Translations under genes and position numbers: made by a program
NCBI GenBank assembly: GCA_001275005.1
Contig: JWZX01002788.1
Coordinates: 1-32,803 of the forward strand
Direction of reading: 5' to 3'
Origin: Chrysochromulina tobinii
Lineage: Eukaryota
Length of the DNA stretch: 32,803 nucleotides
The notes under the pieces: generated by a model
Told to the model about the DNA's origin: nothing
What the model saw: only the letters and a program-made list of their open reading frames with translations
Databases searched by the model: none
Part shown: piece after piece, positions 1 to 32,803 of the stretch
How positions within the stretch are numbered: the first letter of the stretch is position 1
Layout of the letters: each line of letters begins with the position of its first letter

Positions 1-1890
1 GTGCAGTGACAGCTTTGACAGGCTGGCTTGCATCTCCATCTCCGCCGCGTGCTTGCGACGCAGCTTCTTGCTCTCCTGCTTGCGCTTCTTGTGCAAGCGC
101 TCGCGCATCGCCCTCGCCTCTGCCAACACACCCTCGCTCGCGAGTGCGTGGTGCTCCTCGATCGCGCCGACCAGGCCCTCGTACTGCGCGGCCGCCATGG
201 CCACACGAAGCGCCTCGTTGGCGGCGGCAGAAGGAGCAGGACCCACGACGTCCTCGTCGTCGCCAGCCGCCGCCAACACATCGTTGTCCGGCTCGGCGCT
301 GCCACTCGCGGCCGCTGACGCACTCGCTGCCGGCGCTCTCGCCTCGCTCGCCCCTTTCTTCTTGGCCTTGGCTTTCTGGCTCGCGTTCGTCTTCTGCGCG
401 CGCTGCTTGTGCACGCCCTCCGCCTCCTCCTGGGCCAGCAGAGCCGCAGCGGCAAGCTCGGCTGCCCGCTCGGCTGCCGCACGCTCCGCACTCGACACTG
501 GAGCGACCGCAGCGATCGTCGCAGGTGCGCGGCCCCTGCTGCGCAGGAATCTTGCGATGGCGGTATGGCCTCGGGCCTCTGCGACATCGAGGGCTGTGCC
601 GAAAGCAGATTGCAAGTCGGCGCGTGCGCCAGCATGCACGAGCAGCATGACTATGTCGCCGTGGCCTTCGTAGCAGGCGGTGTGCAGAGGCGTGGCGCCG
701 TAGCTTTTTGCCTGGTCGATGGCGGCGTGGGCGGCGAGCAGCAGCTGCGCGCAGTCGCCGTCGCCTTTGACGCAGGCGGCGTGCAGAGGCGTGGAGCCGT
801 AGATGTCGGCCTGGTCGACGACGGCGTGGGCGGCGAGCAGCAGCCGCACGCAGCCGCCGCTGCCTTCGCCGCAGGCGGCGATCAGAGATGTGGTGCCTCT
901 GCTGGTTGCCTGGTCGACAGCGGCGTGGGCGGCGAGCAGCAGCTGCACGCAGTCGCCGTGGCCGCTGTCGCTCGCGGCGATCAGAGGCGTGGCGCCGTCG
1001 CTGTCTGCCTGGTCGACGGTGGCGTGGGCGGCGAGCAGCAGCTGCACGCAGCCACCGTGGCCTTCGATGCTGGCGGCGCGCAGAGGCGTGACGCCGTTGC
1101 GGTCTGCCAGGTCGACGACGGCGTGGGCGGCGAGCAGCAGCCGCACGCAGCCGCCGTGGCCTTTGTCGCAGGCGACGAGCAGAGGCGTGCGGCCGTCGCT
1201 GTCTGCCTGGTCGACGGTGGCGTGGGCGGCGAGCAGCAGCTGCACGCAGCCACCGTGGCCTTCGATGCTGGCGGCGAGCAGAGGCGTGACGCCGTTGCGG
1301 TCTGCCTGGTTAACGGCGGCGTTGGCGGCGAGCAGCAGCTGCACGCAGCCACCGTGGCCTTCGATGCTGGCGGCGCGCAGAGGCGTGACGCCGTTGCGGT
1401 CTGCCTGGTTAACGGCGGCGTGGGCGGCGAGCAGCAGCCGCACGCAGCCGCCGCAACCTTTGACGCAGGCGACGATCAGAGGCGTGTTGCCGTCGCTGTC
1501 TGCTGCCTGGTCGACAGCGGCGTGGGCGGCGAGCAGCAGCTGCACGCAGCCTCCGTTGTCTTTGCAGCAGGCGGCGTACAGAGGCGTGACGCCGTTGCTG
1601 GCGGCCTGGTCGACGGCGGCGTGGGAGGCGAGCAGCAGCTGCACGCAGTTGCCGTGGCCTTTGTCGCAGGCGGCGATCAGAGGCGTGACGCCTCTGCTGG
1701 TTGCCTGGTCGACGGCGGCGTGGGCGGCGAGCAGCAGCTTCGTGCACTTAGGGTGACCAGTCTCACATGCAGCATACAGGCAGGCGCCGAGGTGGTCCGC
1801 TTCTGTCACGCTGTCGATGAGGCCCACGGCATTCGCCTCTTCGCCGCGATGGAGCGCGTCGACGATCGCGTGCATGGCCGAGCGTCGCAT
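1..1890 (-). CDS. Ankyrin-repeat protein (about 12 ANK repeats + Ala/Lys-rich linker), 3'-truncated by the window edge; paralog of the ANK-kinase at 22561-25975
   Basis: ATG at 1890 (MRRSAMHAIVDALHRGEEANAVGLIDSV...), open frame running to base 1. 33-aa repeats such as AAVDQADRNGVTPLRAASIEGHGGCVQLLLAAH. Bases 10-660 align almost base-for-base with 24085-24735. Confidence 0.88.
   Translation of the reverse strand, partial: MRRSAMHAIVDALHRGEEANAVGLIDSVTEADHLGACLYAACETGHPKCTKLLLAAHAAVDQATSRGVTPLIAACDKGHGNCVQLLLASHAAVDQAASNGVTPLYAACCKDNGGCVQLLLAAHAAVDQAADSDGNTPLIVACVKGCGGCVRLLLAAHAAVNQADRNGVTPLRAASIEGHGGCVQLLLAANAAVNQADRNGVTPLLAASIEGHGGCVQLLLAAHATVDQADSDGRTPLLVACDKGHGGCVRLLLAAHAVVDLADRNGVTPLRAASIEGHGGCVQLLLAAHATVDQADSDGATPLIAASDSGHGDCVQLLLAAHAAVDQATSRGTTSLIAACGEGSGGCVRLLLAAHAVVDQADIYGSTPLHAACVKGDGDCAQLLLAAHAAIDQAKSYGATPLHTACYEGHGDIVMLLVHAGARADLQSAFGTALDVAEARGHTAIARFLRSRGRAPATIAAVAPVSSAERAAAERAAELAAAALLAQEEAEGVHKQRAQKTNASQKAKAKKKGASEARAPAASASAAASGSAEPDNDVLAAAGDDEDVVGPAPSAAANEALRVAMAAAQYEGLVGAIEEHHALASEGVLAEARAMRERLHKKRKQESKKLRRKHAAEMEMQASLSKLSLH
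661..1745 (-). repeat. Tandem 99-bp ankyrin-coding repeat array (about 11 units; one unit has an extra codon near 1500)
   Basis: Core ggcggcgagcagcagc recurs every 99 bp. Confidence 0.9.
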
Positions 1891-2183
1891 ATCAACCTCG
1901 AAGTTTAAGTTACCGTTTTTTGGCATGCTGAACTGCATGCCAAACGTGTGAGTGCATCGTGATCGTTAAAACGACAGTCGCGTCAACCGGTGCTACCGGG
2001 TACGGCACTGTTACTGCTCGCTGTGTGAGAAAGAACCCTTCAAACTATTCACATTTCAATATGTGCCACATGTACTCGAGAGAACCAACTGAGTGAGTAC
2101 CAACGCGGGGAGTACACGAGAGGAATATTCATCCCCGTGCTGCACCTCGTGCCATGTCGCGCCGCACACGTGTGCTGGCACCC

Positions 2184-3046
2184 TTAGCGCGGCGGTGTGT
2201 CAAGTGCCATACGTTGCAGAGCTAGCCGGGCCTGTGCGTTCTCAAAGCCGCTCAGGATCTGCTGCAGATGCGCCGGCAGCGGCCCCGGCGGCATCGTGCT
2301 CGTGCCGATCAATTCCAGAAGCGACGGCGCCGACGCGCGGCTGCCGAGGTTGAAGCCCATATTGTACCACGCTGCTTCAGGAGTTCCTCGCATGGTTCCG
2401 AATCGGACACTCGCTGACGAAACTGACGACCACACAGAGGTGGGCCCCCGAGCATCGTGAAGCGCCGTGTCTGGCGAGCGCACTAGGTACGGCGAGAGAT
2501 GATGAAGCAGGAACGGCGTCTCGCCCCCTTGGGTCTGCTTGGTCGTCTTCTGCTCATCATGCGCACGGTCCCCGAGCCAAGTGACCGGGTCGGTGGTCGT
2601 CGCGGGCGAGGGCGGCGTCGTGGGCGGGACTGGGCGCTCCGCCTTGGCCTGGTACGCTGCGATCTGCGCCTTGCGCTCGGCACAGCGCTCGGCCCTCTCC
2701 CGCTTCATGGCCATCTGCGCCATCTGGGCCTTGACCTGATCCCTCGCGTCTTTGCCACGTGCGGCAGCCTGCAGCTTGGTCGCGGCAGCTGCCTCGGACG
2801 TGAAGGCGGAGATGACGTGGGTCTTCGTGCGCACGTGCTCGGCGGCATTCTGCGCCCTTCGCGCCAGTTTCGCCTTCTTGCGCGCAGGTGGAGGGATACT
2901 TCCACCTTGGCATGCTGATGACCCTCCCTCATTGCATGCTGATGACCCTCGCAGGTGAGGGATACTTCCGCCTTGGTCGGGTGGTGCGTTGCCACCCCTC
3001 GCTGCCCGCACCGCGCTACATGCCGCGCCGCCCGTGCCACCGTCAC

Positions 3047-3101
<55 letters not shown>

Positions 3102-5837
3102 TCCCCCTCCTCCTCCCCTTCCTCCCCCATCGCCCCCGGGGTCCTCCTCAGTTGCCGACGTGTCGTGATCGAGGTTGGGGAAGAGGAGGCGGCAGAACTC
3201 ATGGTAGTCGACCTCCCCCGTCTCGTCCTCGTCAAAGAGGGCAAAGAGCTGCCGCAGCTTGGCCACTGGGATCTTGAGCTTCATATTCTTCATCGCACGC
3301 TTGAACTCACCCCAATCGAGCTGCCCGTCGCCGCTCGTGTCAAACTCCTGGAAGATGCGGTGCAGCTGGCTCATGGTAAGCCCGCGCTCTTCGAGCATGA
3401 CGGCCATCCGCATCTGCATCTCCACCAGTTCCTTGCGCTCCCAGGCCGATCGGAACGCCTCGCCGATGACCGTGATCGGCATCGTCGTGAAGAGCAACCC
3501 GCACACGATCGCACAGGCGAAGACGACTCGCTGGGCGGGTCCCTGAAGCCCATGGTGGCCGTCATAGCCGAGGGTAGCCACGATCCTGTGCACGTCGAGA
3601 GGGAGATCGAGCTAAGATCGAGAGGGAGATCGAGAGGGAGATCGAGCCAGGATCGTGCTCAGAGGGAGATCGAGCACGGATCGAGAGGGAGATCGAGCCA
3701 GGATCGTGCTCAGAGGGAGATCGAGCACGTCGAGAGGGAGATCGAGCACGAGCAGGCATCGGTGTGTAGTCGGTGTGGGAGACAGACGCACACGAAAGAG
3801 CCTCTAGGGCCGCATGCATGAGTGTTTGGCTGGTGTTTGGCACACACGCACACACTCACTCAAGAGCACAACAACCAGGGAGAAGCGTTCGCGTACTCAG
3901 TCGAGGCACTCAGTCACAGCGCACCAGAAGATCATCCACATGGCTTCGAACCCATCGCCGAGCGGCTCGACCAGTCCGTCATCGAGGTCAGCGCCTCCGC
4001 TCTGGTTGCGCCGAAGCCACAGACCATACTGACCATCGGCTCTCTCGAGGATGATCAACGCGCCGGAGAGGAGAAGCGTGACGATGAGCATCGCAAAGCC
4101 GGGCACCTGATGAGGGAGGCAATCAGAGGTCATCAGAGGTCATCCGAGGTCAACAAAGAGCACCTGATGAGGTGGCAATCAAGCAAGCCATCATCCAGAG
4201 ACGTCAACAGTGAGGCCACAGCACAGAGGAAATACATCTCTGAGGCCACATCGAAGAGGACACTCAGAGGACAATCAGCGGACACCCCACGAGTATATCA
4301 TCACATCGAAGAGGGCAATCAGAGGGCAATCAGAGGACAATCAGCGGACACTCCACGAGTATACCATGAGGGCGCGATACGAGTTCTCAAGGGCGATGAG
4401 CAGCACACGCCAGCCCGAGTAGTGCTTCAGCAGCTTGAAGATGCGCGCGAGACGCAGCAGCTCGAGCAGCTCGAGCACTAGGAGCCCGTCGCTGCTGCGG
4501 CTGCCCCCGGCCATAAAAATGTCGATGTAGAAGGGGATGATGGTCGCCACGTCGATCCAGTACATGGGGTTGAACAGGAGCATGTTGCGCAGGTCGAGCG
4601 TCGCGACGTATGTGCGCAGGGCGAGCTCGATGGTGAAGATGATGCCGCACGCCACCTCGAGAGCATACAGCGACTCCGAGCGTTCAAAACTGGGGACCGT
4701 GGTCAGAAAGAAGCTGAAGACGCTCACGATGATGGTCGCAATAATAAAGATTCCAAGGGCCGAAGCCGCATACGATGATTTGGGAGCGTTGAGCGCCTTC
4801 CGAAGCCGTTGGCGAGGGTCGAGAGTCTTGGAGAGGCGCTGCTTGGTTCCAGCGGCCTCAGCCACGCTCCAGCGCTTTATGACCGAGGAGTCTCCTCCGG
4901 CCTTTTCCTTCGCCTTCGCCATGCAGGTGCAGAACTCGTCAAAGTCGATCTGGCCGGAGTCGTCGGAATCAACCTCCCTGACGATCGCGTCGAGCTCCTT
5001 CGCGCTCAGGGTCTGGCCGAGGGTGTTCATGACGTCGCCAAGCTCTTTGGTCGAGATGGTGCCGCTCCCGTCCTTGTCGAAGGCCGCAAAGATCTTCATG
5101 TACTCCTGCTTGTACTGGTCCATGGACGGCTCCTTCACACCCGCGCGGCGGCCGTTGGCTCCCGCCCAGGTCAGGGGCACCCAGAGCCTCCTTGGTGCCC
5201 CACGAGAGAGCAGCGGACTCACAGTGAGCCCTCGAGGAATCGTAGGTGGGCGCAGCGCCGTTCGTGTCCGATGGCCATCGGAGGCACACTCGGCGGCGGG
5301 AGGTTGGGATTCCTCATGAGCCCATGTACGTTCCTTGGACGTGGCACCTTCGCGCGCTTTGAGACCCCCTCTGGCAACACGTTTGCGATCCCAAAAATGG
5401 GAGCCCAGAGGTGCCATCAGCGTGAGCCTTCGGCGCATCGGAGGTGGAGGTACAGATGGAGACGCTGCCGGGCGGGAGAGAAGGCCATCTGACGCGCGCT
5501 CGTGTGGCGGCGTGTCTTCGAGGTGGAGCCTGATCTCATCCGCCCGGAACCACAAACTCTGGCCGTTTGCGAAGCGCACCTGGTACGGGCGAATCCTGGG
5601 CTCATTCAGGTCGTCCGTGATGAGCACGCCCGTCTGCCCGACGAACAGCCGAGTGGACTGGTTCAACGGGTCCCCTTTGGCCTTGACCACAATGACCGTG
5701 TCACCCACCCTCGCCCGTCGACGTCGTGACGACACCTTTGGTGGTGTCGACAGCAATGCGGCCGCCTTCAACTTTCCCCAATGTGGACCTGCCTTCGGAG
5801 CTGCGTTCGGTTGTGCCCCTTCAGCCCGGAAATTCAT
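2184..5837 (-). CDS. Voltage-gated K+ channel-family (6TM) protein with N- and C-terminal EF-hand pairs and an IQ motif. Exons about 5837-4365, 4106-3925, 3585-2184; 5' structure uncertain
   Basis: Calmodulin-like lobe FDKDGSGTISTKELGDVMNTLG...VDSDDSGQIDFDEF. S4 LRLARIFKLLKH. Pore FEAMWMIFW|IVATLGYDG. S6 CGLLFTTMPITVIGEAF. EF-hands DTSGDGQLDWGEF and DEDETGEVDYHEF. IQ-like LQAAARGKDAR. GT-AG introns 4364-4107 and 3924-3586 join the frames. Confidence 0.85.
3047..3100. repeat. (GCC)n trinucleotide run encoding poly-Gly in the channel C-terminus
   Basis: Direct inspection. Confidence 0.9.
3586..3924 (-). other. Spliceosomal intron with gagggagatcgag repeats
   Basis: TG|GTGCGC ... cacAG|G restores W-IVATLGYDG. 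Confidence 0.8.
4107..4364 (-). other. Spliceosomal intron, repeat-rich, with internal copies of its own donor and acceptor
   Basis: ATG|GTATAC ... ctgattgcctccctcatcAG|GTG. Decoy acceptor near 4161, decoy donor near 4281-4300. Confidence 0.8.
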
Positions 5838-6236
5838 CTGCACCCAGCTGCACCCAGGCGGGCACCGTCTGTTCGTCCACGAAGGCGGCGAGAGATTTAT
5901 TTTCAATTACCAGAGGGTTGCATGCAGCGACACGAAGAGTTTTGTCCTGTCTCCGGACGGGTCCAGTTCATGCCAGTTGAGACTTGTACAAATTGGGCCC
6001 GACTCCTGGTGCAAGTTCGATATGACACACTTTTCAGGGTCTCGTTTTTGTTACATATCTTCGTTCATGACCTGGCCGCCTGGGACATCCCACGAAAACG
6101 CGAATCACAACTTCTCAACAATTTTTCTCCGCGGATCCTCGGAGGTGTCGCTTAGCCTAAAAGTTGGGATCAGGAGGGCGAGGGCCTCTCGCCTCTCGGC
6201 TGCAAACAACGCGCGACCGGACCCCACAACGGACCC

Positions 6237-6361
6237 CTACCGCGGTGCACGGGCGGCTTCCTCGGAAGACGTCGCGGGCGGCTGTTGCCCGGGATCCTCG
6301 CCACCTGGGTGCAAGTTCAGGTGGCGTGGGATCGCTCCCACTGGCGTGGGAGTGACGGTGG

Positions 6362-6397
<36 letters not shown>

Positions 6398-7625
6398 AAG
6401 CGGCGGCGGTGGCAGCGATGGCGGGGATTGCGGGGGTGGCGGCGGCGGCGGCGGCGGAAGCGGCGGCGGTGGCGGCGATGGCGGTGGCGGTGGTGGTGGC
6501 GGCTTGCGGCTGCACCCTCGTCATCTTCAGGTTGTCCTTGAGGCCCGAGTCAAACTCACGCCGGCTCCAACCTTGTGAGGCGAGCAGCTCGTTCAGATCG
6601 GATTCGCTCACATGATGCTTCGCCGCGTAGTCGCTCAACATGGCCTTCTCGAGAGGGTGGACGAGGCCGTCGGCCAGGACCGCACGCAGCACGAGCTCGT
6701 ACTCGTGCCGCAACGACGCGCGCGTCTCCTCATCTTCGCGGAGCGCCAACGACTTTTGTGCCCGCTTCCCGCGGATGAGGTCCACGTAGAGAGTCGAGAG
6801 CACAGCGGCCTCGATACTCTTATCCTCACGCATGACCTTGCGCAGCTCCTCGGTGTTCCATTCGAGGTACTTCGTGCGCTGGTTGAGCGTCACCGTGTTC
6901 GGGTAGGGCCGGCCTGCAAGCGTACCGTCTACAAGGGCCGTGCCGCCGATGATGCAGCCGCGCGCCACGTGCGAGGGCAGCATCGCCACATCCTGGTCGG
7001 TCCCGTTGTAGAGCGCGACGAGCGTCTCGTGCCCCTTGTCGTCACGCGCGACGGCCTGCGCCGAGCCGCTGTGCAGGAAGAAGACTGAGTCAAGGATGTC
7101 GCCTTTGGTGACCATTGGCGTTCCCGCATCGGCCGTGCGCCACTTACCGTGGTGTAGCAGCTCAAAGAACTGCTGCGGCGAGACGCCGTACGGCGCAAAC
7201 TGCGAGTGGTAGAGGCTCATCTCGTCGTCGTCGAAGTAGATGGTCTTGCGATCGTGCATGAAGAGCAGCGGGACCATCCCGAGCAGGCATCCGATCGAGA
7301 TGCCAATCGAGTTCGCCGACACCTTGACGAAGCGCGTGCGCGGCAGCTCCAACTGTACCTCCGTCAGCGGAGGCGCCTTGAAGAAGCGCGACGTCTTACT
7401 CTCGATCACATCTTGTAAGCTGAGGCCAATCACGTCAGAGATCAGGTTGCCGAGGCCCGCGGCCGCGAGCGTCGACAGACCGAAGCGAATGCCGAGCGTG
7501 GCATCGATCTGGTCTCCTGCGATGATCATGATGAAGTTGTCGGCGAAGCCAAAGCCGATGAACGGCACGCCGCCCGCAAGCGCGAGCATGAGGAGCTGCC
7601 GTTTCGTGGGCTGTGGCACCGTCGC

Positions 7626-7657
<32 letters not shown>

Positions 7658-7838
7658 ACAGCGCCCGAGCGCTGCTGCTGAACGCGCCCCCGACCCCACG
7701 GCAGCGCAGGCCGCTGCCAGAGGCTCCGGCGACGCCCGAACGCTGACAAGCGACGGTGGCGGTGGCCATTGCGAAGGTCGGCCGATGCGTCAGCACCGAC
7801 AATGTGCTGGCCAGCGACCGAGGTCGAAGAAACATCAT
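6237..7838 (-). CDS. TMEM65-like membrane protein fused to a Popeye/cNMP-binding-like domain and a helical TerB-like C-terminal domain; probable mitochondrial presequence
   Basis: TMEM65 signature VPFIGFGFADNFIMIIAGDQIDATLG...STLAAAGLGNLISD. LYHSQFAPYGVSPQQFFELL...GDILDSVFFLHSG resembles Popeye/CNB domains. Arg/Ser-rich N-terminus. Confidence 0.8.
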
Positions 7839-7994
7839 TGTACGGGACCCTCGACGCGTGGTTGCATCTCGTCACGCAGCTGCGTTGCAGATTAGAGCGT
7901 GAACACTTGTGAACGTCAGTGAATGCGGCTGTGAGGTGTGCGAGATGTTGTCCTTCACGCTTTTGAGTTTGGTTTGGACGTGTTAAATTATAAA

Positions 7995-9605
7995 ATGTCA
8001 CTCTCGCGGCACTCGCTGTTGCCGCTGCTCGCGCTCGTGCTCGTGCCGCTCGCGTCTCCGTTTGGACGGCTGCGTACGAGCGACCGGCTCGAGCAGGCCG
8101 CGAAGCTCCTCGGCGACGCCGCCGAGCCTCCGTCACCTCCAGGCGAGAGCGGCGCGACATTCGTCCCGCTGCCCACGGCTGAGGAGCTTGCCAAGTGCAT
8201 GGACAAGAACCCGGAATGCGCGCGGTGGGCCAAGGGCGGCGAGTGCGAGGCGAATCCCGAATTCATGCTCCACGAGTGCCCGGCGGGCTGCCAGCAGTGC
8301 CAGTCCGAAAACTGCCGCGACAAGAATGCGGTGTGCGCGAGCTGGGCGGCGAGCGGCGAATGCAAGGCCAACCACGCGTTCATGCTCAAAGAATGCCCGT
8401 TCGCGTGCAAGGTGTGCCACATCAACTTCAAGGAGGCGTGCCGGCGCGATCCGGCTATGGCGCCCGCTGCGGTGCCGGGCACCATAGACGCGACCATCGA
8501 GCGCGCGCTGCGCGAGTTTCCAGCGTTCCGGCCGCGCGTGCTGCACCGCGAGCCGTGGGTGATCGAATTCCAATCGTTCCTGACGGAGACCGAGGCGGAC
8601 CACATTATACGCACGGGCGGGCACAATTTCGAGCGCAGCCTCGCAGGCGACGGCGTCACACCCGTCCGTACCAGCTCTACCAGCTGGTGCAATGTGGAAT
8701 CGTGTCTGTCGGATGGTCTGTTCCAGGTGATGGCCGCTGATGGCCGCTGATGGCCGCTGATTGCCTCTGGTTGCCTCTGGTTGCCTCTGGTTGCCACTGA
8801 GCCTCGTCCGTGTCGGTCTGATGCAGTCCGTGCGCGAGCGCATCGTGAACGTTACACGCGTGCCGTGGGAGAACGCCGAGCACTTGCAGGTACTCCGCTA
8901 TCATCCGGGCCAGTTCTACCGAGAGCACCACGACCAGAACTCGCCGCACTATTCAACGTGGGGACCACGGCTGTTCACCTTCTTCATGTACAGCGCTGAG
9001 GACCCCTGATTGTTCGCTGAGGACCCCTGATTGTTCGCTGAGGACCACTGATTCTTCGCTGACTGCACCCTGATTGCGTCCCTCATCAGGTACCTGTCGG
9101 ATGTGGAGGAGGGCGGCGAGACGCGCTTCACGAAGCTCAACCTGACAGTCGCGCCCAAGAAGGGTTCGGCGATCTTGTGGCCCTCCGGTGATGAGCACCG
9201 ATAGCCATTGAGTACCCTGAGTAGCCACCGAGTACCCACTGTGGGCTCGGCGATCCTGTGGGCCACCCCAGCATGCAAGTGCTCACCCCGGCGCCCTCCG
9301 AGTACCCCCTGTGGGCTCGGCGATCCTGTGGGCCACCCCAGCATGCAAGTGCTCACCCCGGCGCCCTCCTGCGCCCAGTGTTCTCGCGCGATCCATGGAC
9401 AACTGATGAAGGCACGTACCACGAAGCCGTCACCGTGGCCAAGGGCGTCAAGTACGCGGCCAACTTTTGGATCCACATGTTCGAGTTCCAGCAGGCGCTC
9501 ATGCGCGGCTGCGACAATGAGGACTACTGGCAGGATATGCTGCTTGACGACGAGAGGTTCGGCAAGGGGATGCTCGCTAAGCCGAACCCATCTAAAGGGT
9601 ACTAA
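7995..9605 (+). CDS. Secreted prolyl 4-hydroxylase (2OG-Fe(II) dioxygenase) with two N-terminal ShKT domains. Exons 7995-8726, 8827-8987, 9090-9187, 9379-9605
   Basis: Signal peptide. CMDKNPECARWAKGGECEANPEFMLHECPAGCQQC and a second ShKT. RTSST, EHLQVLRY, HHD, YLSDVEEGGETRF, HEA, KYAANFWIH. All three introns are GT-AG and keep frame. Confidence 0.92.
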
Positions 9606-9810
9606 AGCGTAGCTCACCCATTTAGGCGCAGGACACCAGGACTACTGTACGTGAGGTCGGTAGCGGAGCGGATCGTCGATGAAAGAGTTTGCCACCTGTG
9701 CCCACGCGATACGCGGGACGACAGGTGGAGCACAACAAAATAAATTAGCCGCGCCAGCGGCCAGCGCCCTCGAAGTCATCCGTCGTCAGCCGAAGTCGGA
9801 AGTCCATCCG

Positions 9811-10035
9811 ATGACCGATCGTTACGATACGGCGCAGGCTCACGCCTTGATGGGGCGGGAGGGTTTCTCAACCCGCATACCCCGCCCGGCCGTTCAACCC
9901 GACGCATGGTTTCAACACTCACGTCTCGTCTGGGACGTCAGGTACGCAGGTAGTTACCAGTTACCAAACATAGTGCGCCCTGCGCCGGAGGCGTCGCTAA
10001 ACGGAAAGCTTTACCCTCCACAGTACAACGCCTGA
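9811..10035 (+). CDS. Possible small hypothetical protein (74 aa)
   Basis: ATG-initiated ORF in an intergenic gap with protein-like composition; no recognisable motif. Confidence 0.25.
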   Translation: MTDRYDTAQAHALMGREGFSTRIPRPAVQPDAWFQHSRLVWDVRYAGSYQLPNIVRPAPEASLNGKLYPPQYNA

Positions 10036-10131
10036 GAGCACCCTCGCCCACGCCAAGAGCACACTTCCCACGTGGCCGAGTGCGTTCAAAGGGGCTCGAG
10101 GCATCAAAGCTTCCATCCGAAAGCTCTAGCT

Positions 10132-13100
10132 TCAAGGCCGTTTCATCTGCCACCACGCCGGCCAGTGCGCGTCCGCATGCAAGCACAGTGAATTATACGA
10201 CGTGGCGCATAGCCGTCCACTCGCCCCAAACAGCCAAACTTGGCGTGCCACCAGCGACTGGCTGCATGGTTGGAGTGCCGCAGGACAGTCTGGACAGCTC
10301 GCATCGGCAGCAGTCACGCAGTGCCCCGATGGGACATGCTTGATGGCCGCTGCTGTGCCGGCCGTACTTGCAGCCGTGGGGCTTGCAGCCGTGGCAACAG
10401 CAGTGGCCGCCGTGTGGTTGGTCGTGACGAACTCCTGGGTTGGCGCCGACGTGGTGGCACACACGTCAACCGTGAGATTCGACGGAGATATGGCGCCTCC
10501 GTCGACCGCCGTCAGACAGAGAGACGCACTGACGTCGAGAAGACGTAGGACGGTGTAGCCGCTGACCGGCTGCGGCTGCAGCCGCCAGCAGTCATTCGTG
10601 TTGCACTCGACGCCTTGGCCATTCGGACGGCCAACAACGCGATCTCCTGCCTTGGGGGTAGGCTGCTTGGGGTAATTGGGTGAATAAGTCTGCCCCTGGG
10701 GACGGACCATCAGACGCCCCTCTTGGACCCATGCATCGCCTCGTCCCTCCGTCTCAAACTGCTCGGGGGTCATTTAGTGCAATCCGTGACAATCCGAGAG
10801 GTCATCAGTGGCCATCAGTGGCACTCAGAGAGGTCATCGGTGGCCATCCGAGGCCATCCGAGGCCATCCGAGGCGGCACTCACCTGCGTGACCATCCTAT
10901 GCCTCCAGCTAGCAAGCACAGGTTCGAACACCGTGTTGGGCGCCAGGTCGATCGTCTCCTTCGGATCGGCCGTGAGATTAAACAGCTGCTCGTCGCCCCG
11001 ATTTGCATTGTACACGTACCTGATTAGGGAGGCAGCAATCATGGGTCATCAGATGTCAGACGGAACAACAGGTTGTCGCGCTGAAACGCGTGGATCAGTA
11101 TCTGCTCGGTTGGCCATCAATCGCAATCCATGATCATCAATCGCAATCCATGGTCATCAATCGCAATCAATGATCATCAATCGCAATCCATGGTCATCAA
11201 TCGCAATCCATGATCATCAATCGCAATCAATGATCATCCCTGGCAATCGCGGTGCACGTACTTGATGAGGCCGTCAGTGAGGGCATTCCAATGGTTTGAG
11301 TCATTATAGCACGTGCTGTGCTCGAGGTCGAGGTATTCACGCCACGGACCCGGATTGGGCGCGTATTCACAGCGCGCGCCCGTCGGGTCGGTGAGTAGGC
11401 AGAGCATCGATTTCCCATCCGTCGGGTCGAAGGGGGGCTGCGCCCACGACTGCGCGCCGCTCGCGAGCCCAGCAGCATCAACGAGGGTGTGGAAGACATC
11501 GCGCAGCTCTGTGACGACGGGTGGCTCGACGATAGAGCCGCGGGAGATGAGGGTCTGGCCGAGCTTGGCACGCGACTGCGCCCAACGCTCGGGCCATCGC
11601 AGCAGCATCGGCACGTGCGCCGAGAACTCGTACGGGTACCTACATTCAGTGGCATTCAGAGGCACTCAGAGGGACTCAGTGGCACGCCGAGAACTCGTAC
11701 GGGTACCTGCACTCAGAGGCACTCAGTGGCACTCAGTGGCACTCAGAGGCACTCAGTACGGGAGCCTGCAATTATAAAGGGGTCTTGCTTGCTAGCAGTG
11801 GTCATCATTAGAGGCCCTCACGGACCCCTTCCGCCAATGGTAGTGGTCGCCCTGCCCATCGCCGTGGTCCGACGTCCAGAGGATGAAAGTGCTCTCGAGC
11901 AGGCCGGTCTGCACGAGCGTCTCGTAGATGAGTCCCATCTGCTCCACCACCATTCGCAATCACTCGCACTCAGTGACAATCACTCGCAATCACCATTCGC
12001 AATCACTCGCAATCACCATTCGCAATCACTCGCACTCAGAGACAATCAAGCAGTTCGTGACCATCTTCAGTGGTCACTTTCGAAATGATCCTCATCAGCA
12101 TCGATTGCGCACTGATACTCACTGCACTCACCTGCTCATCAGTGTGCAATCAGTGCGCAGTGCATCTCAATCAGTGACAATCAGTGACAATCAGTGCAAT
12201 CAGTGCAATCAGTGCAATCAGTGCATCTCACTCAGTGACAATCAGTGGCCATCAGTGGCCATCAGTAGCACTCACCTGCTCATCGACGAAAGCCACCGAC
12301 GCAGCGTACGCGCGCCGGCCCAACGTCGCCTCCTCCTCCGGCATGGCGCCACACCTGATGAGGGAGGCAATCAGCATGCAATCAGACTCAGCGCCGGCCC
12401 AACGCCGCCTCCTCCTCCGGCATGGCGCCACACCACGCGTCCGCGGAGACTTCACACCCAGGAGGGTCGCCGAGGCTCGCATTGCCTCGAAACCGAGTGC
12501 TCCAGCAGCTGCTCGCACCGCTGGAGATCGCGCCGTGGACGCTTGCGCCGCTGAAGGTCGCGCACCGCACCATCGGGCGCAGCGCCGTCGTGGGCACTTG
12601 GTCAAGCAGGCGTTGCGGCGGGTCGTAGGGCGAATGAGGGCGGTGGAAGGACACCTTGAGCAGGAAAGGCTGGCCAGACGGGTCATGCGCCTTGAGGAAG
12701 GCGACAGCCTGAGCGCCGAGCCATGCGGTCGGATGCAGTCGCTCCTCGTACACAAAGGCCTTGCCATGCCAACCGTTCCAACCATCACCGTCCAGCGGGT
12801 CAAGCGTGGCGGATGGGTCCTGTCCAGGCATCTGCTGGGCAAACCAACGGTCGTAGTCGTCGTACTCGCCGTTCCATGGCCATGGTCTCGCCGACGGGTC
12901 CCAACGGCCCAGCCCATCGTACAGCACGGTGCGGTCGTACCCGTGCGCAATGCCTGAGTCGGACGTGGCGTTCCACCCAAAGTGATCCTTTCCCAGCGAC
13001 GCGGTGATGTAGCCCGCGTCCCGCAGCAACTGCGGGAAGACGAGCGGGTAGTGCTCGGCGACGTCACCATACCCGAGCATGCCGTGGCCCCAAGGACGCC

Positions 13101-13293
13101 GGCCGGTCAGCAGAGCCGCACGAGCGGGGGTGCAAGTGGGCGTAGAGGACCATGAAAAGCGCACGCGCACTCCTTCTGAAGCGATGCGATCCAGGGCGGG
13201 TGTGCGTACGGGCGATGCAGCATCGGCGTAGGATTGCGAATCCCAGCGCAGCTGATCCGCCATGGTGAATAGAAGGTTGGGTGGCGCGACCAT
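10132..13293 (-). CDS. Formylglycine-dependent (S1) sulfatase with C-terminal ricin-B/CBM13 lectin domain. Exons 13293-12434, 12354-12276, 11938-11826, 11639-11262, 11019-10884, 10758-10132
   Basis: PNLLFTMADQLR, CTPARAALLTGR (CxPxR), GKDHFG, SFHRPHSPY, WTSDHGD...HWRKG|YPYEFSAHVPML, EQLFNLTADPKE. C-terminal SLCLT/SGHCV/RQVW beta-trefoil motifs. Five GT-AG introns. Confidence 0.9.
11115..11238. repeat. Intronic 20-bp tandem repeat (catcaatcgcaatccatgat)n, about 6 copies
   Basis: Direct inspection; lies inside intron 11020-11261. Confidence 0.85.
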
Positions 13294-13505
13294 CTCGGGC
13301 GTGTTGGGGCTTGTGAAGTGTGCATGTGAAGGTCGATTATTGGCTGTGAAGGGCACAACGCACAAGGGGTTGGCACAAAACGCTTTCTTTGGCAACTTTT
13401 TGCATGCAACGTGACACGAAACTGACGTTTTTGATGCATGTAAATAGGGAAAGAAACGCTTGTATAAATGTCGTCGGTCAGACAGGACCCGCACTAAGCA
13501 GGAGC

Positions 13506-14595
13506 ATGGTACTCGTCCGTCAGCCGGACAAAATGATATAGACCGTCTCACGACCCCCTTCCCCCTGCCCGCTCTCGACTTGCTCGACAGTTGCTTGACC
13601 TTATTGATGACGACCTCGTCCGTGCCATCGTCGCAAGGGTGCCGATTCACGACTTGCTGCCGGTGGCGCTCACATGCACGCGGATGTGGCCCGCATGCAC
13701 AGAGCGTGCCAAGGCTAACCAGAAGCAGGACGGACCTCTCTGGACCACCCTCATCGTGGCTTCGGCATCTCGGGTCAAGTGGGCGCTGGGCATGGGCAAC
13801 ATCGAACCGAGTGAGGCGTGGTGCAAGGGGACCGCTGAGCGAGGCGACCTTGCCATGCTGCAGTGGCTTCGTGTGCATCAAGAGCCGCCGTGCCCGTGGA
13901 GCGAGACAGGCTGCATGTCAATCGCCGCAGCCCGAGGCCACTTGTCTGTTGTGCAGTGGCTGCACGAGCAAGGGGCGCCACTCCTCGTGGCAGACAACTT
14001 TGGCGATCAGCCCATCCACTGCGCTGCTCTGCACGGCCATCTCGCCGTGGTGCAGTGGCTGCACGAGCAAGGCGTGCCGCTCACTGGGGCGGGCTACAAA
14101 GGTCGGCAGCCCATCCACCACGCTGCTCGGCGTGACCAACTCGCCGTGGTGCAGTGGCTGCACAAGCAAGGGGTGTCGCTCGTCGTAGAGGGCACTGTTC
14201 ATCGAGATCAGCCCATCCACCACGCAGCAATGCGTGGCCATCTCGCCACACTGCAGTGGCTGCACGAGCAAGGTGTGTCGCTCACTGTGGCGGCCAACAA
14301 TGGCGAGCAGCCCATTCTCTGCGCTGCCCTGCGTGGCCATCTTGCCACAGTGCAGTGGCTGCACGAGCAAGGTGTTTCGCTCACCGTGGCGGCCGAAAAT
14401 GGTCGGCAGCCCATTCACTGCGCTGCTCGGCGCGGCCATCTCGCCGTGGTGCAGTGGCTGCACGAGCAAGGGGTGTCGCTCGTCGTGGCGGACAGCAATG
14501 GAGATCAGCCCATCCACCACGCTGCTCTGCGTGGCCATCTCGACACGGTGCAGTGGCTGCACGAGCAAGGCGTGCCGCTACCTGTACCTGCTTAG
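13506..14595 (+). CDS. F-box-like + ankyrin-repeat protein (ATG 13506, probable intron 13509-13590)
   Basis: LLDLIDDDLVRAIVARVPIHDLLPVALTCTRMW is F-box-like. About 8 ANK repeats (GDQPIHCAALHGHLAVVQWLHEQG). ATG|GTACTC...pyrimidine tract...gacAG|TTG. Confidence 0.82.
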
Positions 14596-14929
14596 GGCGG
14601 GCGGAAAACGGCGCCGGGTCCGGTATGCGTTTGGGTAAGGTGTACAGCTGTACAGCGTAGATGGTTGACTGCCAGTCTGGTGCATTGTGCATTCGATTTC
14701 GTGCAAACTTACGAACGCGCCTCTATTGCATTAGATCCGATCCGGCCTACGACCGTGTCGCGACCGGTCTGACCTCGCTGACATGACACGACGCCTCTTA
14801 CACAGCACTCTCGCCCTCCCCCGCCTCCACCCAGTCAGAGAACACCCAGATGCACTCGAATGCGGGGCTCATGTACGTCAGACAAAAAGGGGTTTGAGGG
14901 TCCGTTCGGAGTAGATGCCCACGACAACG

Positions 14930-17701
14930 CTACGTCCGGCGGAAAAAGTCCGGGTTGCGCGCCATGTTGCGCCTCTTCTCGGCCGTCTCAAAGTCCTCGT
15001 CACGGATGCCGCTATCACGCTCGATGAGCTTCGCGGCATCGTCGGCCTGCTGCTTGCCGTACTTGAAGGCTTTGCGCTGATTGTTCGGGTCGAGAGCATC
15101 TTCGGTTGCGCCGGAGGCTGCGGCGCGCGGGTTGAGCGCCGCGAGAAGCTCGTGGTACGCAATCTCGCCCGTGCCGTCGGCGTCGATCGTGTTCCAGAGT
15201 TCTTGTACATTCTCGCCGACTGTGATCCCCATGCCAGCCATCGCTTTGCTGAACTCCTTGTACGTGATCGTGCCACTCCGGTCTGTGTCCCACTCCTTGA
15301 ACGTCTCGAGGACGCGGGAAGCCTTGTGGCACACGACGTCGCGCAGCATGGCGAGGCCGTCCAGCTGGGAGCCGCCGAGTCCGAGTTGGCTAAGCTTGCT
15401 CTTCTTCGCCTTACTCGCCAGGCTCGCAGGCGCCTTGACTGGTGGTGCATGCCGACCCACAGCTGGTACGTTGCTAGGAGGTGGGACGAAGGCCTTTGTT
15501 CCCTTCTCCTTGTGCCTCCCCGTCGGCTTGAGCGCCTTCTCGAGCTCCTTGTAGTCGATAGAGCCGTTGCCGTCCGTGTCGAACTGGGCAAACATCTCAT
15601 GCATCTCCTCGCTACTCGCCTTGACGCCCATCGTCGTCACGGCCGCCGCGAACTCTTTGTAGCTGACCGTACCACAGTCGTCCACATCCCATGAACGGAA
15701 GACGTCGATGACACGCGTCGTTGCCATCGATTGGAGCGCCTCGCGTAGGCCGTCCCGGAAGCTGGACACGCCAGCCTGCCCCATGTGCTCGGCCAGGCCA
15801 GGCAAGTGGGCGACTGGCCGCTGTTTCGGCTTGAACTTGGCGTTCGGGTCGACTGCATCGTTTCGCAGCCCTTGCTGGAAGACTCGTTCGGCCACCTCGG
15901 ACTTGACGCGCACATCCTCGTTGTAGCCGACGTCGCGGATGCCGTTCCGTTCGATGTCTCTTCCGGCGCTCTCTGCCTCGTGGTGACCGTACTTCCACCG
16001 ATGCTGCTTATTGTTCGGATCGAGCGCCTCGAGGGACGCCTTGCCGGGAGCTGCCCGGTGTGGGTCGACCGCGGCAAGTAGCTCGTGATACGCTATCTCG
16101 CCGGTACCGTCCGCGTCGAGTGCTTCCCACAGGGTGTGGATCTCATTCGGATCGGTCACGCCGAGCGCGCCCATGGCGCCTCGGAACTCTTCGATGTCGA
16201 CCGTGAGCGAATGGTCTTTGTCCCACTCGTTGAACGTGTCGATGACGCGCTGTGCCTTGTGCAGCAGCATCTCCTTGACACGCTTTCGCATCTCGATGGC
16301 TCGCAGGCTGGCAACCTGCCATATCAGATGCAATCAGCGTTAACCAGAATTCATCAGCGTTTATCAGTGGGATAAGAGGCCATCAGTGGTCATCAGTGGC
16401 CATCAGTGGCCATCAGACGGCATCAGAGGCCATCAGCGGCCATCAGACGGCATCAGTGGCCGTCAGTGGCTATCACCTGCTCATCAGAAGGCAGAGAGTG
16501 CGCTACATGCGCCGCATGCGCCGCGTGCTTTGGCAATCAGTGGCAATCGGTGGCCATCAGAGGCCATCACCTGTTCATCAGCAGGCAGAGAGGTCGCCGC
16601 TTGCGCCGCTCGCTTCGTGGTTCCTGCATGCATGGTGTAACCGCCCTGCATCGGCACCGGCGAGACGCGAGATGGACCCTGCGGTGCGCGGCGCGGCGGC
16701 GGCTGGGGTGCTTCCTCGCGCCGACGCGGCTGCAAGTGGGTCGTGGAGGTCACCGACTGGCGTTCTTCCTCAGCGTGTGAGCGAGGGGTGAGGGCGGCGA
16801 TGGTGTTCGCAGCGGAAGGGGCGGCGAGGGCGGTGGCTTGGCGACCCGGCTCATCTCTTGACGCCTGCACATCGTGCCTAGGCGCGTCGTACCTTGCCTT
16901 GCCGTCTGACGGTATCGACGCGGGAGCGGTGGGCGGCGGCGGCGGCGCGGTCAAACGACCGCTCTTGACAGCCCCTTGGACGGCCTCATTCTCGTCGTCG
17001 TCGACGGGCTCGTTCATTGATGCTCTGCTGGCCGCCGAGGGCGCAAGATCGACCGCCGATGCGGAGGTGGGTATCGGAGTCTTGTTCGAGGCTGATGCCG
17101 ACGACGACGCTCCACTGGCGCCGCTGCCGGTGTAGGCTGGTGCAGCAGCTGGTCGTGCGGCTAGAGCCGCGGTTCCGACGACACTCCATGCATAGCGGAG
17201 CTCATTGAGGACGCGTGTGGAGCCCTGCAGGTCACGGAGGAGGACGTCCAGCTCGTCCTGCGTCAGTTTGCCGTCCTGGTTGCCATCGTACACGGACATG
17301 AGGTACGCAGTGCGCAGCGGCGGGCAAGGGTCACCCTGCATGATGACCTTTTCGGCCACGATGGAAGGTGGGTAGAGCTTCTTCTTAGCGAGATGGTGAG
17401 CGCTCATGATCTTCGACGGGGCGGATACATCCACGGCCGCGATCGATGTCGGCCGCCGAGTTAACGCAGGCATCGGCAGCCCAGTAAGGAGCGTGGTAGT
17501 GCGCGGCGACTGCATCTGCATGAGACGGGTCTCGAAATGCTCAATGTCCGTTTTGGCGGAAGGAGGACGGAAGCTCTTCACCGCGGGCATCGCCGGCCGG
17601 AAAGGCGGCAGCGCAGACGCCATGCCGTCCAACTCCGCGTCGGTGCGCACGGCACGGAAGGTGGGCGCCGTCCCTAAAGGCGGCGATCGCATTGCGACCA
17701 T
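14930..17701 (-). CDS. Multi-EF-hand calcium-binding protein (about 838 aa). Exons 17701-16571, 16315-14930
   Basis: Seven EF loops (DGNQDGKLTQDE, DKDHSLTVDIEE, DADGTGEIAYHE x2, DVDDCGTVSYKE, DTDGNGSIDYKE, DTDRSGTITYKE). Phase-0 GT-AG intron 16570-16316. Confidence 0.85.
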
Positions 17702-17775
17702 TGCTTGCGAACTTCTTTGTCCGGATATGTAACGGAAAATGAAGCGCACAGTCCCGGGCGAGCTGAAGTTGGAGC

Positions 17776-17828
17776 AAGCAAGCAAGCAAGCAAGCAAGTG
17801 TTGTTTCGACTAACTAGCTTGCTTGCTT
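17776..17828. mobile_element. 53-bp MITE-like insertion with (AAGC)n/(GCTT)n terminal inverted repeats and 8-bp TSD gttggagc
   Basis: gttggagc at 17768-17775 and 17829-17836 flank aagcaagcaagc...gcttgcttgctt. Confidence 0.6.
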
Positions 17829-18506
17829 GTTGGAGCTGCGTGCGCAAAGGGGGTGATCCAAGATTGATGAAGACGCGAGATCGATGGTCAGATCGATGGA
17901 GAGATGGAGGCGAGCGGCGGCGGCGGCTAGCCATCCGGGTTGGTCAGCGAGGGAGGCGAGCAGCGCAAGGGAATGGCGCAAGGGCTGCGAAGGTGCGAAC
18001 GAGGGCGGTTGAACAGGTACCATGTAGTGACTGGATGGCGCGGACGGCGCGGCGACGAGCTTCCCGCGGGGGGGGGCATCAAGGTTGCCCGATCAAGGTC
18101 AAAGCCCTATCAACTTAGTTCCCAGAGTGGGGGGTATAATCCTTGGGCAGCACGAGCGGAACGATTCGATCCTTCGATTGGGATTGCCCCCCGTCCGCTC
18201 AAAAACTTCGCGAATCAAGTTAAAGCGCCGGCCATTGACGCGCTGCTAGAGAATGCCATTATTACAGCAAGTTGGAGAGATGGAGACGGTGGAGTGTGCT
18301 ACATAATTCCTCGTGTCGTCCGTTTAGAACGGGCGACCTGCGCGGCGTCCGGTTTTGGCGGCGGGCTCTTGGTCTTGCCGGGTCTGCCGCACAGCACGCC
18401 TGATCGCCATGCCGTGGTCCGGCCCTGCACGCCCCTCGCACTATACTCTCACAGATACAAGGCATTGCTACTTCGTGGCCTCGCCGCATGCAGATAGCAT
18501 TCATTC

Positions 18507-20417
18507 TCATTCCTTGCCCGTGGCCGCGCTGCTCGCCATCTCCGCCTTCGCCGCCTCGTCAGCTAAGAGCAGGGCATGATTCCTCGTCGCCTCGCTTGTC
18601 AAGAGCGCGCCGGCCACCGTGCCGACATAGTACCGCAGCTCGCCCAGGCCCCACTGATCGTCATTATTCCGACCGCTGAACCTGTGACCCGCAGCCGGCT
18701 GGAACCCCGGGTAGGGCATGAGCTTTGAGTGCATCAACTGGATAAAGGGCTGCGCGAAGCTCGCCCCTTGGCATGCACGCGGGCCTGCGCCGAATATTGG
18801 CCATTTCTCCTTGCTGCTCGCAAAGTCGGGCGTGAACATGATGACCTGCGTGTTCGGGTGCACGGCGAGGCTGCCGTCCTTGAGCCGCGTGCCCGCGGGC
18901 CCGACGAACCTTTCCAAAATAGGAAACGGGTGGTTGCGGCGGATCGCGTCCTCGGGGCTCAGGCTCGGGTTTGCATGCATCGCAACGGCGATGTCGCCCA
19001 TGTTGATGGCGGGCGAGAGCAGAAAGGGCTGCATGAGTAGCGAGTAGTAGCGTGGCAACGCCCACTTCTCCTCGTGCAGCGACCACAACTCACTGTCTCT
19101 CAAGAGCGTCAGAAGAGCTTCCACAGCAGCAGCCTTGACCTCAGCACTCGCACGGCCTCGCACTGCAATCTCCATTCGCCACTCCCATGAGCCATCGACG
19201 AGCCGTTGCACGAGTGCCGCCTCGATCGCCTCGCCGTCGGCGCCCTTGACCACGCAGCTGTCCCTCTCCGCCCCTCCGGCCCCCTTGCCAAATAAGTAAC
19301 GACAGAAGGAGAGCACGGTGAGGCGCGCGATCGCCTCGGCATCGATCGGCGTGCCGGTCGCGGACGCGTGCACCAAGAGCGCATCCACGCGCCGCTTGGC
19401 CACGTCCGCAAACGTCGAGGCGGGCGGCAGCGCGGTGAGCAGCTTGTGGAAGTCCGCAATCATGAGTGCATGCAGAGGTCCATCAATGGACTCGAGTGAG
19501 AGGACCGGAGCCCATGCGGGTGAGGCAATGAGGCGCTCCAAGGCGTGGCCTTTGAGTGAGGAGCCTCGGAGGACGGCCATGGCGACCGTGACGTCGCTCA
19601 CCACCTGGATGCGCGTGCCACTCAGCAGCCCGAGCAGATGGAACGCGAGGCGCCGGGAGGCCTCCATGAGCTCGCCTGATCTCGCGAGGATGATGGCGAG
19701 ATTTGAAGCTCGGTAGCCCAGGCAGATGACGAGATCGTGCTGCACGGGCGGCAGCTCCTGCGAGGTGAGCTGGAGCCCGAAGAGCACGAGCAGGGACAGG
19801 ACCTCAAACGAGTACCGGTGGCGGAAGAAGAGCCATTGCTCCAGATGTGCATCTCCGAGCTCGCAGATCAACTGGACTGTCGCGAGCACGGGCAGAATGC
19901 GCGTGTACGGCTGGAAGGCCACCGGCGCGTTGGCCGCCTCCAACTGCCACGCCGCGACAGCAACCAGGCCAGTGAAGAGGAGGACCAGGCGCCACTCGAG
20001 CGTGTCCAGCTTCCCGGCTATGAAGTCCCCCGAGAATGTCTTGAGCATGTAGATGAGAATGGCGTAGTCGAGCCTCAGATCAAACACGATCAGCGCCGCC
20101 GCACCAATGAGCATGCAGAGGTTGAAAGTGAAGCTTCGGATCTGTACATTGACCGCCGCACCGATGCTGCCAATGTAGAGGTGCCCAATCCATCTGCCCG
20201 ACCGTAAGTACGGCAGCAGGCCAAGTGCGGCTTGCGACGCTGGCGAGATGGCACTCGAGGCCCGAGGAGCAAGCTCAAATGCGATGAGGCACACGAGCAC
20301 CAGTCGTGGCAGACCCCAGCCATACTTGGCCGCACGGTCTGAGCTGAAGTAAGGCGACGAAGCTACCGCTCCGGACACCACGGACGCGGTGGTCACCGAC
20401 GTCGGCGACGAAGACAT
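18507..20417 (-). CDS. Multi-pass membrane protein fused to a compact, divergent cytochrome P450-like domain
   Basis: Several hydrophobic segments in the N-terminal half. Heme-ligand motif FGAGPRACQG. K-helix-like EDAIRRNHPFP. I-helix-like FLLSPAINMGD. Confidence 0.72.
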   Translation of the reverse strand: MSSSPTSVTTASVVSGAVASSPYFSSDRAAKYGWGLPRLVLVCLIAFELAPRASSAISPASQAALGLLPYLRSGRWIGHLYIGSIGAAVNVQIRSFTFNLCMLIGAAALIVFDLRLDYAILIYMLKTFSGDFIAGKLDTLEWRLVLLFTGLVAVAAWQLEAANAPVAFQPYTRILPVLATVQLICELGDAHLEQWLFFRHRYSFEVLSLLVLFGLQLTSQELPPVQHDLVICLGYRASNLAIILARSGELMEASRRLAFHLLGLLSGTRIQVVSDVTVAMAVLRGSSLKGHALERLIASPAWAPVLSLESIDGPLHALMIADFHKLLTALPPASTFADVAKRRVDALLVHASATGTPIDAEAIARLTVLSFCRYLFGKGAGGAERDSCVVKGADGEAIEAALVQRLVDGSWEWRMEIAVRGRASAEVKAAAVEALLTLLRDSELWSLHEEKWALPRYYSLLMQPFLLSPAINMGDIAVAMHANPSLSPEDAIRRNHPFPILERFVGPAGTRLKDGSLAVHPNTQVIMFTPDFASSKEKWPIFGAGPRACQGASFAQPFIQLMHSKLMPYPGFQPAAGHRFSGRNNDDQWGLGELRYYVGTVAGALLTSEATRNHALLLADEAAKAEMASSAATGKE

Positions 20418-21082
20418 GATTTTTGCTTCGAGATTTCCTGAGTTTTCAATCTCCGTTTCATGGAGATCCGAATGTACAGGACATGTGCTCGCGTTCGTCT
20501 TCGACCTGTGGCATCCAAGGGATGGTCGCAGAAAGCGAAACTCGTGAGACACACCTGTTCAAGAACACCGGGGGAGCCGCCGTCGTGGCGCAAAGCCGCA
20601 CGCATGAGACAAGCACACCTGACCCGCGCACCATGCGCACGCCAACCAACATCAAAAACCGAAACGAAGCTACCGGTACCGGTACGGTTCTGTGAGGTTC
20701 GATTGTATTACGTCTGTGAGATCCAAGCACCCATCCGTTGGAATTCACACCGCAGATCGCCATTACGGAAGCATGCGGTGGCGGTTCGCAATCTTCCTCG
20801 CACACACAGCTGTGAGCATCGCAATCAGCACGGGCGGAGGCCTCTTTCACTTGCAACCATCAAATCCTTCTCTCTGGACCGCACGCATATCTCAGTCGGG
20901 CAGGGGTGTAGGCCTCCGAGGTTTTCCGGTGGCTGATGACGAGAAACCCTTTAGGGCATCCAGCAGTGGCATCCAGCAGTGGCATTTAGGGTTTCTCGCT
21001 CGTCGCCGCGGCGGCCATCGCCTGGTCGCCACTGGCCCGAAATCAGCCGAACACGGCCTCGCGTCTCGCACATGCACCTCGC

Positions 21083-21914
21083 ATGGACGCCGCTGCCGTC
21101 GCAGGCAACGTCGCCATCGTCACCGGCGGATCCGGCGGCATCGGGCTCGCCGTCTGCCATCGGCTCGCGGCGCGCGGTCGCGAAGCTGGTGCTCGGCTAC
21201 GGCAGCGACGAGAAACGCGCTGCGGCGGCATGCGACGAGCTGCGTACGGCCTACCCTGGCATACGGGTCGTCAGCGTGGGCGGCGACTTGACCACAGACG
21301 CGAGCCGCACGGCGACCGTCGACTTGATCTTTGAGGCGGTCGACGCGCTTGGCGGCAACGTGTCGGCGTTTGTGCACGCGGCGGGCTACTTTGCAGCCGA
21401 CCTGCTCTCGCACCACTTTGATGGCGCGTGCGACGATTTCGCCATGTACGACGCGTACCAGTCCATCTACCCGAAAAGCTTTGTGGCCATCACGGAGAAG
21501 GCGCTGCAGCGGATGGGGCGGGGCGGCCGGATAATCGCGATCAGCAACCCCGGGTGCAACGCGATGCAGACTCCGCGCGTAGGGTACGACATGCCCGGCC
21601 AGGGCAAGGCCACCATGGAATTCGCCGTTCGCATGTACGCGATGCGCACCGCCAAGCGCGGCATCTGCGTCAACGCCGTGTCTCCGGGGTACACCGACAC
21701 CGCCGAATGGGATAAGGCGCGGCTCCAGATGGGAGGCGGCGACCTCGAAAAGGGGCGGGCGATGCTCGACGCGCGCATGCTCGTGCGCTCGCCTATCCAG
21801 CGCTGGGCAGCTCCCGACGAGATCGCCCAGACGGTTGACTTTCTGGTCGGCGAGCAGACGGGCATGATAACGGGCGCGACGATCCCCGTGGACGGCGGTC
21901 TGCACCTGACGTAA
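21083..21914 (+). CDS. Short-chain dehydrogenase/reductase, enoyl-reductase (FabI/FabL)-type, with an apparent +1 frameshift near 21179
   Basis: VAIVTGGSGGIG Rossmann motif, FVHAAG, Y-x6-K (YDMPGQGK), VNAVSPG, ITGATIPVDGG. The N-terminus and the rest are in different frames (GGT[C]GCG AAG). Confidence 0.85.
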
Positions 21915-22560
21915 TTACTGAAGTAACTGACGTAACGATCCATGTGGGGACTGCGGTCTGCACCTGACGTGAGCGAGCGGCGCCGGCGGCGGCGCGAGGC
22001 GCGCGCGTGCGTCGGTGGCGCGCCCTCGGAGCCGATCGGATGCTTTAGCATAATAGCAACCGGGACGCGTGCGATGCTCACCCTCGATCTCGTCTCGCGG
22101 CGACGCGGCGGGGTGCCCCTAGTCCCCTACCACCCGGTCTGCCGCCGCGGAGCGCGGAGGGCTCAGTGTACAGTGATATCGCTCTCGATTCTTCATCGCT
22201 TTGTAACCACTGCAAGTGGACGAGCCGAGGGTGGAGACTTCTCTGATCTCTCCGTGTTTTCCTCCACATGGTTTTCCTCGTAGAAATTTTGAAGAAATAT
22301 CTCCACCGACGAGACGGACCATGCGAGAGCCTCCCGTCGGGGGCGCGGCGCACGATACCGCATACCCATCTAGCACCCGTCTTTCACACTTCACACTAGA
22401 CACTTGTCTCGCGACACCGCACCTCTGACTCAACTCATTCTATTCTCGCCCGTCGCCGAGCGTTACGTATCGTATGCCTTAGTTTTTTCGTACAATCTAA
22501 TATCTATTCGGAAGTAATATTCGACTAGGATGCCGCACATCCACATCGCCGCCATGATAC

Positions 22561-25500
22561 TCAACGTGATGAAGTGCCCTCGAGCGCCTCAATCGCCGTC
22601 TTCACCGCGGACACTAGCTGCGACGCCTCCGCCTCGCCCCGTGGGCCATCGCGGCGCCAACGATCGTCGTCGAGGTGGCGCGCGGCATTTGCCCAAATGC
22701 GGAGCGAGTGCAGCCGATCTTTCAGGTCGGCCCGCATGCTACACTCGCGATGCCAATAGTTGATGCGCTCCTCAAAGCCCTCGGGCGCCTTCGCCGCCCT
22801 CGCTGCATAGATGGCGTCGAGTCGAGACATGACGCTGCTGAACGCGAGCAGCATATTGTCCTTGATGCCCTTGTGCGCATCGGAGCCCTTGCGCATCTCA
22901 CGCACCTGCTTCGAGAGCGGCGTGGGCACGTAGCCAGCCGCCGTGCTCGCGGGCGGCTCCGAGCTTGAAAGCACCGAACCGTCGAGCGCGCCGCGGCCTG
23001 TGCCTCTGCTCCCATCCTCATCAGCCAGGCTTGAGAGCGTCGCCAGTGCAGCGGACACCTTGAGCCTCTTCCGCACACTCGTGCCATGGCACAGACCCGA
23101 AGCAGCAGACCGGACAAGGTCCTTGAATTTCGTTGCCACATGTGGCGGCCAGCCTGCAGTAGCGTCAGCAAGCTGTACTGCATCGATGTCCTCAAAGTCC
23201 TTATCGAAGTCCTCCTCGCACCTAGTGATGATGCTCAGGGGCGAGCGGCCGGTAAGCGCCACGAGCAGCGTGATGCCCAGCGCCCAACCATCCGTCATAG
23301 CTGAGTACGCGCCGCCCTCGACAACGCTCGGGTCCAGATAGCCGCGGGTCAGGTAGAGCGCATTCGACGCGCTCTTCATCTTCGACGCCTCGGTCCCGGC
23401 GTCCATCTTGGCGAAGCCCGTGTCCGCGAGGTAGGCGTTGAGCTCGTCGTCGAGCAGGATGTTCTCGGGCTTGAAGTCGCGATGCACGACGGCACCCTTG
23501 CCGCCAGGCACTCGCGTGTGCAGGTAGAGCAGCGCGTCGGTCGCCTGGCGTAGGATGCGCAGGCGCTGGTGCCACATCAGAGGGCTCAGCGACGCACCGA
23601 GGCCGAGGCGGCGCAGGTGCTCGGAGTCGGCCTCTTTCGGCCACAGCCGATCGGCGAGGCTGCCGCCGCGCATCAGCGGGAAGACGAGGCACGGCGGCGC
23701 CCCGTGCTCCAGACAGTAGCCGAGCAGCGGCAGCACGTGCGGGTGGCTGCACTGCTGCAGCACACTCACCTCGCGCTGCAGGTCGGCGAGATCGTGCACG
23801 CCCGACTTGGCGCGCTTGACGGCGACGGGCTTGTGGCGCAACCAGAGCGGCAGCGCCGCGGGCCGCAGCGACGACAGCGCATCCGCGGTGTAGACGTTGC
23901 CGTAGCCGCCGCTGCCGATGAGCCTCTGCTCTCCAAAGCCGTCCGTCGCCGCCGCAAGCTCGGCGAGCGTGAGGGCGACGGCCGCAGGCGGCGCCGAGGG
24001 TGCCTCCGGGGCCTCCGATGCAGGCGCCGCTTCTGCGGATGCTGAGCCTGCGGCAGGCGGCGACTGTGTGACCTCGAGCAGCGACAGCTTCGACAGGCTG
24101 GATTGCATATCCATCTCCGTCGCGTGCTTGCGACGCAGCTTCTGGCTCTCCTGCTTGCGTTTCTTGTGCAAGCGCTCGCGCATCGCCCTCGCCTCCGCCA
24201 ACACGCCCTCGCTCGCGAGTGCGTGGTGCTCCATGATCGCACCGACCAGGACCTCGTACTGCGCGGCCACCATGGCCACACGAAGCGCCTCGTCGGCGGC
24301 GGCAGAAGGAGCCGGACCCACGACGCCCTCGTCGTCGCCAGCCGCCGCCAACACCTCGTTGTCCGCCTCGGCGCTGCCACTCGCGACCGCTGACGCACTC
24401 GCTGCCGGCGCTCTCGCCTCGCTCGCCCCTTTCTTCTTGGCCTTGGCTTTCTGGCTCGCGTTCGTCTTCTGCGCGCGCTGCTTGTGCGCGCCCTCCGCCT
24501 CCTCCTCGGCCAGCAGAGCCGCAGCGGCAAGCTCGGCTGCCCGCTCGGCTGCCGCACGCTCCGCACTCGACACCGGAGCGACCGCAGCGATCGTCGCAGG
24601 TGCGCGGCGCCGGCTGCGCAGGAATCTTGCGATGATCGTGTGGCCTCCAGCCTCTGCGACATCGAGGGCTGTGCCCGAAGCGCATCGCAAGTCGGTGCGT
24701 GCACCAGCATGCACGAGCAGCTTGACTATGTCGCCGTGGCCTTGGTTGCAGGCGGCGTGCAGAGGCGTGGCGCCCTTGCGGTCTGCCTGGTTGACACTGG
24801 CGTTGGCGGTGAGCAGCATTTGCGCGCAGTCGCCGTGGCCTTTGTTGCAGGCGGCGAGCAGGGGCGTGAAGCCGTCGCAGTCCGCATGGTCGATGGCGGC
24901 GTGGGCGGCGAGCAGCAGCTGCACGCAGTCGCCGTGGCCTCTGTCGCTGGCGGCGAGCAGACGGCGTGTTGCCGTAGCTGGAGGCCTTGTCGACGGCGGC
25001 GTGGGCGGCGAGCAGCAGCCGCGCGCAGTCGCCGTTGCCTTTGACGCAGGCGGCGTACAGAGGCGTGCCGCCTTCGCGGTCTGCCTGGTCGACGACGGCG
25101 TGGGCGTCGAGCAGCAGCCGCACGCAGCCGCCGTCGCAATTGTCGCAGGCGGCGATCAGAGGCGTGGTGCCGTTGCTGTCTGCCTGGTCGACGGTGGCGT
25201 GGGCGGCGAGCAGCAGCCGCACGCAGTCGCCGTGGCTTTTGCGGCAGGCGGCGTGCAGAGGCGTGACGCCCTTGCGGTCTGCCTGGTCGACGGCGGCGTG
25301 GGTGGCGAGCAGCAGCCGCACGCTGTCGCCGTGGCCTTTGTCGCAGGCGGCGTACAGAGGCGTGACGCCGTAGCTGGAGGCCTGGTCGACGGCGGCGTGG
25401 GCGGCGAGCAGCAGCTGCACGCAGTCGCCGTGGCCTTTGTAGCAGGCGGCGTACAGAGGCGTGGCGCCGTCGCTGTCTGCCTGGTCGACGGCGGCGCGGG

Positions 25501-25975
25501 CGGCAAGCAGCAGCTGCGCGCAGTCCCCGTCGCCTTTCATGCAGGCGGCATGCAGAGGTGTGATGCTCCATTTATCAGCCTGGTCGACGGCGGCGTGGGC
25601 GGCGAGCAGCAGCTGCACGCAGTCGCCGTTGCCTTTGTTGCAGGCGGAGATCAGAGGCGTGGTGCCGTTGCGTTCTGCCTGGTCGACGGCGGCGTGGGCG
25701 GCGAGAAGCAGCTGCACGCAGTCGCCGTCGCCTTTGTCGCAGGCGGCGATCAGAGGCGTGACGCCGTTGCTCTCTGCATGGTCGACGGCGGCGTGGGCGG
25801 CGAGAAGCAGCCTCGCGCACTTAGGGTGACCAGTCTCACATGCACTCAGAAGGCTTTTCCCGAGGTCGGCCGCTCCTTTGACGCTGTCGATGAGGCCCAC
25901 GGCCATGGCCTCGTCGCCGCGACGGAGCGCGTCGACGATCGCGTTGGCCTTGACGAGGTTGCCTGTCGCGTCCAT
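22561..25975 (-). CDS. Ankyrin-repeat (x12) + IRAK/Pelle/RLK-like protein kinase + putative HEPN/DUF4145-like C-terminal domain; apparent 1-bp insertion at 24962
   Basis: ANK repeats. LTLAELAAATDGFGEQRLIGSGGYGNVY, VAVKR, HRDFKPENILLD, ADTGFAK, GYLDP, TDGWALG. C-terminal LHSLRIWANAARH. ORFs 23222-25975 and 22561-24924 join if c24962 is removed (gagcagaCggcgtg vs consensus gagcagaggcgtg). Confidence 0.88.
24735..25820 (-). repeat. Tandem 99-bp ankyrin-coding repeat array (about 11 units)
   Basis: 99-bp periodicity of ggtcgacggcggcgtgggcggcgagcagcagc. Confidence 0.9.
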
Positions 25976-26170
25976 TCTCTCGCGCGTGCCAAGTGCGGTT
26001 TTCGCGGCTACAATGTAAACTTTTCGAAATTGCCATCCAGCACGAGCGCCTTTTTACATAGACGTTACATGTAGCCCACAGGATAACGTGACGGCGGTCA
26101 TTGTATGAAATTATGATTCATACTTCTTCATCTCCCCCTGATACTAGCTTGTGTGTGGGTATTTCACGCC

Positions 26171-28106
26171 ATGCCAGTCCCTCGCTGCGGCGCCTCGCAA
26201 ACGAGGTCGTCGTCTCCTCTGCTGCTGCTCACTCTGCTGTCAGGCACGTCGGCAGTGCTGCGTGTGCGTGTGCCACGGATGAACGCGGGCGGTGCCACGA
26301 TTGGAGCTGCCACGCGCTTCTCCATCCTCAGCGGCCGCGTTCTGACGCCCGGCTCCTCTGGCGACGGCTGGTGGGACGGCCGGTGCGCCGCGATGCCGAT
26401 CGTGCTGCCCCCGTCCGCGTCGCGCAGCAAGTGGCAATGCTTCTATTACGGCCGCTCGGACGACAAGTGGAACTGCGGGTTGCCCGCCTTCTTGCCGACG
26501 GGCGTCTCAGGGCTCGCCGAGTCAGACGACGGGCTCACCTGGACGCGCGTCGAGGGTCCCCTGGAGGGCGGCGCCATTCTGCGCCCGTCGGACGCACCCG
26601 ATGCCTTCGACCACGTGCACCTCGGCATGACGGACGTCTTTCCGCTCGCGGGCGGCGCGTACGCAGCACTCTACTTTGGGGGCAGCGCAGATGAGGTGCG
26701 GCTGGGCATGGGGCCCAGCCCTCCTATCCGGGGCTTCAAGATGCGCCCAGGCGCGGCGACCTCGCGCGATGGGCGCGGGCGCGTCTGGGAGCGCGCGCAT
26801 GGATCCAATCCCCTGCTGGACGTAGGCACCTCTGGCACTTGGGATTCCAATTTCGTCTCGTGGCCCCGGGCACTGCCCCTTGACCCCGGGCAGCCGGATG
26901 GCGAGTGGCTCATGACGTATCACGCGCTGCAGCCGCCGGAGGCGGAGGGTGCACCGCCGCGCTGGGCGGTCGGTGCAGCCGTGAGCCAGGATGGTCATCC
27001 GATCGGCCGTTATGCCAAGCTCGAAGGGCCCATCCTCAGTGGAGGCGCACCGGGGAGCTTTGACGAAGCTGGCATTGGCACGCGCCACGTGGTGCACGAT
27101 CCGGCAGGCGCTGTATCGGGCGCTGGGCTCGTGATGGTGTACGAGGGCGTGGGCGCGGACGGTCGCCACCGGCTCGGCATCGCCACCTCGTCCGACGGGC
27201 GTCTGTGGACCAAGGCGGAGGGCTTGGGGCCCGACCCGGGCGGTCCCATCTTTGAAGGCGCTCCGCCCGAGGCCGATGCTTGGGACAATGGCAACGTGGG
27301 TACGCTCGCGAGCACGAGAAGCTCTCCCCTTGGAGCCTGGTCAGCTGCATGCAAGTGCTCACCACGGCGCCCTCTCCTCCCCACAGGTACGCTCGCGAGC
27401 ACGAGGAGCGCCATGCCTGGCGCATGCACGTGCTCATCACGGCGCCCTCGCCCTTCCCCACAGGTACGCCGTGGGTCGTCCCACTGCCGAGCTGCATGCA
27501 CGTGCTCACCACGGCGCCCTCTCCCTTCCCCACACAGGGTACGCCGTGGGTCGTCCCACTGCCGAGCGGCCGTTGGCGCCTGTATTACGTCGGCACGTCG
27601 AGCAAGGGACGCACCGTCGCCATCGGGGCCGCGGAGGCGGATGCGCTCATCACGGCGCGCTGGGCGCGCGTGCCCGTCTCGGCCAGCGGTCTGTGCGTGG
27701 ACGAGCGCGACGGCGCAGGCGAGACTTCCCTCATCCTTGGAGCCTGGCCAGCTGCATGCACGTGCTCACTACGGCGCCTCCTCCTCATCGGGCAGGCGAG
27801 ACTTCCCTCATCCTGGCCGCCGAGCGTGGCGATGCCGGTACGCTCCGCATCCTTCTCGCCGCCGGAGCCGACCCCGGCGCTTCGAGTCGCTCGGGATGGA
27901 CTGCGCTGCATGGCGCGGCCGAGCACGGCAGTGTGCCCATCATCGAGATGCTCGCGGCCGCTGGCGGCGATGTCTCCGCGCTTGCCAAATCGGGCAAGAC
28001 GCCCCTCGACATCGCGCGCCAGTATGCGAGGCCCGAGGCTGCGCAAGCGCTGGAAGCACTCGGCGCAGCAGCGAAAGTCTCGGGCGACACGCCGAGCACC
28101 TTTTGA
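26171..28106 (+). CDS. Five-bladed beta-propeller glycoside hydrolase-like protein (GH32/43/130-like fold) with C-terminal ankyrin repeats. Introns from 27300 (acceptor 27463 or 27537) and 27719-27795 (GC-AG)
   Basis: N-terminal hydrophobic signal. Blade motifs WWDG, GLAESDDGLTWTR, AFDH, WDSNFV, SFDEAGIG, LGIATSSDGRLWTK, AWDNGNVGTPWV..WRLYYVG. ANK motifs GETSLILAAERG, GWTALHGAAEHG, GKTPLDIA. Confidence 0.8.
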
Positions 28107-28402
28107 GTGGACACCTGCCTTTCACGAACAGAAACGCATGTGCAGAAAATCACAAGTTTTCCCCACAGAAATGCTGTCGAGTAAACACCTCTCTTTCCCC
28201 ACAGCACGCTGTTTGACGCTCGGGCAATGCCGCTTCGCTTGTCACTTGTGAATGAGAGGAGAGGTGTTCACTCGGCAGACAGAAATGTCCCTATGCATTC
28301 ACTGCTGCGCGGCCTCTCACTCTCCCGCGGCGCTCGGCCGACCCAGGGGACGGGGCGGAGCGGCTCAATCACTGAGGTCAGAGGTTGAACCTCTGCGGCT
28401 CA

Positions 28403-29973
28403 ATGGCCGACTTGTTACTCGTCCCTGCCGCGGGCGCTGTGCGCTCCTTCCTATTCGGCTGCACCGCCGGCCGCTTGGCCGAGGCATTGCGCGCGCACGG
28501 CATGCGCGACGGGACGACGGTGCCGGCTCCCTTTGCTTTCGGCGCCGCGCTCTCTTGCTTTTGTGTGACGTACCACGTGGTGCGTCTGACTTTGCGATGG
28601 ATCGGCATGGACTCGCGACGGAGCGCCGCCGCCTCTGGAGCCATTGCCGGGTCCATGTTGGCATGCATGCATCCACTCGTCGCTGCAGCACGCTCGGACA
28701 TCCACGCGACGGCCACGATCAGCGCAGGGCACTTGCTGCTGCGACGGCACGCAGCTAGCCGCAGCAGGACGGGACGACGGCGCACTGCTACCAGAGACTA
28801 CGTTGCGGCGGCAGCGCCGGTAGCGGCGGGCTGTGCCTCGAGCTGGGCTCTGCTCCGCGCGACTCGCGATGACGCGCAGCCGCCGCACTCGGGCGCGTCG
28901 CGCATGGAGGGGTGTGTGCCGCGCTTCCTCGTCCTCGAGCTATGGCAGTGGCGCATCATGCCCGTGTCGAACGCACTGGCGGATGCGAGTGCGAGCGCCG
29001 CCGTGAGCGCCGTCTCTTCCGCCGGTGCACCACCGGCGCTCGCCACGCTGGGCGGACGCGTCGTGGCGAGCCGACTCTGCTCCATCCTCGTCGTGCGACT
29101 TCTGAGCGCCGTGACGAGCGCCGGTGGACGCGGCCGAAGCGCCGTTGTGAGCACGATCCTTCTGGAGCTCCGAGCGGAGCTCTGCGAGATGATGATGGAC
29201 GCAATCGCCTCGGCAGCGCTGCTCATCACGACGCTCTCGCTGGCACGCGCGGGCGGCCGCGCCGTGTCCATATTTGGGTGGCTACCTGGACTCTTCCTCT
29301 TGCTGCATGCGACTCCTCGCAGGTGACATGTCCTCTGATGGCCTCAGAGGGTGACCTCTGATGACCTCTGATGACCTCTGATGACCTCTGATGGCCTCTG
29401 ATGACCTCTGATGGCCTCTGATGGCCGCTGATGGCCGCTGATGACCTCTGATGGCCACGGAACGCCACTAATGGACACTGATTGCGCCCTCTTCGCAGAG
29501 AGGACCTTGCTCTTCGGATGAGCTACCAAGCAACTTGGACCCTCGTGCTGGACGGCGCGCACGTGGCCGCTGGCACATGTGGCAGCCTGCCGTTGGGGAG
29601 CGCTGCGGCGGCGCTACTGCGCCCTCTTGCCGCTAGCCTCGAAGCCCTGATGCTCGGGGCGAGCGCGGCTGTCATCCTGCATGAGCACGCCTGTGCTGCC
29701 CGAGACGACGCGAGCGCTCTCAGTCCCCAGGGCTTCCAGATGCTGCACTTACTGCTCGGATACGAGGGCATGTCGCCGGTCGAGCTGGGTGTGGCTCGGC
29801 CCGCTCAGGCTCTGCCGGCCCCCGCACCCGCCACGGCGCCTACTTCGAGCAGCCCGCCGAATCTGAGGACTGAGCCACTCGGAGATCATGTCGGAGATCT
29901 CGGATCTGCATGCTCTGGTGGGTCGTGCGGCCCGACGTGTCACCCCGATCCCGACTCGCGCTCGGCTGGCTGA
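28403..29973 (+). CDS. Hypothetical membrane protein. Exons 28403-29322, 29499-29973
   Basis: Two long ORFs joined in frame by GT-AG intron 29323-29498; several hydrophobic segments; no family motif recognised. Confidence 0.6.
29333..29456 (+). repeat. Intronic 10-mer tandem repeat (cctctgatga/cctctgatgg)n
   Basis: Direct inspection. Related 10-mers fill introns at 8727-8826, 10759-10883, 11640-11825, 11939-12275 and 16316-16570. Confidence 0.9.
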
Positions 29974-30091
29974 AGAACGAGGTTGCGGAATGTCGGCTAG
30001 TCCGTTTGTTGGCACGTTTTGGTTGAAGAATCCCAAACGCTCATCCTAGCGCTTTTTCTATGAATTCACACCCACCTGTGAAATTCGCGTT

Positions 30092-30182
30092 GTCAAGTCA
30101 AGTCTATACAGAAACAACAGACAACCATACGGAAGCTTATCGAATGTGCTCCGGACTTTGACTTGACTTGACTTGACTTGAC
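30092..30182. mobile_element. 91-bp MITE-like insertion with (GTCAA)n/(TTGAC)n terminal inverted repeats and 9-bp TSD attcgcgtt
   Basis: attcgcgtt at 30083-30091 and 30183-30191 flank gtcaagtcaagtc...gacttgacttgac. Confidence 0.68.
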
Positions 30183-30216
30183 ATTCGCGTTGGACACAAA
30201 CTGTCGAACGCCTGAG

Positions 30217-30670
30217 ATGGCGTATTCCCTGGCATCAGAGACGACCAGGACGGTCTGCATACGCCTCATCGATCTGAAATTGATTCGCGCTCAAGCCATC
30301 GGCCGTTCCACACTCTTGCTCACGTCATCAGTCATTCCGTGCGCAGGGAGTCACCATCAGTATGCTTCGTGCGGGCACAAGCGATGGGTATCCGACACAG
30401 TCTCAAAGTGTTGCAGTGCACTACGACGCCTACCTTCCTGACAAATCCAAGTGGGACTCATCGCGCGATCGAGGGCGGCCGTTGCGATTTCGAGTGGGCA
30501 CCGGCATGGTGATTCCCGGCCTCGATGAGGGCATCATGCAGCTCAGCATCGGCGCACGGGCACGGATGGTTATACCAGCTGATTTGGCGTACGGCAAGAA
30601 AGGATTCCCTGGCTTGGTGCCACCGAACACGCCAGTCGAGTTTGACATTGAGTTGATTGAGGTCGTGTGA
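30217..30670 (+). CDS. FKBP-type peptidyl-prolyl cis-trans isomerase (FKBP12-like). Exons 30217-30252, 30347-30670
   Basis: GVTISMLRAG, VAVHYDAYL, WDSSRDRG, VIPGLDEGI, PADLAYG, VPPNTPVEFDIEL. Phase-0 GT-AG intron 30253-30346. Confidence 0.93.
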
Positions 30671-30977
30671 AGACGGTATCTGTTCTTAGGATTAGATGAT
30701 CTGCAGCCGTGTGCCGTCCCCGCGAGCGAGCTGCGCACCGCCGGCTTTTTAGTAGTTGTTAGCACGAAGGAATACTGTTACATCTTCTTATGTACGCATG
30801 CTACTCAAGCCGCGCAACAGAGGGGGCATCGTGGCATGTGGAATGCAGGCCAGATCCATCTTAAGATACTTTTACTTACGAGGATCCCGTACGCGTACCG
30901 CGGCTATCGCCGGGGAACGGGTCACGAAGATCAATAATGTTGAGGTAACGGAGATTATATCTCCGCCTCCTCCCGTC

Positions 30978-32749
30978 CTAAAGGAGCATGCTGGCCGCCT
31001 GGCGTCGGCTGCTCAGCTGCTCCTCGAGTGCCTTGAGAGTCGCCTCGCTGAGCAGCTCACAACCCTTGACGTCGCACGTGTGCAGCGCGCGGCATGCATC
31101 GACGACGACTCGCACGCACGCGTCGGGCAGGAGCTTGCACCCGCCGCAGAGCAGCGTGCCAAGCTTGGGGCATCCGATGTGCAGGCTCGCGAGCGCGGTG
31201 CTGTGCGTGAGGTTGAGCAGCTCGAGCGACGGGCAGAGCACCGTTACGCTCAGGAGGTGGACGCAGTTGTACAGGTGGAGGACACGTAACTTGTCGCACG
31301 CGAGCCGAGGCTCCCGCAGCAGCTTGCAGTCGGTCAGGTTGAGGCTCTCGAGCTGACGCGCCTCCGCCGCGAGAGCGCCCACGAGCGCGTCGTCCAGGGC
31401 ACCGCCCTTCTGGAGCTCGAGGGTGCCCAACACGGCGCATCGGAGGCTGGGTGCGCTCAAGCGCGTGCACCCGTACGCGAAGAGCGCGGTGAGCGCGCTG
31501 CACTCTAGCGAGAGGGTCTGCAGGTGCGTGCACCATCCGAGGTGAAGCGCCCGGAGCGAGGGCGACGAGAGGCGGAGCTCGAGGAGCTCACCTGTGGGGA
31601 GAGGGCGCGTCGTGGTGAGCACATGCATGCCGGGCGGGGGCGGGTGAGGTGCTTTTCGAGCCCCACGCACGGCAGCCAGAGAGGCGAAGCGTCTGCAGCC
31701 GCGGACAGCCCGAGAGCAGCCGTTGCGCCTGCGCCGCGGGGAGCGCCTGGCAGGCCGTTAGATCGAGCTCGGTGAGCTCAGCACAGTCGAGGGTAGGCTT
31801 GCACAGTAGCCTCGAGTAGGCCATGCTGAGCGAGCGGAGCGACGACGAGCGAACGAGCGGCGAGTGTAGCTGCTCCGTGCATGTAAAGTGGAGGGTACGC
31901 AGCCGCGTGCAGTGTAGCTGGGGCGAGGTGAGCTGTTCACACTCGATCCAGTGCACCTCGCACAGCGAGGCCGACTCGAGCAGCGGCGCCACGAGCCGCT
32001 GCCTCTCGAGCCGAAGCGAGCGTAATTGTGGGCAAGCCCGCGCAAGCACCGCCATCGAGGCGTCGGTGAGCCCGTCGGTGCGATACAGCCGGAGCGAGTG
32101 CAGCGTCGAGCACCCGCCAAGCATTTCACACCAGCGGGACCACGCAATCGCAGCGGCGGCGGCCGCGGCCGCGGCGGTGGCGCCACCGCCATCGCCTGTA
32201 ACGGTCGGGTTCGCCGCGCCGGCGGTGGTGGCAATATCATCATCATCGGCAGCAGCAGCAGTCGCCGCAGCAGTCGCAGGACCATTGTCTTCTTGAGGAA
32301 GGGGCGGCGGTGGCAGGTAGCCGCCCCCGACCGCGCCCGCCAGATCAAGGTAAGCGAGACGGGGTAGCAAGCTCAGCGGATGCCCGCGAGGTTCGTCACT
32401 GCGCGCGACCACCAGAGTTGGCGGCGGCGGCGGCGGCGGCACGGGCGCTGGTACGGGCGCCGCCGCCGCCTCGCGAGCCTGAGCCTGAGGGGTGGCTTCC
32501 TTATGGTGTGCAGCCGTGCCAGACGTGCGTGTGCGCTGGCGTTTCGTCGGGGCTTCGATCCCCGCCTCGAGGGCCTGCGCCTCCGAGATCTCCCGAGATC
32601 TCCCGAGGTCTCCCTCTTGGATCTGCGCCTCCGCCTCGCCATCGCCCGCATCGCTCCCGGCCGCACGAGCGGCGACGTCCCCCCTGTGACCGTTGCGGCC
32701 CGCAGCGGCGCTCGCCTTTCGACTCGAAGTCCGCGTGCCCACTGTCGGC

Positions 32750-32799
<50 letters not shown>

Positions 32800-32803
32800 G
32801 GCG
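30978..32803 (-). CDS. Cysteine-containing leucine-rich-repeat (FBXL/AMN1-like) protein, 5'-truncated; intron 31670-31592
   Basis: Repeats LxxLxLxxCxxL (LESLNLTDCKLL, LRVLHLYNCVHL, LTELDLTACQAL). C|GTGCGT...ccccacAG|GT joins GC-R-ELLELRL in frame. Confidence 0.85.

What the first reader, a model, noticed from the sequence alone, without database searches (positions are those of the whole stretch)
1..25975. Two paralogs with near-identical linkers but re-shuffled, hypervariable ankyrin arrays
Copy 1 (1-1890) and copy 2 are almost identical across the linker (offset 24075). Their arrays have the same length (1095 vs 1093 bp between anchors), yet the units differ at hairpin and helix-1 positions (DQAxxxGxTPLxAACxxG). 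ASIEGHGG occurs three times in copy 1 and never in copy 2, and units look like mosaics of half-repeats. These are the target-binding positions of ankyrin repeats (those randomised in DARPins). This suggests diversification by recombination or gene conversion between 99-bp units, as in variable repeat arrays of fungal NLRs.
Basis: partly seen in the sequence, partly recalled or inferred. Interest (0 to 1): 0.7.

Follow-up and report, generated by a model that had tools for sequence, protein, structure and literature searches.

The report
Algal RNase L-like variable ankyrin sensors
A haptophyte alga carries a dozen or more scattered genes in which an ankyrin-repeat array with a fast-changing binding face is joined by one shared linker to either a kinase plus a predicted RNA-cutting (HEPN) domain or a RING finger, a layout that likely serves as a set of intracellular recognition receptors.

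Summary
Both copies have 11 ankyrin units, the linker differs at 6% of bases and the arrays at 16%. Units are not collinear, and amino-acid change exceeds silent change about fourfold on the binding face. Three corrections follow. (1) Copy 1 continues into a RING finger, not a kinase. (2) Copy 2 as assembled is a junction of two loci, and its frameshift is absent from an independent assembly. (3) A second junction at 20993/20994 makes the 24-kb neighbourhood doubtful. The genes belong to a dispersed Chrysochromulina family with at least 12 kinase-HEPN loci plus RING types. All 97 units from 11 loci are distinct. Units resemble their own array most, with block duplications; exchange within units is moderately supported, exchange between paralogous arrays was not found. 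Each locus keeps its array across assemblies and samples, so this is evolutionary diversification, not rapid shuffling. The C-terminal domain models as a HEPN fold behind an RLK/Pelle-type kinase: RNase L's domain order, likely built independently. Relatives in other haptophytes and unnamed samples carry ankyrin, ARM or Sel1 sensors. Defence function is inferred, not shown.

The parts
1738..1890 (-). Copy 1 start codon (1890) and N-terminal capping repeat
   Evidence: 23 of 134 bases differ from copy 2
646..1737 (-). Copy 1 ankyrin array, 11 units (ten of 99 bp, one of 102 bp); units 4, 5 and 7 differ by 2-6 bases
   Evidence: identical letter for letter in L033 and L034
1..645 (-). Copy 1 C-cap and shared helical linker; continues beyond the window into an Ala/Glu coil, an RGG stretch and a C3HC4 RING (L034:9890-12538, 883 aa)
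   Evidence: (PF13920, E 3.7e-11); window bases 7, 16 and 45 differ from L033/L034
25811..25975 (-). Copy 2 start codon (25975) and N-terminal capping repeat
   Evidence: (P0004)
24721..25810 (-). Copy 2 ankyrin array, 11 units (ten of 99 bp, one of 100 bp)
   Evidence: identical to L001 on both sides of 24962
24962..24962 (-). One extra base in unit 9 that shifts the frame; absent from L001 and P0004, likely an assembly error
23980..24720 (-). Copy 2 C-cap and shared linker; alike to copy 1 (37 of 720 bases differ between L034 and L001) up to the point where kinase and RING types part
23107..23931 (-). RLK/Pelle (IRAK)-type kinase with GxGxxG, VAVK, HRD and DTG in place of DFG
   Evidence: (PF00069, E 5.9e-29)
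23730..23840 (.). 111-bp stretch in which the window switches from the L001 locus (5' side) to the L002/L003/L004 locus (3' side)
22561..22935 (-). C-terminal helical domain, predicted HEPN fold; motif R-x-W-[R/A]-N-x-x-[S/R]-H; stop codon at 22561-22563
20993..20994 (.). Second junction: L003 and L004 leave the window here and supply the start codon of the short-chain dehydrogenase gene that the window lacks

Best explanation
The two copies belong to a dispersed family of single-frame Chrysochromulina genes in which an ankyrin array with a fast-changing binding face sits on a shared helical linker and ends in either an RLK/Pelle-type kinase plus a predicted HEPN RNase domain or a RING finger, and they likely act as cytosolic recognition receptors. 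Shown: the two outputs on one linker, duplication of units inside each array, excess amino-acid change on the binding face, purifying selection on kinase and HEPN. Inferred: unequal crossing-over and short conversion tracts rebuild each array over evolutionary time while selection diversifies the hairpin and helix-1 residues; ligand binding would bring receptors together, the kinase would activate, and paired HEPN domains would cut RNA (growth arrest or death), while RING types would ubiquitylate the bound target. The likely targets are proteins of viruses, parasites or ingested prey.
For: 97 of 97 units from 11 loci are distinct; within-array distance 15.1 vs 16.9 between (0 of 5000 permutations), nearest neighbour in own array 43.6 of 97 vs 8.6 expected; holds for 78 internal units. 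Two- and three-unit block duplications in L002, L010, L018. pN at ankyrin positions 2,3,5,13,14 is 0.42 vs array pS 0.13 (ratio 2.8-3.8 over locus subsamples), 0.73 at scaffold positions; kinase 0.34, HEPN 0.27, linker 0.53; GC3 alike in array and kinase, 0.87 vs 0.85. At least 12 distinct 3' flanks carry kinase-HEPN genes. HEPN proteins lead both fold searches for both models (Z 8.2, rmsd 3.4-3.6, 100-104 aligned; Z 9.3, rmsd 2.9, 101 aligned); relative P0056 matches DUF4145, E 5.7e-4. One Arg lies either 5 or 1 residues before the invariant His in 168 of 168 motif matches (redundant set) and 20 of 21 distant ones. Relatives join the same linker-kinase-HEPN to ankyrin, ankyrin+ARM or Sel1 arrays.
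Against: No ligand, activity or phenotype is known. Arrays do not vary much within a locus: 0-4 amino-acid differences in 39 of 39 comparisons (clusters are pre-selected at 90% identity) and none between the window and L001, L033, L034 apart from base 24962. Silent-site tests of recombination were negative (p 0.98 and 0.46); the half-unit test on internal units was not significant against codon permutation (p 0.07-0.24). No rare tract is shared between arrays of different loci except the terminal DIVK (20 of 20). Fold Z-scores lie in the range that helical bundles can reach by chance (notes), and the domain from the window or L001 matches no Pfam family. The window's HEPN lacks the canonical Arg of RNxxxH. 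Short-read assemblies disagree on 5'-3' joins in this family (L005 vs L007, L008 vs L013), so individual array-output pairings are uncertain.
Confidence: 0.55

Rival explanations
1. A family of endogenous signalling or ubiquitylation adaptors: the arrays diversify to bind different host proteins, and the HEPN fold only binds RNA or dimerises.
For: Arrays are stable within a locus across samples; most motif matches (124 of 168) lack the canonical Arg; PMC3710099 (abstract and passages) notes non-catalytic HEPN domains; RING outputs are common in housekeeping (general knowledge).
Against: A three- to fourfold excess of amino-acid change on the face, variable unit numbers (about 2 to 13 or more), degenerate copies (L028-L030, L035) and swapped sensor types fit conflict better than stable partners; His, Asn and one Arg are kept across distant relatives.
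Confidence: 0.25
2. Neutral repeat turnover: unequal crossing-over multiplies units, surface positions are merely unconstrained, and silent change looks low because of GC3 bias and homogenisation.
For: These positions vary in natural ankyrins generally (PMC4308713 passages); GC3 is 0.87; pairwise pN/pS on non-independent units is a crude measure; silent sites at the face codons are few.
Against: Silent divergence is similar in arrays (0.13) and in linker, kinase and HEPN (0.16-0.18) at the same GC3, while face pN is 0.42; relaxed constraint alone would give a ratio near 1; 17 different residues occur at position 5 and 15 at position 13 among 97 units.
Confidence: 0.12
3. The shuffled look is an assembly artefact: reads of many paralogs were mixed inside the arrays.
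For: The window is a junction in the kinase and at 20993/20994, has an extra base at 24962, and its first 45 bases drift from L033/L034; other assemblies also disagree on joins.
Against: Both arrays are reproduced letter for letter in other assemblies (L033, L034, L001), P0004 is on 10 contigs, and other arrays recur unchanged in several records. The artefacts lie in the homogeneous linker and kinase, not in the arrays.
Confidence: 0.04
4. Programmed, rapid diversification in the living cell, as in diversity-generating retroelements or somatic shuffling.
For: Variable codons are mostly NNC and include AAC, the pattern recalled for DGRs.
Against: NNC is expected at GC3 0.87; arrays are identical between the window and other assemblies and near-identical between samples; no reverse transcriptase among 20 window ORFs scanned. 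Contigs drop rare variants, so low-frequency change is not excluded.
Confidence: 0.04

Closest known systems
Fungal NLRs with highly internally conserved (HIC) ANK/TPR/WD40 repeats (PMC4986451 and PMC13449251, passages read)
   Same: Repeats about 84% alike at DNA level, variation on the hairpin and inner helix, excess amino-acid change, homogenisation within a gene, interchangeable effector domains.
   Different: No NACHT or NB-ARC domain; the array is N-terminal; outputs are kinase-HEPN or RING; no repeat-number polymorphism within a locus and no exchange between paralogous arrays was seen here.
RNase L (ankyrin, kinase fold, KEN/HEPN RNase; PMC3710099 Table 1 and passages)
   Same: Same domain order: ankyrin array, kinase fold, HEPN-type domain with an Arg/Asn/His motif.
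   Different: Kinase is RLK/Pelle-type with catalytic residues present (RNase L's is a pseudokinase, recalled); a 240-residue linker intervenes; a multi-gene family with diversifying arrays rather than one gene binding 2-5A (recalled); nearest folds are prokaryotic HEPN proteins.
RLK/Pelle (IRAK) cytoplasmic kinases such as PBL2, BIK1, Pto, IRAK1/4
   Same: Best structural relatives of the kinase by sequence (E 4e-24 to 2e-14); no membrane segment or ectodomain seen in the sequence.
   Different: Fused in one chain to a variable repeat array and a HEPN-like domain; DFG reads DTG and the APE-equivalent Glu is Ser.
Animal HEPN families fused to ankyrin, TPR, RING, NACHT (DZIP3/hRUL138, Cxorf38; PMC3710099 Table 1)
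   Same: HEPN in lineage-specific expansions with repeat sensors, proposed to act in defence.
   Different: No match to those Pfam families here; kinase-linked; named relatives are haptophytes only.
Ankyrin-RING E3 ligases (XBAT/XB3 type; recalled, not tested)
   Same: Copy 1 and P0060 have ankyrin array plus C3HC4 RING.
   Different: Share array type and linker with kinase-HEPN paralogs at about 95% DNA identity.

Membership tests
Fungal-type HIC NLR | Repeats of 80% or higher identity | tested here: met
   mean 16 of 99 bases differ; TRF 84% matches
Fungal-type HIC NLR | Diversifying selection on the concave face | tested here: met
   pairwise pN 0.42 vs pS 0.13; no codon model run
Fungal-type HIC NLR | NACHT or NB-ARC ATPase | tested here: not met
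   no such Pfam match in P0001, P0004 (precomputed) or L034 protein
Fungal-type HIC NLR | Repeat-number polymorphism among alleles | tested here: inconclusive
   none in 39 of 39 comparisons, but clusters are pre-selected at 90% identity and all data are short-read; L024 vs L031 collinear
Fungal-type HIC NLR | Repeat exchange between paralogs | tested here: inconclusive
   only the terminal DIVK tract shared; common two-state sites are near linkage equilibrium across loci
RNase L | Order ankyrin, kinase fold, HEPN-type domain | tested here: met
RNase L | Ire1/RNase L-type (pseudo)kinase | tested here: not met
   the 60 best of 210 PDB matches shown are plant RLK/RLCK, IRAK and a few CaMK-type kinases, none Ire1 or RNase L; Lys, HRD and Mg-binding Asp present
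RNase L | KEN subfamily of HEPN | tested here: inconclusive
   KEN not listed among 50 rows; no Pfam match
RNase L | Activation by 2-5A made by OAS | not testable with these tools
   no genome held; no binding assay
HEPN RNase | HEPN helical fold | tested here: met
   pLDDT 88 and 87; HEPN proteins rank first in 4 of 4 searches, Z 8.2-9.3, modest for a helical bundle; DUF4145 E 5.7e-4 for P0056
HEPN RNase | Rx4-6H motif with polar residue after R | tested here: inconclusive
   met in the L001/P0004 state (R-N-A-A-S-H); the window's 3' locus has A-N-A-A-R-H; 44 vs 124 of 168 matches
HEPN RNase | RNase activity | not testable with these tools
   needs assay
RLK/Pelle (IRAK) kinases | Kinase closest to RLK/Pelle | tested here: met
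   similarity ranking only; no tree with outgroups
Diversity-generating retroelement | Reverse transcriptase and invariant template repeat nearby, variants within a clone | tested here: not met
   none; arrays identical across assemblies

The most novel reading that the evidence does not exclude
Haptophyte algae independently built an RNase L-like innate immune system: single-chain receptors in which a self-diversifying repeat array (ankyrin, ARM or Sel1) detects viral or bacterial proteins directly and switches on a kinase-gated HEPN RNase, with RING paralogs on the same linker as a degradative arm, and an active-site Arg that toggles between two helix positions to set activity or specificity.
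Probability: 0.3. Interest if true: 0.85.

Novelty: new variant of a known kind. Interest (0 to 1): 0.58.

Why it matters
Haptophytes are major primary producers whose blooms are cut down by large DNA viruses (general knowledge; PMC4090681 and PMC5371795 seen as listings only), and I found no description of variable recognition receptors in them (searches; the species' genome paper PMC4580454 has 0 occurrences of ankyrin, IRAK or HEPN in its main text; supplements not read). This family gives concrete candidates with a testable output: an RNase domain with a known catalytic His. It also extends the diversity regime of fungal NLR repeats to receptors with no ATPase, and shows RNase L's domain order likely arising a second time.

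Tried and rejected
No whole genome is held and the loci's records could not be searched, so family size is a lower bound and the join of window 11780-20993 to its neighbours is untested. HEPN homodimer prediction gave no verdict (score 0.01, alignment not used). ESM Atlas gave no hit at 0.9 for the HEPN domain and none for the linker. The profile search was dominated by the kinase, so it does not give the range of the HEPN domain alone. KEN domains were not listed in the fold searches, which does not exclude kinship. PHI-like incompatibility test not significant (p about 0.8). The strong half-unit signal on all 97 units (r -0.001 vs 0.32) shrank once first and last units were dropped (0.10-0.17 vs 0.20-0.22). 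Silent-only linkage tests negative, with few variants. Mosaic-pair counts not significant. Rows dropped before the unit counts: L005 (2 units, truncated and of doubtful join), one indel-shifted unit of L018, and units that the anchor pattern missed, including the 102-bp unit of copy 1 (one search found 100 units, 97 used). No poly-A tail or shared terminal repeat was seen by eye at gene ends, so the dispersal mechanism is open. The tree is the quick tree only. RNA run X12 covers family-like pieces with 0-35 other letters; this is weak for expression and not specific to these copies.
Full report
Setting. The window is GC-rich eukaryotic DNA. A homolog search names its own gene model as Chrysochromulina tobinii, on a contig of 32,803 bases (P0003). 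No whole genome is held. PMC4580454 (passages) suggests the species is haploid, so variants within a clonal culture are paralogs.

1. The observation. Both copies lie on the minus strand. At offset 24075 identity is 92-99% per 100 bases over window 1-600; 39 of 645 bases differ across C-cap and linker, pS 0.089, pN 0.051. Each array has 11 units; ASIEGHGG occurs three times in copy 1 and not in copy 2. Collinear units differ at 16.2 of 99 bases, non-collinear ones at 16.5 (p=0.32); only unit 1 has its best match in the same position. At ankyrin positions 2,3,5,10,13, the high-entropy set of PMC4308713 (passages), pN is 0.45 for collinear pairs against an array-wide pS of 0.098; scaffold positions give 0.09. 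Position 33, randomised in designed libraries, is nearly fixed here, and position 9 is highly variable. The N-cap is as diverged as the array (pS 0.16, pN 0.18).

2. What the window gets wrong. A scan of metagenome contigs gave 40 loci. L034 matches window 11779-3 with 5 differences, and L001 matches 32803-23730 with 3. Copy 1 continues, in L034, past the shared linker into an Ala/Glu coil, an RGG stretch and a C3HC4 RING (883 aa); L033 agrees as far as it goes. P0060 is another ankyrin-linker-RING record, and RING-type loose ends occur in two aquatic metagenomes. Copy 2's extra base at 24962 is absent from L001; the intact 1138-aa protein P0004 is on 10 contigs. From 23729 onward L001 departs from the window, while L002, L003 and L004 match it exactly from 23840 through the 3' flank but have another array (8 units) and another 5' flank. 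Copy 2 is therefore a junction of two loci within a 111-bp identical stretch. At 20993/20994 L003 and L004 leave the window again and supply the start codon of the dehydrogenase gene that the window lacks. Misassembly is the simplest reading; a true rearrangement in one clone is not excluded. Other short-read assemblies also disagree on joins (L005 vs L007, L008 vs L013). The arrays themselves are reproduced letter for letter.

3. The family. 35 of 40 loci carry a family frame by my motif scan. Their 3' flanks fall into 16 groups; at least 12 carry kinase-HEPN genes in assemblies that share identical loci. Single contigs in the kinase and RING parts have about ten times the depth of unique flanks in run X1 (377 and 462 vs about 40), a rough sign of collapsed copies. 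Genes are single open frames with unrelated flanks. Named relatives of kinase plus C-terminal domain are from Chrysochromulina, Emiliania and Calcidiscus. Unnamed relatives put ankyrin, ankyrin+ARM, Sel1 or a cold-shock domain in front of the same module.

4. How the arrays evolve. Of 100 units extracted, 97 from 11 loci were used. All are distinct. Units are closer within than between arrays, and nearest neighbours lie in the own array five times as often as expected. Blocks of two or three units are duplicated in L002, L010 and L018; copy 1 units 4 and 7 differ only in four adjacent scaffold codons. Face pN is 0.42 against pS 0.13, while linker, kinase and HEPN have pN/pS of 0.53, 0.34 and 0.27 at similar pS and GC3. 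These are pairwise counts on related units, not a codon model. Recombination inside units: in 78 internal units r-squared falls with distance (p 0.008 and 0.005) and left-right correlation (0.10-0.17) is below clonal simulation (0.37-0.41, p at most 0.005). Against this: not significant versus codon permutation, silent sites alone negative, PHI-like test negative, and no rare tract shared between loci except the terminal one. Within a locus arrays are stable: 0-4 residues differ in 39 of 39 comparisons (biased by 90% clustering), L024 and L031 are collinear at 97.8%, and runs X2 and X5 hold copy 1's flanks and exact N-cap pieces, X5 also an exact 73-base unit piece at single-copy depth. At copy 2's 5' flank the main contig of X2 and X5 keeps the neighbour gene but only short islands of 25919-26165, a hint of a different allele.

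5. The outputs. The kinase is closest to plant RLK/RLCK and IRAK kinases and keeps its catalytic residues. The last 124 residues model confidently as a helical bundle, and HEPN proteins lead all four fold searches, with modest scores; relative P0056 matches DUF4145, a HEPN family in PMC3710099. Arg, Trp, Asn and His of the motif are invariant in 36 aligned sequences. The motif has two states, R-N-x-x-x-H and x-N-x-x-R-H; exactly one Arg is present in 168 of 168 matches and 20 of 21 distant ones, the last having Lys. The two positions are one helical turn apart (inference from spacing), and the state changes at least six times on a quick tree, although conversion or chimeras can inflate this. 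I read it as a compensatory swap that keeps a working site; an active/inactive pair is the alternative.

6. Mechanism. Shown: two outputs on one linker, intra-array duplication, excess change on the face, conserved outputs. Inferred: unequal crossing-over and conversion renew the arrays; ligand binding would cluster the receptors; the kinase would switch on paired HEPN domains that cut RNA, as RNase L does (PMC3710099 passages; activation details recalled); RING types would tag the ligand for degradation. Confidence: about 0.8 for the evolutionary part, about 0.5 for defence, 0.55 overall.

7. Comparison and verdict. It works like the HIC repeat domains of fungal NLRs (PMC4986451, PMC13449251; passages and one section read) but is not an NLR, and it has RNase L's domain order but not its kinase. 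Six literature searches found no description of the family; the library is incomplete and supplements were not read. Earlier notes of this scan report similar ankyrin-kinase and ankyrin-HEPN-kinase genes in other protists (unchecked), which makes the theme recurrent rather than unique. Verdict: real, a new variant of a known kind, interest 0.58.

Noticed in passing
window 13537-14592 (+): A third, unrelated ankyrin array of about six 99-bp units (PIH..A..GHLAVVQWLHEQG) behind a short N-terminal helical segment; units are 78% alike with variation again at hairpin and helix 1.
   Followed up: partly
window 20941-20993: At the second junction two TTTAGGG motifs flank a 13-bp tandem repeat; TTTAGGG is a telomere-type motif (recalled). 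Possibly a contig end joined in error.
   Followed up: partly
window 21178-21179 and 27537: Further single-base insertions in the window relative to L003/L004 and L001; the first falls in the dehydrogenase gene.
   Followed up: partly
L028-L030 and L035: A degenerate kinase-type copy with a short broken frame, present in several assemblies: gene death in the family.
   Followed up: partly
proteins P0049 and P0198: About 16 highly similar Sel1 repeats on the same linker-kinase-HEPN module: a second repeat type that may diversify the same way.
   Followed up: no
proteins P0115, P0122 (cluster 8) and P0010 vs P0093: The same array is found with either HEPN motif state: conversion of the 3' end between paralogs, or assembly chimeras.
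   Followed up: partly
window 2184-5906 (-): Ion-channel-like gene with EF hands directly upstream of copy 1, split over two long frames.
   Followed up: no
window 8728-16569 and 29328-29453: Many 10-bp-period tandem repeats (ATCAGTGGCC-like) interrupting coding frames, apparently inside introns.
   Followed up: no
window 21948-22060: A 111-bp segment is skipped in contigs of runs X2, X5 and X12 but not X1: an indel between populations downstream of copy 2.
   Followed up: no

What the first reader, a model, noticed from the sequence alone, without database searches (positions are those of the whole stretch)
12312..12433. Intron made of a 43-nt exon duplication plus a 36-nt acceptor cassette: snapshot of intron birth
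The 79-nt sulfatase intron (12433-12355, minus strand) starts with 43 nt that match the first 43 nt of the next exon with one mismatch (12391-12433 vs 12312-12354). It is followed only by tgagtctgattgcatgctgattgcctccctcatcAG. The duplicated exon segment supplies the GT donor and the cassette supplies branch point and acceptor, so splicing restores the original CDS exactly. This fits insertion of a short 3'-splice cassette with a long target duplication, unlike typical TIR-type introners with short TSDs (inference).
Basis: partly seen in the sequence, partly recalled or inferred. Interest (0 to 1): 0.8.

Follow-up and report, generated by a model that had tools for sequence, protein, structure and literature searches.

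The report
Introns copying themselves into algal exons
A freshwater-type haptophyte alga carries a very young intron made of a 43-base copy of the next exon plus a splice-site piece shared with many other introns, and dozens of sibling sites suggest that its introns likely spawn new introns by a DNA copy-and-return slip rather than by a transposon.

Summary
In detail: 43 nt of exon copy (one mismatch) plus a 36-nt acceptor piece in a sulfatase gene of Chrysochromulina (cf. parva). Four other assemblies start with an exact copy, and one holds three units (237 nt), so the window shows a shortened array. The intron is young: 13 of 15 listed same-species protein records and 15 of 15 from a sister lineage read straight through the site. 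It is no one-off: 36 of 45 sites with this cassette carry an upstream exon copy (0 of 441 controls), a second unrelated cassette does the same (19 of 39; 0 of 377), and four allele pairs show precise filled/empty sites. Copies are 14-60 nt, not a fixed TSD; inserts share junction homology with other introns (7 of 41 at 8 nt or more; 0.3% simulated), here 11-14 nt with locus L122. Best reading: microhomology template switching copies another intron's 3' end and re-copies the exon, and selection keeps products that splice cleanly. Splicing of this intron is inferred from contig ends only. The scan noted this family before on another piece of this genome (e1-2577349), read there as a short mobile element.

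The parts
12355..12433 (-). Young 79-nt intron unit (GT..AG) of the sulfatase gene; three such units in tandem in assembly L033
   Evidence: empty alleles
12391..12433 (-). Copy 1: duplicate of the first 43 nt of exon 2; supplies the GT donor (TG|GTGTGG)
12355..12390 (-). 36-nt insert: in-frame TGA stop, two CTGAT branch-like motifs (A at 12382 and 12371), pyrimidine tract, CAG acceptor; its last 31 nt are a high-copy intron end; its 5' junction is shared with locus L122
   Evidence: branch motif reading from general knowledge
12312..12354 (-). Copy 2: start of exon 2 (CGAMPEEEATLGRR)
10132..13293 (-). Sulfatase gene (Pfam PF00884), six exons 13293-12434, 12354-12276, 11938-11826, 11639-11262, 11019-10884, 10758-10132; 730 aa
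11939..12275 (-). Intron 2, older (position shared with 86%, 74% and 61% relatives); ends in GAGCAG like the upstream exon, holds an inner copy of its own donor
11640..11825 (-). Intron 3, with an inner tandem copy of acceptor plus 22 nt of the next exon
   Evidence: (D18)
11020..11261 (-). Intron 4: first 10 nt match the next exon at 9 positions, end resembles the cassette; removed in RNA contigs; likely an older member
27300..27386 (+). 87-nt candidate intron: 19-nt copy of the next exon start plus the second cassette family
27719..27795 (+). 77-nt candidate intron (GC donor): 19-nt copy of the next exon start plus the second cassette family

Best explanation
This is a recently gained, still polymorphic insertion, predicted to be spliced out as an intron, that likely arose when DNA synthesis slipped from the exon onto the 3' end of another intron and back. 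Shown: exon copy plus insert, empty alleles, the same layout at dozens of loci with two cassette families, shared junctions between loci. Inferred: a nascent strand ending in the exon anneals by microhomology (here 11-14 nt, TGGGCCGGCGC(TGA)) inside another intron of the family, copies its repeats, branch region and acceptor through AG|GT, then returns to its own gene 15-60 nt upstream at a G|GT or G|GC and re-copies that stretch. The upstream copy now starts with GT/GC and becomes the donor, so splicing gives back the old mRNA. Products without a usable donor, or too short, would be purged from exons, which explains the GT/GC starts and the narrow total length. Each new intron is itself a template, and its direct repeats let units multiply (arrays) or be lost precisely. 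The mirror event (donor piece plus copy of the upstream exon end) also occurs.
For: Family: 36 of 45 de-duplicated terminal cassette sites have an upstream copy of the exon start, 0 of 441 cross-paired controls; looser motif 58 of 106, of which 36 have exon-like sequence upstream, 35 of those 36 start GT or GC, 32 of 36 keep a frame open after removal and only 5 of these stay open unspliced. Second, unrelated cassette: 19 of 39 against 0 of 377. Copy length 14-60 nt, insert 29-78 nt, total 53-108 nt, copy and insert lengths anticorrelated (rho -0.58, n=50). 5' junction shared with another locus: 8 nt or more in 7 of 41 units with a traceable donor, against 2 of 323 swapped controls and 6 of 2040 simulated random joins with the true donor present. 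Focal junction: TGAGT plus cassette stands at only 3 distinct loci, and L122 shares 11 nt more, 14 nt of it in L122's own exon. Inserts carrying another locus's exon piece: L074 and L116 from L023, L078 from L080, L050 from L003/L110. Copies differ more in their first 7 nt (35 of 301) than later (27 of 926), as expected if donor bases are carried past AG. Youth: 13 of 15 listed members of the 61-member same-species cluster and 15 of 15 listed of the 28-member sister cluster (86%) read through the site into intron 2. Four precise filled/empty pairs among 16 allele pairs, 29,677 aligned bases. No terminal inverted repeat or stable fold in the insert.
Against: No junction-spanning RNA evidence for this intron: the 44-nt repeat breaks the contigs; the spliced path is inferred from overlapping contig ends in X14 and could also come from an empty allele; an intron-unit contig in RNA run X14 has depth 61.5, above the exon contigs (31-34), which may mean retention, a stable intron, or inflation by high-copy words. 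The test on another family gene (L026) found no RNA cover of its exons. 27 of 68 units had no traceable donor, and most of the 41 others show only 0-4 nt of junction homology. The 7 strong cases are 6 locus pairs, some counted both ways, and direction is open (L122 to here or the reverse). Return-site homology beyond G|GT is clear for some pairs only. Empty alleles at this site are known from protein calls, not DNA. DNA versus cDNA synthesis is untested. First 7 nt were left free, which favours mismatches there.
Confidence: 0.62

Rival explanations
1. A non-autonomous mobile element (SINE-like or other) inserts by target-primed reverse transcription or staggered cuts, giving long variable TSDs and ragged 5' ends; it becomes an intron when the TSD starts with GT.
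For: Fixed 3' end and variable 5' end of the insert, variable duplication length and hundreds to thousands of near-identical ends resemble TPRT products (general knowledge).
Against: Two unrelated acceptor cassettes and a mirror donor-type form share the layout; inserts carry pieces of other loci's exons and junction homology far above chance; no poly(A) or simple-repeat tail at the fixed end; no autonomous element seen, though none was searched genome-wide.
Confidence: 0.15
2. Same products, but made at the cDNA level: reverse transcriptase copying the mRNA switches to another gene's pre-mRNA at AG|GT, copies the intron end, switches back downstream, and the cDNA recombines into the gene (template-switching model of Roy and Irimia).
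For: Gives exactly the same two microhomology junctions; insertions lie in sense in genes; the model is named as an untested route in PMC3443670.
Against: Intron 2 lies 79 nt downstream and is kept, whereas cDNA recombination tends to remove neighbours (inference); inserts do not start at one branch position; sense orientation follows from selection alone.
Confidence: 0.13
3. An old intron's 3' end and the next exon start were duplicated in tandem and the old 5' part was later lost (or plain tandem duplication in Rogers' sense).
For: Inner copies of acceptor plus exon start are common: 22 of 58 sites have intron-like sequence upstream, intron 3 of this gene is one, and unit numbers differ between alleles.
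Against: Empty alleles and relatives have no intron here; only 18 of 36 upstream exons end in AG; the insert is not local sequence but a genome-wide repeat. This process explains the arrays, not the first unit.
Confidence: 0.04
4. The insertion is real but not, or poorly, spliced: a truncating allele (stop at 12390) in the cultured strain.
For: Weak donor (TG|GTGTGG); the C. parva gene model ends at this stop; intron-unit contig at depth 61.5 in RNA run X14.
Against: In X14 the exon-2 contig runs unbranched from 12355 into exon 3 and the exon-1 contig ends in the matching overlap, at depth 31-34, with downstream introns removed; GT/GC starts in 35 of 36 exon-like cases show selection for splicing; intron 4 with the same layout is removed in RNA.
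Confidence: 0.06

Closest known systems
Introners that carry the 3' splice site and take the 5' site from the TSD (Symbiodinium; Polarella glacialis classes 4/5 and 6/8/10; 10.1101/2020.10.14.339549, sections 4 and 5 read)
   Same: Repeated intron ends; donor recruited from a duplicated target, acceptor brought in; mRNA unchanged.
   Different: There the TSD is fixed at 4 or 8 nt (3-8 across classes) and Symbiodinium elements have inverted repeats; here 14-60 nt and variable, no TIR, ragged 5' ends, inserts with pieces of other exons.
Chrysochromulina sp. introner of Gozashti et al. 2022 (10.1101/2022.06.06.494994, passages)
   Same: Same genus, no TIRs, one splice site co-opted from the duplication.
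   Different: Reported with a 4-bp TSD and carrying the 5' site; the long duplications and donor-daughter junctions are not in the passages read. The mirror donor-type introns seen here may be related; supplements were not seen.
Intron gain in staggered double-strand-break repair (Daphnia neointrons; PMC4202315 and PMC3020277, passages)
   Same: Polymorphic new introns, direct repeat of the adjacent exon at the far end, captured DNA, microhomology.
   Different: Repeats there are 4-12 bp; here they make up a third or more of the intron and the captured DNA is a ready-made splice end from another intron, giving chains of related introns.
Tandem genomic duplication model (Rogers; reviewed in PMC3443670, passages)
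   Same: Exon duplication supplies a splice site and leaves the CDS intact.
   Different: Needs AGGT inside the duplicated segment and no foreign DNA; here half of the sites lack the upstream AG and the acceptor is imported.
Microhomology-mediated template switching and templated insertions (MM-BIR, alt-EJ; PMC7407515, passages)
   Same: Short junction homologies, ectopic templates, partially tandem duplications with inserts.
   Different: Described as a source of mutations and rearrangements, not as a genome-wide, self-feeding source of introns.

Membership tests
TIR/MITE-type introner | Terminal inverted repeats | tested here: not met
   No inverted pair between the insert's ends; insert folds no better than shuffles, z 0.75; 5' ends vary between members.
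TIR/MITE-type introner | Short TSD of fixed length (3-8 nt) | tested here: not met
   Duplications 14-60 nt, median 26.
Introner in the wide sense | Many similar intron sequences at unrelated loci | tested here: met
Introner in the wide sense | Recent gain shown by empty orthologous sites | tested here: met
   Focal site by protein calls; four other sites by DNA.
Introner in the wide sense | Defined element ends and a mobilising transposase or reverse transcriptase | tested here: inconclusive
   5' ends ragged; no genome held, so no search for an autonomous partner.
Spliceosomal intron | GT/GC..AG ends, branch motif, pyrimidine tract, frame restored | tested here: met
Spliceosomal intron | Removed from RNA | tested here: inconclusive
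   Contig ends in X14 fit the spliced path but no contig bridges the site; L026 not covered.
Tandem genomic duplication (Rogers) | Both splice sites from a duplicated AGGT, no foreign insert | tested here: not met
   Upstream exon ends TG, acceptor lies in a 36-nt insert of genome-wide repeat.
DSB-repair / template-switch neointron | Direct repeat of adjacent exon plus captured DNA with junction microhomology | tested here: met
DSB-repair / template-switch neointron | Dependence on a repair polymerase or pathway | not testable with these tools
   Needs genetics or mutation-accumulation lines.
Non-LTR retro-insertion (TPRT) | Poly(A) or simple-repeat tail at the 3' end | tested here: not met
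   3' end is the acceptor CAG joined to exon.

The most novel reading that the evidence does not exclude
Chrysochromulina runs a transposase-free intron factory: existing introns act as templates for microhomology template switching that duplicates 15-60 nt of exon and imports a splice end, so introns beget introns in traceable parent-daughter chains, thousands of times per genome and still segregating in populations.
Probability: 0.5. Interest if true: 0.9.

Novelty: new variant of a known kind. Interest (0 to 1): 0.78.

Why it matters
How new spliceosomal introns arise is a long-standing open question; most recent gains have no traceable source, and about 72% of introner families could not be classified in PMC12130899 (passage). 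Here source intron, both junctions, empty allele and later array growth can be read from sequence, in a cultured alga, at many loci. That makes repair-driven or template-switch intron gain directly testable (donor tracing, population frequencies, mutation-accumulation lines). It also warns that haptophyte gene models may be cut short at such introns, as the C. parva model of this gene is.

Tried and rejected
No genome was held for the window, so no census. The cassette was not found in viral contigs (0 hits). RNA laid on L026:1300-4200 gave no exon cover in X11, X13, X14: no verdict on splicing there. Other in-frame donors (12457, 12436, 12421, 12403, 12394) keep the frame but would delete or add residues against 18 aligned homologs. 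The formal donor-type count (75 of 170 against 2 of 843) is confounded by GT/GC inside acceptor-type copies and is not used as a number; clean donor-type cases were picked by eye (L012 twice, L039, L066, L061). Contig ends in DNA run X3 and RNA run X11 (break at 12406) fit a mix of forms and could not be resolved. Depth of the cassette (28,544 per bin against 44) is no copy number by the tool's own note; it is used only to say high-copy. Literature searches found no paper describing long exon copies plus imported splice ends in haptophytes; two returned zero papers; the library lacks most subscription papers, and bioRxiv supplements (introner lists of Gozashti 2022 and Roy 2020) were not seen and may bear on this.

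Full report
Observation. On the minus strand 12433-12391 repeats 12354-12312 at 42 of 43 bases, the G before each copy also matches, and 36 nt ending in CAG lie between them. The host is a sulfatase (Pfam PF00884). RNA contigs of two runs give the other exon borders, and the six-exon model is an open frame of 730 residues; 18 of 18 aligned homologs hold the segment once. Unspliced, a TGA follows the first copy. A source labels a protein one residue from the window's first-exon ORF as Chrysochromulina parva, so the organism is that haptophyte or a close relative.

Local structure. The window is probably a shortened form. L033 has four copies in the order A,G,G,A with three cassettes (237 nt); L054, L093 and L123 begin A then G and their contigs end in the array. 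The A-first protein stands on 12 contigs; the window's G-first ORF is not in the collection. Contig ends of DNA run X1 fit the A-first array; those of X3 and X11 are ambiguous. One read-through record (P0208) has the G residue, so G may also be an allele.

Age. Protein calls that run through the site and stop inside intron 2 exactly as the window's frame does (VDEQVSATDGH) must come from unspliced sequence without this intron (inference). Of the 15 listed members of the 61-member same-species cluster 13 do so, one stops at the insert's TGA and one ends otherwise; 15 of 15 listed members of the 28-member cluster at 86% identity read through, as do relatives at 74% and 61%. The intron is thus new and polymorphic, while intron 2 is older.

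Family. Among 45 distinct terminal sites with enough flank (of 91 before de-duplication), 36 have an upstream copy of the exon start, against 0 of 441 cross-pairs. With a looser motif 58 of 106 do; 36 have exon-like sequence upstream, 30 start GT, 5 GC; 32 of 36 upstream exons end in G but only 18 in AG; 32 keep a frame open after removal and 5 of those stay open unspliced. A second, unrelated acceptor cassette shows the same in 19 of 39 sites against 0 of 377, two of them in this window. A mirror form, donor piece plus copy of the upstream exon end, is seen at L012 (twice), L039, L066 and L061. For 50 single units (30 of the 36, dropping six arrays or introns over 110 nt, plus the window unit, plus the 19) copies are 14-60 nt, inserts 29-78 nt, introns 53-108 nt with median 81.5, and copy and insert lengths are anticorrelated (rho -0.58). 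Away from the seeds there are 37 copy-bearing motifs in 210,532 bases (biased upward by clustering and arrays), three in the 32.8-kb window; with a genome near 59 Mb (C. tobin, PMC4580454, passage) this is of the order of thousands (estimate).

Polymorphism. In 16 allele pairs (94.6-99.8% identical, 29,677 aligned bases) four sites are precisely filled or empty: L043/L065 (73 nt), L025/L125 (90 nt), L006/L034 (88 nt, second cassette), L061/L021 (235-nt donor-type array); six pairs differ in unit number. Gain and precise loss between the repeats cannot be told apart there, and short-read collapse is possible for single cases.

Mechanism. Of 68 units, 41 had their insert start found at another locus; the match extends into the exon copy by 5 nt or more in 12 and 8 nt or more in 7, against 10 and 2 of 323 swapped controls and 3.8% and 0.3% of 2040 simulated random joins. 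The 7 are 6 locus pairs. Several inserts begin with a piece of the donor's own exon (L023 to L074 and L116, L080 to L078, L003/L110 to L050). At the focal site TGAGT plus cassette occurs at only three distinct loci, and L122 shares 11 further bases, part of a 14-nt run in its own exon; the direction is open. Copies differ more in their first 7 nt (35 of 301) than later (27 of 926), and some downstream copies begin with bases absent upstream, as expected if copying runs past the donor's AG; those positions were left free in the test. There is no terminal inverted repeat or special fold. The simplest account is a double template switch with microhomology: out of the exon into another intron, through its acceptor, back upstream at G|GT. 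Enzyme and nucleic acid (DNA or cDNA) are inferred, not shown.

Splicing. In RNA run X14 the exon-1 contig ends one unmatched base past 12406 and the next contig starts at 12355 and runs unbranched into exon 3, which is the spliced path; no contig bridges the site, and an empty allele would look the same. A contig of the intron unit has depth 61.5 in that run. The cassette-to-copy joint is present in three RNA runs as a loose end, and the second gene tested was not covered. Intron 4 of the same gene, with a 9-of-10 copy and a cassette-like end, is removed in RNA contigs.

Comparison. Known introners that take the donor from the TSD have fixed 4- or 8-nt TSDs (10.1101/2020.10.14.339549, two sections read); the published Chrysochromulina example has a 4-bp TSD and carries the donor (10.1101/2022.06.06.494994, passages); Daphnia neointrons have 4-12-bp repeats (PMC4202315, passages); tandem duplication needs AGGT (PMC3443670, passages). 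Passages of PMC12130899, PMC11282704, PMC8469720, PMC3020277 and PMC7407515 name the general routes but not this layout. Ten searches found no description of it; the library is incomplete and bioRxiv supplements were not seen.

Verdict. Real, recent, one of many; works like repair-type intron capture fed by the genome's own introns; not a TIR introner. New variant of a known kind, interest 0.78.

Noticed in passing
window 10759-12433: All five introns of the sulfatase gene show exon-copy traces of falling length (43, about 7, degenerate, 9 of 10, 4 nt), like an age series of the same process.
   Followed up: partly
L033:2950-3190: Three complete GT..AG units head to tail with AG|GT joints; could be removed as one intron or stepwise (recursive splicing).
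   Followed up: no
L061:3079-3460 and L021: A donor-type insertion whose copy lacks the AG is followed by an acceptor-type insertion whose copy lacks the GT; together they would make one intron with a synonymous change.
   Followed up: partly
L009 (cassette at 238-268): Insertion whose downstream copy starts with six foreign bases; use of a nearby GT would add one codon (imprecise intron gain).
   Followed up: no
L019:2963-3031 and L122: The insert of L019 holds 16 nt matching the exon of L122, a second possible daughter of that locus.
   Followed up: no
window 9209-9379 (+): Intron of a ShK-domain, prolyl-hydroxylase-like gene with a 70-nt tandem unit made of a degenerate copy of the upstream exon end plus the second cassette family.
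   Followed up: no
window 27386-27540 (+): Three second-family cassettes in a row with short exon copies, inside a gene without Pfam match in this part.
   Followed up: partly
P0200: The C. parva reference gene model ends at the stop inside this intron, so annotation likely misses such introns.
   Followed up: partly
window 590-1880, 13834-14593, 24665-25955: Arrays of 99-nt repeats; the second and third are ankyrin repeats by Pfam, the first resembles the third.
   Followed up: no
window introns generally: Introns are built largely of 10-nt minisatellite units containing CTGAT, each a possible branch motif.
   Followed up: partly

What the first reader, a model, noticed from the sequence alone, without database searches (positions are those of the whole stretch)
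22561..25975. Ankyrin-kinase-HEPN-like protein: an RNase L-like architecture built from an IRAK/Pelle-type kinase, candidate algal innate-immunity sensor-effector
Seen: 12 ANK repeats, a linker, an RD kinase with the RLK/IRAK-type lead-in (LTLAELAAATDGFGEQRLIGSGGYG), then a roughly 110-aa helical-looking domain containing LHSLRIWANAARH (22675-22713). Established: DUF4145/HEPN domains carry an LRxx(G/R)NxAxH motif, and metazoan RNase L is ANK + (pseudo)kinase + HEPN-related KEN RNase activated by dimerisation. Inference: this may be a convergently assembled sensor-kinase-ribonuclease for antiviral defence or regulated cell death. Caveats: the motif has A where HEPN often has R (ANAARH) and no clear upstream ExxxR, so the domain may be inactive or unrelated.
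Basis: partly seen in the sequence, partly recalled or inferred. Interest (0 to 1): 0.88.

Follow-up and report, generated by a model that had tools for sequence, protein, structure and literature searches.

The report
Haptophyte ankyrin-kinase fused to HEPN RNase
This gene of the alga Chrysochromulina tobinii joins ankyrin repeats, an IRAK/receptor-like protein kinase and a bacterial-type (DUF4145) HEPN domain that is predicted to cut RNA, so it likely works like the animal antiviral enzyme RNase L although it is built from unrelated parts.

Summary
On the minus strand, 22561-25975 encodes 13 ankyrin units, a helical stalk, a kinase with all catalytic motifs and a 122-aa helical tail carrying LHSLRIWANAARH.

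The tail is a DUF4145-type HEPN domain:
- Profile-profile match to bacterial DUF4145: probability 77-88%, P 2.8e-6; 100 column shuffles reached at most score 20.3, against 39.5.
- A family member passes Pfam's DUF4145 cut-off (26.0 vs 23.1 bits).
- Arg77, Asn81 and His85 are invariant. Arg77 and His85 have the spacing of the catalytic Arg146/His154 of the bacterial DUF4145 RNase RAZR.
- All 128 relatives keep exactly one further Arg, at -5 or at -1 from the His.

The kinase's nearest solved relatives are plant RLK/RLCK and IRAK, not Ire1 or RNase L. All named relatives are haptophytes. All 52 relatives of 425 aa or more carry the kinase, behind ankyrin, Sel1, armadillo or cold-shock domains. 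A second paralog lies at 1-1938.

RNase activity, the activation mechanism and an antiviral role are inferred, not shown. My literature searches found no description. Earlier scan notes report similar architectures in other genomes, but not this family.

The parts
22561..25975 (-). Whole gene: ATG at 25975, stop codon at 22561-22563. Two reading frames meet at 24961/24962.
   Evidence: P0004 (1138 aa) matches end to end.
24616..25861 (-). Ankyrin array: 13 units of 33 aa in register. Variation is concentrated at unit positions 1, 5, 9, 31 and 32.
24961..24962 (-). One extra base (frameshift) inside ankyrin unit 10.
   Evidence: In one search table 4, one base is 'left out' at 24962 in the only covering contigs: X1 at depth 212.5 of 212.5, and X13 at 3.72 of 3.72.
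24070..24312 (-). Conserved helical hairpin plus a 47-residue helix in the linker. Probably a stalk or coiled coil. It is not a Death domain.
   Evidence: helices 11-26, 29-39 and 45-91, with pLDDT 92-98. No Pfam family.
23107..23931 (-). Protein kinase domain of the RLK/Pelle/IRAK kind, with an intact Gly loop, VAVK, HRDFKPEN and DTG.
22930..23106 (-). Low-complexity Ser/Gly/Ala-rich linker between the kinase and the tail.
   Evidence: translation. It is unaligned and variable.
22564..22929 (-). DUF4145-type HEPN domain (122 aa). It includes the conserved lead-in PTPLSxQVRxxR.
22675..22713 (-). Motif LHSLRIWANAARH. Codons: R77 at 22699-22701, A80 at 22690-22692, N81 at 22687-22689, R84 at 22678-22680, H85 at 22675-22677.
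   Evidence: The spacing matches R146/H154 of RAZR.
1..1938 (-). Second paralog: ATG at 1938, N-terminal cap, 14 ankyrin repeats and the linker in one open frame. It runs off the window's left end just before the kinase.
   Evidence: (84% identity to linker residues 1-282).

Best explanation
The gene encodes ankyrin repeats, a helical stalk, a protein kinase of the RLK/Pelle/IRAK kind with all catalytic motifs, and a C-terminal DUF4145-type HEPN domain. That domain is predicted to be a metal-independent RNase, which would be switched on when the repeats bind a ligand and bring two or more molecules together.

Shown here:
- the domain order;
- the identity of the tail as a DUF4145-like HEPN domain;
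- invariance of Arg77, Asn81 and His85;
- the rule that exactly one more Arg sits at -5 or -1 from the His;
- the constant kinase-HEPN pair behind interchangeable N-terminal repeat domains (ankyrin, Sel1, armadillo, cold-shock);
- restriction of named members to haptophytes;
- a second paralog in the window.

Inferred by analogy with RAZR, RNase L and Ire1:
- two HEPN domains pair to form a composite active site;
- pairing follows ligand-driven clustering through the repeats and stalk, together with kinase trans-autophosphorylation;
- the RNase then cuts cellular and/or viral RNA (tRNA, rRNA or mRNA) and stalls translation;
- the likeliest setting is defence against the giant viruses that infect haptophytes.

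This particular copy carries a 1-base frameshift. That is probably an assembly error or a very recent lesion.
For: Domain identity of the tail:
- hhalign of 101 haptophyte tails against 30 bacterial DUF4145 segments gave probability 88.5%, P 2.8e-6 and score 39.5 over 61 columns (helix 2 to helix 4), with LR..N..H aligned.
- The tool's own run on alignment A4 against A3 gave 77.4%, E 1.9e-5.
- Controls: the reversed template scored 11.1. 100 column shuffles averaged 10.2 (sd 2.0, max 20.3).
- Pfam: 17 of 70 family members scanned hit DUF4145 at E <= 0.05. P0217 scored 26.0 bits, above the 23.1 cut-off; P0223 scored 23.0 and P0237 22.2. These proteins match my profile at E 1.8e-35, 3.6e-32 and 1.8e-27.
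- My own DUF4145 HMM scores the tails up to 22.4 bits (median 12.7, window 13.6). 505 shuffled tails reached at most 8.3.

Fold:
- AF2 model with pLDDT 84.9 and pTM 0.74.
- Re-alignment of Foldseek's list: ranks 1-9 are all HEPN superfamily.
- The motif ends helix 67-84. That is where the HEPN definition puts it (passages of PMC3710099).

Active site:
- R77, N81 and H85 are invariant.
- In RAZR, R146 and H154 are 8 residues apart, the same spacing. Alanine substitutions abolish defence, and the protein cleaves ssRNA (passages of PMC13017515).
- All 128 proteins that carry the motif have exactly one Arg at -5 or -1: 104 at -1 and 24 at -5.
- The two states need at least 2 changes by well-supported branches, and 11 on the best tree.

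Kinase:
- Top solved relatives are SYMRK, PBL2, RIPK, FERONIA, BIK1, BRI1, Pto, BAK1, IRAK1 and IRAK4.
- HRDxKxxN is present in 52 of 52 and DxG in 51 of 52.

Architecture:
- 52 of 52 relatives of 425 aa or more carry kinase Pfam domains. N-terminal domains are ankyrin (most), cold-shock (P0006), armadillo (P0160) and Sel1 (P0163, P0211).
- The variable ankyrin positions 1, 9, 31 and 32 coincide with the usual target-binding positions of ankyrin repeats. That mapping is recalled, not tested.

Expression:
- Members occur in MMETSP transcriptomes (P0068; Haptolina ericina P0173).
- Contigs of two RNA runs cover close relatives.
Against: - The window's own tail gets no Pfam family even at E <= 10. 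A profile search of PDB sequences found nothing better than E 0.44.
- Foldseek gave no match at E <= 0.001.
- The hhalign match covers only the C-terminal 61 columns. Helix 1 is not aligned.
- The window copy lacks the canonical Arg at -5 (ANAARH).
- A conserved acidic residue in helix 2 is not clear.
- A flexible linker of about 60 aa separates the kinase from HEPN. In Ire1 and RNase L the two are rigidly joined, so kinase-driven pairing of the RNase domains need not carry over.
- No RNase assay, no dimer structure and no infection data exist.
- Many HEPN domains are non-catalytic.
- Four of 22 long hits scanned showed no kinase at E <= 1e-4 (P0228, P0240, P0222, P0301). They may be fragments, chimeric gene models or other architectures.
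- This copy is frameshifted in the assembly.
Confidence: 0.55

Rival explanations
1. The tail is a HEPN-fold domain that no longer cuts RNA. It would serve the kinase as a dimerisation, nucleotide-binding or substrate-docking module. The output of the protein would be phosphorylation only, as in an IRAK- or RLCK-type signalling kinase.
For: - The kinase keeps every catalytic motif in 52 of 52 relatives.
- Several HEPN families are non-catalytic: NTase-associated, sacsin and MtlR (passages of PMC3710099). Some of them rank high in the fold search: DrrA, GlnE and MtlR.
- The window copy lacks Arg at -5.
Against: - R77, N81 and H85 are invariant.
- The strict one-Arg rule at -5/-1 holds in 128 of 128 proteins. 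That is hard to explain without an active site.
- R and H at this spacing are the catalytic pair of RAZR.
Confidence: 0.25
2. It is an active kinase-RNase, but it works in housekeeping or abiotic stress: regulated tRNA, rRNA or mRNA cleavage in the manner of Ire1. It would not act in defence against viruses.
For: - Ire1 shows that kinase-HEPN pairs can serve stress signalling (established knowledge; Table 1 of PMC3710099).
- No relative was found in viral contigs.
- No infection data were found.
Against: - The N-terminal repeat domains are swapped between members.
- Variation sits at binding positions of the ankyrin units.
- There are two paralogs in one 33-kb contig and many near-identical relatives.
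- This pattern is typical of conflict genes rather than of a single-copy housekeeping enzyme.
- DUF4145 is a defence-associated domain in bacteria.
Confidence: 0.15
3. This particular copy is a pseudogene. The frameshift at 24961/24962 is real in the strain, and only its paralogs are functional.
For: - The assembly has the extra base.
- Run X5, whose flanking contigs match the window without a difference, had no contig over the place.
Against: - Both frames are otherwise free of stops over 3.4 kb.
- P0004 is 100% identical over 337 + 410 aa around the break and lacks it.
- The only covering contigs, one DNA and one RNA, lack the base.
Confidence: 0.2
4. The tail is an unrelated helical bundle, and the motif resembles HEPN by chance.
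For: - No Pfam hit for the window's own tail.
- Weak Foldseek E-values.
Against: - The hhalign score of 39.5 compares with a shuffle maximum of 20.3.
- A family member lies above Pfam's DUF4145 cut-off, and 17 of 70 hit at E <= 0.05, with DUF4145 the only recurrent non-kinase, non-repeat family apart from three weak T3SS_SCTL hits.
- HEPN proteins fill ranks 1-9.
Confidence: 0.05

Closest known systems
RAZR (PD-T7-4) and other bacterial DUF4145 (PF13643) HEPN proteins, including the N-terminal domain of EcoKI HsdR
   Same: - Same HEPN family by profile and Pfam.
- Same LRxx[G/R/A]NxAxH motif, with Arg 8 residues before His.
- The effector domain sits at the C-terminus of a protein whose N-terminus senses something.
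- RAZR is activated by oligomerisation and cleaves ssRNA.
   Different: - RAZR has a zinc ribbon and no kinase or ankyrin repeats.
- The 2013 survey listed DUF4145 for bacteria, archaea and dsDNA viruses, not eukaryotes.
- Helix 1 and the PTPLSxQVR lead-in of the haptophyte domain do not align with DUF4145.
RNase L (metazoa)
   Same: Same order of parts: ankyrin repeats, then a kinase fold, then a HEPN-superfamily RNase. RNase L is activated by dimerisation.
   Different: - The RNase L C-terminus is KEN, a circularly permuted HEPN. Here the order is canonical, and there is no Pfam KEN hit.
- RNase L has a pseudokinase. Here all catalytic motifs are kept, and the kinase is of the RLK/Pelle/IRAK kind.
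- Long linkers lie on both sides of the kinase.
- 13 ankyrin units here, against 9 in RNase L (the 9 is recalled).
Ire1
   Same: An active kinase directly upstream of a HEPN-superfamily RNase.
   Different: - Ire1 has a lumenal sensor plus a membrane span, a KEN domain and a different kinase family.
- No Ire1 or RNase L chain is among the 60 best solved relatives of this kinase.
IRAK/Pelle kinases and plant RLK/RLCK immune kinases (BIK1, PBL2, RIPK, Pto)
   Same: They are the nearest solved relatives of the kinase domain, at E 1e-24 to 1e-20. The lead-in before the Gly loop is similar.
   Different: - No Death domain: the linker models as a hairpin plus a long helix.
- No membrane span or ectodomain.
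- It carries an RNase-type domain at the C-terminus.
Architectures noted earlier in this scan: e1-7397148 and e1-9563975 (ankyrin, coiled coil, HEPN-like, kinase in other eukaryotes) and e1-8511562 (bacterial kinase-HEPN)
   Same: They combine ankyrin repeats, a kinase and a HEPN-like domain.
   Different: They differ in domain order and in HEPN family (DZIP3-like). A look-up by sequence found no shared sequence. I did not check those notes.

Membership tests
HEPN superfamily (as defined in PMC3710099) | Four-helix up-and-down bundle of two alpha-hairpins, often with an insert between helices 2 and 3 | tested here: met
   - The model has helices 4-40, 52-62, 67-84 and 99-120.
HEPN superfamily | Rx4-6H motif at the end of helix 3, with a polar residue after the Arg | tested here: inconclusive
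   - The window copy reads R77-IWANAAR-H85. There is no Arg at -5, but there are Args at -8 and -1, with N at -4.
- 24 of 128 relatives have the canonical RN[AS]xxH.
- The motif does end helix 67-84.
HEPN superfamily | Second conserved acidic residue in helix 2 (Ex3[KR]) | tested here: inconclusive
   Helix 52-62 reads FEERINYWHRE. F52 and R55 are invariant, and positions 53/54 are mostly but not always acidic. I had no coordinates to check proximity.
DUF4145 (Pfam PF13643) | Score above Pfam's curated cut-off (23.1 bits) | tested here: inconclusive
   - The window's own tail has no hit at E <= 10.
- Relatives: P0217 at 26.0 bits (passes), P0223 at 23.0, P0237 at 22.2.
- 17 of 70 scanned hit at E <= 0.05, and 3 of 25.
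DUF4145 (Pfam PF13643) | Profile-profile homology with aligned LRxx[GR]NxAxH | tested here: met
   hhalign gave 88.5% with P 2.8e-6 and 77.4% with E 1.9e-5. The shuffle maximum was 20.3 against 39.5.
DUF4145 (Pfam PF13643) | Catalytic Arg and His 8 residues apart, as in RAZR R146/H154 | tested here: met
   R77 and H85 are invariant in 25 of 25 sequences. The RAZR residues come from passages of PMC13017515.
KEN domain (RNase L / Ire1, Pfam Ribonuc_2-5A) | Sequence match to the KEN family; circularly permuted HEPN | tested here: not met
   No such Pfam hit at E <= 0.1 for the whole ORF, nor at E <= 10 for the tail and 24 relatives. The helix order is canonical, with the motif before the last helix.
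RNase L | Pseudokinase (catalytically inactive kinase fold) | tested here: not met
   The Gly loop, VAVK, HRDFKPEN and DTG are present. HRDxKxxN is present in 52 of 52 relatives.
RNase L | 2-5A binding by ankyrin repeats | not testable with these tools
   No ligand test is available.
RLK/Pelle/IRAK kinase group | Nearest relatives are RLK/RLCK/IRAK kinases | tested here: met
   The 22 best solved sequences are plant RLK/RLCK and IRAK1, followed by CERK1 and IRAK4. I built no formal tree with outgroups.
IRAK/Pelle proper | N-terminal Death domain | tested here: not met
   The linker has no Pfam Death hit. It models as a hairpin plus a 47-residue helix.

The most novel reading that the evidence does not exclude
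Haptophytes built their own RNase L. It is an expanding family of cytoplasmic immune receptors in which interchangeable repeat sensors (ankyrin, Sel1, armadillo, cold-shock) drive an IRAK-like kinase and a bacterial abortive-infection RNase (DUF4145 HEPN). On sensing a giant virus, the receptor clusters, cuts RNA and shuts the cell down. This would be an independent, prokaryote-derived invention of the kinase-HEPN suicide switch in a major group of ocean algae.
Probability: 0.3. Interest if true: 0.85.

Novelty: new variant of a known kind. Interest (0 to 1): 0.7.

Why it matters
- Haptophytes such as Emiliania and Chrysochromulina are major ocean and lake primary producers. Giant viruses end their blooms, yet almost nothing is known of their intracellular immunity.
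- This family gives a concrete, testable candidate: a sensor-kinase-RNase whose three predicted catalytic residues, kinase motifs and variable sensor surface can each be mutated.
- It would extend DUF4145, a bacterial anti-phage RNase domain shown to be catalytic only in 2026, into eukaryotes.
- It would also be a second, independent case of the 'ankyrin + kinase + HEPN' solution known from RNase L. That bears on how often immune architectures are reinvented from prokaryotic defence parts.

Tried and rejected
- Pfam on the window's tail alone: no family even at E <= 10.
- Profile of 20 tails against PDB sequences: best E 0.44, nothing usable.
- ESM Atlas: only unnamed bacterial clusters at 0.90. 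RnlA/HEPN_RnaseLS clusters scored 0.83, which is a lead only.
- Foldseek against PDB: no match at E <= 0.001. Foldseek against viral models (BFVD): none at E <= 0.001.
- Viral contigs (IMG/VR): 13 pattern matches, none a relative.
- Homodimer prediction of the tail: 'no answer', score 0.23 against a mark of 0.32, and the alignment was not used. This is no evidence either way.
I did not repeat it, so the state of the base in the source strain stays open.
- The window's whole genome is not held, so I could not count copies. Contig depths are far higher over the gene than over its flanks (X5: 38-42 in the flanks, 146-4261 in the gene). The tool warns that such depths cannot rank genes, so I use this only as a hint of many copies.
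- I considered a 16-base GT..AG mini-intron at the frame break and rejected it. Removing it would delete LLAAS from a perfect repeat, while P0004 and two contigs differ by exactly one base.
- KEN membership and a Death domain in the linker were tested and not met.
- Literature searches that found no description of this family:
  - 'HEPN' + 'Emiliania huxleyi': 1 unrelated paper.
  - 'Pelle' + 'IRAK' + 'haptophyt': 2 unrelated papers.
  - 'Chrysochromulina tobin' + 'kinase' + 'ankyrin': 2 unrelated papers.
  - 'HEPN' + 'RNase L' + 'algae' + 'horizontal', from 2019: 0 papers.
  - Four EMIHUDRAFT gene ids: 0 papers.
  - 'DUF4145' + 'eukaryot': 5 papers by listing, none titled on a eukaryotic member; I read passages of only two of them.
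  - Supplements were not searched.
- The neighbouring genes gave no functional link. They are a short-chain dehydrogenase at 21183-21911 and an unassigned ORF at 26153-28216.
Full report
**What is there**

The window is a 32,803-base contig of the haptophyte alga Chrysochromulina tobinii. Its annotated protein P0002 ('ankyrin unc44', 876 aa) sits on a contig of exactly this length and matches the tail at 100%. No whole genome is held for the window.

On the minus strand, an ATG at 25975 opens a frame that encodes an N-terminal cap and ankyrin repeats. A second frame, ORF 22561..24924 (787 aa), carries the last repeats, a linker, a kinase and a C-terminal tail.

- Pfam finds Ank_2 at E 4.5e-102 in the first part.
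- In the second part it finds Pkinase at E 5.7e-29 (residues 332-606) plus ankyrin families, and nothing for the last 180 residues.
- The repeats form 13 units of exactly 33 aa in register. Variation is concentrated at unit positions 1, 5, 9, 31 and 32.

**The frameshift**

The two frames meet at 24961/24962, where one base too many interrupts ankyrin unit 10.

- P0004 is a 1138-aa protein from an independent assembly. It is 100% identical over the 337 aa before the break and over the first 410 aa after it. It reads TPLLAAS straight through.
- Contigs of four public runs were laid on the gene. The only two that cover the place, one DNA contig of X1 and one RNA contig of X13, both lack one base at 24962.
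- Run X5 matches the flanks without a difference, but it has no contig over the place.
- The lesion is therefore probably an assembly error or very recent. That is not proven for the source strain.
- NCBI's model P0002 avoids the break with an intron that removes three repeats.

**The tail is a conserved domain**

- A word-based search with residues 655-787 found 43 proteins of 432-1378 aa at E <= 6e-36. They include two Emiliania huxleyi proteins at 63-68% identity.
- A search in the 63-263 aa range found 109 proteins, mostly fragments on short contigs.
- An exhaustive HMMER search of 1.84 billion cluster representatives found 167 proteins at E <= 0.001.
- The named sources are C. tobinii, E. 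huxleyi, an MMETSP transcript (P0068) and Haptolina ericina. All are haptophytes.
- In a 25-sequence alignment reaching down to 40% identity, these residues are invariant: N25, F30, F52, R77, W79, N81, H85, R90, W91, R93, G95, P96 and A102.

**Is it HEPN?**

Sequence tests on the window's tail alone fail:
- Pfam finds nothing even at E <= 10.
- A profile search of PDB sequences finds nothing better than E 0.44.

The family-level tests succeed.

(a) Profile against profile.
- I collected 30 bacterial DUF4145 segments: 53 of 401 Pseudomonadota genomes had a Pfam-level hit, and the segments were cut out.
- hhalign of 101 haptophyte tails against them gave probability 88.5%, P 2.8e-6 and score 39.5 over 61 columns.
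- The match runs from helix 2 to the last helix. LH.LR..[x]NAA.H lies over l..vR..GN.AaH.
- The tool's own hhalign on alignment A4 against A3 gave 77.4%, E 1.9e-5.
- The reversed template scored 11.1. 100 column-shuffled templates averaged 10.2 (sd 2.0, max 20.3).

(b) Pfam on individual members.
- Of the 150 listed hits, I scanned 70. These were new ids, mostly the longer ones; I left out short fragments and ids seen before.
- 17 of them hit DUF4145 at E <= 0.05. P0217 scored 26.0 bits, above the curated 23.1. P0223 scored 23.0, P0237 22.2 and P0233 20.3.
- These proteins belong to the family at E 1.8e-35, 3.6e-32, 1.8e-27 and 7.6e-29. They share its PTPLSxQVR lead-in, and P0223 and P0233 also carry the kinase.

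(c) My own DUF4145 HMM.
- It scores the tails up to 22.4 bits. The median is 12.7, the window's tail scores 13.6, and 79 of 101 reach 10 bits or more.
- 505 shuffled tails reach at most 8.3.

(d) Fold.
- The AF2 model (pLDDT 84.9, pTM 0.74) has helices 4-40, 52-62, 67-84 and 99-120.
- Foldseek gave no E <= 0.001. HEPN entries (2hsb, HepT toxins, Cas13b) stood among its first rows.

The motif ends helix 67-84. That is the position the HEPN definition gives it (passages of PMC3710099).

**The active site**

Three observations answer this.

First, the bacterial DUF4145 motif is LRxx[G/R]NxAxH. The EcoKI HsdR N-terminus reads FHKLRRIGNQAVH, and the 30 segments read alike.

Second, in RAZR, the DUF4145 RNase characterised in 2026, the catalytic residues are R146 and H154.
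- They are 8 residues apart, like R77 and H85 here.
- Alanine substitutions abolish phage defence.
- The protein cleaves ssRNA, tRNA and rRNA, and acts as an oligomer of HEPN dimers.

Third, I looked at 152 retrieved proteins.
- 128 carry R.W.N...H. The other 24 are fragments or lack the region.
- All 128 have exactly one further Arg: at -1 with A, S or G at -5 (104 proteins), or at -5 with S, D, L, G or A at -1 (24 proteins).
- None has both and none has neither.
- The -5 form, WRNA[SA]xH, is the canonical RNxxxH. It is the state of the most divergent clade.
- On a tree built with both positions masked, the two states need 11 changes. Well-supported branches alone force at least 2. Among the near-identical Chrysochromulina-type sequences the states are intermixed.
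- A variant contig laid on the window changes GCA to AGG and CGC to AGC together, which gives WRNAASH.
- Positions -5 and -1 are one helical turn apart, so an Arg at either could reach the same place. This is inference; I had no coordinates.

A conserved acidic residue in helix 2 is not clear.

**The kinase**

- The nearest solved sequences are plant RLK/RLCK immune and developmental kinases and IRAK1, at E 1e-24 to 8e-20. They are SYMRK, PBL2, RIPK, FERONIA, BIK1, BRI1, Pto and BAK1. CERK1 and IRAK4 follow.
- No Ire1 or RNase L chain is among the best 60.
- HRDxKxxN is present in 52 of 52 relatives of 425 aa or more, and DxG in 51 of 52. This is a predicted active RD kinase, unlike the RNase L pseudokinase.
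- The linker upstream has no Pfam family. It models as a helical hairpin plus a 47-residue helix at pLDDT 92-98. This is a stalk or coiled coil, not a Death domain.

**Architecture across the family**

- All 52 relatives of 425-2000 aa found with the tail profile carry kinase Pfam domains.
- The N-terminal domains differ: ankyrin in most, a cold-shock domain in P0006, armadillo repeats in P0160, and Sel1 repeats in P0163 and P0211.
- Of 22 long hits from the exhaustive search, 18 showed a kinase at E <= 1e-4. P0228, P0240, P0222 and P0301 did not. P0222 shows a kinase at E 1.4e-4. The others may be fragments, chimeric gene models or other architectures.
- The window holds a second paralog at 1-1938 (minus strand): cap, 14 ankyrin repeats and linker in one open frame. 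Its linker is 84% identical to that of the first copy. It is cut off by the contig end just before the kinase.

**Mechanism**

Shown: the parts and their conservation.

Inferred:
- The repeats bind a ligand.
- Clustering through the repeats and stalk brings kinases and HEPN domains together.
- The kinase trans-phosphorylates.
- Paired HEPN domains form a composite site built from R77, N81, H85 and the mobile Arg.
- RNA is cut and translation stalls.

The swapped sensor domains, the variable ankyrin surface positions, the paralogs and the bacterial defence pedigree of DUF4145 all point to conflict with viruses rather than housekeeping. No infection data were found. A flexible linker of about 60 aa between the kinase and HEPN is unlike the rigid kinase-KEN junction of Ire1 and RNase L.

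**Comparison with what is known**

The protein works like RNase L or Ire1 in outline but belongs to neither family. There is no KEN hit and no circular permutation. The kinase is active and of another group. The C-terminal domain belongs with DUF4145, which the 2013 survey listed for bacteria, archaea and dsDNA viruses only.

My literature searches found no description of this fusion. Supplements were not searched.

Earlier notes of this scan describe ankyrin/kinase/HEPN-like combinations in other genomes, with another domain order and another HEPN family. A look-up by sequence found none with this family.

**Verdict**

- The HEPN reading is supported at the family level.
- Catalysis, the activation mode and an immune role remain to be tested.
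- I class it as a new variant of a known kind, with interest 0.7.

Noticed in passing
window 1-1938 (minus strand): A second paralog of the same family. It has an ATG at 1938, then 14 ankyrin repeats and the linker in one intact frame. It runs off the contig end just before the kinase. It lies 20 kb from the first copy, on the same strand.
   Followed up: partly
window 24961-24962: A single extra base breaks the reading frame of the studied gene. NCBI's gene model hides it with an intron that deletes three ankyrin repeats.
   Followed up: yes
P0006 (relative): In this relative a cold-shock domain plus a Gly-rich stretch replaces the whole ankyrin array. The junction falls exactly at SRRRAPATIAAV, the point where the linker starts. 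This suggests exon or domain shuffling at that point, or a chimeric gene model.
   Followed up: no
window 22900-22929 (PTPLSxQVRxxR lead-in of the tail): A nearly invariant segment (L5, S6, Q8, V9, R10, R13) precedes the HEPN core. It is modelled as the start of the first long helix at only moderate confidence. It could be a phosphorylation or regulatory site for the adjacent kinase.
   Followed up: no
window 22400-26100, runs X1 and X5: Summed contig depth over the gene body is tens to hundreds of times that of the flanks, and the gene is assembled only as short contigs. This hints at many near-identical copies. The tool warns that such depths cannot rank genes.
   Followed up: partly
window 21183-21911 (plus strand): The downstream neighbour is a short-chain dehydrogenase / enoyl-ACP-reductase-like gene (adh_short_C2, E 4.3e-28). 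There is no evident link to the finding.
   Followed up: partly
window 2184-3593 (minus strand): This ORF has EF-hand-like text (DTSGDGQLDWGEF, DEDETGEVDYHEF) and a long poly-Gly run, next to the second paralog. I did not examine it.
   Followed up: no

What the first reader, a model, noticed from the sequence alone, without database searches (positions are those of the whole stretch)
27715..27814. Second duplication-born intron (GC-AG) using a different shared cassette
gcaggcgagacttccctcatcct is repeated at 27715-27737 and 27792-27814. Between the copies lies tggagcctggccagctgcatgcacgtgctcactacggcgcc, nearly identical to 27331-27371 in the upstream intron of the same gene. Removing 27719-27795 (GC...AG) fuses the frames into an intact ankyrin repeat. 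This suggests the acceptor cassette was copied from a neighbouring intron.
Basis: partly seen in the sequence, partly recalled or inferred. Interest (0 to 1): 0.7.

Follow-up and report, generated by a model that had tools for sequence, protein, structure and literature searches.

The report
Introns copied from other introns' ends
A 77-base intron in a gene of a probable alga is cut out in RNA, is bracketed by a 23-base repeat of the gene's own coding sequence, and carries a scrap of an unrelated gene's exon, which suggests that new introns here are likely made by copying the back end of existing introns, probably often a neighbouring one.

Summary
The 23-nt repeat is exact, and 27719-27795 is the only GY..AG register. 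One of 6 RNA runs joins across it, and the spliced protein is colinear with 14 ankyrin-fused homologues. The cassette core is a genome-wide family (hundreds of copies), but its 5' extension is rare and is exon sequence of an unrelated gene. That gene's 87-nt intron matches unit 1 of the upstream intron (27 of 29 residues), and shortened or altered copies sit here and in four other genes. Other alleles of this gene carry two more such introns, each most like the upstream intron's own units. Best reading: a new intron is a variable (about 8-45 nt) duplication of the target exon plus a templated copy of an existing intron's 3' part. The donor here is probably the neighbour (about 0.6), although a remote copy is equally close (43 of 44). 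The scan noted the repeat-flanked family before on another piece of this genome (e1-2577349); the exon tag and the same-gene spread are new here.

The parts
27719..27795 (+). 77-nt intron, GC..AG register (register inferred; the only GY..AG one of 24)
   Evidence: (X17 contig 20)
27715..27737 (+). first copy of the 23-nt exon duplication; holds CAG|GC, supplies the GC donor
27792..27814 (+). second copy of the duplication; supplies the acceptor AG and the start of the ankyrin exon
27735..27753 (+). 5' extension ('tag', reads PWSLAS): remnant of an exon of the unrelated P0101/P0111/P0170 gene; first 3 nt overlap the duplication
27754..27778 (+). genome-wide core cassette with branch-point-like CTCAC (A at 27768, 27 nt before the intron end; branch use not tested)
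27779..27791 (+). pyrimidine-rich tail unlike the neighbour's; resembles the genome's second acceptor family (CCTCATCAG) with a 2-nt insertion and A>G, or a re-copy of the exon; origin unresolved
27300..27386 (+). upstream intron, unit 1: 87 nt, whole intron matching that of the P0101 gene (27 of 29 residues in read-through); candidate donor
27387..27463 (+). upstream intron, unit 2 (CAC variant of the core); copy number varies among alleles; best match to the P0030 allele's extra intron
27464..27537 (+). upstream intron, unit 3: 30-nt exon duplication plus core and acceptor; absent in L003 and L004; the window has one more G after it than L004, L005, L007
26171..27299 (+). exon 1, no Pfam family; distant relatives carry BNR / glycoside-hydrolase-type labels; start codon uncertain (A>T in L003, L004)
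27538..27718 (+). exon 2
27796..28106 (+). exon 3, ankyrin repeats to the stop codon
27837..27871 (+). empty site in the window; in L004 these 35 nt are duplicated around a cassette (79-nt insertion, GT..AG)
26659..26687 (+). empty site in the window; allele P0030 reads as a duplication of about 28 nt plus a unit-2-type cassette (protein-level evidence only)

Best explanation
This is a spliced 77-nt intron that likely arose when 23 nt of exon were duplicated and the gap between the copies was filled by a templated copy of the 3' part of an existing intron, probably the tandem intron 400 nt upstream in the same gene. Shown: splicing in one RNA run, the exact duplication, the restored protein, and the origin of the 5' tag in another gene's exon. 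Inferred steps: (1) at a staggered break or a slipped fork in the exon, synthesis switches to an existing intron through a few matching bases; (2) it copies the branch-point region and a variable length of what lies 5' of it, so donor-specific scraps travel along; (3) it returns to the earlier exon position, leaving a duplication of about 8-45 nt; (4) the first copy offers a GT/GC donor, the cassette or the second copy offers the AG, and the spliceosome restores the old mRNA, so the event survives. Every new intron becomes a template, so the family spreads as a chain, locally and between genes. Whether the template is DNA or unspliced pre-mRNA is not decided; I favour DNA repair or template switching.
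For: RNA join of exactly 77 nt in X17; X17 shares 11 of its 17 listed substitutions outside the 5' indel with L004, whose DNA holds this intron. Tag origin: P0101/P0111 read exon copy + cassette + exon with period 29 residues = 87 nt = unit 1; P0170 lacks the insert, and relatives keep the peptide as coding sequence. Tag copies start at different points in this intron, L002, myosin P0106 and acyl-CoA dehydrogenase P0105; a long altered form is in dynein P0108 and P0102. Local evidence: summed depth over the tag is about 10 times single copy (413 vs 39; self, neighbour and L002's 5 units included) against about 600 times over the bin with the core (26,157 vs 43; rough, not a copy number). This intron has the CAC variant of local units 2 and 3, whereas tagged copies in 5 of 5 other genes have CAA. 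L004's new intron matches local units on both sides (8 nt left of the core in window unit 3, 23 nt right of it in unit 2 and in L003), and both of its exon copies carry L004's own substitution. P0030's insert matches local unit 2 at 19-20 of 21 residues and other cassettes at 16 or fewer, or 18 for L004 unit 2. All 3 GTACGC hexamers of the spliced coding sequence hold such an intron in some allele. Exon-start repeats scoring 8 or more occur at 7 of 10 cassette introns in 57 kb (one doubtful) against 8.0% of 1,028 random YAG sites.
Against: No empty allele of this very site was seen: 3 of 3 covering loci, 2 DNA runs and 3 read-through proteins carry the intron, several not independent of the window. 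The window's copy shares a T variant with remote L002 (43 of 44) and is an exact copy of no local unit. The 3' tail is not the neighbour's, and the 3' microhomology here is at most CAGG. The CAC variant also occurs in untagged remote copies (P0103, P0190). Many DNA contigs start matching at one point, 27346-27347 (28 and 50 contigs), as a defined element end would. Only 1 of 6 RNA runs bridges the join, it comes from another strain, and X12 reads unspliced into the intron (27627-27777). The GTACGC enrichment among protein hits is partly built into the query. No whole genome was available.
Confidence: 0.55

Rival explanations
1. Same templated copying, but the donor of this intron was a remote tagged copy (the P0101 gene, L002, myosin, dynein or an unseen one); the neighbour is a sister, not the parent.
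For: L002's last unit differs from the window's copy by 1 of 44 and shares its T variant. The tag demonstrably moved between unrelated genes. The metagenome scan is incomplete: each assembly returned only one of the two known genes.
Against: Tagged copies are about 1-2% of the family by depth, so two independent arrivals 400 nt apart are unlikely. L004 and P0075 lack the T variant in this intron. Remote tagged copies lack CAC.
Confidence: 0.2
2. The core is a tiny non-autonomous transposon with one fuzzy end (Replitron- or Helitron-like HUH element, or a SINE-like element inserted by target-primed reverse transcription) that makes variable target duplications, drags parental flank along and hops locally.
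For: Replitron-1 insertions show variable target duplications and a fuzzy end taken from the parental flank, and one such protein was recovered from a haptophyte genome (10.1101/2022.12.15.520654, passages). The family has a fairly sharp 5' edge and short palindromes (seen in the sequence). Non-LTR introners are about 5% of classified cases (PMC12130899, passages).
Against: No terminal inverted repeat and no A-tail. At least two unrelated cassettes show the same footprint. This copy lacks the usual 3' end. Some copies start inside the core (P0065). Tandem duplications across an existing acceptor give the same layout without any element.
Confidence: 0.2
3. The 77 nt are an insertion allele that is not spliced; the RNA join comes from an intronless strain, and the window's gene is frameshifted or split.
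For: The only join comes from another strain; X12 reads unspliced; no empty DNA allele was excluded for X17. 46 of the 61 homologues carry no ankyrin label, many being fragments or shorter forms.
Against: All DNA alleles seen, including L004 which is closest to X17, carry it. X13 and X15 contigs stop matching exactly at 27737 with 2 unaligned letters beyond (weak hint; letters not shown). The ankyrin exon is intact. GC donors are common in another haptophyte (56% of 241 curated junctions; PMC4028052, passages).
Confidence: 0.05

Closest known systems
Introners that carry the 3' splice site and take the 5' site from a target duplication (Symbiodinium; Polarella glacialis classes 4/5, 6/8/10; class 14 takes both sites from an AGGH duplication)
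   Same: Multi-copy intron family, donor recruited from duplicated exon, mRNA unchanged (10.1101/2020.10.14.339549, parts 1-2 of 4; PMC9860276, passages).
   Different: Those have class-specific duplications of 3-8 nt and, in Symbiodinium, terminal inverted repeats. Here duplications run from about 8 to 45 nt, there is no inverted repeat, only the 3' part is shared, and donor-gene exon scraps are carried. The Chrysochromulina example in PMC9860276 has 4-nt duplications and carries its 5' site, the opposite layout.
Tandem genomic duplication of an AGGT-bearing exon segment
   Same: Both splice sites of this intron come from the duplicated CAG|GC (mechanism as reviewed in PMC3443670, passages).
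   Different: 54 of the 77 repeat-period bases are not exon duplicate but a copied cassette.
Intron gain at staggered double-strand breaks (Daphnia)
   Same: Polymorphic new introns with a direct repeat of the adjacent exon, later internal duplications (PMC4202315, passages).
   Different: Daphnia repeats are 4-12 bp; here they are longer and the filler is traceable to other introns.
Intron transposition within one gene (Oikopleura near-identical pairs) and Micromonas introner elements
   Same: Copies within the same gene; nested or merged elements (PMC3879977, passages).
   Different: Reverse splicing inserts a whole intron with no exon duplication; here most copies are 5'-shortened and come with a target duplication.
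Replitron-1 of Chlamydomonas reinhardtii
   Same: Variable target duplication and parental flank carried at one end (10.1101/2022.12.15.520654, passages).
   Different: That is a 0.9-3.6 kb element with terminal direct repeats and a transposase partner; none was seen here, and the passages read report no intron formation.

Membership tests
Spliceosomal GC-AG intron | Removed from RNA | tested here: met
   X17 contig joins across 77 nt; 1 of 6 RNA runs, other strain
Spliceosomal GC-AG intron | GC donor and AG acceptor at the cut | tested here: inconclusive
   only GY..AG register of 24, but the repeat hides the true cut from RNA
Spliceosomal GC-AG intron | Lariat branch point | not testable with these tools
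   CTCAC with A 27 nt before the end; no lariat reads
Spliceosomal GC-AG intron | Removal restores a conserved reading frame | tested here: met
   14 of 14 ankyrin-bearing homologues colinear
TIR/TSD Introner (MITE-like) | Many copies in the genome | tested here: met
   depth about 600 times single copy over the core bin
TIR/TSD Introner (MITE-like) | Terminal inverted repeats | tested here: not met
   at most 3 of 12 complementary end positions
TIR/TSD Introner (MITE-like) | Fixed-length short target duplication | tested here: not met
   8, 12, 22, 23, 30, 35, 43 nt in DNA, about 45 nt from protein
TIR/TSD Introner (MITE-like) | Copies alike end to end | tested here: not met
   only the 3' core is shared; 5' parts are locus-specific
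Tandem genomic duplication intron | Both splice sites from a duplicated AG|GY | tested here: met
Tandem genomic duplication intron | Intron made only of duplicated exon | tested here: not met
   54 nt between the copies are cassette
Replitron-1-like HUH element | Variable target duplication and parental flank at one end | tested here: met
   (resemblance only)
Replitron-1-like HUH element | Short direct terminal repeats and RG target | not tested
   element ends are not defined well enough in the copies held
Replitron-1-like HUH element | Autonomous Rep transposase partner sharing the ends | not testable with these tools
   no whole genome held
SINE / non-LTR insertion | Variable target duplication with 5' shortening | tested here: met
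SINE / non-LTR insertion | 3' A-rich or simple-repeat tail | tested here: not met
   copies end in a pyrimidine run and CAG

The most novel reading that the evidence does not exclude
This lineage makes introns with no transposon at all: any existing intron's 3' end is a template that is copied into exons, primed by its own AG|GTACGC junction, possibly from unspliced pre-mRNA, giving an ongoing self-amplifying chain whose pedigree can be read from captured exon tags and whose spread is strongest within the same gene.
Probability: 0.35. Interest if true: 0.85.

Novelty: new variant of a known kind. Interest (0 to 1): 0.68.

Why it matters
Where new introns come from is an old open question, mostly because new introns rarely show their source. 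Here the source is tagged: an exon scrap lets one follow an intron from the gene where it was born into five other genes, and filled and empty alleles coexist (two sites in this gene, one in the P0103/P0107 gene). That makes donor choice, distance and DNA-versus-RNA template testable with population long reads. Such families could also be missed by introner screens that need end-to-end similarity or a fixed duplication (inference). Practical point: gene callers read through these introns and give chimeric proteins (P0001, 644 aa).

Tried and rejected
No whole genome or record search was available, so the census rests on 57 kb of DNA, contig depth and read-through proteins. Viral scans: one search gave 1 locus (L001, a true cassette with acceptor), one search gave 29 loci of which only L019 (same contig as L001) is a cassette, one search gave 0. 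Prokaryote scans: one search gave 0; one search gave 9 bacterial loci with no acceptor behind the match (7 printed); all dropped. An apparent GG-AG or GT-GG upstream intron (239-nt skip) was rejected: L004, L005 and L007 lack one G and give GT..AG, 238 nt. The idea that the tail once ended in CAG at 27791 (a 4-nt slide of both splice sites with the same mRNA) found no supporting allele: one search returned only P0001 among 81 candidates, and one search found neither window frame. RNA runs X14 (no cover) and X16 (pieces on both sides, no bridge) say nothing. The ESM Atlas gave no usable hit for the donor gene; Pfam names neither it nor exon 1. Folding energy of the intron (-16.3) was not compared with shuffles and is not used. 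Look-ups of earlier notes by sequence and by one word set were empty.

Full report
Observation. The 23-nt repeat at 27715-27737 and 27792-27814 is exact with period 77, far beyond chance (about 4e-6 expected). The middle matches 27331-27371 at 38 of 41. Only removal of 27719-27795 has GY..AG ends.

Splicing and gene. Six RNA runs were laid as contigs (the piece tables were cut). X17 (poly-A) has one contig covering 27538-27714 and 27792-27982 without a break, a 77-nt skip. X12 reads unspliced from 27627 to 27777 at low depth. X13 and X15 stop matching at 27737 with two unaligned letters beyond, a weak hint of the spliced path. X14 and X16 do not bridge. X17 is another strain, but 11 of its 17 substitutions outside the 5' indel are those of L004, whose DNA holds the intron, so the join is most simply splicing. 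The spliced product is 540 aa and colinear at both junctions with all 14 ankyrin-labelled homologues; 18 of 61 hits were aligned, and 46 hits carry no ankyrin label. The homologues' unbroken frames, some on contigs of 13-28 kb, suggest a gain in this lineage (inference; transcript origin is not excluded). GC donors are common in Emiliania (PMC4028052, passages), so the GC itself is not surprising.

The cassette is a family. Summed DNA depth over the bin holding the core is 26,157 against 43, a rough sign of hundreds of copies. In 57,342 non-redundant bases, 10 separate cassette introns of two families were scored (tandem units of one intron counted once): 7 have a repeat of the downstream exon start scoring 8 or more, one of them doubtful, against 8.0% of 1,028 random YAG sites. 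Lengths vary from 8 to 43 nt. There are no terminal inverted repeats.

The tag. The part 5' of the core is rare: about 10 single-copy equivalents, and an exact scan returned 6 loci from 2 genes, an incomplete count. A protein search with the read-through frame gave 11 hits among 78 candidates. P0101 and P0111 read exon copy, cassette, exon with a period of 29 residues, the 87 nt of unit 1, and match it at 27 of 29. P0170 lacks the insert, and relatives keep the peptide as coding sequence (19 of 30 hits aligned). So the tag is exon of that unrelated gene. Its intron was likely born by a duplication of about 45 nt, copied whole into this gene as unit 1, and copied in shortened or altered form into this intron, L002, a myosin, an acyl-CoA dehydrogenase and a dynein gene. 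Except for L002, the remote evidence is protein-level and the direction is inferred.

Local spread. L004 has a 79-nt insertion at 27837 that the window, L005 and L007 lack: 35 nt of exon, both copies with L004's own substitution, plus a cassette whose flanks match the upstream intron's units best. P0030 reads as another such insertion at 26659 with the unit-2 version. All 3 GTACGC hexamers of the coding sequence are thus occupied in some allele. The upstream intron varies from 2 to 4 units, with two independent duplications across its acceptor (window unit 3, P0065). A filled/empty pair also exists in another gene: 4 of the listed members lack the first insert, and they keep the downstream intron.

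Which donor for this intron? For the neighbour: rarity of the tag, the CAC variant shared with units 2 and 3 and absent from tagged copies in 5 of 5 other genes, and the two other same-gene events. Against: L002 is 43 of 44 to the window's copy and shares its T variant, no local unit is an exact match, CAC occurs in untagged remote copies, and the tail is not the neighbour's. I put the neighbour at about 0.6. The acceptor AG here comes from the second exon copy, so 'acceptor cassette' should read 'branch-point cassette'.

Mechanism. I favour microhomology-guided templated insertion at a staggered break or slipped fork: variable duplication, variable 5' start, donor scraps carried, and two unrelated cassettes behaving alike. 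No enzyme or template type is shown. A fuzzy-ended transposon of Replitron type stays possible, since many copies start matching at 27346-27347 and Replitron-1 leaves a similar footprint.

What is known. Introners with donors taken from 3-8 nt duplications, tandem duplication of AGGT, break-repair introns with 4-12 bp repeats and same-gene copies in Oikopleura each share part of the picture. Eight paper searches listed no paper on this family or on exon-tagged chains of intron 3' ends. The library lacks most subscription papers. I read passages only (also PMC12130899, and PMC8469720), half of one preprint, and no supplements, where the family may be tabulated.

Verdict. New variant of a known kind; interest 0.68.

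Noticed in passing
window 28164-28277: 114-nt element with 20-nt inverted arms (28174-28193 / 28259-28278) after the stop codon; bin depth about 3,000 against 43; absent in L004, so a polymorphic MITE-like insertion.
   Followed up: partly
window 27537-27539: One more G than in L004, L005 and L007; probably an assembly slip that makes the upstream intron look non-canonical.
   Followed up: yes
window 12355-12433, minus strand: 79-nt intron of the second cassette family (…CCTCATCAG) with a 43-nt exon duplication.
   Followed up: partly
window 11618-11752 and 12132-12278, minus strand: Introns with 10-mer arrays and duplicated splice-site neighbourhoods.
   Followed up: no
window 9190-9378: Intron with two 70-nt units made of a diverged copy of the upstream exon end plus the core cassette, a different layout.
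   Followed up: no
L002 4157-4400: Intron with five tandem 44-nt tagged units and an 8-nt exon repeat.
   Followed up: yes
window 3-1871 and 24078-25900: Two paralogous ankyrin-array genes about 87% alike, 24 kb apart.
   Followed up: no
L005 1-5215: No match to the window upstream of 22550, although L005 follows the window at 99% from there; a rearrangement or a misassembly.
   Followed up: no
P0001 (L005, L007): The two introns sum to 315 nt, so gene callers read straight through and give a 644-aa chimera with exon 2 in the wrong frame.
   Followed up: yes
L001 / L019: A contig of the viral collection ends in this cassette with an acceptor; probably host DNA.
   Followed up: no
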